Translations under genes and position numbers: made by a program
Assembly: GCA_003528115.1 (NCBI GenBank)
Contig: DOGZ01000017.1
Span: forward strand, 8,795 to 72,794
Length of the DNA stretch: 64,000 nucleotides
Reading direction: 5' to 3'
Source: Candidatus Omnitrophota bacterium
GTDB lineage: Bacteria > Omnitrophota > Gorgyraeia > Zapsychrales > Zapsychraceae
Shown: positions 1 to 64,000 of the stretch, piece by piece
How positions within the stretch are numbered: position 1 is the first letter of the stretch
How the letters are laid out: each line of letters opens with the position of its first letter
The notes under the pieces: generated by a model
Database searches by the model: none
What the model saw: the letters and a program-made list of their open reading frames with translations, nothing else
Told to the model about the DNA's origin: nothing

Positions 1-1
1 T

Positions 2-265
2 AAGGTAAGAATCATCGAGAATGAAAATATTCCCTCGGATAAAATTTATATTGGAGCCATTGTTACCATGAAGGATCTTGATCAGGAAGAAGAGCTGCAG
101 TATATGTTGGTCTCTCCTGAAGAGGCGGATTATGAGGCGAATAAACTTTCGATATTTTCTCCGGTTGGAAAGGCTTTGATGGGCCAATCCGAAGGCCAGC
201 AATTGGAGATCAAGGTCCCTGCCGGGGTTTTAAGATACATGATTGTTAAAATAGAACGTCCCTAA
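2..265 (+). CDS. greA: Transcription elongation factor GreA, C-terminal part (5' end outside window)
   Basis: The frame is open from the window edge. The C-terminal FKBP-like motif SPVGKALMGQSEGQQLEIKVPAGVLRYMIV matches the GreA/GreB C-domain. Confidence 0.8.
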   Translation, partial: KVRIIENENIPSDKIYIGAIVTMKDLDQEEELQYMLVSPEEADYEANKLSIFSPVGKALMGQSEGQQLEIKVPAGVLRYMIVKIERP

Positions 266-290
266 GGCAATTTATTCACTTCCGCAAAGG

Positions 291-1793
291 TCAATCATCC
301 TGCCAGAGAGAGTAAAAGACCCAAAACAGGACCATGGGCAAGACAGCAAAGAGTATGCGATGCAAAGAAACCTGTAACCACCAGCCAATCTCAAAATACG
401 TGTTTACTAAGTAATAAAAGGTAATGATCAGTCCATAGCTTATCAAGAATCCAGGGAGGATAATAAGCCGTGGATGCAGGCATTTCCATTTACTCAAGAT
501 TAATCCCACCATTGCCGCGAGCCATAGCCCATGCCATTTGTGTTCGAGGTATTCAGGCGCTATTCCGGTATGGAATGATTTGAAGAAAACAAACACATTC
601 CAGAGCGGCATTCCTAATTCAAAAAAATAAAATCCGAGGATCGTTTTAATCCTAAGAGGTGTTATGGGTTTTTCCGCTGAAGAAAGACCGTTAATAAAGG
701 TAATGTTGTCTGGAGCATAAAATAGGTTAAAGACAAGTGCAGGAAGAAACCCGATGAAAGCGCCTGTCAGAAAAGTTCGGATCATAGGAAAGGCACCTTT
801 TATTTTTTCAGGAGGCGCTCCGTTACAGACCGATGGGGTTTTCCAAATGAGAAATGGAACAGCCAAGATTAAAAGAATCAGTGAAGCGATGAGGCCTTCA
901 CTCTTTGTGAAACTTAGTAAACCTGTAAAGAGACCGGCTAGGAGCGCCAACGACGGGCAGTTATCGTGTTTGGCTTTGATCAGACAGAAGAGACTCGCGA
1001 GAAGATAAAATCCCAGCACATGGTCACAATACTGGCTGAGCGATAGTTTATTAAAAAGAGGAAGTGTCAGTAAGACAAGGCTGGGAAGAAACGCGTAGGG
1101 GCTTCGGGTTAAGTCCTTGAGACCGCAGTAGAGCAGTCCTAAAGAGAGCAGGGTGAACAAAAATGAAGTGAAAATTGGCCCATCAAAAGTCGCTTGATTA
1201 ATACAGAGCCAACTCCAGACGTTGAGAAGAGGCAAGAATAACGGGTAATGGGGACTGGATCGCCAAAGAATAGGGCTCAAGAGATTTTTCCAGTGCTCTC
1301 CACCGAGAAATAAAAATTTAGCTTTTAAATTCCAAGTCGACCAGGCGTCCCAGCCGCCATAAACGTAAAAATGGGATTGATACCATAAAGGGAGCACCAT
1401 GAGGATAAGTAACAAGACGGTGAGGCCCGCCTTGAATGGAGAGCATGTGGGAAAAAAGAAAATCTTTTTTGTTTGGAAACAACCCTTAGCCCTCGAGAGG
1501 CGGTGGGGATCTGTGCGTCGTTGATGAATGAACATATTCATAAGAAGAAGGATGAGGAAAAAGAAGATATGAAAGGCAATAACAAAGTAGCGGTGGAGCT
1601 GGTTAAAGACGATAAAACTAATGAATGTCAATTGGGTGCTGACCGCCAGGCCTAAACCAAAAGACAAGATCAATTTAAGGGAAAGAGCGATCTTCCGTTG
1701 GGGTTGAATAAGTAAGGTCAACAACAAATATCCAATGCCTAGGGAAATAAGGTAAGGAAGGTAGGTTAAAAGTGTTGGCAGTAACATCGACAA
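291..1793 (-). CDS. Polytopic GT-C-type membrane glycosyltransferase (PMT_2/ArnT-like), paralog A
   Basis: 500 aa with about 12 predicted TM helices. It has a WDAW..WN.K.KFL loop motif and shares long conserved blocks (YPL.LP..NVW; QY.D.LL.FYLLASL; GLL.F.K.EGL) with the 5116..6519 product. Confidence 0.5.
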   Translation of the reverse strand: MSMLLPTLLTYLPYLISLGIGYLLLTLLIQPQRKIALSLKLILSFGLGLAVSTQLTFISFIVFNQLHRYFVIAFHIFFFLILLLMNMFIHQRRTDPHRLSRAKGCFQTKKIFFFPTCSPFKAGLTVLLLILMVLPLWYQSHFYVYGGWDAWSTWNLKAKFLFLGGEHWKNLLSPILWRSSPHYPLFLPLLNVWSWLCINQATFDGPIFTSFLFTLLSLGLLYCGLKDLTRSPYAFLPSLVLLTLPLFNKLSLSQYCDHVLGFYLLASLFCLIKAKHDNCPSLALLAGLFTGLLSFTKSEGLIASLILLILAVPFLIWKTPSVCNGAPPEKIKGAFPMIRTFLTGAFIGFLPALVFNLFYAPDNITFINGLSSAEKPITPLRIKTILGFYFFELGMPLWNVFVFFKSFHTGIAPEYLEHKWHGLWLAAMVGLILSKWKCLHPRLIILPGFLISYGLIITFYYLVNTYFEIGWWLQVSLHRILFAVLPMVLFWVFYSLWQDD

Positions 1794-1829
1794 CAGCGAA
1801 CTCCATTTCTATATCGAATAGGATTTTCT

Positions 1830-2306
1830 CTAAAAATGTGAACCGGGGTTAGCGAAGATATCTTTCCTTGCAAGGATGACTCCGAACTGATTTCTTCGCC
1901 AAGGGGCCGCTCCAATCTTTTCCATTTCTTGCCAAGCCACCGATTCTTTTGAGCAGAAGAAAATAATATATTCATGCTCCAGATTGTTTAAATCAAGAAT
2001 CGTAGGGGCCAAAATGAATTGGGCATGAGAAAACTGCTTGCTGTGTTCTTGTTGGTTGAGATCGTTATCTGTGTAGTAGCCGACGATTTCCTCCCCCTTC
2101 ACAAACTCTTCCAAGCCTGCAAATTTATAACCGATGTTTTGGTAAGGAAGAACTTTCTTGAACATGTAAACGTCTTTGACGGTCTTTATTAAATCCACGG
2201 CATTGAATAAGGTGATGGCCAACAGGCAAAGGACAAAGAAAAATTTGGAAAAACTCCGAGGTTGTCGAGGGGGAAAGGTCAGTTTTATATTGGATACGAG
2301 TGACAT
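1830..2306 (-). CDS. Small single-pass membrane protein, partner of GT-C paralog A
   Basis: 158 aa with one N-terminal TM helix. It shares the motif Q[FY].LAPTILDLNN..H[EQ][YF][IV]I with the 6519..6938 product and sits immediately upstream of the GT-C gene. Confidence 0.5.
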   Translation of the reverse strand: MSLVSNIKLTFPPRQPRSFSKFFFVLCLLAITLFNAVDLIKTVKDVYMFKKVLPYQNIGYKFAGLEEFVKGEEIVGYYTDNDLNQQEHSKQFSHAQFILAPTILDLNNLEHEYIIFFCSKESVAWQEMEKIGAAPWRRNQFGVILARKDIFANPGSHF

Positions 2307-2327
2307 AGTTAAGTAGAGATAAAATGG

Positions 2328-3050
2328 TTAAAACGGTCGAAGGTTTATTTTCTCTTTCAACATTGCCGTAGGATCATTCCTGTTATTCCGTTGGTCCGTT
2401 TGTTTCAAAGCCTTAAGCTCTGAATAACTTAAAATAAGAAGCAGACGAACCGCGGCATAACCATTTCTTAAATGGGTTGTTATATCATAATGGTCGTGTC
2501 CTGAGCCTAAAAGGATTTGTTTATAAATCATGGAGGTATTTATTATTTTGATGTTAACTTCCGGCTGAGTGGTCAGGGCCTTTTGAAAAGACTCAACGGC
2601 TTCAGAATAACGGCCTTCTTTGTAATCAATGAGGCCAAGATTGTAGTGTGACCAAAAGAAATGAGGATTCAGTAAAGCGGCTTTTTTGTAGGCCTCCAAG
2701 GACTTCTGTTTTTCCCCGGTGTGGTAATAACAAAATCCCAACAGGCCATAGGCCTCAGCCAATTGAGGCATGTAGAGAACCACCTTTTCGTAGTATTGAA
2801 TGCAGCCTCGGAGTTTCTTTTTGTCGGGGACTTCCTGGTCATCCATAATTCCTGTGAGATGGACAAAGGAAGGCAGAAGCCGGTTTAATACGGTGATCTT
2901 GGCCGCGTTCAGGCTTTTAGGATGATCGATCGTTGCGTGAAAGAATACCCAGGCGAACAGATACAAGATCATGACACGGTTTCCATAAAACAGGAAACGA
3001 GTTATCAGAAGACTGTTCTTCATGATTTTCTCAGGGAGAATGTTATCCAT
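2328..3050 (-). CDS. TPR-repeat protein with N-terminal membrane anchor
   Basis: 240 aa. TPR-like repeats are visible (AEAYGLLGFCYYHTGEKQKSLEAYKKAALLNP; SHYNLGLIDYKEGRYSEAVESFQKAL) and there is an N-terminal hydrophobic segment. The start overlaps the end of the upstream gene. Confidence 0.55.
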   Translation of the reverse strand: MDNILPEKIMKNSLLITRFLFYGNRVMILYLFAWVFFHATIDHPKSLNAAKITVLNRLLPSFVHLTGIMDDQEVPDKKKLRGCIQYYEKVVLYMPQLAEAYGLLGFCYYHTGEKQKSLEAYKKAALLNPHFFWSHYNLGLIDYKEGRYSEAVESFQKALTTQPEVNIKIINTSMIYKQILLGSGHDHYDITTHLRNGYAAVRLLLILSYSELKALKQTDQRNNRNDPTAMLKEKINLRPF

Positions 3051-5119
3051 AAAAACAAAAGGCTGATCAATAGGAAATAAAATAGAGCTAATAACACGTA
3101 ATTCATAAGATAAGCCCCAGAAGTGCCGAAATGAAAATAGACGACATTTTCTCCCGGCGGAATCCAGAGGCCTTTAAAAGCAATGTTGGCTCGTTCCACA
3201 GGGACAGGTTGCCTGTTAACAAAGGCCTGCCACCGGCTGTCAAAGGAGTCATTATAAACAAGAAATTTACGAGACGGGAAATTGGTTTTTACTTTTATTG
3301 AGTTCATATTGTAGGACAACAAACGGAATTCGGGGGCGTCTTTTTCAATAACCAAGGCTTCCTTAGGAACGTCCCGGGAATCCGCCCCATCTTCCCCGGA
3401 AGAAGAAACAAAGGCCACGTTTCTTTGTTCAGCGAAAGCTTGCTCGACTTCTTTAAAGCTCAAATTCTTATCGGAAATGTTTTCGGTGCGGTCATAAAGG
3501 ATAAATTTATGACTTAGATATTTTCCAAAAATTGTATAATCCAGCCGGCTGTTGGCCAAGTGGTACCACTTTGTCCCGAAATATATTTTTTGTGTGTGGT
3601 CAGGACTGTGGGTATAACTAAAATCCGTGAACGGCCGGTCATACGTGGATGGCCCCGCGTAGGACGGGGAATTGAGGCTGAGATGATAATAGACTTCTGT
3701 CGCGGGAAGGAAAACGAGCCCTAAGAGAAAGATCAGGGTTGAGATTTCTTTACTGATCAATCTTCCATTGAAGATGAGGATAAAGAAAATAAAACTGAAG
3801 CAAATGGTCAAAAAAGAGGTGAGAGACGCCGTCTTGGTGAAGATTGTAAGGAGAAAGCCAATGAAGTGAACGGCCAGGAGAAAAGCCATCGTTAAAATGT
3901 TTTCTTTTTTTGTGGTTGGACGATGAGTTAGGATTGAACGGAACAATTCCGTGACAAAGAGAATCAATAGAGGGAGAAGGATGAGCCAGAGAAAAAAGTG
4001 TGAATTTCTGAAATACTTAAAAAAGAAGACATGCGTGTATAAATAGGAATAAATAGGTAACTGAGGGGTGGTGATGAGAAAGACGAGGAGGCTCCAGATG
4101 AAAAACAGTAGAAGTTTTTTGTTAATTCTGCTCATCGCCCCGAGGCTGAATATCAGATAGGCAAAGAGGGGGATATATAAGACTTTAAAGTGCATGTCCG
4201 GGAGATTGGATAAAAGATAAGAAAAATATACCTCCTCACCGATGCTCCATTCGGTAATTTTATTTATATTGACCTCGAGGGCGTTTTGAGACGAGGAGGC
4301 GTCTGCTCTAAAGGGCAGCGTGAATTCGCCTCTGGATGATTCGTGAAAAAATGTAATGGAAGGCAGGGCGGATAAGAGAAGGGCCGCCAGGCAGAAGCCC
4401 GCGAAGATTTTGTTGTGGTTGAGAAAAGATAGATTCCTTCGGCAGATGGTTAAGAAATCCTGGAAGAAAATAATAATAAAACAAAAGACAAAAGATAAAA
4501 AGATAGTGGCGAAATAAAAGGGAATATACGTGGTCATGAGAAGCATGAAACAGAAAATCAGGCCTAGAAAAGAATGTTTTTGCGGGTTTCTGGAGAAATC
4601 CACCAGAAAAAAGAAAAACCAAATCATGGGGACGAATATGAGGTGGAGATAGGAGTCGAAGAGATTTGTCCCCAGAGAAGAGAACAGGAGAAGGAGGTAA
4701 GCCAAAAAAGCGGACTTTGTATCCCGAAAAATTAAGTGCGCCAGTTTATAGAAACCAAATATGCCCAGAAAGTAGTATGCGCCTAGAAAGGCAAGATAGG
4801 CCAGCGTGTAGTTGAGGCCCATCCCTTGAAGAATAAGAATAAAACCATAAAAAGGATTATAAGCGCCGATTCGGCGTAAAAAGAAATCGTTAGGCGCGCC
4901 TGATTCCCATGTCGGGTTCCATAAAGGAAAGACCCCGCGGCTCACATTATCTAAAAAGAATTTGATTTGTTCGTAGTAGGATACCGCGTCGTGAACGAGG
5001 GCTAATTTGGCGGAAAGAAAATCGCGGAACAAAAATACCCATAAAAGAAAAGAAAAAATAATGATCCAGTAAGGATTTTTAATATGAGGCAGGAAATGGG
5101 GATGTTTGGGCGGCATCAT
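3020..5119 (-). CDS. YfhO-like polytopic membrane protein (GT-C fold glycosyltransferase family)
   Basis: 699 aa with many TM helices. The N-terminal loop (DAVSYYEQIKFF...GVFPLWNP) is typical of the YfhO family, and there is a large C-terminal extracytoplasmic domain. Confidence 0.5.
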   Translation of the reverse strand: MMPPKHPHFLPHIKNPYWIIIFSFLLWVFLFRDFLSAKLALVHDAVSYYEQIKFFLDNVSRGVFPLWNPTWESGAPNDFFLRRIGAYNPFYGFILILQGMGLNYTLAYLAFLGAYYFLGIFGFYKLAHLIFRDTKSAFLAYLLLLFSSLGTNLFDSYLHLIFVPMIWFFFFLVDFSRNPQKHSFLGLIFCFMLLMTTYIPFYFATIFLSFVFCFIIIFFQDFLTICRRNLSFLNHNKIFAGFCLAALLLSALPSITFFHESSRGEFTLPFRADASSSQNALEVNINKITEWSIGEEVYFSYLLSNLPDMHFKVLYIPLFAYLIFSLGAMSRINKKLLLFFIWSLLVFLITTPQLPIYSYLYTHVFFFKYFRNSHFFLWLILLPLLILFVTELFRSILTHRPTTKKENILTMAFLLAVHFIGFLLTIFTKTASLTSFLTICFSFIFFILIFNGRLISKEISTLIFLLGLVFLPATEVYYHLSLNSPSYAGPSTYDRPFTDFSYTHSPDHTQKIYFGTKWYHLANSRLDYTIFGKYLSHKFILYDRTENISDKNLSFKEVEQAFAEQRNVAFVSSSGEDGADSRDVPKEALVIEKDAPEFRLLSYNMNSIKVKTNFPSRKFLVYNDSFDSRWQAFVNRQPVPVERANIAFKGLWIPPGENVVYFHFGTSGAYLMNYVLLALFYFLLISLLFLWITFSLRKS

Positions 5120-6519
5120 GGCTTTTTCTTTGAGCGTGGATTCGGTGATTCCGGTTTCGTATGTTCAGGCAGACGCCAGAAGGTGTAAAAACAACAAAAT
5201 AGAAGGGAGGGGAGTAAATAAAAGAATATTCTTCCCAGCGTGCTTTTGAGCCGCCAGGCAAGATCGAAATTGGCCGTTGTCAGATAAATAATGATGACGA
5301 CGCCCCCATAAACGATAAAAAATAAAGACAGAATCTTACGTTCTTTATAGAAAAATTTTTGGAACCCGGCAAAAAATATAAAAAGGATAAATATCCATAT
5401 GTGACACCAGCGTTCATGAAGAATCTCGCGCCCCAAGGCGGAAAAAATGAGCCAGACGCCTTGTCCATTAAAAAATCTTAATTCTCTGGCGGCGTAGTCG
5501 ATCAGAATGTCCCGGTTGGGCGGCGCTAAAAACAATTTAAAAAAAATGGTTGTCCAGATTGTCAAGATAAGCCCGATGAATATTCCTTGAAGTTGTTGGA
5601 AGGAACTCTTTTGATCTTTCTCTTTATTCCAAAGAAGATAAGCCACAAGCAAGCTTATCAGGACCATCATCATGACGAGACCTTCATTTTTGATGAAGGT
5701 CAATAATCCAAGGAGCATACCCAGCAAAACAGCCGAGCCGGCGTTTTTTGTCGTAAGCATTATCATGGCGATGATCAAACTGGCTAAGAGGTAGAAGGCC
5801 AGAAGAATATCGGCATATTGGGCGGTGGCACAAAATACATAATAAGGATGCAGGAGCAGGAGGCTGGAGGCCAGAAGGGCGATTTCTTTTTTAATAAATT
5901 GCCTTAATCCGGCGTAAAGCAGGATATTACACGACATAGCAAACAGTACCGCCGTAGTTAAGCTGATCTGTTGAAGCGGAGCTCCGGAAAAGGCGTGAAT
6001 CCACACATTGATAAAAGGGAGAAGGAGGGGATAGTCCGGTTGGGTGTGCCAATGGAGTTTATCAAAGATACTACGCCAGGAATCTCCGCTTAAGACAAGG
6101 AATTTTGTCTTCATATTCCACAAGGCCCACGCGTCCCATTGTCCAAAGGGATGTTTGGAGGCTATAAAGTAAATCACAAAAGACAGAACGGTCCACAGCG
6201 CGCAAGCCGCCAAGTCAATCAGAGGCGGATTATCCCAAGAGACGGGGGGAATAGGGGTATTGTTTTGTTTTTGATGAAAAAAGAGGTTGAGCAAAAATAA
6301 CAACATCAGGAGCCCGAGCATAAAACAGGTTATGGCGGGTGGATTAAACTTGTTGAACAACAGGAAGGACAGAAATGTGACGGCGGCGGAGAATCCCAAC
6401 CCAATACCGACAGCCAGAGGCACGATCAAGAGGAAGGGGATTTTTTTTGAGTTCCGCGTAAGAAGATGAAGGATGAGAAAACCCATGAGAAACGATATAA
6501 AATAGGCCAGTAAAAACAT
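5116..6519 (-). CDS. Polytopic GT-C-type membrane glycosyltransferase (PMT_2/ArnT-like), paralog B
   Basis: 467 aa. It carries the QWDAWALWNMKTKFLVLSGDSW motif and is clearly paralogous to 291..1793. Its 4-nt overlap with the downstream gene suggests translational coupling. Confidence 0.5.
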   Translation of the reverse strand: MFLLAYFISFLMGFLILHLLTRNSKKIPFLLIVPLAVGIGLGFSAAVTFLSFLLFNKFNPPAITCFMLGLLMLLFLLNLFFHQKQNNTPIPPVSWDNPPLIDLAACALWTVLSFVIYFIASKHPFGQWDAWALWNMKTKFLVLSGDSWRSIFDKLHWHTQPDYPLLLPFINVWIHAFSGAPLQQISLTTAVLFAMSCNILLYAGLRQFIKKEIALLASSLLLLHPYYVFCATAQYADILLAFYLLASLIIAMIMLTTKNAGSAVLLGMLLGLLTFIKNEGLVMMMVLISLLVAYLLWNKEKDQKSSFQQLQGIFIGLILTIWTTIFFKLFLAPPNRDILIDYAARELRFFNGQGVWLIFSALGREILHERWCHIWIFILFIFFAGFQKFFYKERKILSLFFIVYGGVVIIIYLTTANFDLAWRLKSTLGRIFFYLLPSLLFCCFYTFWRLPEHTKPESPNPRSKKKP

Positions 6520-6938
6520 TATTTTCTCTTTTGCGCTAAAATTTTTTGATATTCATTATCTTTGATGGGAACCGCGTTGATTTTCTTCAAGACATAGTTA
6601 AGGTAAACAGGGCTGGTGTAATCCAATATAACAAATTGATGGTCGGCATTATTAAGATCCAGGATCGTAGGGGCCAGGAAATATTGGGCTTGAAGGAATT
6701 CGCCTTCATTTTTTTCAGGAGAAGTATCTTTATTAGTAAGAAAGCCGGCCTCCTTGACGCCGTGCAGGATTTCTTGAAAGTCCGCGTATTGGGAGCCGGG
6801 TTCAACCACGGCGATTTTCTTCCCGGCTTGAGTCATAACGTAAACGAATAGAAAGAAGGCATTGTAACAAACCAAGAATATAGTCGCCGTTAGGAGGATT
6901 GTTTCTAACTGAAGGCACTTAGTGAGGAAGCGTTTCAT
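6519..6938 (-). CDS. Small single-pass membrane protein, partner of GT-C paralog B
   Basis: 139 aa with one N-terminal TM helix. It carries QYFLAPTILDLNNADHQFVILD, paralogous to 1830..2306, and its stop overlaps the start of the GT-C gene. Confidence 0.5.
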   Translation of the reverse strand: MKRFLTKCLQLETILLTATIFLVCYNAFFLFVYVMTQAGKKIAVVEPGSQYADFQEILHGVKEAGFLTNKDTSPEKNEGEFLQAQYFLAPTILDLNNADHQFVILDYTSPVYLNYVLKKINAVPIKDNEYQKILAQKRK

Positions 6939-7117
6939 CTTAGGAAATTAAGGGTTTTTAAAAAGATTTTTTTATGCTGGATTCAGCTTAGAGCGACATT
7001 ATACAACTAAGTTTCTTATCGGGGAAATCTTTAAATAAAACTTTCTAATCCATTTGGAAATCAGTATAATACCCGCTGTTTACCAGGGAAAGAATTCACA
7101 AGTCGGGAGGGGTTTGA

Positions 7118-8131
7118 TTGGTTAATGTTGGTATCATAGGCTGCGGCCATTGGGGGCCGAATCATATAAGGATTTTTTCTCATTTGCCGAATTCCAAGGC
7201 CTTTATGTGCGCGGATTTGGATGAGAAGCGATTGAAAGCGATTAAAGACACGTTTCTGAATATCCACATTACCACGGATTATCAAGATATTCTGCGAAGC
7301 CCTGATATTGATGCCGTGTGTGTCGCCTCGCCGACAAACACTCATTTTCGGTTGACCAAAGAGGCGTTGGAACATGGGAAACACGTTCTTTGTGAAAAAC
7401 CCCTGGCTCTTTCGGCAGGAGAATGTCGGGAGTTAAAGGAATTGGCGGCCAAACAAAAGAAGTTTCTTATGGTGGGGCACGTCTTTCTTTTTAATTCAGG
7501 CATTGTTTGGCTCAAGGATTTTATTCAATCGGGCGGGTTGGGGCGGATTTATTATGCCTATTCGACTCGAACCAATCTCGGGCCGTTCCGGTATGACGTT
7601 AACGCGTTATGGGATTTGGCGCCGCACGATATCTCCATTTTTAATTTTTTGTTTAATAGCCATCCTGTGAATGTCTCGGCCAGGGGGCAGAAATGTCTCG
7701 GGAATTCTTTGGAAGACATCACTTTTGCGACGTTGGAATATGCCGGAAATATCACGGTGAATATCCATATCAGTTGGCTTGACCCTCGCAAGGTCAGGCA
7801 GATCACGATCGTGGGCGATAAGAAGATGGTGATTTGGGATGATTTGGATAATGTCGGGCCGATTAAATTGTATGATAAACATGTTGAAAAGACAGCGGTC
7901 TTTTATGAAACGTACGGGGAGTTTCAGTTATTATCTAATGAAGGCAGTATCACGATTCCGCATATAGGTTTTAGAGAACCGCTCAAGGCGCAGGGACAGT
8001 ATTTTATTGATTGTATCGAGAAAAATATTTCTCCGGATATGTGTGACGCTCAAAAAGGCATGGACGTTGTCCGAACGTTATGCGCTGTTCAGGAATCTGT
8101 TGAGCAAAACGGGGCGTGCGTGAGAACTTGA
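7118..8131 (+). CDS. Gfo/Idh/MocA family NAD-dependent oxidoreductase, likely UDP-sugar 3-dehydrogenase (WbpB/WlbA-like)
   Basis: N-terminal Rossmann motif VGIIGCGHWGPNH and the EKPLA motif are present. The start is TTG, preceded by a GGGAGGGG ribosome-binding site (RBS). Confidence 0.75.
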   Translation: MVNVGIIGCGHWGPNHIRIFSHLPNSKAFMCADLDEKRLKAIKDTFLNIHITTDYQDILRSPDIDAVCVASPTNTHFRLTKEALEHGKHVLCEKPLALSAGECRELKELAAKQKKFLMVGHVFLFNSGIVWLKDFIQSGGLGRIYYAYSTRTNLGPFRYDVNALWDLAPHDISIFNFLFNSHPVNVSARGQKCLGNSLEDITFATLEYAGNITVNIHISWLDPRKVRQITIVGDKKMVIWDDLDNVGPIKLYDKHVEKTAVFYETYGEFQLLSNEGSITIPHIGFREPLKAQGQYFIDCIEKNISPDMCDAQKGMDVVRTLCAVQESVEQNGACVRT

Positions 8132-8140
8132 GGAGATGGG

Positions 8141-8701
8141 ATGGGATATTTCAAACATGAAAAAGCTCTGGTTCACGCCGAGGCGAAGATCGGTGATGAA
8201 ACGAGGATCTGGGCCTTTGCCAATATTCAGGCCGGAGCGGTGATAGGCCGTGGATGTAATATCTGCGACGGCAGTTTCGTGGAAAAAGGGGCCATTGTCG
8301 GGAATTACGTCACCATCAAACACCATGTTTCGGTTTTCGACGGGGTCACCATTGAGGATGATGTCTTTATCGGCTCGAACATTGCTTTTATTAATGATCG
8401 CTATCCGCGCAGCCATCGTAACGATCCCTGGACGCTGGAAAAGACCCTTGTTGAAAAAGGGGCCACATTGGGGAGTAATGCCGTTGTCCTTTGTGGGATC
8501 ACTATCGGAACGTATGCCGTTGTCGGCGCCGGGAGCGTGGTCACTAAAAATGTGCCGGCGTATGCCATTGTCGTTGGGAATCCGGCTGAATTCAAAGGAT
8601 ATGCCTGCCGATGCGGACGAAAATTGGACCAGGATTTAAGGTGCGGCTGCGGGCGGCAGTATGCGTTAAAGGGAAAAGAGTTGAAGGGTATTGATCGTTA
8701 A
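8141..8701 (+). CDS. Left-handed beta-helix (hexapeptide) sugar N-acetyltransferase (WbpD/QdtC/WxcM-C-like) with C-terminal Cys4 tail
   Basis: Hexapeptide repeats run through the protein. It ends in a CRCG-x9-CGCG tail. Confidence 0.7.
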   Translation: MGYFKHEKALVHAEAKIGDETRIWAFANIQAGAVIGRGCNICDGSFVEKGAIVGNYVTIKHHVSVFDGVTIEDDVFIGSNIAFINDRYPRSHRNDPWTLEKTLVEKGATLGSNAVVLCGITIGTYAVVGAGSVVTKNVPAYAIVVGNPAEFKGYACRCGRKLDQDLRCGCGRQYALKGKELKGIDR

Positions 8702-8762
8702 ATGGATTTTGTGAAGCGTGAGGAGATACGGATCAGGCTTTACGGGAAGAGTGGTTAATTTC

Positions 8763-9494
8763 ATGCGACCTGTTCTTGTTTGTCCGATTGCCTACAATGA
8801 GAATGTCAAGCTGAAGAATGCCATTGAGCGTTTCTTGAAAAGCGGCGTGAAAGATCGGGCAGATTATTTGATTATCGATGATGCCTCGGATGACGGCACG
8901 ACGGAGATGATTCAATCATACGCCGGGCAAGGGGTCAGGACCATCAAGCATGCCCAACGGCAAGGCGTGGGATCCGCGATCCGGACGGGGATCAGATTTG
9001 CCCAAAAAGAAGGGTATGACGTGTTGGTTATTATGGCGGGTAATGATAAAGATAATCCCCAAGAGATCCCGCGCTTGATTGATCCTATCATGAAAGAGGG
9101 TTATGATTTTGTTCAGGGATCACGTTATAAAGGGCCTACAGGCATAGGCGGGGATATGCCGTTTTACCGCAAGGTAGCTACCAGGGTGCATCCTTGGCTG
9201 ATGTCTTTGATAACGCGACGGAGATTAACGGATACAACCAACGGTTTCAGGGCTTTTAAACTTGCGTTCTTTGAGGATATACGTATGAATATTGATCAGG
9301 CGTGGTTGAATCAATATGAACTGGAGCCGTATTTGTTGTATAAGGCTATCCAATTGGGATATAAATTTACTGAAGTCCCGGTGACGAAAATTTACCCCGC
9401 GAAGAAATTGGGGTATACAAAGATGAAACCGTTAACCGGCTGGTGGAGCATATTACGGCCGGTTATTTATTTAGGTCTTGGGATCAAGAAATAG
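8763..9494 (+). CDS. GT2 family glycosyltransferase, polyprenyl-phosphate sugar synthase-like (DPM1/ArnC/GtrB-like)
   Basis: GT-A motifs are present: IIDDASDDGT and the DXD region. The start was chosen at the internal ATG (MRPVLVCPIAYNE). Confidence 0.7.
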   Translation: MRPVLVCPIAYNENVKLKNAIERFLKSGVKDRADYLIIDDASDDGTTEMIQSYAGQGVRTIKHAQRQGVGSAIRTGIRFAQKEGYDVLVIMAGNDKDNPQEIPRLIDPIMKEGYDFVQGSRYKGPTGIGGDMPFYRKVATRVHPWLMSLITRRRLTDTTNGFRAFKLAFFEDIRMNIDQAWLNQYELEPYLLYKAIQLGYKFTEVPVTKIYPAKKLGYTKMKPLTGWWSILRPVIYLGLGIKK

Positions 9495-9545
9495 GTGAAC
9501 GTGCAGGCCATTTGTCATGAAACCTTACAGGGAGAGGACAGAACG

Positions 9546-9818
9546 ATGATCAGAAAATATGTGCCATTATTTTTGATTCTTCTGCTAGCCGGGTGTGTGT
9601 ATGAGGGAAAGCCGTTAGGTCATTATATTGAGAATCCGGGTTCTTTAATGGAGGATCCGCATTTTGCGGAGTATCAGAAAAATCGTGATGTCTTGGAGAG
9701 TGAATATTTGCAGAAAAAGATTACTTACGCGGAATATATGGAGAGTAAGAATAAATTAGATGAAAAATACGCCCAAGAAGTTCAAGAGAGAAACGCCAAA
9801 ATAATCTCACAGGAATAA
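9546..9818 (+). CDS. Small lipoprotein
   Basis: The signal peptide carries a lipobox (LLLAGC). Start taken at the internal ATG. Confidence 0.4.
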   Translation: MIRKYVPLFLILLLAGCVYEGKPLGHYIENPGSLMEDPHFAEYQKNRDVLESEYLQKKITYAEYMESKNKLDEKYAQEVQERNAKIISQE

Positions 9819-9885
9819 GTGAGAAAAAATGTAAGGAGCGATGGAATGAACTGCTGATCAGCGGTCACACCATTTCAGGAAAACT

Positions 9886-10626
9886 ATGCGCCTCTACGGT
9901 AAGAATCCAGCCAGCGAGCGGTTAAAATCCAACCCTAAAAGTATCAGAAAGATTTATCTTCAAGAGGGATTCGATGACGCGGCCTATTTCCACATGAAAG
10001 CGAAACAGTGGGCTATCCCCGTCATGGTTATTCCCAGATCCCGGATGCTTAAGATCGCCAGGAATGTCAATACCCAAGGCATCTTGGTGGATGTCGAAGA
10101 TTTTTCTTATGTGCCGTTTGATGAACTCTTGGAACAATCCCGCAAAAAGCGAAGGACTCTTTTATTTCTGGATGAAGTGAATGATCCGCAAAATTTAGGC
10201 GCGATCATGCGCTCGGCCGCCTGTCTTGGGAATTTTTCTATTATCCTGCCAACACATGACTCTGTGAGTGTTACGGAAGCCGTATTGCGCGTGGCCTCGG
10301 GGGGAGATAATTTTGTGGCCGTGGCGAAAGTGGCCAATTTAGGTCAGGCGATTAAATCGGCCAAGGAGTCCGGATATTTTATTTTTGGCGCTGTCGTTAA
10401 AGGCGGTCAGCGTCTGGAGGAAGTCTCCTTGCCGTCACCTGTCGGGCTGGTGGTTGGTTCTGAGCAAAAAGGGATTCGAGATGTCATCTTAAAACATCTG
10501 GATTTGCCCGTGACGATCCCGATGGCTGTCGACAGATTGTCGTTGAATGTCGCTCATGCCGTCACCATTTTATGTTATGAAATCACGAGACAAAGGTGGG
10601 AACATGAAAAACAAAAAGCCAAGTGA
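9886..10626 (+). CDS. rlmB: 23S rRNA (guanosine-2'-O)-methyltransferase RlmB (SpoU/TrmH family)
   Basis: The N-terminal domain is RlmB-like (LYGKNP...IRKIYL) and the SPOUT motifs are present (GAIMRSA; VVGSEQKGI; LNVAHA). Confidence 0.75.
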   Translation: MRLYGKNPASERLKSNPKSIRKIYLQEGFDDAAYFHMKAKQWAIPVMVIPRSRMLKIARNVNTQGILVDVEDFSYVPFDELLEQSRKKRRTLLFLDEVNDPQNLGAIMRSAACLGNFSIILPTHDSVSVTEAVLRVASGGDNFVAVAKVANLGQAIKSAKESGYFIFGAVVKGGQRLEEVSLPSPVGLVVGSEQKGIRDVILKHLDLPVTIPMAVDRLSLNVAHAVTILCYEITRQRWEHEKQKAK

Positions 10627-11194
10627 TTTCGCGGCTCTTAATCTTTTTGCTGAAATTGGACTGTTGAAGAAAATCAAGCGTAGCGGCTGGTGGGTCGTAG
10701 GGATCAAGGATCCGGAAAGTGTCGCCGAGCACTCTTTTCGCTGCGCCATCATGGGATATTATATGGCTCATGAAGAAGGGGCGGATCCGTCTAAGGTTGT
10801 CATGATGGCTCTTTTTAACGATATCCATGAGGCGCGTATTAATGATTTGCATAAAATGGGGCATTATTACATAGATTTCAAGAAGGCAGAAAAAAAGGTA
10901 TTTGAAGACCAGGTCAAGCATCTGCGAAAACCCGTGAAGGAGGAATTAGAGGCTGTACGGCGGGAATATGATCTTCAGGTCACGAAGGAAAGCGTCGTCG
11001 CCAGAGATGCGGATATCCTGGAGTGTCTGCTTCAGGCCAAAGAATATTATGATAGTGGGCATGAGAAAGCGAAAAGATTTTTCCAACGGGCCCCGGAGCA
11101 TCTAAAAACAAAATCCGCCCGGAAAATTTGGAATCAGATCAAACGGTGGGATAGCGGGGAGTGGTGGGAAGAGGTGGTTAAGTTTGAACGTTAG
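10604..11194 (+). CDS. HD-domain hydrolase (YfbR-like 5'-deoxynucleotidase family)
   Basis: It carries the SVAEHSFR...ALFNDIHEARINDLH HD motif and overlaps the end of rlmB. Confidence 0.7.
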   Translation: MKNKKPSDFAALNLFAEIGLLKKIKRSGWWVVGIKDPESVAEHSFRCAIMGYYMAHEEGADPSKVVMMALFNDIHEARINDLHKMGHYYIDFKKAEKKVFEDQVKHLRKPVKEELEAVRREYDLQVTKESVVARDADILECLLQAKEYYDSGHEKAKRFFQRAPEHLKTKSARKIWNQIKRWDSGEWWEEVVKFER

Positions 11195-12071
11195 CGAATT
11201 AACTAAAGACCAACGACTCAAGACAAATGACCGAGGATCGAGCATCAAGGACAAGAGACAAGGGGTTAAGGACTGTTTCTCTCTGTTCCGGTTCCATCTT
11301 TTAAAGATTTTTTGTCTTTGGTCTTTGGTTTTTGGTCTTTTTTTTCTGACAGGCTGCGCCTCGCTGGGCACGTACAATACCGCTACAGGCCGACGGGAGT
11401 TCATTATCATCCCTACTTCTTCTGAGGTGGTCATGGGGCAGGACATCCATCGGGATATCCTGAAAGAGAATGAATTATCAAACCGCCAGGACCAGATTGA
11501 GAGAGTGCGTCGAGTGGGACAGCGTTTAGCTCAAGTCTCCGATCGGCAGGATTACCAATACCGTTTTTTTGTCATTGAAAAAAATGAAATAAACGCTTTT
11601 ACGACTCCCGGAGGGAATGTTTATATTTACAGCGGCTTATTGGACAAATTAAAAACAGATGATCAGATCGCCGCGGTATTGGCTCATGAAATCGGGCATT
11701 GTGCCGCACGCCATACAATCAAGAAGTTTCAGGCCGCGGTCAGTTATGACCTTATAGGCAATATTATTTTAAGCCAGGTGGAAACGAGTGATCAGATCAA
11801 ACGCATCGCTTCTTTGAGTTCCGGGGCCGTCATGAGCCTCGTTTTTTCAGCTTATGGCCGCAAGGATGAATATGAGGCTGACCGGCTCGGCGTTCGATAT
11901 ATGTATTTGGCGGACTATGATCTCCAGGGGATGATAGAAACTCTCCAAGTCCTTAAACAGGAATCAAAGGGGGAGGATGTTCCGCTTATCCTGCGGACTC
12001 ATCCGTATCTGAATGACCGACTCGAAGCGGTTAAAAAAGAAATAGATAACGTAAAGACCCGATATGAATAG
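11184..12071 (+). CDS. M48-family zinc metallopeptidase lipoprotein (BepA/LoiP-like)
   Basis: HEIGH zinc motif and a lipobox LTGC are present. The true start may lie downstream of 11184. Confidence 0.7.
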   Translation: MNVSELTKDQRLKTNDRGSSIKDKRQGVKDCFSLFRFHLLKIFCLWSLVFGLFFLTGCASLGTYNTATGRREFIIIPTSSEVVMGQDIHRDILKENELSNRQDQIERVRRVGQRLAQVSDRQDYQYRFFVIEKNEINAFTTPGGNVYIYSGLLDKLKTDDQIAAVLAHEIGHCAARHTIKKFQAAVSYDLIGNIILSQVETSDQIKRIASLSSGAVMSLVFSAYGRKDEYEADRLGVRYMYLADYDLQGMIETLQVLKQESKGEDVPLILRTHPYLNDRLEAVKKEIDNVKTRYE

Positions 12072-12220
12072 GTTCTCCAAAATCATGCACCAAACCACAA
12101 AAAAACCTCAAATTCGAGTTTTAGATTAAAAAATTAATGATACAATGAAGCCATTACAGCCTCGACAAAAAACGCGATAGGCTCAATATAGAAGACTGTA
12201 TTTTAAACACGGGAATAGCG

Positions 12221-12520
12221 ATGAAGCGTATAGGTGTTGCCGCGAGCAAGATGGCCAAGGGCAATCTTGTTCTTTATAATTGTTATGTAGTGCTTATCTC
12301 ATTCTTATTTTCGTTATTTATTTTAATTGTGGCCGGTTCCAGTGTCGTGTTGGCCATTATCATCTTGGCTTATGTGGCCAATGAAATTATGGGTGTTGAG
12401 TTGGAGAAAAGCTGGTCATCCATCCTCAGTGTCTGCATGGTTTCGTTGACGGTTATTATTGCGGTATTTAATTTGTTTGCCATATCCCAAAATATAAAAC
12501 TCCCTAAAAACCAGGATTAA
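12221..12520 (+). CDS. Small two-TM membrane protein
   Basis: 99 aa, hydrophobic. It lies upstream of the sensor kinase. Confidence 0.3.
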   Translation: MKRIGVAASKMAKGNLVLYNCYVVLISFLFSLFILIVAGSSVVLAIIILAYVANEIMGVELEKSWSSILSVCMVSLTVIIAVFNLFAISQNIKLPKNQD

Positions 12521-12545
12521 TTTTTTTATACTCATTGGCACGCCT

Positions 12546-14858
12546 ATGACTGGAGAAAAAATCAACTATCGTGATTTGATGGATCATTTGCACGATGGGG
12601 TCTGTCGTTGTTCCATCGGTTTCAAAGTGGGTGTTCTTTATATGAATGCCTCTATGGGCAAGATGTTGGGATACGCGGCCAAAGAAATAAGCGGGCTAAA
12701 GGTGGAGGAAATTTTCGTTGAACGCCGGACTTTCCAATCCTTTTATAAAAAAATTTTAGAAGAGGGAACCGTCAGGAATTTTGAAGTGCGTTTTAAGAAA
12801 AAGGAAGGGAAATCTTTTTGGGGATCGCTTTCAGCGGTGGCAATCCGGGACAAGGGCGGTCGCGTCAAATGGTTTGATATGAGTGTCAGGGACATTTCCG
12901 CCAGTAAGAGATATGAAAAAGAATTGATTGAATCCAAAGAACTGTTTCAGACCGTTTTTAATAATACCGCCGCGGCCATTACGGTGACGGATCAAGATGA
13001 AAAAATCGTGGCCTGGAATCCTTATGCGGAAAAATTGCTTCAGATGACAAAGGAAGAACTTTTTAATAAATCCGTGAAAGAGTTGTACCCGCCGGCGGAA
13101 TGGAGAAGATTGCGCAATTTGAACATTCGAAAAAAAGGGATGCTGGCGGATATTGACACCAAAATTTGCAAAAAAGACGGCAGCCTGGCGGATGTCAATA
13201 TTTCTGTTTCTGTTCTGCAGAACTCCGATGGCCAGGTGATCGGCGCTATCGGCATCATCTGTGATATCACTAAACAAAAGGCCGCGGAGAGAAGAATTAA
13301 AGAATCTGAAAATAAAATCCGTGTGATTTTGGATAATTCCGCCGTGGCGATCACGTTGACTGATGAAAATGAAAAAATCATTTCCTGGAACAAGTTCACG
13401 GAGCATCTCTTGGGGATGAAAAGAAAAGATCTTTATATGAAGCCGGTGGACTCTCTTTATCCCGTTGAGGAATGGCAAATGATACGCGCGGAGAATATCC
13501 GTAAATTAGGATCCAAACACCATTTGGAGACCAAGGTTATCAAGAAAAGCGGTGAGATCATTGATGTCGACATATCCGTCAATGTCCTTAAGGACGCCAA
13601 GAATAAGATTGTTGGTTCTGTCGGGATCATGCAGGATATTACGAAACAAAAGCGGTTCCAAGAGATGCTTATTCAGGCTAAATTATCCGCCGAGGACGCC
13701 AACAGCGCCAAGTCGCTGTTTCTGGCCAACATGTCCCACGAGATCCGTACACCGATGAATACAATCTTGGGAATGATTGATTTAACCCTGGATACACCGT
13801 TACTTGAAGAACAAAAGGATAATCTTCGGGTCGCCCGGGAGGCGACGGACAATTTGCTGGGTCTTCTGAATGATATTTTGGACTTGTCCAAAGTCGAGGC
13901 CGGAAAGATCAAGCTCGAGAATATAGAGTTTCATTTGCACAATGTGGCCAGAAGCGTGGTCAAGGGGTTATCGGTGCTGGCCAAAATCAAGCAACTCGAA
14001 TTGATTTTGAATATCCATCCGGATGTCCCTGAGCTTATTGAGGGGGATCCGGTGCGGTTACGTCAGATTTTAATTAATTTGATAAATAATGCGATTAAGT
14101 TTACCCATAAAGGGAAAATCACCACAGCGATAAAAGTTTCTAAGAAGAATCAAGAAAATGTTGAATTGGACTTTTGTGTGACGGATGAAGGAATCGGAAT
14201 CCCTGAGGATAAGCAGGGTAAAATTTTTGAGCTTTTTAGCCAGGCGGATGATTCAACGGCGCGTCACTATGGGGGGACCGGTTTGGGATTGGCCATCTCT
14301 AAACGCCTAGTCGAGATGATGGGCGGTCGAATTTGGGTGGAGAGTGAAGAGCATAAGGGAAGCGCATTTCATTTTACGGGTATTTTTAAAGCGCCGAAGC
14401 CTAATCTTGCCCTTTCTCGTTCCGGGCCAGGGGATACGGATGGAGCGCAGGTCTCCCAAGAACAACTTAAAGATTTGCGTATCCTTTTGGCTGAAGATAA
14501 TGTCGTGAATCAAAAAATCGCCGTGCGTATTTTAGAGAAATATGGCTGGCAGGTTGATGCCGTTGACAATGGACAAAAGGTTATCGATATTCTAAATAAT
14601 AAGCGATTTGATGTGGTTCTGATGGATGCCCAGATGCCTATTCTCGATGGTCTGGAGACAACAAGATTAATTAGAAGGAGTGAACAAAAAACCGGCAAAC
14701 GTATCCCGATCATTGCCCTGACAGCCCGCGCCATGGATGATGATAAAAAGAAATGTTTAGAGGCAGGAATGGACGGCTATGTCTCCAAACCGATAGATCG
14801 GAAAACACTTTTTGAAGAAATTATTAATGTTGTTAAAAAAGGAAGGTCCCATGAGTGA
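12546..14858 (+). CDS. Hybrid sensor histidine kinase (3 PAS/PAC, HisKA, HATPase_c, C-terminal REC)
   Basis: The H-box is SHEIRTPMN, the G-boxes are GTGLGLAI, and a receiver domain follows (LLAEDN...VLMDAQMP). Confidence 0.85.
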   Translation: MTGEKINYRDLMDHLHDGVCRCSIGFKVGVLYMNASMGKMLGYAAKEISGLKVEEIFVERRTFQSFYKKILEEGTVRNFEVRFKKKEGKSFWGSLSAVAIRDKGGRVKWFDMSVRDISASKRYEKELIESKELFQTVFNNTAAAITVTDQDEKIVAWNPYAEKLLQMTKEELFNKSVKELYPPAEWRRLRNLNIRKKGMLADIDTKICKKDGSLADVNISVSVLQNSDGQVIGAIGIICDITKQKAAERRIKESENKIRVILDNSAVAITLTDENEKIISWNKFTEHLLGMKRKDLYMKPVDSLYPVEEWQMIRAENIRKLGSKHHLETKVIKKSGEIIDVDISVNVLKDAKNKIVGSVGIMQDITKQKRFQEMLIQAKLSAEDANSAKSLFLANMSHEIRTPMNTILGMIDLTLDTPLLEEQKDNLRVAREATDNLLGLLNDILDLSKVEAGKIKLENIEFHLHNVARSVVKGLSVLAKIKQLELILNIHPDVPELIEGDPVRLRQILINLINNAIKFTHKGKITTAIKVSKKNQENVELDFCVTDEGIGIPEDKQGKIFELFSQADDSTARHYGGTGLGLAISKRLVEMMGGRIWVESEEHKGSAFHFTGIFKAPKPNLALSRSGPGDTDGAQVSQEQLKDLRILLAEDNVVNQKIAVRILEKYGWQVDAVDNGQKVIDILNNKRFDVVLMDAQMPILDGLETTRLIRRSEQKTGKRIPIIALTARAMDDDKKKCLEAGMDGYVSKPIDRKTLFEEIINVVKKGRSHE

Positions 14859-15201
14859 AGAAGTCATCGATGTGCCAGAGTTTCTAGAAAGAGTCCAGGA
14901 TGATAAAGAGCTTCTTTTTGAGCTGCTTGACATTTTTGTCGGGGATTACCGGGGAAAAAGGAAATCGCTCGGCGAGGCTATTAAGAAAAATGATTATGAA
15001 GAGGTCAGGATGATTGCCCATTCGTTAAAGGGGGCTTCGGGGAACGTTTCGGCCAAGGCCCTTAGGCAGACTTTTATCAAGATCGAAGAGATGAGAAAGC
15101 AAAATGACTATACAGGCGCAGAAGAGACATTAAAAACCATGGATCAAAGGTTTGAAGAATTGTTGAAACGGATCAGTGTCTTGAAAGAGGAATTAAAGTA
15201 A
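14851..15201 (+). CDS. Hpt histidine phosphotransfer protein
   Basis: Contains the HSLKGASGNVSA Hpt motif. The ATG overlaps the kinase stop. Confidence 0.7.
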   Translation: MSEEVIDVPEFLERVQDDKELLFELLDIFVGDYRGKRKSLGEAIKKNDYEEVRMIAHSLKGASGNVSAKALRQTFIKIEEMRKQNDYTGAEETLKTMDQRFEELLKRISVLKEELK

Positions 15202-15260
15202 AGAAAATGGCTTTAATTGAATTGCTGAATCGAGGGATTTAAATCCTGCCCTCTGAACCC

Positions 15261-17210
15261 TTGACTTCAGTGAAAGATTCATTGATATCCAAGAAGTGGC
15301 TTCCTATTCGTTTATTGAGTTTTCTTCCCATTGCCCTTATCTTATTTTTTTTAGGAGGGACAACCTATTTTTTTGCCGTTTTTCATCCCTTCGTTCATGA
15401 TGACGTCGTTTTTATCCAAACGAATCCGCGCATCGCAGAATTCAATCTGAAAACAATTTTTTTCACGACAGTGGCCGGTCATTCCGACACGGCTCTGATC
15501 AATGATTATTACCGTCCCTTATTGGAAGTGTTTTACAGGCTTCAATATCAAATATTTCGTCTCAATCCCCATGGTTACCACCTGATGAATATCCTGGTTC
15601 ATATTCTCAACAGTGTGATGGTGTTTCATATTATTTCCTTTATGGGAAAAAGGAAGAGGGACATGGAGAGCCTGACGGGCAATTCGTCAGAGGATTTCTT
15701 GAATCAGGATACGTTATCAACGGCTTTGACATCCTCCGGGGTTCTTGGATCGTTCGCCGGGAACGGATTAGCTTTAGGCGTTGCCGTTCTTTTTCTTGTC
15801 CATCCGGTTCAATCCGAAGCCGTCGCCTGTATTTCCGGGATTTCCAATCTATTATTTGCCTTCTTATGTTTACTGAGTTTTTATTTATACCTTTTGACAA
15901 AAGAAAACATGGCCGACCTTCGATCGCGCAGAGCGCTTTATTTGTATGGAGGTTCTTTGATGAGCTTTCTTTTAGCTCTTGGGGCCAAAGAGCAGGCCGT
16001 TGTCCTGCCGGTGCTTATTGCTTTGTATGAAGTATGTTTCCCCGCGTCTCATCGAGAGAAATGGGGCCGTCCCCTTCTGCAATGGGCGGGGTATGGGGTG
16101 GTGCTGGCAGGGTATTTCATTTTCAGAAAAACTATGGTGGGTTTTAATCCGGGTTCTTTTCTGAATTTTAATGATGAGTTTTGGTTACGGATAGAATCTA
16201 TTCCGCGGACGCTTCTTATGTACGGGTCTCTTATTTTCTCCCCGCGGGATTTACATTACTATCGGAGTACCGACATCCTTCAACCCTTTGCAGGGCCTCT
16301 CGTGGGCCTGCTGGGTGTTCTCACGCTTATCGCGATGATTATTTTTTATGTTCCAGTAACCTGCCGGCGCGTACTTATTTTTAGTATGGGCTGGTTCCTT
16401 ATTTCTCTTTTGCCAACGTTGAATATTCTTCCTTTGATCAATGAATATTCGTACATTTTAACCGCGGAGCATTTTTTATATCTTCCTATGATAGGGATCG
16501 TCTTATTTGTGTTGACTGTGGGGCAATATGGATTGAAGCGGATGCGTCCCAAGATAGGTTCTTGGGTGGGGCCCGCGGTGCTTGGCGTGATAAGTTTTAT
16601 GTTTATGACTTCAACGATAGAACAAAATACGTATTGGCGAGGAGAGATTCCTTTGTTCGAAAGGACTCTGCGCTTTGAGAAATTAGGACGTGTCCATATT
16701 TTGCTGGGCAAGGCGTATTATTTTAATGGGCAATTGGATAAAGCGATCGAAGAGTTGGAAAAGGCGCTGCATATTATCCAGGGGTATATCGCGAAGGTTA
16801 AAGACGAGAGGGTATTAAATTATTATAGAGGATTGGTTAAAGGGGTCTATTTTGATCTTGCCCATTGTTATGAAGGGCTGGGGGCCAGGACCCAATCGCT
16901 GAATCAGTATCTGAAGGCCTCGGCGATCGATCCCAACGACGGCGTTTTACAAAATAATATCGGGGTCAATTATCTTCTCCTTAAGGAGATCGATAAAGCG
17001 ATGGAACATTTTCAAAAGGCGGTTTCTTTAGACTCAAATGATTTGATGGCCATGAATAATTTGGCTTTGTGTTATCTGGAAAGGAAAGAAGAGGATAAGG
17101 CCGAGCAAATTTTAAGAGAAATCTTAAAGAAGAAACCTCAAGACCTCTCAGCGAGGAAGAATTTGGAGAGATTGCTTTCCAGGAAGCAGACCATAGAGAA
17201 GAACCCATAG
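15261..17210 (+). CDS. TMTC-like GT-C glycosyltransferase: DUF1736 polytopic N-domain plus C-terminal TPR repeats
   Basis: The first loop has a DD motif (HPFVHDDVVF). The HPVQSEAV signature of DUF1736/TMTC is present. The C-terminal part has about 6 TPR repeats. The start codon is TTG or GTG and uncertain. Confidence 0.6.
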   Translation: MTSVKDSLISKKWLPIRLLSFLPIALILFFLGGTTYFFAVFHPFVHDDVVFIQTNPRIAEFNLKTIFFTTVAGHSDTALINDYYRPLLEVFYRLQYQIFRLNPHGYHLMNILVHILNSVMVFHIISFMGKRKRDMESLTGNSSEDFLNQDTLSTALTSSGVLGSFAGNGLALGVAVLFLVHPVQSEAVACISGISNLLFAFLCLLSFYLYLLTKENMADLRSRRALYLYGGSLMSFLLALGAKEQAVVLPVLIALYEVCFPASHREKWGRPLLQWAGYGVVLAGYFIFRKTMVGFNPGSFLNFNDEFWLRIESIPRTLLMYGSLIFSPRDLHYYRSTDILQPFAGPLVGLLGVLTLIAMIIFYVPVTCRRVLIFSMGWFLISLLPTLNILPLINEYSYILTAEHFLYLPMIGIVLFVLTVGQYGLKRMRPKIGSWVGPAVLGVISFMFMTSTIEQNTYWRGEIPLFERTLRFEKLGRVHILLGKAYYFNGQLDKAIEELEKALHIIQGYIAKVKDERVLNYYRGLVKGVYFDLAHCYEGLGARTQSLNQYLKASAIDPNDGVLQNNIGVNYLLLKEIDKAMEHFQKAVSLDSNDLMAMNNLALCYLERKEEDKAEQILREILKKKPQDLSARKNLERLLSRKQTIEKNP

Positions 17211-17226
17211 AAGTGAGGTGACAGGG

Positions 17227-17907
17227 ATGTCCTTTGTGAATTTTATAGTTTTGATGGCGATCGTTTTGATTTTGATCCTTCTGGGTGTGCTTTTTTATTG
17301 GCCTATAGAAAAGAAAGACGCGAAGAAAAAGAAAATATCCAAAGAGGAAGAGCCGAAACAAAAAGACTGGCAGCAGACAGCGCAGAGGCTTGAGAAACAT
17401 ATTCATGCGTTGCGCGGTGAGTTGGAGATCTCTCAGCAAAAAGAAAAGGCGGGGGAGAAGCAGATTTTGATCGAAAAGGCAAAAAATAAGAAATTAGAAG
17501 AAAAAGTGGCGCAGGAGAGGGGTTGGCACGAGACAGAGCAGAAGGAGATGGATAAAAGAATTAAAGAGATGGGGGATTTGAAAGAGGAATTCATGAAACT
17601 TCAGGGGATTTTTACCGCTGAACATGCCGTCAATTTGCGTCAGGAGCGCGAGTTAAAAGACCTCAAAAGAGAACGGGATTCTCTTAATGACCAAAGAAGA
17701 GCGCTTGAGGCAGAAAACGCGCAGGCAAAAGCGGAGTTGGGGAATTATAAAAAAGACCTGAGTCAATTCAAACGGGAAAATATGGAGTTGATGAAAAAGA
17801 AAGAAGATACCGTTTGGATCGCTAAATCGGACTATGAGAAACTTCAGCAGTTAGTCAACGAAAAAGATAAAGAATTACAAAGGATGAAGAGAGAGGCAAA
17901 CGAATAA
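17227..17907 (+). CDS. Membrane-anchored coiled-coil protein
   Basis: One N-terminal TM helix followed by a long K/E-rich heptad region. RBS GTGAGG upstream of the ATG. Confidence 0.4.
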   Translation: MSFVNFIVLMAIVLILILLGVLFYWPIEKKDAKKKKISKEEEPKQKDWQQTAQRLEKHIHALRGELEISQQKEKAGEKQILIEKAKNKKLEEKVAQERGWHETEQKEMDKRIKEMGDLKEEFMKLQGIFTAEHAVNLRQERELKDLKRERDSLNDQRRALEAENAQAKAELGNYKKDLSQFKRENMELMKKKEDTVWIAKSDYEKLQQLVNEKDKELQRMKREANE

Positions 17908-17938
17908 TAAGAGGGAGAGTATAAGTTAAGATTGAGAT

Positions 17939-17966
17939 AAAATTCATTTTATGTATAATGAAATTG
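17939..17966 (+). promoter_or_regulatory. AT-rich palindrome (Fur/PerR-box-like) overlapping a TATAAT upstream of ferritin
   Basis: AAATTCATT-n9-AATGAAATT is a near-perfect inverted repeat with TATAAT in its centre. Confidence 0.3.
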
Positions 17967-18047
17967 CGTTGAGGGCCTATGAAGTCTGCGCAGGTTGGCG
18001 GACAAAAAATATATCCCACTACTCAAGGATGGGGAGAGGAGATAGAG

Positions 18048-18545
18048 ATGTTAATCAAAAAGATTGAAACCGCGTTACTTGATCAAATTTCCAAGGAGGC
18101 TCATGCCTCCAATTCCTATTTAGCTATGGCCAGTTGGTGTCAGGTCAAGGGGTTCAGAGGAGCCGCGTCTTTTTTCTTGACGCAATCCGAAGAAGAACGA
18201 CAACATATGCTGAAATTGATAAACTTTGTCAATGAAAGCGGCGGTCAAGGGATTATTCCGGCCCTCCAGGAGCCTCTAGCAAAATACAAATCTCTTGTGC
18301 ATGCCTTTGAAGTGGCCTTTGAGCATGAGATCGCCACAACAAAATCCATTCATGAACTTGTTGATCTGACGTTCAGCTCCAAGGATTACGCGACGTTTAA
18401 TTTTTTACAATGGTATGTCGCTGAACAGCATGAAGAGGAAAGTTTGTTTCGTTCGGTGCTTGACCTTATTCATATTGCCGGGGATGAACAAAGGAATCTT
18501 CTTATCGTGGATAATGAAATTGCTAAGATTAGAATTAAAGCATAA
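18048..18545 (+). CDS. ftnA: Bacterial non-heme ferritin
   Basis: Ferritin-like di-iron residues are present and the N-terminus is typical. RBS GGAGAGGAG upstream. Confidence 0.8.
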   Translation: MLIKKIETALLDQISKEAHASNSYLAMASWCQVKGFRGAASFFLTQSEEERQHMLKLINFVNESGGQGIIPALQEPLAKYKSLVHAFEVAFEHEIATTKSIHELVDLTFSSKDYATFNFLQWYVAEQHEEESLFRSVLDLIHIAGDEQRNLLIVDNEIAKIRIKA

Positions 18546-18628
18546 TAGCGGATCAAAGACGGAAAATGAGAAACAAAGGAACTCTCCACACGGTGATGTG
18601 GAGAGTTTCATTTTAGGAGGCTTTTGGA

Positions 18629-19840
18629 TTGATATTAGATGATTTTCAGTTTGCCAAACGGACGGACTGGCCATTGGCATCCAATCAGCTTGGTCATGTC
18701 CTGGAGCAACTGCGTAAGGAGAATATTCCTGTCATTGATTTGACTGAGTCTAATCCGACCCAAGGCGGATTTGTTTATCCTGAACAAAAAATTTTGGAGG
18801 CGCTGGGAGATGTCAAGAATTTAACGTACACTCCCGCTTCCGAAGGACTTTTAAAGGCCAGGGAGGCCGTCAGCCGGTATTATCAAGAGAAAAGTTTGGA
18901 TGTGCCGCCGGAGCGGATTCTTTTAACTTCAAGCACATCTGAAGGATATTCTTATCTTTTCCGTTTATTGGCTAACCCGGGTGAGCGTATCCTTTTTCCT
19001 CAACCGAGTTATCCTTTATTCCAATTTCTGGTTGATTTAAATGACATAGAAATGGTTAATTATCCTCTTTATTATGCCAAGGGCCGTTGGCAAATGGATT
19101 TTGAGCGGTTGGAAGAAGGGATAGATATTAATACAAAGGCCATTGTTATCGTTAACCCGAATAATCCGACAGGATCGTTTTTACGCGCGGAGGATATCAA
19201 GGTCTTGAATGCCATTTGCCGTAAGCGCCGCCTGGCACTTATCTGCGACGAGGTTTTTGGGGACTATGTTTTGAATAACCGGGAGAATTATATCAGTCTG
19301 GCCGGCAATGAAGAGGCCTTGACTTTTGTTTTAAGCGGAATTTCCAAAACACTTGGACTTCCGCAGATGAAATTATCTTGGATCGTGATGAGCGGTCCGC
19401 GCGATTTGGTGCAAGCCGCAAGAGAACGCTTGGAGATTATTTCCGACACGTATCTTTCGGTTAATACCCCGGTGCAACACGCGTTGTCAACATGGTTGCC
19501 TTTAAGACAAGAAATTCAAAAGGATATTTTGAACCGTGTTCAACAAAATTACGCGTTTATTCAACATCTGAGTGAGGACTCCTTATATTGCCGATTGCTT
19601 CACATCGATGGAGGCTGGTATGGGATTTTAAGAATACCCGATTGGCATAGCGAAGAGGCATGGGTCCTTTTGTTTTTGCGAGAGGAGCACATTTTAGTCC
19701 ATCCAGGATATTTCTTCGATTTTGAGGAGGAAACCTATATTGTCCTCAGTTTGCTTTGCCCCGTTGATGATTTTCAGAAAGGGATAAGGCGTCTTTTTAA
19801 GAGGGTAGAACGCGAGAATCTCAAAAACCTTAAGGCTTGA
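18629..19840 (+). CDS. PLP-dependent aminotransferase class I/II
   Basis: NPNNPTG motif, plus the SGISKT PLP-lysine region. Confidence 0.75.
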   Translation: MILDDFQFAKRTDWPLASNQLGHVLEQLRKENIPVIDLTESNPTQGGFVYPEQKILEALGDVKNLTYTPASEGLLKAREAVSRYYQEKSLDVPPERILLTSSTSEGYSYLFRLLANPGERILFPQPSYPLFQFLVDLNDIEMVNYPLYYAKGRWQMDFERLEEGIDINTKAIVIVNPNNPTGSFLRAEDIKVLNAICRKRRLALICDEVFGDYVLNNRENYISLAGNEEALTFVLSGISKTLGLPQMKLSWIVMSGPRDLVQAARERLEIISDTYLSVNTPVQHALSTWLPLRQEIQKDILNRVQQNYAFIQHLSEDSLYCRLLHIDGGWYGILRIPDWHSEEAWVLLFLREEHILVHPGYFFDFEEETYIVLSLLCPVDDFQKGIRRLFKRVERENLKNLKA

Positions 19841-19909
19841 AAACCCAAGGTGATTTGCTAATATGGTGACAATAAAAAAAGAATCAACTTTATGTCAAAG
19901 GAGTTGTCC

Positions 19910-20383
19910 ATGAAGAAACGACCTGATTGGGACGAATATTTTTTGAAATTGGCCATGCTGGCTTCGGAACGGGCCACCTGTCCACGTATGCACTGCGGGT
20001 GTGTCCTGGTTAAAAATAAAGATGTGATTGCCACAGGATATAACGGGTCTATTCCCGGCGATCTTCATTGTGAGGATGTCGGCTGCCTTGTTATGGATAA
20101 TCACTGTGTGCGGACGGTTCATGCCGAGATGAACGCCGTTGTTCAGGCGGCCAAGCGGGGTCACGCGGTTGAAGGCGCGACAGCCTATGTCACCAATATG
20201 CCATGCACGACGTGTGCCAAAGCTCTGATCACCGCCGGCATCAAACGGGTCGTTGTTTTCTCTGATTACCATGACACGCTGGCCGTGGAGTTTTTTACCA
20301 AGGCCGGTGTCAAGATCGATAAGCATTCGATGCCGTCACAAGATATCGCGTATAATCTTAAAGATTACTCTTCAGCGAGATAA
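19910..20383 (+). CDS. comEB: dCMP deaminase (ComEB-like)
   Basis: Zinc deaminase motifs HAEMNAV and PCTTC are present. The second ATG was chosen because of an AAGGAG RBS. Confidence 0.75.
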   Translation: MKKRPDWDEYFLKLAMLASERATCPRMHCGCVLVKNKDVIATGYNGSIPGDLHCEDVGCLVMDNHCVRTVHAEMNAVVQAAKRGHAVEGATAYVTNMPCTTCAKALITAGIKRVVVFSDYHDTLAVEFFTKAGVKIDKHSMPSQDIAYNLKDYSSAR

Positions 20384-20468
20384 TCAACAGGGGTACCTGA
20401 CTTCCGCAAGTGTAATGGGACACTGTGGTCGTCAACCCCAACGCTCCTCTAATAATTCTTTTTGGTAA

Positions 20469-20873
20469 ATGCTCCGAATGATGCAGAATCTCAAGATATT
20501 GATGGCTGATGATGAGCCGGACGTTCTAGCAGTTATGGCCAAGAAAGTGGCGTCCGAAGGATATACGGTCATAACGGCCAGCGATGGGCAGGAGGCGTGG
20601 GAAAAAATTCAAAAGGAAATTCCAGACATCATTTTGCTGGACCTGACGATGCCAAAGAAAGACGGGTTTCAGGTTTTGAAAGAGTTGAGAGAAAATCCTC
20701 CCTCCAAGAAGTGGCAGCCGGTGATTATTATTTCAGCCAAGCGGGAATTGGAAGATATCCAAAAAGGTTTAGGCATGGAAGCGGATCACTATATCACCAA
20801 ACCGTGTTCGATAGGCGATGTTTTAAAGGCGATTAAACTGATGGCCAGTCTTATTCCACACCGGGAAATGTAA
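20469..20873 (+). CDS. Single-domain response regulator (CheY-like receiver)
   Basis: ADDEPD...ILLDLTMP...K receiver motifs. The start may be 9-12 nt downstream. Confidence 0.7.
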   Translation: MLRMMQNLKILMADDEPDVLAVMAKKVASEGYTVITASDGQEAWEKIQKEIPDIILLDLTMPKKDGFQVLKELRENPPSKKWQPVIIISAKRELEDIQKGLGMEADHYITKPCSIGDVLKAIKLMASLIPHREM

Positions 20874-20903
20874 ATTGTTTACCAGCGGTTGGGGACCGCG
20901 TTG

Positions 20904-21710
20904 ATGAAAACTATTATTTATATTATTATCCTGGTCATCTTGTTGTTGATCTACGTCTATCATCTTGAAAATAAAACCGTCTTTGCCCCAGCCAGGGATA
21001 TAGCCTCAACGCCGGCCGCGTTAGGATTTCCTTTTGAGGATCTTTATTTGACAACTGAAGACGGAGTCAAGTTGAACGCCTGGTTTATTCAATCGTCACC
21101 TCAGGACGGCACTCTTATTTTTTTACATGGGAATGCCGGCAACATCGGCGATCGGTTGGGGAAGATTGATTTTTTTCATAAGATGGGGTTGAACATTTTA
21201 ATTTTCGATTACCGGGGTTACGGGAAAAGCGGGGGTTATCCTTCTGAGAAGGGAATCTACAGCGATGCCCGGGCCGCGTATGATTATTTGCTGACGCGTC
21301 AAGACGTCGATCCCAGCCGGCTCGGGGCTTACGGGGGCTCTTTGGGCGGGGTCGTGGCGGTGAATTTAGCAACTCAGCGTCGGCTGGCGTGCTTGATCAT
21401 AGATTCTTCGTTTAGCTCCGGCCAGGACATGGCCAAACACATTTTTCCGGTTATCCCGGGTTTCTTGGTAAGAAAGAAGCTGGATGCCATCGGGAAGATT
21501 AAACAGGTGGGAATTCCTAAATTGTTTATTCACAGCATTGAGGATGAAATCGTTCCTTTGGCTTTGGGCAAAAAATTGTATGCGGCAGCGATTGAACCAA
21601 AACGGTTTCTGGAAATAGTCGGCGACCATAATGACGGGTATCTTCGCGATGGGGAAAGGATCCGCGACGGCATCAGTCAATTCTTGAAGGAATTAAAATT
21701 AATTAATTGA
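20904..21710 (+). CDS. Membrane-anchored alpha/beta hydrolase
   Basis: N-terminal TM helix, the HGNAGN motif, and a GGSLGG nucleophile elbow. Confidence 0.65.
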   Translation: MKTIIYIIILVILLLIYVYHLENKTVFAPARDIASTPAALGFPFEDLYLTTEDGVKLNAWFIQSSPQDGTLIFLHGNAGNIGDRLGKIDFFHKMGLNILIFDYRGYGKSGGYPSEKGIYSDARAAYDYLLTRQDVDPSRLGAYGGSLGGVVAVNLATQRRLACLIIDSSFSSGQDMAKHIFPVIPGFLVRKKLDAIGKIKQVGIPKLFIHSIEDEIVPLALGKKLYAAAIEPKRFLEIVGDHNDGYLRDGERIRDGISQFLKELKLIN

Positions 21711-21717
21711 GCGGTGT

Positions 21718-22929
21718 ATGAATGTTTTTTTAAGAACTCATAAAACGAATATCATCCATGCCGACGGGAACCCTGTTTTCCTCAGAGGGGTGAATTTAGG
21801 GGGATGGCTGATGATGGAGGCCTATTTTCTTCATGCCCTGAATCGCCCTGTTCAGCATCTGAAAAAAAGTTTTGTGCAGTGTTTAGGGCAAGAGGCCTGG
21901 CAGGATTTTGAGGAGAATTTTCGCGGGAATTTTATACGGGAAACGGATATCCAGAATATCGCCGGCTTGGGATTCAATTGTATCCGTCTGCCGTTTCATT
22001 ACCGGTTGATTGAAAAAAAGCCTTTTCAATATGACACGACCGGCCTGCGGATATTGGATAAGGTTATCCGCTGGGTGGAGAAATATAAAGTTTGGGTTGT
22101 TCTTGATCTCCATGGCGCGCCGGGGTCCCAGAATCACGACTGGCACTCGGACAGTGATGGCCGCGCAGATCTTTGGACAAAGAAGAAAAATCAAGAAAGG
22201 ACCATAGAACTCTGGGCGTTTCTCGCAGACCGGTATAAAAACAAGAAGTGTATCGCGGGATACGATCTTCTTAACGAGGCGGTGCTCGGGGACGCGGCGC
22301 AATTAAATAATTTTTACAAAGAGCTCATCAGGCAAATCCGACAAGTAGACAAACAGCATATCCTGTTTGTCGAGGGGAATCAATGGGCCACGAATCTTGA
22401 GTGTCTGGATCCAATTGACGATGACAACCATGTTTTGAGCATCCATTATTATGAACCCGTCGAATTTACGTTTAATGCCGTACCGCATCTGAGATATCCC
22501 TTGAAGGCGTATGGCCGAAACTGGGACATGAAAAGCATGAAGGCGCATTTATCCAAATATCAGAAAATTTCCCGAGATCGCTCAGTGCCGATTTTTGTCG
22601 GCGAGTTCGGTGTCAATGCCCGGTGGGAAAACTCCGGCGAGGAGCGGTGGCTGGAGGATGCTTTAAGCTGTTTTGAGGCCTTCGGTTTTCACTGGACGTA
22701 CTGGACGTACAAAGCTGTTAAAAATAGTGTCTTTCCTGACGGTCTTTTCAGTTATGTGGAAAATCCGCCGTGGGTCAATCGGCTGGGATCGGTAATCGGT
22801 TGGGATACCTACAAATTTCATTGGACCACGCGGAAGAAGGAGATGATCCAATCCTGGCGCACGGAAAATTTCTTAGAGCACGCGTATCTTTTGAAGGTCT
22901 TGCAAAAATATGCCCGAGTCCATCATTAG
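21718..22929 (+). CDS. Glycoside hydrolase family 5 (cellulase-like)
   Basis: GH5 motifs are present (GFNCIRLP; LLNEA catalytic acid; VGEFG nucleophile region). No signal peptide is apparent. Confidence 0.7.
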   Translation: MNVFLRTHKTNIIHADGNPVFLRGVNLGGWLMMEAYFLHALNRPVQHLKKSFVQCLGQEAWQDFEENFRGNFIRETDIQNIAGLGFNCIRLPFHYRLIEKKPFQYDTTGLRILDKVIRWVEKYKVWVVLDLHGAPGSQNHDWHSDSDGRADLWTKKKNQERTIELWAFLADRYKNKKCIAGYDLLNEAVLGDAAQLNNFYKELIRQIRQVDKQHILFVEGNQWATNLECLDPIDDDNHVLSIHYYEPVEFTFNAVPHLRYPLKAYGRNWDMKSMKAHLSKYQKISRDRSVPIFVGEFGVNARWENSGEERWLEDALSCFEAFGFHWTYWTYKAVKNSVFPDGLFSYVENPPWVNRLGSVIGWDTYKFHWTTRKKEMIQSWRTENFLEHAYLLKVLQKYARVHH

Positions 22930-23728
22930 CTTAACGAATCTTCGCATTAAACATCTTGTGAAGCTGCGAACCCACGGGCCCAAAGAAAGGCAAGGGCTGA
23001 CGATTGTTGAGGGGGGCCGTGAGATTTTGCGCGCCTTTGAAGCCAAAGTCCCCTTTAAAGAACTTTATGTCTGCCGGGAGCAAGGGGAATCTTCCATCGG
23101 TCTCGAGGAGATGGGGGGCAAAGAAAGTTTTATCAAAAAGATCGCGGCGCTTAAGGTGCCTGTCTTTGAGGTGTCCAAGTCTGTGTTTGCAAAGATTTCT
23201 TACGGTGAACGGAGGGAGGGTTTATTGGCTCTTTGCGCCCCACGCCCGCTTTCTTTAGAGCAGCTTCACCGTAAAGAGAATCCGCTCTATGTGATTGTTG
23301 AGACCGTTGAGAAACCGGGTAATTTAGGGGCCATTCTGCGGACGGCTGACGGCGTCGGTGTCGATGGGGTGATTGTCTGCGATGCCCAAACAGATATTTA
23401 TAATCCTAATGTGATCCGGGCCAGTTTGGGGACGGTTTTCTGCGTGGAAGTGGCGGTGACTTCGACGCGTGAATCGGTGAGATTTTTAAAAGAACGGGAT
23501 ATCAGGATTTGCGCGGCCGTGCCTTGCGCTAAAAATGTTTATTCCCAAGTTAATATGAAGGGGCCCCTGGCGATCGTTTTGGGCAGTGAACAAAAGGGCT
23601 TAAGTGATTTATGGGCGTCCCAAGCAGACATTCAAGTGAGGATCCCGATGAAAGGAAAAGCGGATTCGTTGAATGTTTCAACAGCCGCGGCTATTTTGCT
23701 TTACGAGGCTCTTCGGCAGAGAAGCTGA
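22910..23728 (+). CDS. TrmH/SpoU family RNA 2'-O-methyltransferase
   Basis: SPOUT motifs GNLGAILRTA, LGSEQKGL, LNVSTAAAILLYE. Confidence 0.7.
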   Translation: MPESIISLTNLRIKHLVKLRTHGPKERQGLTIVEGGREILRAFEAKVPFKELYVCREQGESSIGLEEMGGKESFIKKIAALKVPVFEVSKSVFAKISYGERREGLLALCAPRPLSLEQLHRKENPLYVIVETVEKPGNLGAILRTADGVGVDGVIVCDAQTDIYNPNVIRASLGTVFCVEVAVTSTRESVRFLKERDIRICAAVPCAKNVYSQVNMKGPLAIVLGSEQKGLSDLWASQADIQVRIPMKGKADSLNVSTAAAILLYEALRQRS

Positions 23729-23768
23729 TGAAATTCCTTGGGCCCATATTGGAGAGAGGGTAGGAACT

Positions 23769-25718
23769 ATGATTACGATGAATAATTTGACCATGGGATT
23801 CACGCAACGGACCTTGTTTAAGGATGTCACGTTCAGTATATTCCCGAATGAAAAGATAGGATTAACCGGGCCTAACGGCGCGGGAAAGACCACGCTTTTT
23901 TCCATTATCTTGGGCGACATGGAGCCTTTGGCAGGAAGTGTTGTCGTCCAGAAGAATTTGAATATCGGGTATCTTCCCCAAGAGGCCAAGTTCAGTTCGG
24001 AAAAGACTGTGATGGAGGAGCTGACGGAGGGAGACATGCGGATTCGAAAGTTAATGGAAGAAAAACGAAAACTCGAGGACGCACAGAAAGCGGACACCAA
24101 CCGATACGGCGATATTTTGCATGAGTTGGAGGTCATGGGGATTTATGACATCGAATACAAGGCGGAGAAGATTTTGATGGGCCTTGGTTTTAATAAGACG
24201 GATTTTCACAAACCGATCGTCCAGTTGAGCGGCGGCTGGCAGATGCGAACGCTTTTGGCTAAACTGCTGACGTATCCCTTTGACCTTTTATTGCTGGACG
24301 AACCGACAAACTATTTGGATTTGGCCGCCACCTTGTGGCTTAAGGAATTTCTGGCCGGCTACGAAGGCTCATTTGTGCTTATCTCCCATGACAGGGTCTT
24401 TCTCAACGATGTCACCAATTATACGATCATCCTGGACGGGGCTCAGATGACCAAGGTCAAAGGAAATTATGAGACCCACGAAATGCAGAAAGATATTCAA
24501 TTCAAATCTCTGGAGAGAAGGCAGAAGGTTGTTGAAAAAAAGAGGGAGCAGCTGGAGCGCTTCACTCAGCGATTTCATGCCCAGCCGAACAGAGCCGCGG
24601 CTGTGCGTAATAAACGAAAGATGATCGAAAAGCTGGAAAATATTGAACTCCCGCAATCTCATAAAAGTATTGGGCAATTTGAATTTTCTGATATTCAGTC
24701 CAGCGGGTACGTCGTGGCACAGCTCAAGAAGGTAAGCAAGGCCTATGGAGAGAAACAGGTTTATAAGGATTTGGATTTTGAGATTATCCGCGGGCAAAAA
24801 ATCTGTCTGGTCGGGCCTAACGGCGCCGGGAAGTCCACGCTGTTAAAAATGCTGGCGGGCGCCATTGAGGCGGATTCAGGGGAGGTGAAATACGGCCATC
24901 AGGTCCAGGTAGGGTATTTTTCCCAGACACGGCTGGATGTTTTAAACCCTTTGCGGACCGTTTTTGATGAAGTGATTTCCGCCGCGCCCCCAGGGACTCC
25001 GGCTCTAAAGGTGCGGTCACTTATGGGGTTATTTAGTTTTCACGGGGATGATGTCTTTAAACACATCAAGGTATTATCCGGCGGGGAAAAAAGCCGGGTG
25101 ATCCTGGCCAAACTTTTAATCAATCCTCCCAATTTTATGCTGTTGGACGAGCCGACAACCCATTTGGATATGGATGGGGTCAAGGCGTTAACGAACGCCT
25201 TTCAGGAGTTCGACGGAACAATTTGTTTTATCAGCCACGACCTGTATTTTATCAGAGAGATTGCGGATTGCATCGTCGATGTCCAGGGCGGAAGGGTCAA
25301 GGTGTATCCCGGCGGACTTCAATATTATCTTGATAAGAAAAATGAGGTGGAGGCCATGCTGAAAGAAGAAAAAAAACAAATGGACGCGCAGGCCAAACAG
25401 CAAAAGAAACAGATCCACTCTCATGGAAAGAATCCGTCGGAGTCTTCCGCTCTAGACGAGCTGGGAGCCCGTCACAAAGCGGCCGTTCAAAGGATCGCGC
25501 AGATTAGAAATGAAATTAAGGCCTTGGAGCAGGAGCACAAGGGACTTGAGACCGAAAGCTATGTTAAGGCGCGGCGTCTTTCGGAATCGTATTCAAACAG
25601 AGACGCCGAGATTATAAAGGAATACGGGCAGAGACTTAAGTTTATTCAGAAGCGGTTGCGGGACATCGAGACGATCATCCGGGAATTGAAGGAAGAGAGG
25701 GACAGGATAAGCAAATGA
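23769..25718 (+). CDS. ABC-F family ATPase (tandem ABC domains, C-terminal coiled coil; Uup/EttA-like)
   Basis: Two Walker A motifs (GPNGAGKTT; GPNGAGKST), two LSGG signatures, no TM helices, and a coiled-coil tail. Confidence 0.8.
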   Translation: MITMNNLTMGFTQRTLFKDVTFSIFPNEKIGLTGPNGAGKTTLFSIILGDMEPLAGSVVVQKNLNIGYLPQEAKFSSEKTVMEELTEGDMRIRKLMEEKRKLEDAQKADTNRYGDILHELEVMGIYDIEYKAEKILMGLGFNKTDFHKPIVQLSGGWQMRTLLAKLLTYPFDLLLLDEPTNYLDLAATLWLKEFLAGYEGSFVLISHDRVFLNDVTNYTIILDGAQMTKVKGNYETHEMQKDIQFKSLERRQKVVEKKREQLERFTQRFHAQPNRAAAVRNKRKMIEKLENIELPQSHKSIGQFEFSDIQSSGYVVAQLKKVSKAYGEKQVYKDLDFEIIRGQKICLVGPNGAGKSTLLKMLAGAIEADSGEVKYGHQVQVGYFSQTRLDVLNPLRTVFDEVISAAPPGTPALKVRSLMGLFSFHGDDVFKHIKVLSGGEKSRVILAKLLINPPNFMLLDEPTTHLDMDGVKALTNAFQEFDGTICFISHDLYFIREIADCIVDVQGGRVKVYPGGLQYYLDKKNEVEAMLKEEKKQMDAQAKQQKKQIHSHGKNPSESSALDELGARHKAAVQRIAQIRNEIKALEQEHKGLETESYVKARRLSESYSNRDAEIIKEYGQRLKFIQKRLRDIETIIRELKEERDRISK

Positions 25719-25972
25719 GGCTCAAGATTGATTTGCATGACCATTATTCCGACGGTCGAAAACTGGAGGCGGCTCTTGTCACGATGATGACAGAGGCTCA
25801 GGAAAAAAAAGCGGATGTCCTTGAGATTATCCCGGGTAAGGGGAGCGGTCAGTTGAAGAAATATGTATTACGATTTCTTGAGAAGCAGTACAAAGGGGTG
25901 TATCACAGAATTGAAAAAGACGATAAGAATTGGGGACGCGTTTTTGTCCATTTCCGATGGGGGAAAATATGA
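25715..25972 (+). CDS. Smr-domain protein
   Basis: IDLHD..EAAL...LEIIPGKGSGQL matches the Smr consensus. The start overlaps the ABC-F stop (ATGA). Confidence 0.6.
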   Translation: MRLKIDLHDHYSDGRKLEAALVTMMTEAQEKKADVLEIIPGKGSGQLKKYVLRFLEKQYKGVYHRIEKDDKNWGRVFVHFRWGKI

Positions 25973-26361
25973 AGGAAAATATCATTATGGTCATGGCCGG
26001 ATTAGTCCTGTTCAGCGGTTGCGCGAAGTTGGCTCATCTGGATCAGCTTTTAACTTTAAAGGAGCTTTCTGAAGAAGGGGATGCTCTCCAGAAACACGTT
26101 GAGGAGCACGACAAGAAATTTGACCTTATGTTAGCCGAGGTGAAAGCCGATACCCTTAAGACGTATCCCGATGAGAAAAGTTTTTTGGCCGCTTTTGGAG
26201 AACCTGTTTATAAAAAGACAGAACGGAAGGACGGCCAGGATGGGGAGGTATGGCTTTACCGTCAGGCCAAGCATACGCCCGATGCGGAGAAGGTCTATGT
26301 GTATTTTAATGCGTCGGGAAATTTGCGGGAATGGCGCCACGTTCCGTCAAATTCAAGATGA
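25969..26361 (+). CDS. Small lipoprotein
   Basis: Signal peptide with an LFSGC lipobox. The start overlaps the Smr stop (ATGA). Confidence 0.4.
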   Translation: MKENIIMVMAGLVLFSGCAKLAHLDQLLTLKELSEEGDALQKHVEEHDKKFDLMLAEVKADTLKTYPDEKSFLAAFGEPVYKKTERKDGQDGEVWLYRQAKHTPDAEKVYVYFNASGNLREWRHVPSNSR

Positions 26362-26373
26362 TGTCCCATTCTC

Positions 26374-27198
26374 ATGGAATTGATTCTGAAAAATATCTAT
26401 GACCGGCTTTTTAAAGTCTTCGGGCCTCAGCATTGGTGGCCTGCCGAGACGCCGTTTGAGGTCATCGTCGGCGCAGTCCTGACCCAAAATACCAATTGGG
26501 GAAATGTTGAGAAGGCCCTCAGCAATTTAAAAGAAAGACAATGCTTATCTTTCCGGGCCATTCACGCCCTAGCGCATGCCCCGTTAGCCTCTTTGATAAA
26601 ACCCGCCGGCTATTTTAACGTTAAGGCCAAACGGCTTAAGAATTTAATAAATTTTATTTTCGAAAATTATGACGGAAGCCTTCAGAAAATGGCGCGTGAT
26701 CCCTGGGATTCGTTGCGTCAAAAACTCCTGGGGGTTAATGGGATTGGACCTGAGACCGCGGATTCCATATTGCTCTATGCCTTTGATAAGCCCGTTTTTG
26801 TGGTCGACGCCTATACGAAAAGGGTTTTGTACCGGCATAACATCGTTGCCCAAGAGACGGACTATCACGCGATCCAGGATGTTTTTATGCGTCACCTGGA
26901 CCACGATAGCAAGATGTTTAATGAATATCATGCCCTCCTTGTCCGTCTCGGCAAGGATTATTGCAAACCGTCACCGCTTTGTGAACAATGTCCCTTGAAT
27001 GATTTGAACTATTCCCTGGTGAATAAATGCTGCCATTGTCACAAGGCGCTTTTTCGAAAGACAGAGCGTATTGCCTTCAAAAGATCGACGGATTTCTTAA
27101 AAGGGGACGTTAAAAGGGGCTCCCTCCAACGGAACCGCCCAAGGTATCTGTGTTCAGGCTGCTTGTCGGGAGTCCGGGAAAGAATTCACGGAGATTAA
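26374..27198 (+). CDS. HhH-GPD superfamily DNA glycosylase (endonuclease III-related) with Cys-rich C-terminal extension
   Basis: The HhH-GPD region is present (LLGVNGIGPETADSILLYAF...VVDAY). About 70 extra residues with 9 Cys follow. Confidence 0.65.
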   Translation: MELILKNIYDRLFKVFGPQHWWPAETPFEVIVGAVLTQNTNWGNVEKALSNLKERQCLSFRAIHALAHAPLASLIKPAGYFNVKAKRLKNLINFIFENYDGSLQKMARDPWDSLRQKLLGVNGIGPETADSILLYAFDKPVFVVDAYTKRVLYRHNIVAQETDYHAIQDVFMRHLDHDSKMFNEYHALLVRLGKDYCKPSPLCEQCPLNDLNYSLVNKCCHCHKALFRKTERIAFKRSTDFLKGDVKRGSLQRNRPRYLCSGCLSGVRERIHGD

Positions 27199-27315
27199 AA
27201 ATTTGCTTAACCGCGTTTTGTTGTATATGATGAGGATGGTTTACGCGCAGGGACGTCAGGTGAAGTGAATGAGGTAAAACAATTTATTTTTTAGAGGGAT
27301 AAAGGGGTTCAGATC

Positions 27316-28653
27316 ATGATGCTGGTGGTAATGATAGTTGTCTTGATAAATACGGCCCTTCTGGCCGTTCTTTTTTTGCGCGATAAAGAGAGGGCGTGGG
27401 GTTCTTTGGGAAACCAAATAAGCGGTATTGAGAAAAATCAGGAAAGGCTGGAACGTTTACTGCGGGAAGAAATCTCAAAGGGCCGCGCGGAGGCGGGAGC
27501 CAATTTCCAGAAAGCCCGGGAAGAACAAAGCGAACACCTCAATGCCTTCAGTAACGCTGTTCTATCCCGTATGACGGAGGTTTCTACGTTACATAAAAAT
27601 CAATTGGATTCCTTTATTCAACAGTTATCCGCTCTGACACAGATGAATGAACAGAAACTGGAAAAGCTCAGAGAAGTCGTCGAAGAACGGCTTAAACATT
27701 TACAGGAAGATAACAGCCAAAAGCTGGAGAAAATGCGGGAAACGGTCGATGAGAAATTGCATTCAACATTAGAGCGACGTCTGGGAGAATCCTTTCAGAT
27801 TGTCAGTGAGAGATTGGAGAAGGTGCATCAGGGGTTGGGGGATATGCAGAATCTGGCCACAGGGGTGGGGGATTTGAAGAAAGTCCTTTCGAATGTCAAG
27901 ACCCGGGGAATTTTAGGAGAGGTCATCTTGGAAAACTTGCTGGAACAGATTTTGATTCCGGAGCAATACGAAAAGAATGTCGTGATTAAAAAAGATAGCC
28001 GTGAAGCTGTTGAGTTTGCCATCAAATTCTCCGGACGGGATCACCCGGTGGTGTATTTGCCCATAGACTCAAAGTTTCCGACGGAAGACTTTGAGAAATT
28101 GCAGCAAGCCCAGGAACACGTTGATTTGGTTATGATTGAGGAGGCCGCTAAGGCTTTAGTCAACAGGTTAAAGGGGGAGGCGAAGAAAATTCGGGATAAA
28201 TACATTGATCCGCCGCGCACAACGGATTTTGCTATCATGTTTCTCTCCACGGAGGGACTTTTTGCGGAAGTTTTGCGTCGGCCCGGTCTTTTTGAATCCA
28301 TGCAACGGGATTATAAGATTACCGTCGCGGGGCCCACCACTTTGGCCGCAATTCTCAACAGCTTGCAGATGGGATTTCGTACGTTGGCTGTCGAGAAACG
28401 GGCAAGCGAAGTCTGGAATTTGCTGGGGACTGTGAAAACGGAGTTTGGCAAATTCGGGGATCTTCTTGAGAAAACCCAAGAGAAATTGCAGCAGGCCAGC
28501 AATAATATTGAAGATGCCGCGCGAAAATCCCGGACGATCGAGAAGAAATTAAAAGATGTCCAGGTCTTGCCATCCATGGCGGAGAAGCCGTTATTGGGTG
28601 AGAACGGGGCCGAAGATCTTTATGAGCTGACGCACGATGACACCGCTGTTTGA
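27316..28653 (+). CDS. rmuC: DNA recombination protein RmuC
   Basis: N-terminal TM helix, a long coiled coil, and the C-terminal RmuC nuclease-like domain. Confidence 0.8.
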   Translation: MMLVVMIVVLINTALLAVLFLRDKERAWGSLGNQISGIEKNQERLERLLREEISKGRAEAGANFQKAREEQSEHLNAFSNAVLSRMTEVSTLHKNQLDSFIQQLSALTQMNEQKLEKLREVVEERLKHLQEDNSQKLEKMRETVDEKLHSTLERRLGESFQIVSERLEKVHQGLGDMQNLATGVGDLKKVLSNVKTRGILGEVILENLLEQILIPEQYEKNVVIKKDSREAVEFAIKFSGRDHPVVYLPIDSKFPTEDFEKLQQAQEHVDLVMIEEAAKALVNRLKGEAKKIRDKYIDPPRTTDFAIMFLSTEGLFAEVLRRPGLFESMQRDYKITVAGPTTLAAILNSLQMGFRTLAVEKRASEVWNLLGTVKTEFGKFGDLLEKTQEKLQQASNNIEDAARKSRTIEKKLKDVQVLPSMAEKPLLGENGAEDLYELTHDDTAV

Positions 28654-28684
28654 TCATGTCTTCCCTTCAGAGGTGGTCACATTC

Positions 28685-29380
28685 ATGAGTGACCGGAGTC
28701 TCGATTTTGCTCAAGGCAGCAAGATTCCAAGGGAGGGAAGATTCAATGCTCAACAGAAAAGTTTCTTGGCCGAGCAACTGGGATTTGTCCCGTCTTTTCT
28801 GGCGGATGTCCGGCAGGTCCATGGCCGCAGGGTGATCCTGGCGACGGAAGAATTTATGCGTAGGAACGATTTTCCTGAAGAAGCGGACGGCTTGGTGACG
28901 AACATTTCCAACGTAGCCCTTGTCATCAGGACAGCGGACTGCCTGCCTGTTTTTATGTATGATACGAAAAGAAAATGTTTAGGGCTTCTTCATGCCGGAT
29001 GGCGTGGGAGTTATCAAAATATCGTTCAGCAAGCCGTGAGTATTATGCGTCAAAATTTTCGTACAGAGCCTCAAGATTTAAAAGCGGCCCTGGGACCCGC
29101 TATTAGGTCATGTTGTTATCAAGTGGGAGGGGAATTTAGAGATTACTTCCCCCGAGAGATTATCCATCGAAACCAGGATGTTTATTTGGATTTGCCGCAG
29201 GTGAATACGCGTCAATTGGTTGAGTTGGGCGTTTGGAAGGAAAATATATTTGACTGCGGACTGTGCACGTGTTGCGATAAGCGATTTTTCTCGTACAGGA
29301 GAGAAGGAAACGAGGCCGGCCGGATGATCTCGCTTATGATGTTACGGGAGACGCCGACGCAAAAATCTTCAAGGAGTTGA
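28685..29380 (+). CDS. pgeF: PgeF/YfiH family purine nucleoside phosphorylase / multicopper polyphenol oxidoreductase
   Basis: DUF152 motifs (ADCLPV; HAGWRG; CTCC). Start chosen at the ATG with a GAGGTGG RBS. Confidence 0.7.
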   Translation: MSDRSLDFAQGSKIPREGRFNAQQKSFLAEQLGFVPSFLADVRQVHGRRVILATEEFMRRNDFPEEADGLVTNISNVALVIRTADCLPVFMYDTKRKCLGLLHAGWRGSYQNIVQQAVSIMRQNFRTEPQDLKAALGPAIRSCCYQVGGEFRDYFPREIIHRNQDVYLDLPQVNTRQLVELGVWKENIFDCGLCTCCDKRFFSYRREGNEAGRMISLMMLRETPTQKSSRS

Positions 29381-29383
29381 TCC

Positions 29384-29710
29384 ATGTGTATAGTTGTCTT
29401 GATGACCGCCAAAGATGCGGGTGAGGCTGAAAAGATTGTCACCCAACTGGTTGAGGCGAAACTTATTGCTTGTGCAAATATTATCCGAGGTGTCCAATCC
29501 ATCTTTTGGTGGGAAGGTAAAATGGATAAAGCCGATGAGGTCCTGGTGGTGTTAAAGACGCGCAAGACTCTTTTCAAGAAAGTTGAGAAGATGATCAAAT
29601 CCCTGCACAGTTATACTGTCCCCGAGATTATCGCCCTACCTGTTATCGAAGGAAGCAAAGATTATCTGAATTGGATAAAAAATTCCACCGTAAAAGTGAA
29701 GCCGGGATAA
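29384..29710 (+). CDS. cutA: Divalent-cation tolerance protein CutA
   Basis: CutA1 family hallmarks: the size fits and the WEGK region is present. Confidence 0.75.
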   Translation: MCIVVLMTAKDAGEAEKIVTQLVEAKLIACANIIRGVQSIFWWEGKMDKADEVLVVLKTRKTLFKKVEKMIKSLHSYTVPEIIALPVIEGSKDYLNWIKNSTVKVKPG

Positions 29711-29723
29711 TCAGAAAGATTGA

Positions 29724-31280
29724 TTACAGCCCCCGGTCTTTGGGCGACGGAATATTGTTAACCAATCCTGCCTTAAGTCTGAGCCTATCGAGAAAGTCTC
29801 CGAAAGCTTTATTCTTTTTTTCCTGCAAAAGGTCATTGGCGAGCTTTGTTTTCTCCGCTTCAAACTTATCTTGTTCCGCAGGAATAGAGGAATCCCAATG
29901 GAGGATACAATACCCTTGGGGGATCTCAACGACGCTGCTGACCTTTTCTTGTTCAGTTAAACGGAAAGCCGCTTCTTGAAATTCATTGGAGATACCGATT
30001 TGAGGTAAGTATTGACCCCGCGCGAATACAGGCGTTTGATGGATGTCTAATCCCAAGGCCTTGGCGGTTTCTGGGAAATTGTCAAGGCCGCTGGGATTAA
30101 ACGCTTTCTTAATAGATTCAAGATATTCCTTGGCTTTTACGCCGGCGATTTTTTTGGCCTTCATTTGTAAGACGGCTTGATTAACTTTATCTTGGACCTC
30201 CGCATACGGGGGGACATAAGACTCTCTTTTTTCTTTAATTTGGGGGATGAGAAGGCCTTTAGTTGTTTCAAACGGGCCGCTTATCTGATTGACATTGAGC
30301 TGGAAAATTTTATCGATGGTCTCATAAGACCAGCCTAAAGTCAGGACGGGTTGTTCCATGCTGAAAAAACCGGTGGTTCTTACTTCTAGTCCGTTTTTTT
30401 GGGCGACTGCGTGAATATTAGGATTAGAAAGAAGCTCTTCAAAAACGGATTGCGCTTTTTCTCGGATTTCGTCTATTTTTTTCTCGTTTTGTTCGCTTTC
30501 AGGGGGTGGTTGAGTTTTTTGTTGTTGATCGCCGCTTTCAGTCGGAGCGGGTGTTAACTCCGGGGGCGCTTCAGGGAATTCAAAGTGGATGTAATTGATA
30601 TCAACGGTGGGCGGTACAAGGAACTCATGATCATGTTCACGATAATACTGTTGCAATTCATCGGCATTGGTCGTTACCTGATTGCTAAATTGATCAGGAG
30701 AAATAAAGACATAACTGATTTGGATCTTTTCATTGATTTTTTTATATTCTTCAAAGATTTCTTCATCCGCAAGAGAGAGAGAGACCGTTTCTTGGTTAAT
30801 GATTTCCTGAATTTTAAGATTGTCACGAATCCCCTCTTCAAAGTTTCTGGCGGTGATCTTAAAAGCAAAACGGAGGATATCATTATAGAGAAGAGTATCG
30901 AATTGGCCGTCCCTTTGGAAAAAAGGAAATGATTCAATGGTCTTAACGACGCGGTCATCCGGAATTTGGATATGCCTTCTTTTAGCCTCATAAAGGAGGA
31001 TGAGCCGGTCCCAGGTTTGGTTTTCTAAATTAAGAAATTGTTTGAAGGATTGATAATTTTTCCCATAGTTTAACATCGCCTGGATATCGGTATGGTGATA
31101 GACCTGTTTAAATTCTTCCAAAGACACGTTCTTACCGAAGACTTTTCCGGCAACATCCTGATTTGAATTGCTGTTCAATAGGTAGGCAGTTCCGAAAAAT
31201 CCAAAGGAAATTATTATCAAAATAGCTATAATCCATATGATTTTTTTGGCAAGGCCCTTTTTGCGTAAGATGTTGAGCAT
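29724..31280 (-). CDS. ppiD: Periplasmic chaperone / peptidyl-prolyl isomerase PpiD-like
   Basis: N-terminal TM anchor, a SurA_N-like domain, and a long periplasmic chaperone region. RBS AAGGAGA. Confidence 0.65.
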   Translation of the reverse strand: MLNILRKKGLAKKIIWIIAILIIISFGFFGTAYLLNSNSNQDVAGKVFGKNVSLEEFKQVYHHTDIQAMLNYGKNYQSFKQFLNLENQTWDRLILLYEAKRRHIQIPDDRVVKTIESFPFFQRDGQFDTLLYNDILRFAFKITARNFEEGIRDNLKIQEIINQETVSLSLADEEIFEEYKKINEKIQISYVFISPDQFSNQVTTNADELQQYYREHDHEFLVPPTVDINYIHFEFPEAPPELTPAPTESGDQQQKTQPPPESEQNEKKIDEIREKAQSVFEELLSNPNIHAVAQKNGLEVRTTGFFSMEQPVLTLGWSYETIDKIFQLNVNQISGPFETTKGLLIPQIKEKRESYVPPYAEVQDKVNQAVLQMKAKKIAGVKAKEYLESIKKAFNPSGLDNFPETAKALGLDIHQTPVFARGQYLPQIGISNEFQEAAFRLTEQEKVSSVVEIPQGYCILHWDSSIPAEQDKFEAEKTKLANDLLQEKKNKAFGDFLDRLRLKAGLVNNIPSPKDRGL

Positions 31281-31481
31281 GATCTCTCCTTAACTAAATC
31301 ATTCAAAAGAATAGGGGGGGAAATAATAAGTGCATGTGAAATTGATGGAGGCGATTATATATATGAAACGGGTGTTTGACAAGGAATTTCCAGCCCTTCC
31401 GCCCCCCCTTGTTTTATTCCCCCTCAAATTAGAAAATAATTTCTCCTTAAATATATCGACGATTGCTACCTATGGAGGAGG

Positions 31482-31521
31482 CCTTGTTCGTCGAAGAAAA
31501 ACTTTTCTAATTCGAACAAGG
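31482..31521. repeat. Perfect 9-bp inverted repeat CCTTGTTCG-n22-CGAACAAGG in the ppiD/hisG divergent intergenic region
   Basis: Read directly. No downstream U-tract. Confidence 0.5.
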
Positions 31522-31546
31522 GCAGAGAAGGGAAAAGAAATTAGTC

Positions 31547-31575
31547 TTTACAAGTGAAATGGGCCTCGTTATAAT
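31547..31575 (+). promoter_or_regulatory. Near-consensus sigma70-type promoter upstream of hisG (TTTACA-N17-TATAAT)
   Basis: Hexamers and spacer read directly, about 60 nt upstream of hisG. Confidence 0.4.
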
Positions 31576-31636
31576 ACCGCTTCATTATCAGATTCTTTGT
31601 GGTCAATTTTTAAATAACAGAGAAGATATTTAAGAA

Positions 31637-32521
31637 ATGGATGGAATGAAAAAGCTAAAATTAGGTTTACCTAAGGGGAGTTTGCAGGAAGCCACCATTA
31701 AGGTCTTTGAACGGGCCGGTTTTCAGATTTATGTCTCCGGCCGGTCCTATTTCCCAACGATAGATGACGATGAGATCGATCCGGTCCTTTTACGGGCACA
31801 AGAGATGTCCCGTTACGTGGAAGAGGAGGCCTTGGACTGTGGTATTACCGGCGCTGATTGGATCCAGGAAAATAATTCTGATGTGATTTTCTTGGCGGAT
31901 TTGATTTATGCCAAACAGAGCGCGGTAAAGGTTCGTTGGGTTTTAGCTGTTCCTGAAAAGGCCTCGATTAATTCCGTTAAGGATTTAAATGGGAAAAGGA
32001 TTGCCACCGAGCTCGTGAATGTCACAAAGAGTTATTTGAGAAAGAACAAGGTCAAGGCGGATGTTGAATTTAGCTGGGGAGCGACCGAGGCGAAGGTGGC
32101 GGATGGCCTGGTAGATGCGGTGGTTGAGTTAACGGAAACAGGAAGCAGTTTACGGGCTCATAAGTTGCGGATCATTGATACTATTTGTGAATCAACCACG
32201 CAATTTATCGCGAATAAAAAAGCGGCTAAAGATCCATGGAAAAAAAGAAAAATGGATCAGGTTGTGATGCTTTTGAAAGGGGCAATCGCGGCCAGGAATA
32301 TGGTGGGTCTAAAAATGAATGTGGAGAAGAAAAATTTTCAAGAAATTTTAAATCTTCTTACATCTCTTAAAGATCCGACGGTCTCGAGTTTAAGCCGGAA
32401 GGATTGGTTTGCTGTTGAGACCGTTATTGATGAAGGCACTGTGCGGACGTTAATTCCAAAACTTAAAGATGCTGGGGCTCAAGGGATTATAGAATACCCG
32501 TTGAATAAACTCATTCATTAA
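31637..32521 (+). CDS. hisG: ATP phosphoribosyltransferase, long form
   Basis: [11 protein letters not shown]-terminus and a C-terminal regulatory domain. Confidence 0.85.
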
Positions 32522-32553
32522 TTTTGGATTATCCTTGAAATAGGAAAAATTAT

Positions 32554-32655
32554 ATGCCAAGCGGAAAAAAAAGAAAAGCACGTAAAATCAGGACGCACAA
32601 ACGCAAAAAACTAAGAAAAGCTTTGCGACATCTTAAGAAGCGTAAGACCGCGTAA
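32554..32655 (+). CDS. Candidate ribosomal protein bS22-like ultra-basic 33-aa peptide (AURKAIP1/COX24-domain-like)
   Basis: The peptide is MPSGKKRKARKIRTHKRKKLRKALRHLKKRKTA. It has an AGGAAA RBS 5 nt upstream. Its composition and length resemble actinobacterial and Bacteroidetes bS22. The ORF track does not call it. Confidence 0.35.
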   Translation: MPSGKKRKARKIRTHKRKKLRKALRHLKKRKTA

Positions 32656-32837
32656 TTTGCGTTCTTTTATCCTTAAGGATCAATATTGCAAACCCTCAAT
32701 TTCTGAGGCTTGTTCAGGCAGGATCTTGTGATATTCTATGGGAGAGGCTATTCCTCTACGTGGTGCATTTTTGAGGATGTAACCAGCGCTCTTATAGAGA
32801 AACGTGCTCTTCGATAAGATGAACAAAGGGTTAGTTA

Positions 32838-33835
32838 TGCGACAAACAAAAATTCTTAGTGTTTGTGGCGGTTTTAGTGTTTTATTGATACTGCTATTTT
32901 GCGCTAAGACAGAGGCTTTTTTTTATGAAGATAAAATTGCTGTATCTAAAGGTCTGGCCCATTATGCCATAGGGCAGATGCATGATCTCCTTGGGCAGTC
33001 TGATTTGGCGGTATTAGAATACGAAAAAGCTGTTCAGTTCGATGAAACCAGTCATCTCCTGCACCTAAGACTGGGGACAGATTATGCGCGCTTAAATATG
33101 CTCTCTGAGGCTGAGGCTGAGTTGCAGTTAGTCAATAAATATAACCCCGAAGATTTACAATCCCATTATCTCCTTGCCCTCATTTACTCTACTCAAAAAG
33201 AATACGATAAAGCGGCTGGCGAATATGAGTTTATCCTAAAATCGTTTGCGGTCGCCGAACCTCAAAATATTGAGGTTTATGGATATTTAGGGCAGCTTTA
33301 TTACTCTCAAAGAAAATTTGATCAAGCCATTGAGCAGTTTGAAAGGATTTTGGCTATTGAACCTGAAAATGCCGATGTGATGTATTTGTTAAGTTCCCTC
33401 TATCTTGAAGTCAACAAGAGGGACCTCGCTATTAAACTTTTGAAAAAATCCATTGCGATAGACCCGGAACATGACGGCAGCCTTAACACGCTGGGGTATT
33501 TGTATACTGAAGATAATCATCAGTTGGAAGAAGCTGAAAAATTGATAACCCGTGCGTTGAAACTTAGTCCTGATAATGGAGCTTATCTCGATAGTCTGGG
33601 ATGGGTGTATTATAAAAAAGAAAAATATGAAGAGGCGTTAGAAATTTTAAAAAAAGCAGATGCCGTCTTAAAAGACTCTGTCATTTATGATCATATGGGC
33701 GATGTTTACTATAAGTTGAATCGTTTTGAGGATGCCGTAAAGCATTGGGAGCTTTCGCTGGAGCTCCTGCCCGAACAACAAGAAGTTGCTAAAAAAATTA
33801 ATGATGTTAAAAATTTTCAGGCTAATCTCAAATAG
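32838..33835 (+). CDS. Secreted TPR-repeat protein
   Basis: Signal peptide followed by multiple TPR repeats. Confidence 0.6.
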
Positions 33836-33847
33836 TAACTTTACCTC

Positions 33848-34705
33848 ATGAGCGGCCTTCTCCTTCAGTCTCCTGCCAAAGTCAATCTTTTCCTTAAGAT
33901 TCTTAATAAAAGAGCGGATGGGTACCACAATATCGTTACATTATTTGAACGCGTAGATCTCTGCGATGAGATATTTTTGGATTCTAACAAAATTGGCGAT
34001 ATTCGGATTTTCTGTAACCATCCCCATGTTCCTACCGGGCCTAAAAACCTTGCATACAAAGCCGTTAGAATGCTCCAAAAAGATTTCCGGATAACAGAAG
34101 GTGTTGATATCAGAATCAATAAACGAATCCCCGTGGCCGCGGGGTTAGCCGGGGGGTCAAGCAACGCGGCCACAACTCTATTGGGGTTAAACCGTTTATG
34201 GGGGCTACGTTTGGGATCGAAGAAGTTGTTGTTTTATGCCCGTCAAATTGGAAGCGATGTCCCATTCTTTTTATATAATTGTTCATGGGCTTTAGGTCAG
34301 GGAAGAGGGGATGTCATTAAAAAGATAAATATAAGGACAAAGTTATGGCATATTTTGGTTATTCCTCGAATTAAAATGTATTCTTGGAAAGTCTACGGCG
34401 GCTTGAAATTGAAGTTGACAAAAAAAGATGATGATGTTAATATCCTAATCCATCATTTAAGGAAAAATAATTTAGAAGAGGCTAGACGGCAATTAGTTAA
34501 TGATTTAGAGACTTCCATCATAGAGCTATGCCCGAGACTTGAGAAAATACGGGAAAAATTGAAGTTATTGAACGCCCAGAATGCTATGTTTTCTGGGAGT
34601 GGGCCGTGTGTGTTTGGGATGACTGATTCTGAAAAGGATGGCAAGACCATGGCCGTGATATTGAGGAAACGTTTTAATCAAGTATTTGTCGTTAGAACTC
34701 TTTGA
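33848..34705 (+). CDS. ispE: 4-diphosphocytidyl-2-C-methyl-D-erythritol kinase
   Basis: GHMP kinase motif PVAAGLAGGSSNAA and the N-terminal KVNLFLKI. Confidence 0.85.
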   Translation: MSGLLLQSPAKVNLFLKILNKRADGYHNIVTLFERVDLCDEIFLDSNKIGDIRIFCNHPHVPTGPKNLAYKAVRMLQKDFRITEGVDIRINKRIPVAAGLAGGSSNAATTLLGLNRLWGLRLGSKKLLFYARQIGSDVPFFLYNCSWALGQGRGDVIKKINIRTKLWHILVIPRIKMYSWKVYGGLKLKLTKKDDDVNILIHHLRKNNLEEARRQLVNDLETSIIELCPRLEKIREKLKLLNAQNAMFSGSGPCVFGMTDSEKDGKTMAVILRKRFNQVFVVRTL

Positions 34706-34901
34706 AATTCGTTTTAGAGGATGTGTGGCGGCAAGGGAAATGTTTTTTCCCTTATCGGAATAGGTATTGCGAAAGACTTAAACTCGTTACGAACTTCTTA
34801 AAAGAAATGTTTGGGGCAAGAGATTGACACTTCTAAAGGGATGATAGGCTGAGGAAGTGGCAGTTGAAAAGCGTACCGAAACAAAGGAAGGGGTTGAGGG
34901 G

Positions 34902-35306
34902 ATGGAGATTACAGAAATTCGCATATTTCCTAAAGAAGGACAAGACAAAAAGTTAAAAGCGTATACAACAGTGACATTTGATAATTCCTTTGTTGTTAGA
35001 AACATCAAAGTTATTCAAGGTTCGAGTGGGTTATTTATTGCTATGCCATCTCGAAAAATGAAGACTTCGTGTCCCAAGTGTCATTTTAAAAATGAGATCG
35101 GCAGCAGATTCTGTAATCACTGTGGAACTGCTATCCCATCAGATAATACCCAGACACATGAGGGGGATGATAAGGCAGAACATCGTGACATCGCGCACCC
35201 CATAACTCAGCAATTTCGCGAATATCTGCAAACAAATATCTTAGAGGCCTACAATAAAGAAACCGCTAAAACCATTTCTTCGAGTGGTTCTCCAGAACAA
35301 ACTTGA
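34902..35306 (+). CDS. spoVG: SpoVG family nucleic-acid-binding protein with inserted zinc-ribbon
   Basis: The core aligns to SpoVG (MEITEIRIF...FVVRNIKVIQGSSGLFIAMPS...HRDIAHPIT). About 37 aa containing CPKC-x12-CNHC are inserted in the loop. Confidence 0.75.
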   Translation: MEITEIRIFPKEGQDKKLKAYTTVTFDNSFVVRNIKVIQGSSGLFIAMPSRKMKTSCPKCHFKNEIGSRFCNHCGTAIPSDNTQTHEGDDKAEHRDIAHPITQQFREYLQTNILEAYNKETAKTISSSGSPEQT

Positions 35307-35427
35307 TCTAAAATTTTGTCGAAATTAGATAAAGAAGTCCGGATGTGGATTTCCAGAAAAGAGGCTATAGATAAAATGAATCAGGTGCCTCTTAAGATTT
35401 TTTTGTTGCTGAAATAGGATGTTCGAT

Positions 35428-35499
35428 TGCCCGGTGGTGTAATTGGTAACACACGAGAATTTGGATCTCGTTTTCCTGGTTCGAGCCCAGGCTGGGCAG
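35428..35499 (+). tRNA. tRNA-Gln (anticodon UUG)
   Basis: Manual fold: acceptor stem TGCCCGG/CTGGGCA with U1-A72 and G73; D-arm GTGT-AATTGGTA-ACAC; anticodon arm CGAGA-ATTTGGA-TCTCG; T-arm CCTGG-TTCGAGC-CCAGG. No CCA is encoded. Confidence 0.8.
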
Positions 35500-35606
35500 A
35501 TAAATTTGCCGGGTAAAACCCTCAGAATCTTTGTGAGAAGAACATAGATATATAAGGCTATCAATTTTGGTTCTGCTGTTAGGGATGTGACGAAGGGGTG
35601 CGTTTT

Positions 35607-36866
35607 ATGAAAGATTTACGAACGATTATTCTGGCGGCGGGTAAGGGGACAAGAATGAAATCAGCAGTCCCCAAAGTGTTGCAAACAGTTTGCGGACGTC
35701 CGATCATTCAGTATGTTCTGGATATTGCCAAAAATGTCGGTTCTTTGAAAACTTATATTGTTGTCGGTCATAAAAGTGATGACGTAAAAATTTATTTACC
35801 TAAAGAAGTGGTCACTGTTGAACAGAAGCGGTTGTTAGGGACGGCGGATGCTGTTAAGTGTGTGGAAGGGCATCTTAAAAATGACAAGGGGGATGTCCTG
35901 ATATTATGCGGAGATACGCCGCTACTTAATAAAAGAGTCATTGCTGAGCTTATTAGAAAACACCGGCGAACAAAAGCGATAGTCAGTTTCTTGACGGCAA
36001 TTGTCGATCAACCTAAAGGGTATGGCCGCATCTTGCGGGATCAGGCGGGGAGAGCGGTGGCCATTCTGGAAGAAAAAGATGCCAGTGTTCAGCAGCGAGC
36101 AATTAATGAAATTAATGTTGGTGTGTACTGCTTTAATAGCGCAGCGCTGTTTGGGGCGTTAAGAAGCATCAAGATTAATCCAAAGAAACAAGAGTTTTAT
36201 TTAACGGATATTATTGAACTGTTTTCTAAAAGAGGACGGCGGATTGAAACTCTCCGGACAGAAAATCCTGCCGAAGGATTAGGCGTTAATACCAGAGAAG
36301 ATTTGGCCGTTGCCGAGAGAATCTTGCGGCGAAAGATTTTAAAAAAGTTGATGCTTTCCGGGGTGACCATTATTGATCCCCAAACGACGTATATTGATGC
36401 CGATGTGAAAATCGGCAGAGATACGATTATTCGTCCGTGTACTTTTATCGAAAACGATATTCGCATTGGAAAGAACTGTAAGATTGGCCCTTTTGCGCGA
36501 CTAAGGCCAGGGGTGAGGATTGGAGACGAAGTAGAAATTGGGAATTTCACAGAAGTATCGCGCACGAAAATAGGCAAGCAGACTCTTATGAAACATTTTA
36601 GCTATTTAGGCGATTCTTTGGTCGGTTCCAAAGTCAACATAGGGGCAGGGACAATAACCGCTAATTTCGATGGGCAGAAAAAAAATCAAACGATCATCAA
36701 AGATCAAGCTTTTATCGGTTCTGATTCTATTTTAATAGCCCCTGTTAAGGTTGGCAAGAAGGCGATTGTTGGCGCTGGAAGTGTTGTGACAAAAGGAAAG
36801 ATTATTCCAGATGGCAGTATCGTCGTCGGGGTACCTGCTAGGGTCATTGCCAGGAGAAAATTTTAA
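35607..36866 (+). CDS. glmU: Bifunctional UDP-GlcNAc pyrophosphorylase / GlcN-1-P N-acetyltransferase
   Basis: LAAGKGTRM N-terminus and C-terminal LbH repeats. The ATG has an AAGGGG RBS. Confidence 0.85.
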   Translation: MKDLRTIILAAGKGTRMKSAVPKVLQTVCGRPIIQYVLDIAKNVGSLKTYIVVGHKSDDVKIYLPKEVVTVEQKRLLGTADAVKCVEGHLKNDKGDVLILCGDTPLLNKRVIAELIRKHRRTKAIVSFLTAIVDQPKGYGRILRDQAGRAVAILEEKDASVQQRAINEINVGVYCFNSAALFGALRSIKINPKKQEFYLTDIIELFSKRGRRIETLRTENPAEGLGVNTREDLAVAERILRRKILKKLMLSGVTIIDPQTTYIDADVKIGRDTIIRPCTFIENDIRIGKNCKIGPFARLRPGVRIGDEVEIGNFTEVSRTKIGKQTLMKHFSYLGDSLVGSKVNIGAGTITANFDGQKKNQTIIKDQAFIGSDSILIAPVKVGKKAIVGAGSVVTKGKIIPDGSIVVGVPARVIARRKF

Positions 36867-37816
36867 TGAATGGGATATCCGTCTTTACCGGGAACGCTAA
36901 CCCTCAATTAGCGGAAGATATTTGTAAACAATTGGACGTCTCTTTGACTAAAGTGCTTGTTTCTCGTTTTAGCGAGGGGGAGATCCGGGTTGAGATCAAA
37001 GAAAATATAAGAGGCAAAGATGTTTTTATCATACAGCCGACGTGTCCTCCCACAAACGAAAATTTGATGGAGCTGTTGATTTTGATTGACGCGGCCCGGC
37101 GAGCGTCGGCGCAGCGTATCACCGCGGTTCTCCCGTATTATGGGTATGCCCGTCAGGATCGTAAAGATCAGCCGCGTGTTCCGATTACTGCCAAATTGGT
37201 GGCTAATTTGATTGTCTCGGCAGGGGCGCAACGCGTCTTGACTATGGATTTGCATGCGAATCAAATTCAGGGCTTTTTTGACATACCGGTTGATCATTTA
37301 TACGCTATTAATACGTTGTGTGATTATTTGAGCAGCAAAAAGTTGAAGAATTTGGTGGTGGTCTCGCCTGACGTGGGTGGGATTAAAATGTCGAGAGCGT
37401 ACGCCAAGAGATTAGGCGCGGGATTGGCCATCGTGGATAAACGCCGGTGGAGTCCTGAGAAAACGGAAGTCATGCATATCCTAGGAACAGTAAAGGGAAA
37501 GAATGCGGTGCTGGTCGATGACATTGTGGCCACGGGAGGGTCGTTGATCGAGGCCATTGATGTCCTTACTCAAAAAGGTGTTAAGGATGTCTACGCGACG
37601 GTGAGCCATGGCATTCTTTCGGGAGAGGCGGTTTCCCGCATTAAAAATTGCAAGGCTCTAAAAGAATTAGTAATTACGGATAGCATTCCTTTAACCAAAG
37701 AAAAGCGGGTCTCTAACATCCGCGTTGTTAGTGTCGCACCTCTTTTGGCTGAGGCTATCCGTCGAATACATGGGGAACAGTCTATTAGTTGTTTATTTGA
37801 TGAAACGAGGGCTTAA
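36866..37816 (+). CDS. prs: Ribose-phosphate pyrophosphokinase
   Basis: PRPP synthetase motifs are present. The start overlaps the glmU stop. Confidence 0.9.
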   Translation: MNGISVFTGNANPQLAEDICKQLDVSLTKVLVSRFSEGEIRVEIKENIRGKDVFIIQPTCPPTNENLMELLILIDAARRASAQRITAVLPYYGYARQDRKDQPRVPITAKLVANLIVSAGAQRVLTMDLHANQIQGFFDIPVDHLYAINTLCDYLSSKKLKNLVVVSPDVGGIKMSRAYAKRLGAGLAIVDKRRWSPEKTEVMHILGTVKGKNAVLVDDIVATGGSLIEAIDVLTQKGVKDVYATVSHGILSGEAVSRIKNCKALKELVITDSIPLTKEKRVSNIRVVSVAPLLAEAIRRIHGEQSISCLFDETRA

Positions 37817-37818
37817 AA

Positions 37819-38517
37819 ATGGAAGAAATTAAACTGGATGTGCAATTAAGAAATCAGTTAGGAAGTCGGAAAATCAAGAGTATTCGTCGGGAGGGTTTTA
37901 TCCCTGCTATTGTTTATGGCGCGGATGGCGGACCAACACCCATTAAAGTGGAGCAACGCAATTATAAGAAAATCATGCGGCTTCATAAAGGGCAATTTGT
38001 TGTTTTTCATTTGAATGTGTTGGAGGGGAGCAGGAAATTAAAAGATTATTCCGTTATTCTCAAAGAGGAACAACTGGATCCGGTTTCTGAGGAATTGGTT
38101 CATATCGATTTTCACCAGATTTCTTTAACGGAGAAAATTGAGGTTAAAGTCCCCGTTGCTACAAAGGGGGATCCTATCGGCGTGAAACAAGGCGGCGGAA
38201 CCCTCGAGCACGGGTTGTGGGAATTGGATGTGGTTTGTTTACCGACAAATATCCCTGAAAAGATCGAAATCGATGTCAGTCATTTAAATATAGGACAGGT
38301 TATCCATGTCAAAGATGTCATTTTGCCGGAAGGGGTAAGCACGAGGCATGATCCGGAATCTCTGGTTGTCTCGGTCGTTTATTCCATGAAAGAAAAAGAG
38401 ACGGAAGAGGCGGTGACGGAGGCTCCGAACGAACCTGAGGTTATAAAGGCAAAGAAAGAAACCAAAGAAACCAAAGAAGTCAAAGAAGCGGTAGAGGCCA
38501 AACCAAAAGAAAAATAG
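37819..38517 (+). CDS. ctc: 50S ribosomal protein bL25 / general stress protein Ctc, with K/E-rich tail
   Basis: L25 N-domain followed by a Ctc-type C-domain and a lysine/glutamate-rich tail. Confidence 0.85.
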   Translation: MEEIKLDVQLRNQLGSRKIKSIRREGFIPAIVYGADGGPTPIKVEQRNYKKIMRLHKGQFVVFHLNVLEGSRKLKDYSVILKEEQLDPVSEELVHIDFHQISLTEKIEVKVPVATKGDPIGVKQGGGTLEHGLWELDVVCLPTNIPEKIEIDVSHLNIGQVIHVKDVILPEGVSTRHDPESLVVSVVYSMKEKETEEAVTEAPNEPEVIKAKKETKETKEVKEAVEAKPKEK

Positions 38518-38560
38518 AAGAATTCTGAAAGATGATTACCTCTAACGCTTATTTATTTTA

Positions 38561-39154
38561 ATGTCCTCAACGTATCTGATCGTAGGTCTGGGCAATCCCG
38601 GAAAAGAGTACGAATATACGCGGCATAATCTTGGTTTTTTGGTTTTACGCCGCTTGGCGGAAAAACTTAACCGTCGATTTAAAATCAGCTCTTTAACAAA
38701 TGGTTTGATGGCAGAAGGACAAATTCAAGAAAAAAACGTCTGTCTTTTGATGCCGATGACCTTTATGAATAATTCAGGGGTTGCCGTCAGCCAGGTCACG
38801 GCCAAGAAAAATGTATCCCCTAAAAACCTGCTTGTGGTGTGTGATGATTTGAATTTAAATTTTGGTCAAATCCGTTTAAGGTCTAAAGGAAGTGATGGCG
38901 GACATAACGGTCTGAATTCAGTTATTCATCACTTGGGGACAGAGGAGTTCTTGCGGTTGCGCATGGGGGTAGGACATCCGGGGCACAAGCTAGACGTTGT
39001 TGACTACGTCCTTGCTGAGTTTAAGCCAAAGGAAAAAGAATACCTAGAGAATTTTATCGGTGAGGCGACAGGGTGTTGTCTCACATGGGTAAGTGAAGGA
39101 ATAAAAAAAGGAATGGAGCAGTACAACAGAAGGAAAGAAAATGGAAAAGAGTGA
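38561..39154 (+). CDS. pth: Peptidyl-tRNA hydrolase
   Basis: LIVGLGNPG and HNG motifs. Confidence 0.85.
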   Translation: MSSTYLIVGLGNPGKEYEYTRHNLGFLVLRRLAEKLNRRFKISSLTNGLMAEGQIQEKNVCLLMPMTFMNNSGVAVSQVTAKKNVSPKNLLVVCDDLNLNFGQIRLRSKGSDGGHNGLNSVIHHLGTEEFLRLRMGVGHPGHKLDVVDYVLAEFKPKEKEYLENFIGEATGCCLTWVSEGIKKGMEQYNRRKENGKE

Positions 39155-39476
39155 ATTAGTCAGAAAGTATGAATTGGTTGTTATTGTCGACGCAAAATTG
39201 ACACAAGAAGAAAAAGAAACCATTTACAAAGAAGCCACAGATGCCGTAACTAAAGGAGGTGCTAAAATTATTAATAATCATGTGTGGCTCGAAAAGCATA
39301 AATTTACTTTCCGTATCAAGAAGTGTCATGAAGGAACTTATTATCTGATTGCTTTTGAAGGGGAGGGTTCTGAGATTGAAAAGATCAAATCCGTGTTAAG
39401 GGTAAACGAACGCGTTCTTCGTTTTGCCATCACGCAGGGTAAGTCCCCTTATGTCGTCGAAGCGGGACGTATCTAA
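39141..39476 (+). CDS. rpsF: 30S ribosomal protein bS6
   Basis: YELVVIV N-terminus, the right size, and the rpsF-ssb-rpsR context. Confidence 0.85.
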   Translation: MEKSELVRKYELVVIVDAKLTQEEKETIYKEATDAVTKGGAKIINNHVWLEKHKFTFRIKKCHEGTYYLIAFEGEGSEIEKIKSVLRVNERVLRFAITQGKSPYVVEAGRI

Positions 39477-39565
39477 ACAGAACAATATCAACCTTACCGA
39501 CTTTAATAGTCTTTAAGGGCGGTGGTCAATTTTAAAATGAGCGTTTGAGTTTGAAGGAGGTTAGA

Positions 39566-40006
39566 ATGGCGAATTTAAATAAAGTTTTTTTAATTGGTAA
39601 TTTAACCCGAGATCCAGAATTGCGTTACACTCCTGGAGGAACGGCAGTCGCCAATTTAGGCATAGCCGTTAACAGACGGTTTAAAGACAGTTCTGGCGAG
39701 TTAAAAGATGAAGTTTGTTTTCTTACGGTTACGGTCTGGGATAAACAGGCTGAGGCCTGCTGCCAATATTTACAGAAGGGTCGTCCTGTATTTGTGGAAG
39801 GTGTTTTACAGTCGAGATTTTGGGAGACCAGTGATGGCCAGAAGAGAAGCGCCATAGACGTGCGCGCGGAGAGAGTCCAGTTTTTAGGGAGTTACGGAGC
39901 CAGTAAAGAGAAAGATGCCGCAAAACCCGAAGAGGTGGAAATGGCTGACGTGATTAGCCAACAATCAGAAGCTATTAAACCAGATGATATTGCCTGGGAT
40001 GAATAA
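39566..40006 (+). CDS. ssb: Single-stranded DNA-binding protein
   Basis: OB-fold N-terminus (NKVFLIGNLTRDPELRYT) and an acidic C-terminus. RBS GAAGGAGG. Confidence 0.85.
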   Translation: MANLNKVFLIGNLTRDPELRYTPGGTAVANLGIAVNRRFKDSSGELKDEVCFLTVTVWDKQAEACCQYLQKGRPVFVEGVLQSRFWETSDGQKRSAIDVRAERVQFLGSYGASKEKDAAKPEEVEMADVISQQSEAIKPDDIAWDE

Positions 40007-40030
40007 TTTAATTTTAAGGAGGAAAGACCG

Positions 40031-40279
40031 TTGATAAAGAATGATAATAAAAGAAGAATAATAAACCGCCAAAGAAACACGGTTAAATTTCAATTGTCCA
40101 AAGACGCTCAAATTGATTATAAAAATCTTGGGTTATTGCAAAAATATGTCAATGAGCGTGGTAAGATTGTCCCTCGACGCATATCGGGTGTGACCGCCAG
40201 GGAGCAAAGAGCGTTGGTTTTGGCCATTAAAAGAGCCAGGTTTTTAGCCCTTTTGACAACAGGCGGGGTTAAAAAATAA
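40031..40279 (+). CDS. rpsR: 30S ribosomal protein bS18
   Basis: [11 protein letters not shown]...[12 protein letters not shown]. The start is TTG with an AAGGAGG RBS. Confidence 0.85.
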
Positions 40280-40461
40280 CTGTTTATGGTGTGTGGATTT
40301 TTTCAAATCCTGGTGTGCTCGCGTCATTTCATGCCGGGGAAACGAAAAAAAATTAACACACGCTGAAAGACATAAAATTTAAAACAAAATCAGTATAATC
40401 ATTGACCCACGCGGATTAATTTATTTATGCGGAAGTCAATGGTTGATGCCGGGAGATCCTT

Positions 40462-40905
40462 ATGGAAGTAATATTGTCGCAAGATGTTCAGAAACTAGGT
40501 AAAGTCGGGGAGGTCGTCAAGGTTAAAGATGGTTATGCCCGAAATCTCCTTTTCCCCCAAAAGTTAGCCTATTTAGCCACCCCTGTAAATCTTAAAAGAA
40601 TTGAACAACTCGAGAAAAAGAGAAAGATACAGTTTGAGAAGGATAAACAAGAAGCTTTGACCTTGGCGGAAAAGTTAAATAAACTTTCCTGCACGGTGAG
40701 TGTTGAGGTGAATGATTTAGAACGCCTTTACGGATCCATCAATGAAAATGATATTGTTAAAGCCATGGAAATGGAAGGTTTTAGCATAGATAAGAAAACC
40801 ATTATTATAGAGAAACCCATTGAAGAATTAGGTATTTTTGAGGTCGGTATCAAACTTCATCCTGAAGTGATAGCCAAAATACGTCTATGGGTTACGAAGA
40901 AATAA
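40462..40905 (+). CDS. rplI: 50S ribosomal protein bL9
   Basis: MEVIL...VKVKDGYARN N-terminus. Confidence 0.85.
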   Translation: MEVILSQDVQKLGKVGEVVKVKDGYARNLLFPQKLAYLATPVNLKRIEQLEKKRKIQFEKDKQEALTLAEKLNKLSCTVSVEVNDLERLYGSINENDIVKAMEMEGFSIDKKTIIIEKPIEELGIFEVGIKLHPEVIAKIRLWVTKK

Positions 40906-42218
40906 GAATCCCTCCACAGAATATCGAAGCTGAGAAATCTGTTTTGGGGTCCATGCTCATCGACGAAGAGGCCATCGGTATGGCAGTCGAAATTTTGGAT
41001 GAGACATGGTTTTATGACGATGCTCACCGGAAAATTTATAAGGCCGTCATTGAGCTCTATAATAGTCATAAAAATGTCGATCTCATAACACTCTGCGACA
41101 AATTAAAAAATGATGGTCTCCTGGAACAAGTGGGAGGCGTTACCTACCTTTCAGTCCTTATCGATTTTGTTCCTACCTCCGCAAACGTTGAACATTATGC
41201 CCAGATCGTCAAAGAAAAAGGTGTTTTAAGAAGACTGATTCATAATGCCACCCAGATCGTTTCCGAAAGCTATGAAGCCAAAGGCAATGTCGAAGATGTG
41301 GTTGATCGTGCGGAGAAACTCATTTTTGAGATAGCGGATCTAAAACAAAAACAACAGTCAGTTCACATCAAAGATTTAGTGAAAGAAAGCATTGAAACCA
41401 TTGATCGGCTTTATAAAAGAAAACAGCATATTACGGGGATCGCAACGGGTTTTGAGAAATTTGACGCAATGACGTCGGGGCTTCAGAAGTCGGATTTGGT
41501 CATTGTCGCCGGACGTCCGTCAATGGGGAAAAGTGCTTTAGCCGTTTCTATGGGAGAGAAGATCGGCATTGAATTGAAAGAGGGGGTGGCGTTCTTCAGC
41601 CTTGAGATGTCCAAAGAACAGCTTGTTCAGAGAATGCTGTGTTCGCAGGCGCGTGTGGACGCGCACAAGTTAAGGTCCGGTTTTTTGTCTCCGTCGGATT
41701 GGCCGAAGTTAACGGCGGCAGCCGGGAGGCTTTCTGAATCAAAAATTTTTATAGATGACACACCGGCGATTTCCGTCTTGGAATTACGTGCTAAGGCCAG
41801 ACGTCTAAAGGCGAATTACGATATTCAACTGATTGTTTTAGATTATCTTCAATTAATGAGGAGCACGACGAAATCCGACAACCGTCAGCAGGAAATTTCC
41901 GAAATATCCCGCTCTCTTAAAGCCTTGGCGCGGGAATTAAGCGTGCCGGTCATCGCGTTAAGCCAGTTGTCACGGGCGGTTGAATCCAGACAGGATCATC
42001 GTCCTCAACTTTCTGATTTGCGAGAATCCGGCGCTATCGAACAGGACGCGGATCTGGTCGTCCTTCTTATGCGAGAAGAATATTATAATCCTACCGAGCA
42101 GAACAAGGGCGTTGCCGACGTGATTATCGCCAAACAAAGAAACGGCCCCGTGGGAACGATTAAACTTGCCTTCATCAAAGAATATATGCGGTTTGAAAAT
42201 CTTGCATATGTTGATTGA
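40887..42218 (+). CDS. dnaB: Replicative DNA helicase
   Basis: PQNIEAEKSVLG N-terminus, Walker A GRPSMGKSA, RecA-like core. There is no intein-sized insertion. Confidence 0.85.
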   Translation: MGYEEIRIPPQNIEAEKSVLGSMLIDEEAIGMAVEILDETWFYDDAHRKIYKAVIELYNSHKNVDLITLCDKLKNDGLLEQVGGVTYLSVLIDFVPTSANVEHYAQIVKEKGVLRRLIHNATQIVSESYEAKGNVEDVVDRAEKLIFEIADLKQKQQSVHIKDLVKESIETIDRLYKRKQHITGIATGFEKFDAMTSGLQKSDLVIVAGRPSMGKSALAVSMGEKIGIELKEGVAFFSLEMSKEQLVQRMLCSQARVDAHKLRSGFLSPSDWPKLTAAAGRLSESKIFIDDTPAISVLELRAKARRLKANYDIQLIVLDYLQLMRSTTKSDNRQQEISEISRSLKALARELSVPVIALSQLSRAVESRQDHRPQLSDLRESGAIEQDADLVVLLMREEYYNPTEQNKGVADVIIAKQRNGPVGTIKLAFIKEYMRFENLAYVD

Positions 42219-42267
42219 CATCTAAATTGATTGTCCGTATAATCAGTCAAATTTGAGGGGCCAAATC

Positions 42268-44604
42268 ATGAAAAAAAATATATTTTTTATAACTTTTTTA
42301 TTTTTCAGCATCTTTCTTCCTTCCGTAAGTGTTTTCTCCCAACCCGCTTTTGAGCAGGCTGTTTCGGAGTCGGCCGTTGAAGAAACGGCAAAAGTTGTTA
42401 AGGCCATTGAAGTTAAGGGCAATAAAACTATCAGTCTCGCGACCATTCTTTCTAAGATTAAAACCCGGGTCGGTCAGGAGTACTTACAGACGGTTATCAG
42501 TGATGATTTAAAGAGATTGTACAATACCGGATTTTTTTCAGATGTTCGGGTTGATCGGCAAGATTATGAGGGGGGGCTGAAAGTTGTCATATACCTTGAT
42601 GAGAAATCTGTTATAGAAGAGGTTACTTTTTCTAAGACCCGCTATTTGAAATCGCGCGCTTTAAGTAAGAAAATCAAATCGCAGGTGGGGAAATTTCTGG
42701 ATAACAAATCTCTTGCTGATGATATAGAAACAATAAAGGACCTGTATGCTAAAAAAGGGTTAACGATGGTAGAAGTTGAACCGGAAACCTTTGTGGATGA
42801 TGTTTCCAATAAAGCCACGGTGCATTTTGTTATCCGCGAAGGGCATCGTGTTAAGATCACCCGAATTAATATTTATGGTAATGACACCTTTCGTAACAAG
42901 AAAATCCTTAAGGTGATTAAGACACGCAAGAAATCATTGTTTACGTCCGGGAATCTTAAAGAAGATGTGCTGAAAGAAGACATGGAGCGGATTACCTCTT
43001 ATTATGAGCAGGAAGGTTTTATAGATGCCAAGGCTGAGTATGCCCTCGATCATTTGGTGAAAGGGCGTTTGGCGGTGAACATTCAAATTTCTGAAGGAAA
43101 AAGATATTCCGTGGGACGTGTTAAGATCGGGGGGAACCAAGTTATCTCCGAGAAAGAGGTTCTCAAAGCCATAGAGTCTATTAAAGAAGGAAATGTTTTT
43201 AGCCGCGCCAAATTGTCCGTTGACCTGGCTAACATACGAACGCTTTATTTTGACCGCGGATATATTTTTGCCGATGTCAAAGAATCAACATCTCTTGATT
43301 CTGTAACGGGAAACGTGGAAGTCAGTATTGATATTGTGGAAGGCGGGTTGGCGTATATTGAGCAGATTAAGATCCAGGGGAACACGCGCACGCGGGATAT
43401 CGTCATCCGCCGGGAACTGAAAATGTATCCCGGAGATCGTTTTGATGGAGCTAAATTGCGTCGCAGTAAAGATCGATTGAACAATTTAGGTTATTTCGAA
43501 GACGTAAGTTTTGATGTCGAAGATACGGATACTCTTGATAGAAAAAATTTACTTGTTCAAATCAAAGAAGCCAAAACGGGAACATTCAGTTTCGGCGGCG
43601 GCTTTAGTACGGTGGATCAGATTGTCGGTTTTATTGAAGTAGAGCAAAGGAATTTTGATTTTACGAATTGGCCGACATTTACCGGTGGAGGACAGAATCT
43701 TCAATTGCGGGCAGAGACGGGGTCAACGAAAAATAATTTGATGTTAAGCTTTACGGAACCATGGCTTTTTGATTATCCTATTTCAGGAGGCTTCGACATC
43801 TTCCGGATGCAAAGGAACAGGGAGAGGGATATTGGTTATGCCTACGATGAAGAAAAAATCGGAGGGGCTCTCCGGTTCGGTAAGCAGTTCTCCGATTATC
43901 TCTCAGGAGGATTGACGTATAGAAATGAAAGAATAACCATTGAAAATTTGGAATCAGGGGTTTCGTCCGATTTGGCTTCAGAAGAAGGATCAAATACCGT
44001 CAGCACACTGGGGACGACCTTGACAAGAGACACGCGGGATAGTGTTTTTAGCCCAACGCAGGGGATTGTTCTTAATGGCGGGATTGATGTGGCTGGAGGT
44101 CCTTTGAGCGGCGACAAGGATTTTTATAGGATTCAGGGGAGGGGGAGTTATTATGTTCCCTTTAAGTTTAATTCTGTTGTAGAATTTCGTTTGCGCGGCG
44201 GCATTGTCAACGATTATGGAGATTCAGACAAGGTGCCGATTTTTGAACGTTTTTTTGCCGGCGGCGCCAAAACGATTCGTGGGTATAATGAACGTAAGGT
44301 TGGTCCATTGGATTCCAGTACGGAAGATCCAATAGGTGGAGAAAGCCTGCTCGTTGCAAATGTGGAATACACTGTTCCTATCATTGAAGCAGTAAAACTA
44401 GCGGCTTTCTTAGATACGGGTAATGTGTGGAAAGATGTTGATGATTTTGGTTCCGGTGATTTTAAATCCGGCACCGGGGTCGGGGTGAGGGTCAAAACGC
44501 CGATAGGGCCTATCAATCTGGATTATGGTTATCCATTAAGTGATGAACCGGGGGAAGAGAGCCGTTCGGGGAAATTTTATTTTAGTGTGAGCCGGGGATT
44601 CTAG
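42268..44604 (+). CDS. bamA: Outer membrane protein assembly factor BamA
   Basis: Signal peptide, five POTRA-like repeats, and a C-terminal Omp85 barrel ending in an aromatic residue. Confidence 0.85.
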   Translation: MKKNIFFITFLFFSIFLPSVSVFSQPAFEQAVSESAVEETAKVVKAIEVKGNKTISLATILSKIKTRVGQEYLQTVISDDLKRLYNTGFFSDVRVDRQDYEGGLKVVIYLDEKSVIEEVTFSKTRYLKSRALSKKIKSQVGKFLDNKSLADDIETIKDLYAKKGLTMVEVEPETFVDDVSNKATVHFVIREGHRVKITRINIYGNDTFRNKKILKVIKTRKKSLFTSGNLKEDVLKEDMERITSYYEQEGFIDAKAEYALDHLVKGRLAVNIQISEGKRYSVGRVKIGGNQVISEKEVLKAIESIKEGNVFSRAKLSVDLANIRTLYFDRGYIFADVKESTSLDSVTGNVEVSIDIVEGGLAYIEQIKIQGNTRTRDIVIRRELKMYPGDRFDGAKLRRSKDRLNNLGYFEDVSFDVEDTDTLDRKNLLVQIKEAKTGTFSFGGGFSTVDQIVGFIEVEQRNFDFTNWPTFTGGGQNLQLRAETGSTKNNLMLSFTEPWLFDYPISGGFDIFRMQRNRERDIGYAYDEEKIGGALRFGKQFSDYLSGGLTYRNERITIENLESGVSSDLASEEGSNTVSTLGTTLTRDTRDSVFSPTQGIVLNGGIDVAGGPLSGDKDFYRIQGRGSYYVPFKFNSVVEFRLRGGIVNDYGDSDKVPIFERFFAGGAKTIRGYNERKVGPLDSSTEDPIGGESLLVANVEYTVPIIEAVKLAAFLDTGNVWKDVDDFGSGDFKSGTGVGVRVKTPIGPINLDYGYPLSDEPGEESRSGKFYFSVSRGF

Positions 44605-44629
44605 AATTTTTGAGGAATCCTCAGGTAAA

Positions 44630-44660
44630 AACTCTTTAGTGTTCTAAACATTAAAGAGTT
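44630..44660. repeat. 9-bp inverted repeat AACTCTTTA-n13-TAAAGAGTT downstream of bamA
   Basis: Read directly. An AT-rich flank follows. Confidence 0.4.
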
Positions 44661-44731
44661 AATTTATATGTGGAAATATCCGGATTATTTTAGGCACGAT
44701 AACTTGGTTTTTTAAAAAAAGGGAGGGGATC

Positions 44732-45253
44732 ATGAAAGGGAATCAAATTGTTCTAGGTGTTGTTCTTGTTTCTATGCTTTTTTTTACAGGAGGTAATGTC
44801 TCCGCGGAAAAGACCGACAAAAAAATAGGTTATGTGGATTTAAGTAAATTGTTCGATGAATATGAAAAAACTAAAGAATACGATAAGGTCTTAGAGACCA
44901 AAACGAAGGAATTTGAGGCTGAACGAAACGCGAAGATTGAGAAAATTCGTGAGGTTCAGGGAAAAGTAGGACTCTTGGCGGACGAAGAAAAAAAGAAAAC
45001 AGAAGAAGAAATGGAAAAACTGAAGGCGGATTTATTGGAGTTTGATCGTCAGAAAAAAACGGATTTAACAAAGGAACGTAATGAGAAAATCCGAGAGATA
45101 TTGCTTGAAATAGAAAAAATTGTTAGTGATTATGCGGAAAAGGAAAAATATTCCGTTATTCTTAATGATCGCGTTCTTATTTTTGGAGATCCCAGCATGA
45201 ATGTGACTGAAGATGTTCTGAAAGTCCTTAATGATAAATCTAAAAAGAATTAA
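44732..45253 (+). CDS. skp: Periplasmic chaperone Skp (OmpH family)
   Basis: Signal peptide and a coiled-coil OmpH architecture. Position is between bamA and lpxD. Confidence 0.8.
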   Translation: MKGNQIVLGVVLVSMLFFTGGNVSAEKTDKKIGYVDLSKLFDEYEKTKEYDKVLETKTKEFEAERNAKIEKIREVQGKVGLLADEEKKKTEEEMEKLKADLLEFDRQKKTDLTKERNEKIREILLEIEKIVSDYAEKEKYSVILNDRVLIFGDPSMNVTEDVLKVLNDKSKKN

Positions 45254-45285
45254 GATTGTTATGCTGGAAATAAGTTTCTTGGTCA

Positions 45286-45318
45286 GAAAACCCAATAGCT
45301 GTTAGTTATGGGGTTTTC
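45286..45318 (+). terminator. Hairpin (GAAAACCC-n17-GGGTTTTC) with U-rich 3' arm downstream of skp
   Basis: 8-bp perfect stem, 33 nt after the skp stop. Possible intrinsic terminator or attenuator ahead of lpxD. Confidence 0.35.
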
Positions 45319-45408
45319 TCAGTAGTAGAGGGCATCGGGCATTGTAAGAGCCGTTAAAGACGTCCGCACAAGTAACAGCTTACATGAGTTGTTTGACCTC
45401 CGATAGGA

Positions 45409-46455
45409 TTGGAAATGCACAAAACGCTAGCTGAGATAGCATCTTTAGTTGATGGAGAATTTGTCGGGGATGGGAATTTAATTTTAAGAGGGCTGAGTGG
45501 GGTCAAGGAAGCTAAAGAGGGTGACCTTACTTTTGTTGTAAATTCCAAATTTTTGTCACTCTGCAAAATAACGAAGGCCTCCGCGATCATTATCCCCAGG
45601 GACATGGAAATCACGGGTAAACCCTTCATCCGAACCGATAATCCTTCCATTGCTTTTTCGAAGATCGTTGGCATTGTTTCGGAGTGTGAGATTCCTTTCC
45701 ATCCCCAAGGGATTCATAAAACAGCTGTTATAGGTCAAGATGTGATCCTTGGAGAGAATGTGGCGGTGGGACCTTTCACTGTGATCGAACAGGGCGTGAG
45801 GATTGGGGATAATACGATTATTTATAGTGGATGTTACGTCGGGCCAAAAACAATTATAGGTCAAAATTGTTTAATTTACCCTCAGGTCACTATTAGAGAT
45901 CGTACAAGTATAGGCAGCCGGGTTATTATTCACAGTGGTACTGTAATTGGGGCCGATGGTTTTGGATATGAACAGGTGAATGGGGTTCATCAAAAAATTC
46001 CGCAAATCGGAACCGTTCAAATAGAAGATGATGTTGAGATCGGGGTGAACGTTGCCATTGATCGGGCCCGTTTCGATAAAACAATCATTGGCAAAGGGAC
46101 AAAAATTGATAATCTGGTTCAGATTGGCCATAATGTTGTGATAGGCGAAAATTGTATTATTACGGCTCAGGTGGGGATATCCGGAAGCACGACGGTGGGA
46201 AATGGGGCTATCCTAGCTGGTCAGGTCGGCGTTGTGGGGCATATAAAAATTGGTGAAGGCGCGGTCGTCGCCTCAAGGGCGGTTGTTATGAAATCTGTTC
46301 CGCCGCAGTGCATGGTTTCAGGTTTTCCAGCCAGGCCGCATGCTCAGGCAAAAAGGGTTAATGCCTGTCTGCAGAGGTTGCCCTATTATGTGCGCACGAT
46401 TCATGAATTGATGAAACGGATTGAAGAATTAGAGAAAGATATTAGTAAAAGGTAA
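45409..46455 (+). CDS. lpxD: UDP-3-O-acylglucosamine N-acyltransferase
   Basis: LpxD N-domain followed by an LbH domain. Confidence 0.85.
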   Translation: MEMHKTLAEIASLVDGEFVGDGNLILRGLSGVKEAKEGDLTFVVNSKFLSLCKITKASAIIIPRDMEITGKPFIRTDNPSIAFSKIVGIVSECEIPFHPQGIHKTAVIGQDVILGENVAVGPFTVIEQGVRIGDNTIIYSGCYVGPKTIIGQNCLIYPQVTIRDRTSIGSRVIIHSGTVIGADGFGYEQVNGVHQKIPQIGTVQIEDDVEIGVNVAIDRARFDKTIIGKGTKIDNLVQIGHNVVIGENCIITAQVGISGSTTVGNGAILAGQVGVVGHIKIGEGAVVASRAVVMKSVPPQCMVSGFPARPHAQAKRVNACLQRLPYYVRTIHELMKRIEELEKDISKR

Positions 46456-47807
46456 TGGCCGATCGATTGGCGAATATGGTTCAGAAACAAAAGACAATAA
46501 AACAGGAATTTGTCCTCTCGGGGATTGGTCTTCACACGGGCTGCCAGGTTCATGTGAGGTTTAAACCCGCGCCTGAGAATAGTGGGATAAAATTTATCCG
46601 TGTGGATTTACCCGATCATCCGGTTATTGAAGCCTCCGCGCGCAATATTCTCATAGACACGGGGATCCCCCGGTGCACTTCCATCGGTCGAGGACCGGCG
46701 GTGATTCATACCGTTGAACATCTGATGAGCACCTTGTGCGGGATCGGTATAGAGAATTTGGTCATTGAGATTGACGCCAATGAACTTCCTGGTTTGGATG
46801 GGAGCGGTCTAGAATTTTTGAGGGCAATTAAAAAGGCGGGAATCCTTGAGCAGAACGCGGCGAGCCGTTATTATGAAATCATTGAACCCATTGGTGTCAG
46901 TGAGAATGGTTCTTCGATTTATGTCGTTCCCGCTAAAGATTTTAAAGTTTCCTATACCCTTGATTATGATAATCCGCTTTTGCGGTCCCAATTTTTTAGT
47001 GCCACTATCAACGGAGAAATGTTTGAGCGGGAGATTGCGCCGTGTCGAACGTTTTGCCTGGAAGAAGAGGCCAATGAATTAAGGGCCAGAGGATTGGGGA
47101 AAGGGGCGGATTATAAAAACACCCTGGTCGTAGGTAAAGACGGCATTAAAGAGAATAAAGTCCGTTTTCCGGATGAGTTTGCGCGGCATAAGGTGGTTGA
47201 TATTGTCGGGGATCTGTATTTGTTGGGGATGCCTATTCATGGGCATGTCTTCGCCGTAAAAAGCGGACATAATTTAAATCTCAGGCTTTTAAAGAAAATC
47301 TGGGAGCAAAAGGAGAAGTATCAAAAGAAAACCAGCGCTGTCCGTTATGAGTTGGGGGATCGAAAGGTCATAGATATCAATGGTATTATGAAAATTCTTC
47401 CTCATCGTTATCCTTTCTTGCTTGTGGATCGCGTCATTGAGATTGAAAAAGGGAAAAGAGGGATCGGCATCAAGAACGTGACGATCAATGATGGTTTCTT
47501 CCAGGGGCATTTTCCCTCCAGGCCCGTGATGCCCGGGGTGATGATGATTGAGGCCATGGCGCAGGTCGCGGGGGTTGTTATGTTGACGGATGAAGTTCAT
47601 CATGGTAAAGTAGCCTTTTTCATGGCGGTAGATAATGTGAAATTTCGCAAGGTTGTGGTGCCCGGGGATCAACTGGAGATGGAAATCGAAGTTGTTAAAG
47701 AGAAATCGCGTATTGCCCAAATACATGCCACCTCAAAAGTGGATGGGGAACTCGTTGCTGAAGCCGATATGGTGTTTTCATTTACTGACGCCGCGTATTT
47801 AGATTAA
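46455..47807 (+). CDS. lpxC-fabZ: Bifunctional UDP-3-O-acyl-GlcNAc deacetylase / 3-hydroxyacyl-ACP dehydratase (LpxC-FabZ fusion)
   Basis: The N-terminal ~290 aa are LpxC. The C-terminal hot-dog domain carries the FabZ motif (ILPHRYPFLLVDRV...HFP). Confidence 0.85.
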   Translation: MADRLANMVQKQKTIKQEFVLSGIGLHTGCQVHVRFKPAPENSGIKFIRVDLPDHPVIEASARNILIDTGIPRCTSIGRGPAVIHTVEHLMSTLCGIGIENLVIEIDANELPGLDGSGLEFLRAIKKAGILEQNAASRYYEIIEPIGVSENGSSIYVVPAKDFKVSYTLDYDNPLLRSQFFSATINGEMFEREIAPCRTFCLEEEANELRARGLGKGADYKNTLVVGKDGIKENKVRFPDEFARHKVVDIVGDLYLLGMPIHGHVFAVKSGHNLNLRLLKKIWEQKEKYQKKTSAVRYELGDRKVIDINGIMKILPHRYPFLLVDRVIEIEKGKRGIGIKNVTINDGFFQGHFPSRPVMPGVMMIEAMAQVAGVVMLTDEVHHGKVAFFMAVDNVKFRKVVVPGDQLEMEIEVVKEKSRIAQIHATSKVDGELVAEADMVFSFTDAAYLD

Positions 47808-47883
47808 GGTTCGTTTTTGTTGAAAAATTTAGAGCAAACAGACACGGCGTCATGTGTTAGAAATAGGAAGCGCGGAGTATATT

Positions 47884-48669
47884 ATGGAAAATATAAACGT
47901 TCATAAAACAGCTATCATTCATGCCGGGGCCAAATTGTCTCCGGGAGTTAGTGTCGGGCCTTATTCTGTAATAGAGAGTAATGTCACCCTGGGAGATAAT
48001 GTTCTTATTGGAACTCATTGCGTCATTACCGGCAAAACAACGATTGGACGGAATTGTAAGATTTATTCCGGCGCTGTGGTCGGCAGCGCGCCGCAGGATA
48101 AGAAACATTCAACCGATGATAATGTTTTCTTGAATATCGGTGAAAATAATACGATCCGAGAATACGTCACGATTAATCCCGGGACCGTCGATGGAGGAAG
48201 CAAAACGGTTATTGGAAATGATAATCTCTTTATGGCTTACTCCCATATCGCCCATGACTGTATTATAGGGAATCATTGTGTGATGGCCAACGCGGCCACG
48301 CTGGGAGGACATGTCACCCTGGAAGATAACACGATGATTGGAGGATTAAGTGCCGTTCATCAATTTGTCCGGTTGGGGCGTCTTTGTATTGTGGGAGGAT
48401 GTTCAAAGGTGGTTCAAGACGTGCCGCCTTTTTCTATGTGCGATGGTCATCCGGCCTCAGTGACGAGCGTCAATAGTGTTGGACTAAAACGGGCGCGTGT
48501 TTCCTCAGAGACAAGCCGTTTGCTCAAAAAGGCTTTTAAAATTTTATTTCGTTCAGGCCTTGCCAGAAAACACGCCTTAGAGATTATCGCACGTGAACTT
48601 AATTCCTGCCCGGAACTGGAGCATCTCATATTTTTTTTCAAGACCTCGGAGAGAGGTGTTTGCGGTTAA
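47884..48669 (+). CDS. lpxA: Acyl-ACP--UDP-GlcNAc O-acyltransferase
   Basis: LbH repeats and an LpxA C-terminal helical domain. Confidence 0.85.
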   Translation: MENINVHKTAIIHAGAKLSPGVSVGPYSVIESNVTLGDNVLIGTHCVITGKTTIGRNCKIYSGAVVGSAPQDKKHSTDDNVFLNIGENNTIREYVTINPGTVDGGSKTVIGNDNLFMAYSHIAHDCIIGNHCVMANAATLGGHVTLEDNTMIGGLSAVHQFVRLGRLCIVGGCSKVVQDVPPFSMCDGHPASVTSVNSVGLKRARVSSETSRLLKKAFKILFRSGLARKHALEIIARELNSCPELEHLIFFFKTSERGVCG

Positions 48670-48757
48670 CGGAGTTCCAGATGCGTCGTTTCCGGTAAAA
48701 TTCAGGTCAAGTCACAATCTCACGAAACCATTTGGGGCATTATTTATCTAAGACCTT

Positions 48758-48784
48758 CGCGATCGCGGTTAATTCTTTTTTTTT
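48758..48784. repeat. GC palindrome CGCGATCGCG followed by a T9 run in the lpxA-lpxI intergenic gap
   Basis: Read directly. A second GC palindrome, CCGCGCGCGG, lies at about 48830-48839. Confidence 0.35.
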
Positions 48785-48954
48785 AGGGCTGTGTACCGTG
48801 CTCCAACCTTCTCGCCTTGAGGCCCGAAACCGCGCGCGGCCCCCAGACATAAAAATTCAACCGATTCAAACGCGAAAGTCTTGAAAAGAATGTCCTTTTC
48901 AGGTGGCCGTTTGGGTTGCGGCTTTTTTTATTGTACAGGAGCTTTGCTACGATC

Positions 48955-49758
48955 ATGAAACAACTGGGACTTATTGCTGGTAACGGGAGGTTTCCTTTCC
49001 TTTTTGCTCAAAAGGCGAGGTCGCAGAATGTCAAAGTTATCGCGGCCGCTGTCAGAGGAGACACCTCGTTCTTCCTCAGATTCGCCGTTGATAAAATAGT
49101 TTGGTTTAAAGTGGGGGAATTGCAAAATCTCTTTTCTTTCTTCAGAGAAAACGGTGTTAAAGACGTCATCATGGCTGGACAAGTCAATCCGGATAATCTT
49201 TTTGATAAGAACGTCCAGTTGGATGAACAATGGCAACGGCTCTTTAACGCGCTTAAGGATAGAAAAACAGACACGATTTTTTCAGCCGTCGCTGACCGGT
49301 TAAAGGCGGAAGGAATGGGTCTTGTTGATTCGACTTTCTTATTGCAGGAGTATTTGGCGCCGAAAGGCACTTTAACTAAACGCGGACCGACGTTGGGTGA
49401 ATTGGCTGATATTGATTTTGGAAAAGAGATCGCCAAACTCATGGGAGGGCTTGATGTCGGTCAGACGGTCGTGGTCAAAGATAGGGCGATCGTGGCGATT
49501 GAGGCGATGGAGGGGACGGACCGCGCCATCGCGCGCGGCGGCGCTATTGCCCAATCGGGAGCCGTGGTGGTCAAGATGAGTAAACCTAATCAGGATTTGC
49601 GGTTTGATGTCCCTGTCATCGGCCCGCGGACCATACAAACAATGCGCAGAAGTCGGGCCCATTGTCTTGCCGTTGAAGCGGGGAAAACATTGATGATTGA
49701 CCTAGAGAAGTGTTTGAAATTGGCCAACAAATCCAACATCTGTATTGTCGCGGCCTAA
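48955..49758 (+). CDS. lpxI: UDP-2,3-diacylglucosamine hydrolase LpxI (DUF1009)
   Basis: LGLIAGNGRFP N-terminal signature of LpxI. Start chosen at the ATG rather than the TTG that opens the ORF. Confidence 0.7.
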   Translation: MKQLGLIAGNGRFPFLFAQKARSQNVKVIAAAVRGDTSFFLRFAVDKIVWFKVGELQNLFSFFRENGVKDVIMAGQVNPDNLFDKNVQLDEQWQRLFNALKDRKTDTIFSAVADRLKAEGMGLVDSTFLLQEYLAPKGTLTKRGPTLGELADIDFGKEIAKLMGGLDVGQTVVVKDRAIVAIEAMEGTDRAIARGGAIAQSGAVVVKMSKPNQDLRFDVPVIGPRTIQTMRRSRAHCLAVEAGKTLMIDLEKCLKLANKSNICIVAA

Positions 49759-49802
49759 GGTTGAGATAGATAATAAGCCCGTCGAATAATGACCAGCCAT
49801 TC

Positions 49803-49831
49803 ATTGACACCCCAAGATTTTTTTAATATAA
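49803..49831 (+). promoter_or_regulatory. Consensus sigma70-type promoter upstream of lysS (TTGACA-N17-TATAAT)
   Basis: Perfect -35 and -10 hexamers with a 17-nt spacer, about 45 nt upstream of the lysS ATG. Confidence 0.5.
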
Positions 49832-49876
49832 TGAGGCCTTCTTAATAATAAAATTAATATATAGAAAGTAGCTAAT

Positions 49877-51343
49877 ATGGACGTCGATGAAATTAAAAAG
49901 GTTAGACTGGAAAAGTTAGGACGCCTTCAAGCCATGGGTGGCTCTCCCTACGGGATGAAGTTTGAGACATCCGAGAGTATCTCCGCGGTCTTGAAGGGTT
50001 TTATGGAAGAGAAGAAAGTGGTTTTGGCGGGCCGTATTATGGCTAACCGAAAGCATGGCAAGGCCTTATTTATAGATTTACAAGATCAAACAGGCAAAAT
50101 TCAGCTTTATATAAAAGCGGATCTTTTACCGTCCGGGAAGTTTGCGGTTGTCGAAGAGCTCGATATCGGCGATATTGTTGGCGTAAAAGGGGGGCTCTTT
50201 ATAACCAAGACGGGACAGCAGAGTGTGCGGGTGGAAGATCTGCAAGTTCTCTCCAAGTCTTTAATGTGTTTGCCGGAAAAATGGCATGGGCTTAAAGATG
50301 TTGAGATAAGATACCGGCAGAGATATGTTGATTTAATTGCCAATGACGACGTCAAACAATTATTTATTAAACGAAGCAAAATGATTACTTATATTAGGTC
50401 TTTCCTTGACCGGCAGGGGTTTTTGGAAGTTGAAACCCCTATGCTCCAGCCCATGGCCGGTGGGGCGCGGGGACGGCCGTTTAAAAGTGTTCATAACGCG
50501 TATGACATGGAGGTGTTTCTGCGCATCGCTCCAGAATTATATTTAAAACGCCTGTTGGTCGGAGGCCTGGAGCGTGTATATGAACTCAACCGTAATTTCC
50601 GCAACGAAGGGATATCCACCCGTCATAATCCTGAATTTACTATGTTAGAGGTCTATCAGGCTTTTGGCGATTATCAGGACATGATGAAATTATCTGAAGA
50701 TTTGATCAGCGGCCTGGCCCAAGAAATGACGGGATCCTACAAGGTCATGTATCAGGGGAAGGAAATTGATTTCACGCCTCCTTGGGAACGCCGGTCATTT
50801 GCCCAGGTGATTAAAGAAAAATTTCATATTGATCCCGAGGATGACGCCGAGACGATGTTGGAAAAACTGAAAGAGAAAAAAGGGGATCGGGTTAAAATTG
50901 AACGTCTGACGCGTTCGGCCGTGATGAAAATTGTTGAGGAACTCCTTGAGGAAGATGAGATTATTCATCCTGTTTTCTTCACGGATTATTTTACTTTTCT
51001 CTGTCCGCTGGCCAAGACCTTGCCGGATAGACCGGCTATTTCCCAAAGGTTCGAACTTTTTGTGGCCGGAATGGAAGTCGGCAACGCGTATTCAGAGTTG
51101 AATGATCCGCAGGAACAGCGCCGAAGGCTGACAGAAGACTTGGATGACGATATCGAGACCGGCAACAGGACATTGGATGAAGATTTCATTCATGCCCTGG
51201 AATACGGCATGCCGCCCGCCGGAGGACTTGGGATTGGTATAGACAGGCTTGTCATGCTCTTAACGGATGCCCCCTCCATCCGGGACGTGATTTTGTTTCC
51301 GCTATTGAAACCGATACAGGCAGATGCGCCACCCCAACAATGA
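49877..51343 (+). CDS. lysS: Lysine--tRNA ligase (class II)
   Basis: OB-fold anticodon-binding domain and class II motifs 1-3. Confidence 0.9.
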   Translation: MDVDEIKKVRLEKLGRLQAMGGSPYGMKFETSESISAVLKGFMEEKKVVLAGRIMANRKHGKALFIDLQDQTGKIQLYIKADLLPSGKFAVVEELDIGDIVGVKGGLFITKTGQQSVRVEDLQVLSKSLMCLPEKWHGLKDVEIRYRQRYVDLIANDDVKQLFIKRSKMITYIRSFLDRQGFLEVETPMLQPMAGGARGRPFKSVHNAYDMEVFLRIAPELYLKRLLVGGLERVYELNRNFRNEGISTRHNPEFTMLEVYQAFGDYQDMMKLSEDLISGLAQEMTGSYKVMYQGKEIDFTPPWERRSFAQVIKEKFHIDPEDDAETMLEKLKEKKGDRVKIERLTRSAVMKIVEELLEEDEIIHPVFFTDYFTFLCPLAKTLPDRPAISQRFELFVAGMEVGNAYSELNDPQEQRRRLTEDLDDDIETGNRTLDEDFIHALEYGMPPAGGLGIGIDRLVMLLTDAPSIRDVILFPLLKPIQADAPPQQ

Positions 51344-52533
51344 ACTACGAAAATTGGATTAGTTACCGTTATTTGATCGCGAGCAAAGGACGATTCCTTT
51401 CCTTTCTTAATTTCATTTCTATCGCCGGGGTGGCGATAGGGGTCATGGCCTTGATTGTAGTCACGGGGGTGATGACCGGTTTCGGCAATAACTTGCGGGA
51501 AAAAATCATCGGGACAACGCCGCATATCATGGTGGAGAAGGAAACAGGCATCCGTGATTATGAGGAAATTAAGAAACAAATAAGCGTGATTCATGGCGTC
51601 AAAGGCGTGTCTCCGTATATTCAGGGGAGTGTTTTTATTGAAAATAACGGACAAGCCATGGGCGTGGCGATACGGGGGATCGATCCTGAAACGGAAAATC
51701 AAGTCACAGAAGTTGATAAGTATTTAGTTCAGGGCAAGCTTAAGGACCTGGATGAGGAGCATGTTATTGTCGGGAGTGAATTGGCGCGATATTTTGGATA
51801 TAGTCTGGGCGATCCGATCACAATCATTTCACCAGGTTCAGGGATTGCCGGGCAGGGCTGGCGGTACGAATTGAAAATAGGAGGTGTTTTTAATACAGGG
51901 ATGGCCGACCTGGACATGAATTTGATTATCGTCCATCTACATAAAGCCCAGGGGATTTTTAATTTACCTAAAAATGTTTCGACAGGGATAGGTGTGAAAT
52001 TGTATAATCCGAACCGTGCTCGAGAAATGAAGGGTTCCTTTTATGATTTTATCGGGCGCGGATTCTTGGTGAGGACGTGGATTGATATCAATCGCAATCT
52101 TTTTGAAGCCCTTTTTCTTGAGAAATGGGGATTATTTATTATTTTGACACTCATGATCCTTGTGGCCGCTTTTAATATTGTCAGCACCCTGATCGTCTCA
52201 GTCGCAAGCAAGATCCATGATATAGGCATTTTACAGTCCATTGGAGTGACCAAGAAATCAATTCGGAGCATATTTACAAAGCAGGGACTTTTTATAGGTT
52301 TTTGCGGAACGTCCCTGGGGTTGGCGGGCGGCTGTATCATAAGTTATATATTAAAAACGTATGTGCGTGTCCCTCAGGAAATCTATTCTATTGATCATGT
52401 CCCTGTTGACTTACAATTATCCGATATGGGGATTATTGTTGTCTGCGCTATGCTGATCTGCTATTTGGCCACCATTTATCCAGCGGCCAAGGCCGCCAAA
52501 CTTCAGCCGGTTGAGGCCTTAAGATATGAATAA
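51340..52533 (+). CDS. lolE: Lipoprotein-releasing system permease (LolC/E, FtsX-like)
   Basis: 4-TM FtsX topology with a large periplasmic loop. Confidence 0.8.
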   Translation: MNYENWISYRYLIASKGRFLSFLNFISIAGVAIGVMALIVVTGVMTGFGNNLREKIIGTTPHIMVEKETGIRDYEEIKKQISVIHGVKGVSPYIQGSVFIENNGQAMGVAIRGIDPETENQVTEVDKYLVQGKLKDLDEEHVIVGSELARYFGYSLGDPITIISPGSGIAGQGWRYELKIGGVFNTGMADLDMNLIIVHLHKAQGIFNLPKNVSTGIGVKLYNPNRAREMKGSFYDFIGRGFLVRTWIDINRNLFEALFLEKWGLFIILTLMILVAAFNIVSTLIVSVASKIHDIGILQSIGVTKKSIRSIFTKQGLFIGFCGTSLGLAGGCIISYILKTYVRVPQEIYSIDHVPVDLQLSDMGIIVVCAMLICYLATIYPAAKAAKLQPVEALRYE

Positions 52534-52574
52534 AATTTTTTTGCGTTGTTCAAGCGGAAAAGGATGTATCGTCA

Positions 52575-53264
52575 GTGATTCTTGAGGCGGTTGATGTTCA
52601 TAAATCCTATTACAATCCTGAAAATACGCTGCATATTTTAAAAGGGATTGATTTGAGGGTCAAGGAAGGGGAGGTTGTCTCCATTGTAGGGCCATCCGGC
52701 GCGGGAAAGTCTACGTTGTTGCATATCATGGGCGGACTGGATCGTCCTAATAAAGGCAAGGTTGTTCTCGATGGAGATAATGTTTACAGCCTTAATGATG
52801 CCGACCGGGCCAGGATGAGAAATCAAAAGGTCGGATTTGTCTTTCAGTTTTATCATCTGCTTCCGGAATTTACGGCCTTGGAAAATGTTATTCTGCCGGC
52901 CTTGATTCAGCAAAATCAGGGAAAACGGAAAAGTTTCGAGACCCGGGGGTTGGAAATTTTAAAGGGTGTTGGTTTACAGAAAAGGGCGGAACACAAGCCG
53001 CATCAATTATCCGGTGGAGAGCAGCAGCGCGTGGCGATTGCCCGCGCCTTAATCAATGAGCCTAAGGTGATTTTTTGCGATGAGCCGACCGGAAATCTGG
53101 ATTCCGAGAGCGGAGAGGAAATTATCCGTTTATTGATGGAGTTAAATAAGAAGAATAAACAGACCCTTGTGATTGTCACGCATGATGAGGGTATCGCCGG
53201 GCTGTCGCATCGGAGAATTCAGATGCGCGACGGTAGGTTAACATCAGGGGGAGAGGCGTCATGA
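52575..53264 (+). CDS. lolD: Lipoprotein-releasing system ATP-binding protein
   Basis: Walker A GPSGAGKST, LSGGEQQR signature, GTG start. Confidence 0.8.
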   Translation: MILEAVDVHKSYYNPENTLHILKGIDLRVKEGEVVSIVGPSGAGKSTLLHIMGGLDRPNKGKVVLDGDNVYSLNDADRARMRNQKVGFVFQFYHLLPEFTALENVILPALIQQNQGKRKSFETRGLEILKGVGLQKRAEHKPHQLSGGEQQRVAIARALINEPKVIFCDEPTGNLDSESGEEIIRLLMELNKKNKQTLVIVTHDEGIAGLSHRRIQMRDGRLTSGGEAS

Positions 53265-54124
53265 AAATTTACTTGAACGGCGAATTTGTCGATAAAAAAG
53301 ATGCCAAAGTCTCGGTGTTTGATCATGGGTTTCTTTACGGTGATGGGGCGTTTGAGGGCATAAGATCTTATGACAGGCTTGTTTTTAAACTCCAAGAACA
53401 CATCGACCGGCTTTATGAAACGATGCACACGCTCATGATAACGGTGGACCTGGACAAAAAACAAATGATGAAAGTGGTCGTGAACACCCTCAAGAAAAAT
53501 AATCTCCGGGACGCGTACATCCGGGTGATTGTCACACGGGGGGAAGGGGATTTGGGTTTAGATCCCAAGAAATGTTACGGGAAGGCGAGCGTTATTGTCA
53601 TCGCCGATAAAATTACTCTTTATCCGGAGGAATTGTATAAAAAGGGGATGGAGATTATCACGGTGCCAACGGTGAGAAATTGTCCCGAGGCCTTGAATCC
53701 TCAACTGAAATCCTTGAATTATCTGAATAATATCCTGGCCAAGATTGAGGCGAACAATTCCGGTTATTGTGAAGCGATCATGTTGGATCATTTAGGGTAT
53801 GTGGCCGAATGCACGGGCGATAATATTTTTATTGTGAAGCATAATATTCTTTCAACACCCAGCCAGGGGCGATTGCGGGGTATTACAAGGGAGACCGTAT
53901 TGGAGTTGGCCGTTCAATGCAAGATTGAGACCAGAGAAACATTGATGACCCGTCATGAAGTTTATATAGCAGATGAGTGCTTTCTCACAGGTACCGCCGC
54001 GGAAATTATTCCGGTGGTTAAGGTCGACGGACGGACGATCGGCAGCGGCCAACCGGGGCCGGTGACCAACAAGATTATGAAGATGTTTAAGATGGTCACA
54101 AGACAAGACGGCGAGAAGTATTGA
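53261..54124 (+). CDS. ilvE: Branched-chain amino acid aminotransferase (fold type IV)
   Basis: FDHGFLYGDGAFEG and the class IV catalytic region. Confidence 0.85.
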   Translation: MKIYLNGEFVDKKDAKVSVFDHGFLYGDGAFEGIRSYDRLVFKLQEHIDRLYETMHTLMITVDLDKKQMMKVVVNTLKKNNLRDAYIRVIVTRGEGDLGLDPKKCYGKASVIVIADKITLYPEELYKKGMEIITVPTVRNCPEALNPQLKSLNYLNNILAKIEANNSGYCEAIMLDHLGYVAECTGDNIFIVKHNILSTPSQGRLRGITRETVLELAVQCKIETRETLMTRHEVYIADECFLTGTAAEIIPVVKVDGRTIGSGQPGPVTNKIMKMFKMVTRQDGEKY

Positions 54125-54189
54125 CGGCGCAGTAGGGAATAGGAAGGGTCAAGGATAAAGGAAAAGGTTGATTGAATAAAGGAAATACC

Positions 54190-54690
54190 ATGCTGTGTGA
54201 TATCTGTGGTAAAAAGAAGGCAACCGTTCATTTGACGGAAATCGTCGATGAGCAGATGTCTGAAATGCATTTGTGTGAAGAGTGCGCCCGAGAAAAAAGC
54301 GTGCAAATGGAACAGCAGTTCGGCCTGGCGGATTTACTCGCCGGGTTGTCGGATTTCGGCAAACAGGTTAAGAATGTGCCGAAAGTCAACATTAAATGCT
54401 CCAACTGCGGGTTGAATTATGATGATTTCCGGAAGTTCGGCCGGTTGGGATGCAGTCTGTGTTATGAGTCTTTTAAAGCGCATTTAGCGTCGCTGTTAAA
54501 GAAAATCCACGGTTCAGATCGTCATGTGGGCAAGACACCTGTGAAAATCCCCCACGCCGAGAGAATGAAAATGGATGACTTGCAAGAATTGAAGAACCAG
54601 TTGCAGCATGCCATCCAGGTGGAAGACTTTGAGTTGGCGGCGCGGTTACGCGACCAAATCCGTGAATTAGAAAAGAAAGAAGAGCAATAA
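54190..54690 (+). CDS. mcsA: Protein-arginine kinase activator McsA (zinc fingers plus UVR motif)
   Basis: Two CxxC pairs (CDICG...CEEC; CSNCG...CSLC) and a C-terminal UvrB/C motif. Confidence 0.75.
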   Translation: MLCDICGKKKATVHLTEIVDEQMSEMHLCEECAREKSVQMEQQFGLADLLAGLSDFGKQVKNVPKVNIKCSNCGLNYDDFRKFGRLGCSLCYESFKAHLASLLKKIHGSDRHVGKTPVKIPHAERMKMDDLQELKNQLQHAIQVEDFELAARLRDQIRELEKKEEQ

Positions 54691-54733
54691 ATTCTATTTG
54701 TTGTGGGAATGTCGATAGACGCAGGAGAGAAGG

Positions 54734-55786
54734 ATGACCATAGATGATTTTATTAAAAATACGGGGCAGTGGTTAAAAGGGACGGGCGAGCATTCCAATA
54801 TCGTTATGTCGTCCCGTGTGCGGTTGGCGCGTAATTTAGCGAAGAGGCCGTTTCCCAATAAGGCCCGAAAAAAAGATCTGGAGGAAATTCTATCGACGGT
54901 CCATGAGACTGTCAATGAGATTGAGCATTTTAAAGATTCCATTTTCTTAAAAATCAGCGAACTGGATAATATCGATAAGCAATTTCTCATAGAACGGCAT
55001 CTGATGAGTCACGAGCATGCGGCCAACCCCGACGGCAAGGCCCTGGTGGTTTCCCCGGAAGAGGTATTGTCCGTGATGATCAACGAAGAAGATCACCTGC
55101 GGATTCAAGTCATGCAATCCGGATTTAATTTGGATGAGACCTGGAGAATCGCGGATTCTGTCGATGACGCTTTGTCGTCTAAGTTGGACTTCGCTTATTC
55201 CATCCAGTGGGGGTATTTGACGGCCTGTCCGACAAATACAGGCACCGCGATGCGCGGTTCCGTGATGCTTCATTTGCCGGCATTAGTGACGACCAAACAG
55301 ATTAATAAAGTGTTGGCGGCTATTTCCAAATTAAATTTTGCATCGCGCGGTTTTTACGGCGAAGGAACGCAGGCCAGCGGGAATTTTTATCAAATATCCA
55401 ATCAGGTCTCGATGGGGCACAGTGAGCAGGAGGTTATTCAAAATATCAATGGCCTGATTCGACAGGTCATTGAACAGGAAGAACAGGCCCGCCAGGCGCT
55501 GCTCCTCCAGAATAAACCCATGTTAGAAGATAAAATTTTCCGGTCCTGCGGCCTTTTAAGAAACGCGCACATCATTTCAAGTCAGGAAACCGTCGAATTA
55601 TTATCCATGGTCCGTCTGGGCGTTGATTTGGGCATTATTAAGGACGTGGATCGAAAGACGATTAATGAACTGTTCATCATGATTCAACCCGCGCATTTGC
55701 AGAAAATTGAAGGAAAGAAATTAACCGCCACGGAACGAGACACGAAAAGAGCGGCGTTGATTCGGCAGAAAATTGACGGGGGATAA
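54734..55786 (+). CDS. mcsB: Protein arginine kinase McsB (phosphagen-kinase fold)
   Basis: ATP:guanido phosphotransferase catalytic domain motifs. Confidence 0.85.
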   Translation: MTIDDFIKNTGQWLKGTGEHSNIVMSSRVRLARNLAKRPFPNKARKKDLEEILSTVHETVNEIEHFKDSIFLKISELDNIDKQFLIERHLMSHEHAANPDGKALVVSPEEVLSVMINEEDHLRIQVMQSGFNLDETWRIADSVDDALSSKLDFAYSIQWGYLTACPTNTGTAMRGSVMLHLPALVTTKQINKVLAAISKLNFASRGFYGEGTQASGNFYQISNQVSMGHSEQEVIQNINGLIRQVIEQEEQARQALLLQNKPMLEDKIFRSCGLLRNAHIISSQETVELLSMVRLGVDLGIIKDVDRKTINELFIMIQPAHLQKIEGKKLTATERDTKRAALIRQKIDGG

Positions 55787-55895
55787 TGTCTCGAGAATTA
55801 TCGGCTTTTATCAAACGTACCCGTTATAAAACTTACGCTTCACATTTATCATATTTTCATTATTTTGGAGCGGTTCAACGAGGAGGTCATCGGAT

Positions 55896-58319
55896 ATGTT
55901 CAATAGATTCACGGAAAGAGCGAGAAAAGTGATTGTTTATGCCAAAGAGGAAGCCAGACGTTTTAATCACGATTACATTGGGACGGAGCATCTGCTCTTA
56001 GGATTGGTGCGTGAGGGCGAAGGGGTCGCGGCGGCCGTCCTTCAAAAGCTCGGGCTGGATTTAGAAATGATTAGAATAGAAGTCGAGAAACTGGTTCAAC
56101 CCGGTCCTCAGACGCAGGTGCTCGGCGATATTCCTTTTACCCCGCGTTCTAAGAAAGCCCTGGAACTTTCCGCCGAGGAAGCGCGCGCCTTGGGACATAA
56201 TTATATCGGCACTGAGCATCTTCTTTTGGGATTGGTGAAAGAAGGGGAAGGAATGGCTTATCGGGTTTTGCTGAATCTGGGTCTGGATTTGGGAAAACTC
56301 CGTAATGAGGTGATGGAACTGCTGGGTTCCGGGATTCCCGGTTTCGGGGCGCAAGAGCCGGCGGCGAGGACGGATAAAACTCCGGCGATTGATGCCTATG
56401 GCCGTAATCTCAATAAATTGGCCAAAGAAGGCAAGTTGGACCCTGTGATCGGCAGGGAAGCGGAGATTGAACGCATTCTGCAGATATTAAGCCGCAGGAC
56501 GAAGAACAATCCTGTTTTACTTGGAGAGGCGGGCGTCGGGAAAACAGCGATTGTCGAAGGACTGGCCCAGATGATCGTCAAAGGGGATGTCCCGGAAATC
56601 TTAAGGGATAAATCGATCATTGTCCTGGATTTGGCTTTAATGATTTCGGGGACAAAATACCGCGGGCAGTTTGAGGAACGCATCAAGGCCATCATGGATG
56701 AGATCAAACGGTCCGGTAAAATTATTTTATTTATAGACGAGCTTCATACCCTCGTGGGAGCGGGAGCGGCGGAAGGCGCCATTGACGCGGCTAATATTTT
56801 AAAACCCGCCCTGGCGCGCGGCGAGATCCAATGTGTCGGCGCCACCACGCTGGATGAATATCGCAAACATATCGAAAAAGACGCCGCCCTGGAAAGACGG
56901 TTTCAGACCATTATGGTGGAACCGCCTTCGCCGGAGCAGGCTATTCAAATTTTAAACGGCCTGCGAGATAAATATGAGGCCCATCATCGGGTCAAGTTTT
57001 CCGATGAGTCTTTGGAGGCCGCGGTGCGGCTTTCCGATCGGTATATTTCTGGACGGGCATTGCCGGATAAGGCGGTGGATGTCCTGGATGAGGCCGGCTC
57101 CCGCGTCAGGCTCAAAGCCATGGTCACCCCGCCGAATTTAAAGGAATTGGAAGATCAAATAGAAAATTTAAGAGAAGAGAAGGAAGATCACATCAAAAGT
57201 CAGGATTTTGAGAAGGCCGCTAAAATGCGGGACCTGGAAAGAGAGAAACGCAACGAATTGGAAAGCTTGAAACGCAAGTGGACGCAGGAAAGAGACAGCG
57301 CGACGTTGATTATAGGGTATGAGGACATTGCTAAAGTCGTTTCCCAGTGGACCAAAATACCCCTGGTGCGTTTAGGCCAGAAGGAGAGCGAACGACTTCT
57401 GAAGATGGAAGAGCACATGAGGAAGGTCGTCGTCGGACAAGAGGAGGCCAGCAGCGCTATCGCGCGGGCTGTCCGACGGTCAAGGGCCGGAATCAAGAAT
57501 CCGCGCCGGCCGATCGGGTCGTTCATTTTTCTGGGGCCGACCGGCGTTGGAAAAACGTTATTGGCCCAGGCCCTCGCTGAATTCATGTTCGGCGACAAGG
57601 ATTCGCTCATTCAAATTGATATGTCCGAGTATATGGATAAATTTAATGTCTCCCGTTTGATCGGAGCTCCGCCGGGATATGTCGGCTATGAAGAAGGCGG
57701 CCAGTTGACGGAAAAAGTTAGGCGCAGGCCTTATTCGGTGATCTTACTGGATGAAATTGAGAAAGCCCACGCGGATATTTTTAATCTGCTGTTACAAGTT
57801 TTTGAAGAAGGACGGCTGACGGATAGTTTGGGGCGGAAGGTGGATTTTAGAAATACGATTATTCTGATGACATCGAATGTCGGGGCGGACATGCTCCGGA
57901 AACAGGGTTCGTTGGGTTTTGCCTCTCCCAAAGAGGAAACGACCTATGAAGAAATGAAAGTCCGTCTTCTGGATGAAGTGAAAAAGACGTTTAAGCCGGA
58001 GTTTTTAAATCGTATTGACGATATTATCGTCTTTAAGTCTTTGACGCGCGAGAGCCTCTACGAGATCGTTAAGCTCGAGATCAAGGAGGTTTCCGACCGC
58101 ATGAAAGATAAGGGTATCAGTATTGAACTTTCTCAAGAGGCCTTTGCTTTGCTTATTGAGAAGGGTTTTGATCCTGTTTACGGGGCAAGACCCATCAAAA
58201 GAACGATTCAGCGTCTTCTGGAAGATCCGTTGGCTGAGAATATCATCTCCGGACAATTTAAAGACGGGAGCAAGGTCAGGGTTGAGCGAGAAGCGGAAAC
58301 GTTGATTTTTAAAGAATGA
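55896..58319 (+). CDS. clpC: ATP-dependent Clp protease ATP-binding subunit ClpC
   Basis: Clp_N repeats, two AAA+ modules, UVR linker, AGGAGG RBS. Confidence 0.9.
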
Positions 58320-59290
58320 GAGACAAATTATTTCTGGGTGTATGTATTTTCACTCTCATGTTTGCCACAACTTCTTATGCCGAGAAGTTTTTGGCTTTTC
58401 AAGGTCAGATCGATTTCTCCAAACATCAATCCGACTTTGTTTTTGATTTAAAGAAACACGGCTTTTTAAGAATCAACGTCGATAAGACCGCGGAGGCTTC
58501 CTATCGTCTTTTGTTAAAGATCGAGCACCTTAAGACGCCTTTCTTTGATTTGTCGAGTGAGATTGAAGGTTTGGTTGATGTGGTCGGATCTGATGAGCAA
58601 GCAGACGGATCGCTCTATGGAAAGATTAGTAGTCACTACACCCTTATCGACTATAAACCCATTCGTGAATTTTCCGGCCGAGTTGAGATCAAAAACAAAA
58701 CATTGTATTTGAACCCTTTGACATTTGGGAATACGGTTTGCCGGGCCGAGGTGAGTTTGTCCCCGCCGTATAAGCTGGACTTGGTTATGGATTTGGCTTC
58801 GATGGACATGGATGACTTTCTGAATTTCTGGGTAAGAAATAAAGCGTACAATGCCTCAGGCGCCGTCGCCGGCCGCATTAAGATCTCGGGAACGTTGGAT
58901 CGATTGATGCTCGCCGGGAATTTAGAGAGTCATAACGGTTTTATCAAGAATTTCCAGTATGACAGCATTTATTTGAACATAGAAGGGACTTATCCGAATA
59001 TGCAAATTACGGATTCTTCCGTTTCTGAAACGGATGGGCTGAGTTTTATGATCGAGGGGCCGATTGACTTAAGCGATCAGGAAAATTTTAAGAACCAGAT
59101 CAAGGCCTTAACGCTCTCTCCGCTTGTCCGCGAATCCGAATCTCAATCGGAGTGGACGATTAAACGTATTGAAGAGGAAAATTTTGGAACAACGGAAATC
59201 AAATATCTTAAACGAAAAAGTCAAAACCCGGGATCCCAAGATAAAGAAGAATCGGATATGTTAGGTATCCAGAGGACCCTGGAGTTTTGA
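58316..59290 (+). CDS. Secreted hypothetical protein inserted between clpC and radA
   Basis: Signal peptide [22 protein letters not shown]. No motif I recognise. Its ATG overlaps the clpC stop. Confidence 0.4.
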
Positions 59291-59316
59291 CGGCGGGTAT
59301 TGTTATTGGCCGGTGT

Positions 59317-60711
59317 ATGATGAAGACTAAAACACTTTTTGTTTGTCAAAATTGCGGGTTCCAATCTCCACGATGGTTGGGGCGATGCGCGGGTTGTGAC
59401 AGTTGGAATTCTTTTGTGGAGGAAAATATCATGTCTTCCACGGCGTCCAAACAGAATCGGCCGGCCATCCAGGAGGAACCGGTTTTGCTGACTAAGGTTG
59501 TCACAGACCGGGAGTCCCGTTGTACGACGGATATTCAAGAATTAGACCGTGTCCTGGGCGGGGGGATTGTTTCAGGATCCGTCATATTGATCGGCGGGGA
59601 TCCGGGGATTGGGAAATCGACGTTATCTTTGCAAATCGGTTGCGCTTTAAGCCGGAAAAGGCATAAAGTTCTTTACGTCAGCGGAGAGGAATCCGTCAAA
59701 CAGACCCGAATGAGGGCCGAGCGTTTGTTTAATAGTGAGACGTCCTTTAACGCCGCTCATTTGGATTCGCTCTATATCGTCAACCAAATTGATCTGACGG
59801 TGATCCTGGAATACATGAACAAAATGAAACCGGAGTTTGTCGTTATCGACTCGATCCAGGTTTTGTATAGTCAGGAGATTTCTTCCACCCCCGGAAGCGT
59901 GAGTCAGGTCCGAGAGTGTTCTGGAATTTTGACGCAAACGGCCAAGTCCATGGGGATTTCTCTGTTTATCATCGGGCATGTGACCAAAGACGGCACGCTG
60001 GCCGGTCCCCGTGTTCTGGAGCACATTGTGGACACGGTTTTATATTTTGAAGGCGAACGGTATTCCACGTACCGGATTTTACGGGCGACAAAAAATCGCT
60101 TTGGTTCGACCAACGAGATCGGCGTCTTTGAGATGACGCAGGCGGGGTTGCAAGAGGTTTTGAATCCCTCCGAAATATTTTTGTCTGAACGTCCGAAAAA
60201 CGCCGCGGGGTCCGTTGTGGTTCCCATCATGGAGGGGACAAGGCCTTTTTTGGTAGAGATTCAAGGACTTGTGAGCCGGTCGAGTTTTGGGATGGTCCGG
60301 CAAAAGGCCCAAGGGTTTGACGCCAACAGGCTGGCATTATTGATTGCCGTCCTGGAGAAGAGGCTGGGGTTGAATTTGCAGGACAAGGATGTTTTTCTGA
60401 ATGTGGTCGGCGGTGTGAAGGTGATGGACCCGGCGGCGGATCTGTCTGTTGTCATGGCGATTGCCTCGGGTTTGTTGGATAAACCGGTTAGTTTTGATAC
60501 CGTTGTGTTAGGAGAGGTAGGCCTTTCCTCGGAGGTGCGAAGTGTGAGCCAATTGGCCGCCCGCATCAATGAGGCGGATAAACTCGGTTTTAAGCGATGC
60601 GTGATGCCCAAGAATAATTTAAAGACAAGGTTGGAATTAAAAGGCAAGCAAATCGATCTTATTCCTGTTGAAACCGTGAAAGAAGCTTTAGACGCGTTGT
60701 GCCGAAATTGA
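59317..60711 (+). CDS. radA: DNA repair protein RadA (Sms)
   Basis: N-terminal C4 zinc finger (CQNCG...CAGC), RecA-like Walker A GDPGIGKST, Lon-like C-domain. Confidence 0.85.
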   Translation: MMKTKTLFVCQNCGFQSPRWLGRCAGCDSWNSFVEENIMSSTASKQNRPAIQEEPVLLTKVVTDRESRCTTDIQELDRVLGGGIVSGSVILIGGDPGIGKSTLSLQIGCALSRKRHKVLYVSGEESVKQTRMRAERLFNSETSFNAAHLDSLYIVNQIDLTVILEYMNKMKPEFVVIDSIQVLYSQEISSTPGSVSQVRECSGILTQTAKSMGISLFIIGHVTKDGTLAGPRVLEHIVDTVLYFEGERYSTYRILRATKNRFGSTNEIGVFEMTQAGLQEVLNPSEIFLSERPKNAAGSVVVPIMEGTRPFLVEIQGLVSRSSFGMVRQKAQGFDANRLALLIAVLEKRLGLNLQDKDVFLNVVGGVKVMDPAADLSVVMAIASGLLDKPVSFDTVVLGEVGLSSEVRSVSQLAARINEADKLGFKRCVMPKNNLKTRLELKGKQIDLIPVETVKEALDALCRN

Positions 60712-60804
60712 GAGCCGACGGGGAATTCTTAAAATTTCCTTTCCCCGGGGGTATCGTTACCGAAAGACGGCCAATATTAAATTCGTCAGCGAGGAGACCG
60801 TGGT

Positions 60805-61785
60805 ATGACATTATTATTCATCCGATGTTTTTTTGTTATCATCAGCGTTTTTGTGGGGTATTACGTAGGGAGTATGAGTGGGCTTGTGCTTCCGGGCGCG
60901 GGGATAGGATTGATGAGCGGTCTTGTATTGATTTTTCTGGAAAGCCGGCTTCAGCGGGTCTCTGTGCGCGGGCTCTCGAGCATGGTCTTCGGTCTGCTGC
61001 TGGGTGTCTTTATGGCCAAGATGCTTTCGGATATTTTGTTTTTGCTCCCGTTGGGGGAATTTCTCCATTCGATTCTCAGGGTGGTCCTGACCATCGTGTT
61101 TTCTTATTTGGGCGCCGTGATGGCTGTACGGGGAAAAGATGAATTCAATATTATTATTCCGTATGTCCGCTTCAGACGGCAGGATATTAAGGAGGGCGTC
61201 GTCCTCTTGGACACCAGTGTCATTATCGACGGACGGATTAACGATATTTATAAAGTGAATTTTTTGCCGGGCCGTTTGGTCGTCCCCAGGTTTGTTTTAG
61301 AGGAATTGCAGAAAATGGCTGATGCGTCGGACGATCTCCGGCGTCAGCGCGGCCGGCGGGGATTGGAGTTGTTGCGGACCATGCAAAATGATCCCAAGAT
61401 GGACATTCACATTCATGAAGATGACCTGACGGACGAGCAGGAGGTCGACGCCAAATTGGTGAGACTGGCTAAATTGATGGATGCCCGGATTTGCACGATC
61501 GATTTTAATCTGGGACGGCGGGCCGCCTTACAGGGGATTGATATTTTGAATATTCATGAGCTTGTCAATGCCGTTAAGTCCGTGACATTTATGGGAGATA
61601 CCTTTGAGGTTAAACTCATCAAAGAAGGCAAAGAAGCTCATCAGGCCGTCGGATATATGGAAGACGGGACCATGATTGTGGTTACGGAGGCGCGGCATTG
61701 TATCGGGCAGCAGGTCAAGGTTAAGGTGACCTCTGTGCTGCAGACACAGGCTGGGAAAATGATTTTTGGTGAATTATTAAAGTGA
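60805..61785 (+). CDS. yacL: YacL-like membrane protein with PIN and TRAM domains
   Basis: N-terminal TM helices, a PIN core (VLLDTSVIIDGRI), and a C-terminal TRAM-like beta domain. It occupies the radA-yacL-ispD-ispF position. Confidence 0.75.
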   Translation: MTLLFIRCFFVIISVFVGYYVGSMSGLVLPGAGIGLMSGLVLIFLESRLQRVSVRGLSSMVFGLLLGVFMAKMLSDILFLLPLGEFLHSILRVVLTIVFSYLGAVMAVRGKDEFNIIIPYVRFRRQDIKEGVVLLDTSVIIDGRINDIYKVNFLPGRLVVPRFVLEELQKMADASDDLRRQRGRRGLELLRTMQNDPKMDIHIHEDDLTDEQEVDAKLVRLAKLMDARICTIDFNLGRRAALQGIDILNIHELVNAVKSVTFMGDTFEVKLIKEGKEAHQAVGYMEDGTMIVVTEARHCIGQQVKVKVTSVLQTQAGKMIFGELLK

Positions 61786-62486
61786 TGAAGCTGCCCGTTT
61801 TGAAAACACAGGCCATCATGCCTGCGGCGGGTTTGGGGACACGGTTACAGGCTGCTGTTCCAAAACCGTTCGTCCTCCTGGACGGGGAGCCTATTTTTAT
61901 TCATACCTTAAAGGTCTTGGCGGAGTGTCCTGGAATAGAGAGCATTGTGGTGGTTGCCCCGCCGGATCATTTAAGCCGGTTTGAGGAAACGATTCAGCGA
62001 TGCCATTTTCAGAAGACCGTCAAAGTTGTCGGTGGAGGGGCGACCCGGACAGAATCTGTTTTTAATGGTCTTGCGGCGGTGGATGCGGATACGGAAATGG
62101 TCGTTATTCATGATGGGGCCAGGCCTCTCATCAAATTGTCTGTGATTGAAGAGGCGGTCAAATTGTGCAGGGAGTCTGGGGCGGTGGTCGTGGCCGTGCC
62201 TGTGAAACCGACGATTAAAAAAGTTCATCCGGCTTCCTTGCTCGTTGAGGAAACGCTCAACAGAGAAGAACTGTGGGAGGCGCAAACACCGCAGGTTTTT
62301 AAGAAAGAAATTCTCATGAAGGCTTATGAAGAGCATGGAGAAGATCCGGCAACGGATGATGCCGGCCTGGTGGAACGCCTGGGGAGGGAAGTGAAGATTT
62401 TACGGGGGGATTATGATAACATTAAAATTACGACGCAAGAGGATCTGCTGATCGCCGAAGTCCTTTTGAAGGCCAGGCGCGGTTAA
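61785..62486 (+). CDS. ispD: 2-C-methyl-D-erythritol 4-phosphate cytidylyltransferase
   Basis: IMPAAGLGTRL motif. Confidence 0.85.
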   Translation: MKLPVLKTQAIMPAAGLGTRLQAAVPKPFVLLDGEPIFIHTLKVLAECPGIESIVVVAPPDHLSRFEETIQRCHFQKTVKVVGGGATRTESVFNGLAAVDADTEMVVIHDGARPLIKLSVIEEAVKLCRESGAVVVAVPVKPTIKKVHPASLLVEETLNREELWEAQTPQVFKKEILMKAYEEHGEDPATDDAGLVERLGREVKILRGDYDNIKITTQEDLLIAEVLLKARRG

Positions 62487-62543
62487 AAAGCGGGAGTTTG
62501 AATTTAACGGAATTTGAATCTTTTTAAAGGAATGGTGACGCAG

Positions 62544-63023
62544 ATGCGGCAGAGAATCGGTTTAGGGTATGATATTCATCGGTTGGTGGAGGGGCGTAAG
62601 CTCATTTTAGGGGGCGTTGAAATTCCTTACACCAAAGGCCTTCTTGGTCATTCCGACGCTGATGTGCTGCTTCACGCGGTCTGCGACGCGCTTTTGGGGG
62701 CCATAGGCAAGGGCGATATCGGAGAGCATTTTCCTGATACGGATGAAAAATATCGCGGGATCTCCAGCATGCTTTTACTTGAGAAAGTTTATAAACTGGT
62801 CGAACAAGAGGGATATGTGGTGTCCAATGTCGACGCCCTCATCCAGGCCGAGGAGCCTCAATTAAAGGACTATAAAGAGCAAATGAAATTTCATATCGCC
62901 TATAAATTGGCCATTGACGAGGACGCGGTTAACATTAAAGCCACCACGTTAGAGGGGCTCGGGGCCATCGGCCGTAAAGAGGGGATCGCCGCTTTCGCGA
63001 CGGTGTTGTTGGTTAAACAATAA
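62544..63023 (+). CDS. ispF: 2-C-methyl-D-erythritol 2,4-cyclodiphosphate synthase
   Basis: MRQRIGLGYDIHRL...GHSDADVLLHA. Confidence 0.85.
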   Translation: MRQRIGLGYDIHRLVEGRKLILGGVEIPYTKGLLGHSDADVLLHAVCDALLGAIGKGDIGEHFPDTDEKYRGISSMLLLEKVYKLVEQEGYVVSNVDALIQAEEPQLKDYKEQMKFHIAYKLAIDEDAVNIKATTLEGLGAIGRKEGIAAFATVLLVKQ

Positions 63024-63112
63024 GATTCAATGGGTAACGCGTAAACGTTCCAGGGGACGAATTCATTATGATACTCATTCTTTTTTTAACGTTTATTGGG
63101 CTTGTGGGATTA

Positions 63113-63745
63113 ATGGCCCTGATTTTCTCCGAGGAGATCAAAGCCACCAAAGAAAAAGATCCGGCGGCTAAAGGGCATGTCCAGATTATTTTTTTATACT
63201 CTGGTCTGCACGCGATCATGATCCATCGGCTGACGCATGGTTTATGGCAATGGAAGCTTTTATTCTTGGCCCGATGGTTGTCTCAGGTGGGACGTTTTCT
63301 CACAGGAATCGAGATTCATCCCGGGGCGCAGATCGGCCAGGGGCTTTTTATTGATCATGGGATGGGGGTCGTGATCGGCGAGACCGCGATTGTCGGTAAT
63401 AATGTCACGTTGTTTCAAGGAGTGACCCTGGGGGGGACCGGTAAAGAGACAGGCAAGCGTCATCCGACTTTGGGCGACAATGTCGTCGTAGGCGCCGGAG
63501 CCAAGGTGCTGGGGAATATTCATATCGGCGCGAATTCCTATATTGGGGCTAATGCGGTTGTCCTTAAGGATGTTCCGCCTAATTCAACCGTTGTCGGTGT
63601 GCCGGGGCATATTACCAAACAGGAAGGTAAGAAAATTGATTTAATGATGGATCACGCGCATGTCTCTGACCCCATGATGCAGCATATGAAAGATTTGATC
63701 CGAAGAATCAAGACCCTCGAAGACAAATTGAAGGAAAAAGAATAA
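63113..63745 (+). CDS. cysE: Serine O-acetyltransferase
   Basis: N-terminal [15 protein letters not shown] motif and an LbH C-terminus. The start is taken at the internal ATG because the ORF's upstream hydrophobic extension is atypical. Confidence 0.8.
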
Positions 63746-63819
63746 GGACATCCGACCTTGGTTTCTAGTGCGCCGTCAAATTAATTGTTAATAGCTACTT
63801 TCAGAAAAGACGCAGTGTT

Positions 63820-63860
63820 GTACTGTGTTCCACATATTAACTATTAAGTTGACACAGTAC
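63820..63860. repeat. Perfect 9-bp inverted repeat GTACTGTGT-n23-ACACAGTAC between cysE and cysS
   Basis: Read directly. Confidence 0.5.
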
Positions 63861-63918
63861 TAGAAGGATATGATTTCATTCGCGATATTAAATAGAAGAT
63901 TCTATCAAAGAATATTCC

Positions 63919-64000
63919 ATGGCTATCCGCATATATAATTCTCTGACTAAAAAGAAAGAGGACTTCGTGCCGTTGGAAGAAAAGGTCGTCAGGATGTATA
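63919..64000 (+). CDS. cysS: Cysteine--tRNA ligase, N-terminal fragment (continues beyond window)
   Basis: MAIRIYNSLTKKKEDFVPLEEKVVRMY resembles the CysRS N-terminus. It occupies the expected cysE-cysS position. Confidence 0.6.
   Translation, partial: MAIRIYNSLTKKKEDFVPLEEKVVRMY

Follow-up and report, generated by a model that had tools for sequence, protein, structure and literature searches.

Bacillus-like gene strings beside outer-membrane genes in an Omnitrophota chromosome: probable retention of an ancient gene order

Positions 33848 to 64000 of the DNA analysed here (the whole stretch of 64,000 nucleotides is called the window) combine gene strings in Bacillus-like order with genes for an outer membrane and for lipid A. 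The question is whether this marks a diderm relative of the Firmicutes, similar to the Negativicutes or Halanaerobiales, or a candidate phylum that has retained ancestral synteny. Both had been proposed in an initial annotation.

Source genome and gene content

The proteins OGW97675-97694 of Omnitrophica WOR_2 bacterium GWA2_45_18, including the ribosomal proteins L9 and L25, matched window proteins exactly, and the contig MHFX01000008.1 of this published MAG showed 0 mismatches over two stretches of 21.3 kb and 19.3 kb (window 17316-64000). Every named protein among the best 120 homologues of McsB, and likewise of SpoVG, was from Omnitrophica/Omnitrophota. The source of the MAG is a complex aquifer community. 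Published phylogenomics with several marker sets places the Omnitrophota in the PVC superphylum (PMC10066038). The window comes from the GWA2_45_18 MAG and represents ordinary housekeeping DNA of an Omnitrophota chromosome (candidate division OP3, PVC superphylum), coded on the leading strand, with all genes on the + strand from 31.6 kb onward. The proposed Firmicute-like lineage is contradicted by the exact match and by the position of the phylum.

Gene identities and order were determined with NCBIfam and Pfam profiles and the tRNA with ARAGORN (Table 1). All genes from 33848 to 64000 are on the + strand and separated by short gaps or 4-nt overlaps. The genes named in the initial annotation were all found in the order given there, whereas lysS, ilvE, the tRNA-Gln and a 324-aa reading frame had been overlooked. 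The reported absence of ctsR, disA, gltX, purR and yabJ from their Bacillus positions was borne out, as there is no room between the called genes. The slot upstream of ispE is also occupied in two other Omnitrophota contigs, in L091 by a TPR gene and in L092 by a gene with no Pfam match. At the cysS position, the full contig has a 470-aa tRNA-synt_1e gene.

SpoVG has been called "ubiquitous" in eubacteria (PMC3688583). The protein of the window likely starts at the ATG at 34902 and is interrupted by a zinc ribbon, about 37 aa long. A SpoVG from Pirellulales carries this insertion too, and in a Pirellulales genome the zinc-ribbon SpoVG is located beside ispE, as in the window.

The envelope proteins encoded in the window are BamA, Skp, LpxA/C/D/I, LolC/D, a SurA/PpiD-like chaperone and a predicted outer-membrane barrel. 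LolC, LolD and LpxI all scored below their NCBIfam equivalog cut-offs, and the Pfam matches to LpxI_N and LpxI_C were strong. The toolkit had been described as complete, which is an overstatement: the genes listed for it are present, but lpxB, lpxK, waaA, lpt, msbA, lolA, bamD and tolC were not found within the 64-kb window. The 324-aa protein between clpC and radA is probably an outer-membrane beta-barrel, and relatives carry mlaEFD at this place. The genes bamA-...-lpxI, lolCD and that for the predicted barrel are native to the Omnitrophota.

Table 1. Features from 32804 to the end of the window
Feature	Position	Strand	Evidence
TPR protein, directly upstream of ispE	32804..33835	+	Pfam TPR families
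ispE	33848..34705	+	TIGR00154 234 bits, cut-off 139
spoVG, zinc-ribbon variant	34857..35306	+	Pfam SpoVG 3.4e-30, residues 16-134; Zn_Ribbon_1
tRNA-Gln (UUG)	35427..35500	+	ARAGORN; Rfam tRNA
glmU	35598..36866	+	NF010934 477 bits
prs	36866..37816	+	NF002320 463 bits
rplY/ctc (L25)	37819..38517	+	TIGR00731 150 bits
pth	38561..39154	+	TIGR00447 194 bits
rpsF	39141..39476	+	TIGR00166
ssb	39545..40006	+	TIGR00621
rpsR	40031..40279	+	TIGR00165
rplI	40462..40905	+	TIGR00158; exact match OGW97688.1
dnaB replicative helicase	40887..42218	+	NF004384 610 bits
bamA	42253..44604	+	TIGR03303 566 bits
skp/ompH	44732..45253	+	Pfam OmpH 6.6e-23
lpxD	45409..46455	+	TIGR01853 354 bits
lpxC/fabZ fusion	46455..47807	+	NF009667 487 bits, cut-off 465
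lpxA	47854..48669	+	TIGR01852 334 bits
lpxI	48916..49758	+	Pfam LpxI_N 4.8e-31, LpxI_C 2.4e-48; NCBIfam below cut-off
lysS	49877..51343	+	NF001756 611 bits; 3' end overlaps lolC start
lolC/E-type permease, single copy	51340..52533	+	TIGR02212 337 bits, just below cut-off 362
lolD-type ATPase	52575..53264	+	TIGR02211 282 bits, below cut-off 308
ilvE	53261..54124	+	NF006185 447 bits
mcsA	54172..54690 (start ATG 54190)	+	NF053706 1.9e-44; Pfam UVR
mcsB protein arginine kinase	54734..55786	+	NF002194 451 bits, cut-off 385
clpC	55896..58319	+	full-length match to B. subtilis ClpC (3j3s), 1046 bits
324-aa ORF, secreted, beta-rich, lineage-specific	58316..59290	+	
radA/sms	59287..60711	+	TIGR00416 610 bits
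yacL-like PIN + TRAM	60805..61785	+	Pfam PIN_4 + TRAM, both near threshold
ispD	61782..62486	+	TIGR00453 231 bits
ispF	62514..63023	+	TIGR00151 213 bits
cysE	63068..63745	+	TIGR01172 248 bits
cysS 5' end, runs past window	63919..64000	+	translation MAIRIYNSL...

Gene order and McsAB-ClpC in diderm phyla

The order lysS-lolC-lolD-ilvE-mcsA-mcsB-clpC-...-radA-yacL-ispD-ispF-cysE-cysS recurred in 18 Omnitrophota-clade loci, with ilvE upstream of mcsA (17/17), clpC (15/15), yacL at the position of the window (10/10) and ispDF (10/10). The string from ispE through spoVG-glmU-prs-ctc-pth-rpsF-ssb-rpsR-rplI-dnaB-bamA-skp to lpxD was identical in two more Omnitrophota contigs. The order is conserved in about 20 Omnitrophota species, and the mcsA-to-cysS block occurs throughout the phylum. 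The suggestion of a candidate phylum retaining ancestral synteny was essentially right.

The block upstream of mcsA was also found in Verrucomicrobiota, where ilvE preceded mcsA in 21 of 23 loci and clpC was found in 16 of 17. Chthoniobacterales, Udaeobacter and Prosthecobacter have (lysS-lolC-)lolD-ilvE-mcsA-mcsB-clpC as in the window, and their McsB is 46-49 % identical to the window McsB. In contrast to the window, mlaE follows clpC and radA-yacL-ispDF-cysES do not (radA 0/12, yacL 2/12). In the window, ilvE occupies the place of ctsR, and the upstream context of the mcsA block is a PVC arrangement common to Verrucomicrobiota.

A genome scan, whose phylum counts are a sample from the best 80 loci of at least 600 rows and not a census, detected McsAB in the diderm Planctomycetota, Verrucomicrobiota, Eisenbacteria, Binatia, Latescibacterota/Handelsmanbacteria and Dependentiae. 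At some loci the submitter labels conflict with the clade assignment used here, such as "uncultured Planctomycetales" on Omnitrophota-like loci and "Bifidobacteriaceae" on one Verrucomicrobiota-like locus. Of the best 80 McsB loci a single one was from Bacillota, and the nearest relatives were Planctomycetota and Verrucomicrobiota. A crude neighbour-joining tree (216 McsB sequences, corrected p-distances, no support values, star-like deep branches) placed the Omnitrophota in a clade of their own, distinct from that of the Bacillota, which includes B. subtilis McsB. McsA-McsB-ClpC is probably native to the Omnitrophota and extends through the PVC superphylum. The combination with lipid A genes had been regarded as informative for the monoderm/diderm transition; this is not supported, as McsAB-ClpC is common in diderm phyla and has been described in Chlamydia (PMC10128030). 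The link between McsAB-ClpC and envelope genes across phyla is the one point that is mildly new.

In McsA, two zinc fingers of the CxxC...CxxC type are followed up by the sequence as present, together with UVR. McsB scored 322 bits to PDB 8wtb and has the catalytic and family-invariant residues, and ClpC has an LGF loop and the two GTEH repeats of its N-domain. From these features the biochemical function would be as in Bacillus: McsA-activated McsB would phosphorylate arginines on damaged proteins, and ClpC would bind the phospho-arginine with its N-domain and pass the substrate to ClpP. Unlike in Bacillus, the Omnitrophota system has no CtsR repressor. No CtsR operator was found in the window, and Rfam detected there no T-box or other element besides the tRNA. 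Because of the short gaps and overlapping stop and start codons, mcsA-mcsB-clpC is apparently co-transcribed with lysS-lolCD-ilvE.

Origin of the conserved order

The corresponding B. subtilis region, ctsR-mcsA-mcsB-clpC-radA-disA-yacL-ispD-ispF-gltX-cysE-cysS (the class III heat-shock clpC operon and the genes downstream), shares nine genes from mcsA to cysS with the window in order and orientation, which is far beyond chance. As for the rpsF-...-dnaB block, about 40 kb lie between rpsF-ssbA-rpsR and rplI-dnaC in B. subtilis, and the block therefore matches Bacillus no better than Pseudomonas or Mycobacterium. Gene orders were checked for E. coli and for two Bacillota-type MAG loci. A placement outside the Firmicutes had been expected to make the synteny coincidental. 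The placement is indeed outside, but the collinearity is too long for coincidence and is better explained by retention.

We conclude, with a probability of about 0.85, that the Bacillus-like blocks are old gene strings which bacteria have widely kept, here in a normal diderm candidate phylum, and that they are no Firmicutes signature. The strings are ispE-prs-(ctc)-pth, rpsF-ssb-rpsR-rplI(-dnaB) and radA-yacL-ispD-ispF-cysE-cysS preceded by mcsA-mcsB-clpC. The Omnitrophota have apparently kept them unusually intact and contiguous, with their own diderm envelope genes among them, and vertical retention from a deep ancestor is suggested. Since old and widely common strings adjoin native outer-membrane genes, the Bacillus-like order is not the mark of a diderm Firmicute.

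Horizontal transfer of a Firmicutes/Terrabacteria block (mcsA-mcsB-clpC, possibly with radA-yacL-ispDF-cysES) into an ancestor of the Omnitrophota or PVC is unlikely. Among the loci compared, the whole string from mcsA to cysS was confined to Omnitrophota and Firmicutes, while Verrucomicrobiota and Planctomycetota have parts; this and the star-like deep McsB branches would fit a transfer. However, Omnitrophota McsB is not nested in the Bacillota clade, the window ClpC is about equally identical to PVC (57-64 %) and Bacillota (59-60 %) loci, and ctsR and disA did not come along. The context is PVC-specific (lolD-ilvE upstream, mlaEFD or the barrel after clpC), and wholesale replacement of the single-copy essential housekeeping genes radA, ispD, ispF, cysE and cysS is improbable. 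Selection for co-expression on the leading strand, an "uber-operon" with partly convergent strings in Bacillus and Omnitrophota, would agree with the uniform strand, the positive GC skew throughout, the 4-nt overlaps at many junctions and the permutation of modules between phyla, where clpC is followed by bamA (Eisenbacteria/Binatia) or radA (Omnitrophota). We regard it as very improbable: the mcsA-to-cysS genes serve quite different processes (proteolysis, DNA repair, isoprenoid synthesis and cysteine metabolism) that share no known regulatory logic, and nine genes would have had to converge on the same order.

Close kinship, with the organism as a diderm member or sister of the Firmicutes, could account for the nine collinear genes, the string spoVG-glmU-prs-ctc-pth, which is that of Bacillus, and the ClpC score. 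It is scarcely compatible with the MAG match, the PVC placement, the nearest McsB relatives, the lolD-ilvE-mcsA context common to Verrucomicrobiota and the PVC-type zinc ribbon of SpoVG. Moreover, the window lacks ctsR, disA, a CtsR box and a T-box, whereas ctsR is present in both of the Bacillota-type loci, L041 and L081, and disA in L081. A chimeric bin or contig fusing Firmicutes and Gram-negative DNA, conceivable for a MAG from a mixed community, is hardly credible: at least five independent assemblies (JGI, ENA, NCBI) carry the same contiguous sequence with 0-1 mismatches, so misassembly does not explain the arrangement. The sequence is uniform in GC content (0.40-0.49) and in its positive GC skew, and its order is that of other Omnitrophota species.

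Comparison with known systems

The strings of the window resemble B. subtilis in the nine collinear genes, in McsA (two zinc fingers and UVR), in the kinase and C-terminal domains of McsB and in the N-domain repeats and ClpP loop of ClpC. They differ in that ctsR, disA, gltX, the CtsR operator and the T-box are missing from the window, ilvE and lolCD lie upstream, the predicted barrel separates clpC from radA, and the organism is a PVC-affiliated diderm. The diderm Firmicutes (Negativicutes, Halanaerobiales), which reportedly bear LPS outer membranes, combine Firmicutes-like housekeeping synteny with bamA/lpx genes, as the initial annotation pictured, but they belong to the Bacillota and not to PVC, and the window has no sporulation or ctsR/disA context.

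E. coli shares the cores of two "Bacillus" blocks, in lolB-ispE-prs-..-pth and rpsF-priB-rpsR-rplI. In the window ssb replaces priB, dnaB follows rplI, and spoVG, glmU and ctc are included. E. coli bamA-skp-lpxD-fabZ-lpxA-lpxB has the same cluster core, whereas in the window lpxC is fused to fabZ and lpxA is followed by lpxI instead of lpxB. With two cores in E. coli and a Verrucomicrobiota-like context upstream of the third block, the synteny does not serve as a Firmicutes-type marker.

Eisenbacteria and Binatia have the same modules adjacent on one strand, with mcsAB-clpC directly between lolCD and the bamA cluster: lysS-lolC-lolD-mcsA-mcsB-clpC-bamA-skp-lpxD-lpxC/fabZ-lpxA. Compared to the window the modules are circularly permuted, ilvE is missing and radA-...-cysS does not follow clpC. 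Chlamydia trachomatis, also a PVC diderm, has ClpC and McsA/McsB orthologues; arginine-phosphorylated casein was degraded in vitro by chlamydial ClpC-ClpP, and the authors suggest that mcsAB was perhaps acquired horizontally, which would favour a block transfer (PMC10128030). In Chlamydia, mcsAB is apart from clpC and flanked by tRNAs (PMC10128030), whereas in the window mcsA, mcsB and clpC follow one another directly, between lolCD-ilvE and radA.

Source organism and gene content of the window

The McsB and RmuC-like proteins of the window gave exact matches on the NCBI contig MHFX01000008.1 (GCA_001804395.1), and independent assemblies from JGI and ENA likewise contained both, in an identical gene order. 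Comparison of the window with MHFX01000008.1 showed 0 mismatches over stretches of 21.3 kb and 19.3 kb. The matching sequence belongs to "Omnitrophica WOR_2 bacterium GWA2_45_18" (proteins OGW97675-97694, ribosomal L9 and L25 among them). Among the top 120 McsB homologues, and likewise among the top 120 for SpoVG, all named ones came from Omnitrophica/Omnitrophota. Because of the exact Omnitrophica match and the published placement of the Omnitrophota (OP3) in the PVC superphylum by phylogenomics (PMC10066038), the organism is neither a Firmicute nor a sister of the Firmicutes. The initial annotation had proposed a diderm Firmicute-like lineage of the Negativicutes/Halanaerobiales kind, which was wrong; a candidate phylum retaining ancestral synteny, also proposed there, was the better half of that interpretation. 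Sequence identity, closest homologues and shared gene order all placed the window in Omnitrophota/PVC. It is a region of a published, machine-annotated MAG, and none of the systems in it is of a new kind. A chimeric MAG was ruled out by the independent assemblies, by 0-1 mismatches and by uniform GC content and skew.

The GC content was uniform at 0.40-0.49 and the GC skew positive in each 4-kb bin, which fits a housekeeping region on the leading strand. In the ORF listing, every gene beyond 31.6 kb lies on the plus strand, in an unbroken run that reaches the window end. The genes named initially were all confirmed by NCBIfam and Pfam scans, in the order stated: ispE, spoVG, glmU, prs, ctc/L25 and pth (block 1); rpsF, ssb, rpsR, rplI and dnaB (block 2); the envelope genes bamA, skp/OmpH, lpxD, lpxC/fabZ, lpxA, lpxI, lolC/E and lolD; and mcsA, mcsB, clpC, radA, a PIN/TRAM yacL-like gene, ispD, ispF, cysE and the start of cysS (block 3). 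The lpxC/fabZ gene is a true fusion (NF009667, 487 bits, exceeding the cut-off), and LpxI has the Pfam domains LpxI_N and LpxI_C. Unmentioned so far were a tRNA-Gln between spoVG and glmU, lysS between lpxI and lolC, ilvE between lolD and mcsA, and a 324-aa ORF that overlaps clpC with its start codon and radA with its stop codon. In an Rfam scan at gathering thresholds of positions 1-64000, tRNA-Gln was the sole match; the scan showed neither a ribosomal-protein leader nor a T-box ahead of lysS or cysE/cysS. The absence of ctsR, disA, gltX, purR and yabJ was confirmed, and the intergenic gaps are too small to contain them.

The diderm toolkit had been called complete. BamA, Skp, LpxA, LpxC, LpxD and LpxI are present, but completeness is unproven rather than false: lpxB, lpxK, waaA, msbA, the lpt genes, lolA, bamD and tolC were not among the annotated or Pfam-listed ORFs of the 64-kb window, a scan that covered all but a few small upstream ORFs. 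The late lipid A/LPS-export genes may lie elsewhere in the genome. For lipoprotein export, a single LolC/E-type permease and LolD were the best NCBIfam matches of two genes, with scores just under the equivalog cut-offs, and the window contains no lolA or lolB.

Further upstream, genes resembling those for surface-sugar modification lie on either side of a divergent junction. A 699-aa protein without a Pfam match is flanked there by two PMT_2 (ArnT-like) membrane glycosyltransferases, and across the junction follow a GFO/IDH/MocA oxidoreductase, a hexapeptide acyltransferase and a GT2 glycosyltransferase. A periplasmic chaperone gene of the SurA/PpiD type is the sole minus-strand gene near the housekeeping region, and its position and orientation are kept in the Omnitrophota contigs L091 and L092.

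Coordinates of features in the window and in loci of other genomes (L-numbers)
Feature	Source	Position	Strand	Remark
Surface-sugar-modification-like genes	window	291-6938	-	one side of divergent junction
Surface-sugar-modification-like genes	window	7118-9494	+	other side of divergent junction
Region with exact stretches to MHFX01000008.1	window	17316-64000
SurA/PpiD-like chaperone gene	window	29724-31280	-	SurA_N and rotamase domains
spoVG	window	34857-35306		zinc-ribbon insertion of ~37 aa (CPKC...CNHC)
324-aa ORF	window	58316-59290	+	predicted outer-membrane barrel
cysS	window	from 63919		first 27 codons
spoVG	L040, Pirellulales (Planctomycetota)	16905-17276	-	adjoins ispE
mlaE-mlaF-mlaD after clpC	L055	13659-15954		also in L012-L017, L019, L020, L022-L025, L028 and several Verrucomicrobiota loci

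Blocks 1 and 2 and the SpoVG protein

Two of the three "Bacillus" blocks have pan-bacterial cores, because E. coli K-12 has them as well, in the clusters lolB-ispE-prs-[two genes]-pth-ychF and rpsF-priB-rpsR-rplI; it also has bamA-skp-lpxD-fabZ-lpxA-lpxB. Pseudomonas and Mycobacterium match blocks 1 and 2 no less closely than Bacillus, in which rpsF-ssbA-rpsR is apart from rplI-dnaC. Literature searches returned no paper on the ispE/spoVG/prs/pth order of Bacillus. Within the Omnitrophota, the order of 17 genes from ispE to lpxD was exactly identical in L091 and L092. Both contigs have the divergent SurA-like gene, hisG and one further gene, which in L091 encodes a TPR protein, just upstream of ispE.

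SpoVG has been described as "ubiquitous" in eubacteria, and spoVG alone is not sporulation-specific (PMC3688583). The SpoVG of the window has a zinc-ribbon insertion in the loop that joins 'AMPSRK' to 'RDIAHPI'. This insertion aligned without gaps to the Pirellulales SpoVG, whose gene adjoins ispE as it does in the window. Each of the best 120 SpoVG homologues was 121-151 aa long. Bacillus SpoVG is not known to have such an insertion. A SpoVG with this zinc ribbon, encoded beside ispE, is a PVC trait and not a Bacillus trait.

The mcsA-mcsB-clpC neighbourhood across phyla

The third block was compared with other phyla by scanning GTDB, one genome per species, with a 60-sequence McsB alignment as query. 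The best 80 loci were kept with 10-kb flanks, and the window proteins were mapped onto them by tblastn.

Gene order around mcsB in the best 80 loci (counts are found/testable)
Lineage (loci)	Arrangement	Counts
Omnitrophota (18)	lysS-lolC-lolD-ilvE-mcsA-mcsB-clpC-[insert]-radA-yacL-ispD-ispF-cysE-cysS	ilvE 17/17, clpC 15/15, radA 9/12, yacL 10/10, ispDF 10/10
Verrucomicrobiota (24)	(lysS-lolC-)lolD-ilvE-mcsA-mcsB-clpC, without the radA-...-cysS tail	ilvE 21/23, clpC 16/17
Planctomycetota (32)	mcsA-mcsB mostly alone; mcsA-mcsB-clpC-radA in the anammox Kuenenia and Jettenia	mcsA 29/31, clpC 4/28, radA 2/17
Eisenbacteria, Binatia, two unclassified (4)	lysS-lolC-lolD-mcsA-mcsB-clpC-bamA-skp-lpxD-lpxC/fabZ-lpxA, one strand, tightly packed	clpC 4/4
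Bacillota-type, L041 and L081 (2)	ctsR-mcsA-mcsB-clpC; L081 continues radA-disA-..-carD-ispDF	clpC 2/2

The Firmicutes-type order stood in part: nine genes are indeed collinear with Bacillus, much more than chance would give, but the lolD-ilvE context upstream is a shared PVC arrangement. Both Bacillota-type loci have ctsR and L081 has disA, whereas the window has neither. The CtsR operator (RGTCAAANANRGTCAAA, up to 2 mismatches) had 0 matches in the window, which does not contain the Firmicutes-type clpC operon of ctsR, CtsR operator and radA-disA.

Eisenbacteria and Binatia are non-PVC diderm phyla. In L059, L067 (Eisenbacteria), L082 and L089 (Binatia), mcsAB-clpC is sandwiched between lipoprotein-export genes and the BAM/lipid A cluster. 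The taxonomic label conflicted with the sequence in some loci: seven MAGs named 'uncultured Planctomycetales/Planctomycetia' (L012-L015, L018, L020 and L055) had 53-79 % McsB identity to the window, fell into the Omnitrophota McsB clade and showed the full Omnitrophota gene order; L078, labelled 'Bifidobacteriaceae', grouped with Verrucomicrobiota. These conflicting labels probably reflect wrong taxonomy or bin contamination.

In most relatives, the slot after clpC is taken by mlaE-mlaF-mlaD for phospholipid transport, which lie directly 3' of clpC in most Omnitrophota and several Verrucomicrobiota. Neither mlaE nor mlaD was found in the window, where the slot holds the 324-aa ORF. Its product has a signal peptide, no family match and only 54 homologues, with the C-terminal Phe invariant in 41 of 41 aligned. 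In L020 and L022, clpC is followed by the barrel gene and then by mlaEFD. The genome of the window has lost or moved mlaEFD from the clpC-radA slot.

Across 1.84 billion cluster representatives, a full HMMER search (E <= 1e-30) gave 1,878 McsB-like clusters; labelled relatives included Planctomycetota, Dependentiae, Bacillota, Latescibacterota/Handelsmanbacteria, Verrucomicrobiota, Eisenbacteria and Binatia. Chlamydia trachomatis, a PVC diderm, also encodes ClpC and McsAB (PMC10128030). The combination of McsAB/ClpC with lipid A genes had been taken as a clue to the monoderm/diderm transition, which was not borne out, since McsAB-ClpC occurs in many diderm phyla. In two very long members of the McsB-like set, P0194 (2589 aa) and P0230 (1060 aa), a McsB-like kinase stretch (31-34 % identity) occurs three times; both are multi-domain phosphagen-kinase-like proteins.

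In a neighbour-joining tree of 216 McsB sequences, calculated from a numpy distance matrix, the Omnitrophota, Planctomycetota, Verrucomicrobiota and Bacillota formed separate clades, with B. subtilis McsB inside the Bacillota clade. The deep branches are star-like, and the tree was used solely to establish that the McsB of Omnitrophota does not fall within the Bacillota clade; a very old transfer is nevertheless conceivable. Read jointly, lysS-lolCD, mcsAB-clpC, mlaEFD or an outer-membrane barrel, and bamA-skp-lpxD-lpxC/fabZ-lpxA could be an ancient neighbourhood kept across diderm phyla; it was seen in two unclassified lineages as well as Omnitrophota, Verrucomicrobiota, Eisenbacteria and Binatia. 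The mcsA-to-cysS string that Bacillota also have could in addition go back to the common ancestor of Terrabacteria and Gracilicutes. We regard this reading as tentative, with a probability of roughly 0.25. If it is true, ancestral bacteria would already have had phospho-arginine/ClpC proteolysis, which would then not be a 'Gram-positive' system, and a functional tie to diderm envelope biogenesis would be possible, e.g. in the quality control of lipoprotein or OMP precursors.

Literature searches returned no paper linking McsB with Omnitrophota or treating its distribution in Gram-negatives, and no discussion of why McsAB-ClpC is found beside Lol, Mla, Bam and Lpx genes. Only this recurrent siting and the wide spread of McsAB-ClpC over diderm phyla are mildly new. 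The initial reading would have implied a new diderm relative of the Firmicutes that is informative on the transition between one and two membranes, which the window does not. As taxonomic markers, the 'Firmicutes hallmark' genes mcsA, mcsB, clpC and spoVG and strings of Bacillus type serve poorly, and the long housekeeping strings of the Omnitrophota may aid the reconstruction of ancestral bacterial gene order.

The McsA-McsB-ClpC system compared with Bacillus

McsB scored 451 bits with NF002194, above the cut-off, and 322 bits to PDB 8wtb. It has the Pfam domains ATP-gua_Ptrans and McsB_C, its NEEDH and CPTN motifs are invariant, and the family-invariant residues are kept. The McsA match to NF053706 (1.9e-44) was under the equivalog cut-off of 210; the gene adjoins mcsB, and the protein has two CxxC...CxxC zinc fingers and a UVR motif. 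The alignment of ClpC with its B. subtilis counterpart covers the full length (1046 bits). Both "GTEH" repeats of the N-domain are kept and an LGF loop lies at the place of the ClpP-docking loop; from the B. subtilis work, we take these to be phospho-arginine sites and the ClpP-binding element, respectively. The ctsR gene with its operator, ywlE and clpP were not found in the 64-kb window. Judged by sequence, the core McsA-McsB-ClpC system is present and the Firmicutes regulatory circuit absent from the window, and mcsAB-clpC is probably co-transcribed with lysS-lolCD-ilvE.

By analogy with Bacillus, the system would tag proteins with phospho-arginine, and ClpCP would degrade them. The system of the window differs from that of Bacillus in standing without CtsR, and McsAB-ClpC, Gram-positive according to the literature, is widespread in diderm phyla beside Lol, Mla, Bam and Lpx genes.

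Follow-up and report, generated by a model that had tools for sequence, protein, structure and literature searches.

The window, i.e., the whole 64-kb stretch of DNA analyzed here, carries a spoVG gene whose product holds a long insert in place of a short hairpin turn. It is near certain that the gene is real, that it encodes a SpoVG and that the protein has this interrupted architecture. The finding that the insert is a Cys4 ribbon located, in sequence, between two experimentally mapped nucleic-acid-binding determinants appears to be new. In Omnitrophota and Planctomycetota, the insert-bearing protein is the ordinary SpoVG, a lineage-typical form rather than an unusual one.

SpoVG is a widespread global regulator with an unclear mechanism. 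The canonical protein has been studied in Bacillus, Staphylococcus, Listeria and Borrelia; experiments so far were done on Firmicute or Borrelia proteins, none of which has the insert, and it is only for these SpoVGs that RNA and DNA binding and a homodimer are known. RNA is bound more tightly than DNA (PMC4959528, PMC11086051), and the dimer presents a continuous basic surface (bioRxiv 10.64898/2026.04.02.716078). A basic doublet, K50-R51 in S. aureus SpoVG and R53-R54 in the Borrelia protein, is essential for DNA binding, and a six-residue stretch where the helix begins, SDMRQE for S. aureus and QDFRKA for Borrelia, sets sequence specificity (Jutras et al., 2013; PMC3688583).

The spoVG gene and its insert

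The spoVG ORF is uninterrupted, running from an ATG at 34902 to a TGA at 35304-35306. The gene and its immediate surroundings contain the following features:

33848..34705, + strand: ispE (GHMP kinase), the upstream neighbor of spoVG, matched by Pfam GHMP_kinases_N and _C
34884..34893, + strand: aaggaagggg, a putative purine-rich, Shine-Dalgarno-like stretch upstream of the spoVG ATG, from reading of the sequence
34902..35306, + strand: the insert-bearing spoVG CDS, 134 aa plus stop, from the ORF, Pfam and the starts of homologs
35427..35500, + strand: tRNA-Gln(UUG), between spoVG and glmU, from ARAGORN and Rfam (RF00005, 55.4 bits)

Homologs start at MEITE, and the true start of spoVG is therefore likely 34902. 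In the public JGI annotation of the same sequence, the gene (P0001, 149 aa) begins 15 codons upstream, at a GTG at 34857 (34857-34901); this start is probably over-extended. The order of genes in the window is hisG-TPR-ispE-spoVG-tRNA-Gln-glmU-prs-L25(ctc)-pth-rpsF-ssb, which agrees with the ispE-spoVG-glmU-prs-ctc-pth context described in the original prediction. A search for a regulatory RNA, a promoter or a terminator around spoVG returned only the tRNA-Gln, which is the sole tRNA gene of the window, and consensus matches at chance level. The 64-kb window contains no second spoVG. An ORF of the LpxD-like hexapeptide-repeat type (45409-46455) contains a weak ribbon-like tblastn match at 45901-45960 (20 aa at 45% identity, E = 0.34), which was dismissed as chance.

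The product had been described as SpoVG from end to end, and this description holds. The Pfam SpoVG profile, PF04026, matches residues 1-119 over its whole length (positions 1-82 of 82) with 105 bits (E = 2.4e-30; cutoff 29.6), and the PDB structures of SpoVG (2i9z, 2i9x and 2ia9) align on both sides of the insert, to residues 1-52 and 92-125 only. The NCBIfam equivalog model for the septation regulator SpoVG, NF009749, scores 97.6 bits, below its cutoff of 108, because the insert breaks the match in two; the window protein is therefore a member of the SpoVG family and not a canonical equivalog. Neither Pfam nor NCBIfam contains a model dedicated to insert-bearing SpoVG. The protein is divided as follows:

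34902..35057, + strand: the N-terminal beta-sheet core, residues 1-52, ending in AMPSRK, aligned to PDB SpoVG residues 4-54
35058..35174, + strand: the lineage-specific insert, residues 53-91, a net gain of 36 aa over canonical SpoVG, from the gap between the PDB-aligned stretches
35070..35123, + strand: the Cys4 zinc-ribbon core, C57-x2-C60-x10-C71-x2-C74, from PF13240, cysteine conservation and the structural model
35136..35177, + strand: the variable, probably disordered linker back to the SpoVG fold, residues 79-92, from column entropy and pLDDT
35178..35282, + strand: the EHRDIAHPIT motif (residues 93-102) and the C-terminal alpha-helix (103-127), from the PDB alignment (92-125) and the structural model

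With canonical SpoVG of B. subtilis (2IA9) and S. epidermidis (2I9X, 2I9Z), the window protein shares the whole profile, the fold of a beta-sheet and a C-terminal helix, the AMPS-basic-doublet and RDIAHPI motifs and the ispE/glmU/prs/ctc/pth neighborhood. It differs at the hairpin: since the PDB alignments stop at residue 52 and resume at 92, residues 53-91, a 39-residue segment bearing the Cys4 ribbon, stand for the canonical turn of 3-4 residues. A zinc-ribbon-type Cys4 module at this site was part of the original prediction and is borne out by the alignment gap and by PF13240 (Zn_Ribbon_1), which matches residues 57-77 with a marginal 26.6 bits (cutoff 25). A second ribbon profile, PF12773 (DZR), reaches 23.9 bits, below its cutoff of 27, and precomputed Pfam annotation pairs PF13240 with PF04026 in many family members. 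The spacing, given earlier as CPKC-x12-CNHC, has to be corrected to CPKC-x10-CNHC, the cysteines being C57, C60, C71 and C74.

Both mapped determinants have counterparts at the borders of the insert. The basic doublet R51-K52, directly after AMPS, corresponds to K50-R51 of S. aureus SpoVG; HRDIAHPIT occupies residues 94-102, and the S. aureus specificity stretch SDMRQE (PMC3688583) has its aligned counterpart in TQQFRE (102-107). The insert starts right after the doublet and stops 10 residues short of TQQFRE. The AMPS-doublet and RDIAHPI motifs are invariant or nearly so across relatives.

Distribution and origin of the insert

Among 5.8 billion proteins searched, 5039 matched, and the best 120 were examined. 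These proteins are 121-151 aa long, show 70-84% identity and come from Candidatus Omnitrophota wherever the organism is named; the four-Cys motif sits at the equivalent place in 119 of the 120. HMMER, run exhaustively on 1.84 billion representatives of 50%-identity clusters, yielded 4532 clusters at E <= 1e-3, with the insert present in 149 of the best 150 representatives. The MPS-to-HRD distance in relatives is 42-55 residues, most often 46, as compared to 10 in canonical SpoVG. At least 594 genomes were matched in a GTDB scan with one genome per species, and all 80 loci retrieved from it encode the four-Cys insert; they belong to Phycisphaerae, Pirellulales, Planctomycetales, Gemmatales, Isosphaerales (including the cultured Tundrisphaera) and Omnitrophota. 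The one protein without a zinc ribbon among the best 150 cluster representatives is a metagenomic sequence of 388 aa (P0125) in which four canonical SpoVG domains follow one another in tandem.

In this survey of homologs, which had been proposed as a check, the named insert carriers fall into two phyla, Omnitrophota and Planctomycetota, with every major order of the latter represented. No carrier from a third phylum was found among the cluster representatives and the 80 loci drawn from the at least 594 genomes, and every name returned for 20 divergent cluster representatives points to Omnitrophota or is a generic one for SpoVG. Six metagenome-assembled genomes are probably mis-binned or mislabeled: four with the labels Actinomycetes, Bacteroidales and Alcaligenaceae (L018, L042, L043, L061) have ispE-spoVG(Zn) loci of the planctomycete type, and two labeled Planctomycetia/Planctomycetales (L055, L079) combine an Omnitrophota-type protein with hisG-TPR-ispE-spoVG-glmU-prs-L25 synteny.

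The gene neighborhood is conserved to a different extent on the two sides of spoVG. In 71 of the 80 loci ispE lies immediately 5' of spoVG, and the exceptions are mostly contig ends; downstream, the glmU-prs-L25-pth block is retained only in the Omnitrophota-type loci of this set. Four Omnitrophota genomes (L046, L053, L075, L080) have both the insert and window-type synteny. One of them (L080) preserves nearly the full order of the window, from hisG through rpsF, and most of that order is found in L046 and in L079, which speaks for an Omnitrophota source of the window. The constancy of ispE and the presence of a single spoVG in the window uphold the view that this is the orthologous copy and not a stray paralog.

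The same comparisons bear on a trivial explanation, raised with the original prediction, in which a sequencing frameshift or another assembly error, or a chance pattern of cysteines, produced the insert. This explanation has a next-to-nil probability. The reading frame is uninterrupted, the same architecture is found in 119/120, 149/150 and 80/80 relatives, and in an alignment of 360 distinct insert-bearing SpoVG sequences C57, C60, C71 and C74 are conserved at 100%, 100%, 99.7% and 100%, respectively. A frameshift artifact would not recur in hundreds of independent assemblies, and a cysteine pattern held across two phyla with about 49% core identity is far beyond chance; the comparative data refute both forms of this reading. 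Between Omnitrophota and Planctomycetota, the ribbon is 41% identical and the SpoVG core 49%, and the site and the modal length of the insert are the same. These data are most simply read as one insertion in a common ancestor, and they suggest that the insert arose a single time.

The insert itself has been in print for over a decade. Gupta, Bhandari & Naushad (2012; Front Microbiol 3:327, PMC3444138) described an insert of 36 aa (32-36 aa in their Figure A3) that lies in a conserved SpoVG region in all sequenced Planctomycetes. There it is presented as a Planctomycetes-specific signature indel, stated to be absent elsewhere, and used as a taxonomic marker. The Planctomycetota proteins analyzed here have exactly one insert, located at this site and of that size, and the correspondence with the published indel is one of size: MPS-to-HRD distances of 42-46 residues, as compared to the canonical 10, agree with the 32-36-aa range, and so does the net 36 aa of the window protein. 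Unlike the indel as characterized in 2012, the insert is also found in Omnitrophota and is not exclusive to Planctomycetes. The words "zinc" and "cysteine" do not occur in the paper (PMC3444138), and a search of the available literature found no paper linking SpoVG to a zinc ribbon, to zinc or to Omnitrophota/Omnitrophica, nor any experiment on an insert-bearing SpoVG.

These results divide two earlier statements. The original prediction knew of no such variant of SpoVG: the insert had been published in 2012, while its ribbon nature and its occurrence in Omnitrophota appear new. The prediction also allowed that the insert could prove widespread and already catalogued as a known subfamily. Widespread it is; catalogued it is in part, as the 2012 marker and as a pair of Pfam domains, without a dedicated Pfam or NCBIfam model.

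The Cys4 ribbon and its possible roles

Conservation within the insert is uneven. Across the 360 sequences, mean column entropy is 1.09 bits in the beta-sheet core, 1.71 in the ribbon, 3.09 in the linker (79-92), 0.75 in EHRDIAHPIT, 1.81 in helix 103-120 and 2.98 in the C-terminal tail. By these values, the constraint on the ribbon is about equal to that on helix 103-120, whose start holds the specificity stretch, and the linker varies freely. Beyond the cysteines, conservation in carriers reaches at least 90% at N64 and G75, and K63 and an aromatic residue before C71 are likewise conserved, though these are not ligand positions. The mean net charge of the ribbon is +3.2 in Omnitrophota and +3.5 in Planctomycetota; the linker in Omnitrophota is acidic, with a mean charge of -1.1.

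A structure prediction, another of the checks suggested at the outset, gave a SpoVG core fold with two short hairpins in the insert, at moderate confidence. The AlphaFold2 model, built from a 65-sequence alignment, has a mean pLDDT of 72.8 and a pTM of 0.54; pLDDT is approximately 81-85 in the core, 74-81 in the ribbon and below 50 at residues 82-97. Core strands are modeled at 3-10, 18-26, 30-39 and 44-47, the ribbon hairpins with strands at 54-56 and 63-65, and the helix at 103-127, with block-mean pLDDT of 77 (residues 101-110), 90 (111-120) and 58 (121-130). The top Foldseek matches to the model are the SpoVG structures 2i9z, 2i9x and 2ia9 (probability 1.00, target-normalized TM 0.68-0.78).

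What kind of ribbon this is can be judged from its matches. A ribbon-only profile finds the double zinc ribbons of DZANK1 as its best match (E = 5e-14, over four ribbons) and, more weakly, a putative regulatory protein (9sfa), the RNF213 N-terminus, eL40 and RPB12. Because of the DZANK1 match and the above-cutoff PF13240 score, the ribbon is assigned to the generic bacterial/eukaryotic PF13240/PF12773 class, with which it shares the CxxC-x10-CxxC spacing and the C-P-x-C-G...N....FC..CG pattern. It differs from that class in being a single ribbon nested in the hairpin of another domain, whereas the ribbons of the class are terminal or tandem. NZF/RanBP2-type fingers also superpose on the modeled insert (rmsd 0.7-1.0 A over 25-27 residues, with weak Foldseek E-values of 0.3-2). 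The C-x2-C-x3-N-x6-C-x2-C arrangement, the conserved Asn and the 'CNxCG' second knuckle resemble the RanBP2-type consensus, a likeness that is no more than a lead. Membership in the RanBP2-type family (PF00641) was rejected: the score is 11.4 bits against a cutoff of 27, and there is no conserved Trp, the position before the first Cys of the window ribbon being occupied by another residue. The likeness to RanBP2/NZF fingers (Nup153, Trabid NZF1 and the FUS ZnF bound to UGGUG) is thus one of the predicted backbone only.

The reading favored here, held at close to even confidence, is that the ribbon is a zinc-stabilized basic module at the tip of the binding hairpin that adds contacts to RNA or DNA. 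The second nucleic-acid-binding or metal-sensing element of the original prediction is likewise plausible. A 36-residue module would have been inserted once into the SpoVG shared by Omnitrophota and Planctomycetota, at the tip of the beta-hairpin after the AMPS(R/K)(K/R) doublet. The Cys4 zinc ribbon, its net charge about +3, would take up the first ~26 residues of the module, and the last ~14 would be a variable, flexible linker leading on to the strand with HRDIAHPI and then to the C-terminal helix. The cysteines would presumably bind zinc in a structural capacity, and the ribbon would offer a positive extra surface to RNA or DNA, which may raise affinity or shift target preference. An additional nucleic-acid contact is the likeliest role because the ribbon is flanked in sequence by the two elements that bind nucleic acid in other SpoVGs, the doublet on one side and the beginning of the helix on the other. 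Several points speak against it. The acidic linker of the Omnitrophota proteins could oppose binding; the resemblance to the RNA-binding fingers of RanBP2 type is structural only, and the generic ribbon class has no defined function to carry over; and the AlphaFold2 model, moderate overall and unconfident at residues 82-97, does not fix how the ribbon is placed with respect to the binding pocket. The conservation would agree equally well with a part in structure, protein binding or sensing.

Of these, a role in protein binding is somewhat unlikely: the ribbon would be a docking module that recruits SpoVG to the ribosome, RNA polymerase, an RNase or another regulator. The nearest analogs of the ribbon in structure and sequence include fingers that act chiefly through protein contacts or within large assemblies, e.g., NZF fingers that bind ubiquitin, Nup153/RanBP2 fingers with Ran, eL40 and RPB12; the ribbon projects on a flexible linker, and the long tails of planctomycete SpoVG, with their short conserved motifs, suggest a hub protein. 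However, the neighborhood consists of housekeeping genes only and indicates no partner, and the net charge of +3 and the site beside the mapped DNA-binding doublet favor nucleic acid.

Cys4 ribbons in loops are often purely structural, as in the lid of adenylate kinase and in C+ ribosomal proteins. A ribbon that serves only as a staple, i.e., a zinc knuckle that stiffens hairpin or dimer but neither contacts a ligand nor regulates, would account for invariant positions that are chiefly the four cysteines, plus N64 and G75. Such a role is improbable, since conservation extends to non-ligand positions such as K63 and the aromatic one ahead of C71, both phyla retain the positive charge, and canonical SpoVG folds and dimerizes without a staple (PDB 2ia9).

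The remaining alternative assigns a sensing role to the cysteines, in which oxidation or loss of zinc would unfold the ribbon and change SpoVG activity. Cys4 zinc sites are redox switches in other bacterial regulators, such as RsrA and Hsp33, and unfolding at this site would disturb the binding hairpin. Still, a switch responsive to redox or zinc availability is quite improbable: neither the sequence nor the housekeeping neighbors contain a pointer to stress sensing, the motif is identical across very different habitats, and many Omnitrophota are anaerobic.

A broader claim goes beyond the added nucleic-acid contact favored above. It holds that SpoVG of the two phyla owes to the ribbon, as a second element for nucleic-acid recognition (or one responsive to zinc/redox), a binding mode or target range unlike that of any SpoVG studied, and that the insert unites Omnitrophota and Planctomycetota within the PVC group. 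This claim is tentative and leans toward doubtful. If true, the shared insert would be a rare genomic change, and its status as a Planctomycetes-only marker would be overturned. The occurrence in Omnitrophota corrects a published phylum-specific marker and bears on relationships within the PVC group. As two phyla carry a ribbon between mapped determinants, SpoVG proteins with and without it form a natural "add-on" comparison, which could show how the hairpin and the helix engage RNA or DNA. Neither point is paradigm-changing: the feature is lineage-typical, is visible in automatic domain annotation and was published in 2012.

C-terminal tails of the planctomycete proteins

Planctomycete insert-bearing SpoVG proteins have long, disordered C-terminal tails rich in R, G, P, E and D, with a median protein length of 198 aa (74 loci) and a maximum of 471 aa; many cluster representatives reach 200-471 aa owing to such tails. 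Examples are the genes at 4001-4870 of locus L001 and 4001-4642 of locus L047 (within the set L001-L078) and proteins P0129-P0270. The tail-end motif F[GSDA]xG[ILVM] is present in 48 of the 74 loci, in 115 of 131 long representatives and in 0 of 120 Omnitrophota-like proteins, and a second tail motif, EYDxIIAxL, occurs in 77 of the 131 long representatives. These motifs look like short linear docking motifs. The Omnitrophota SpoVG differs from the planctomycete protein in having neither the long disordered tail nor the FGxGI end.
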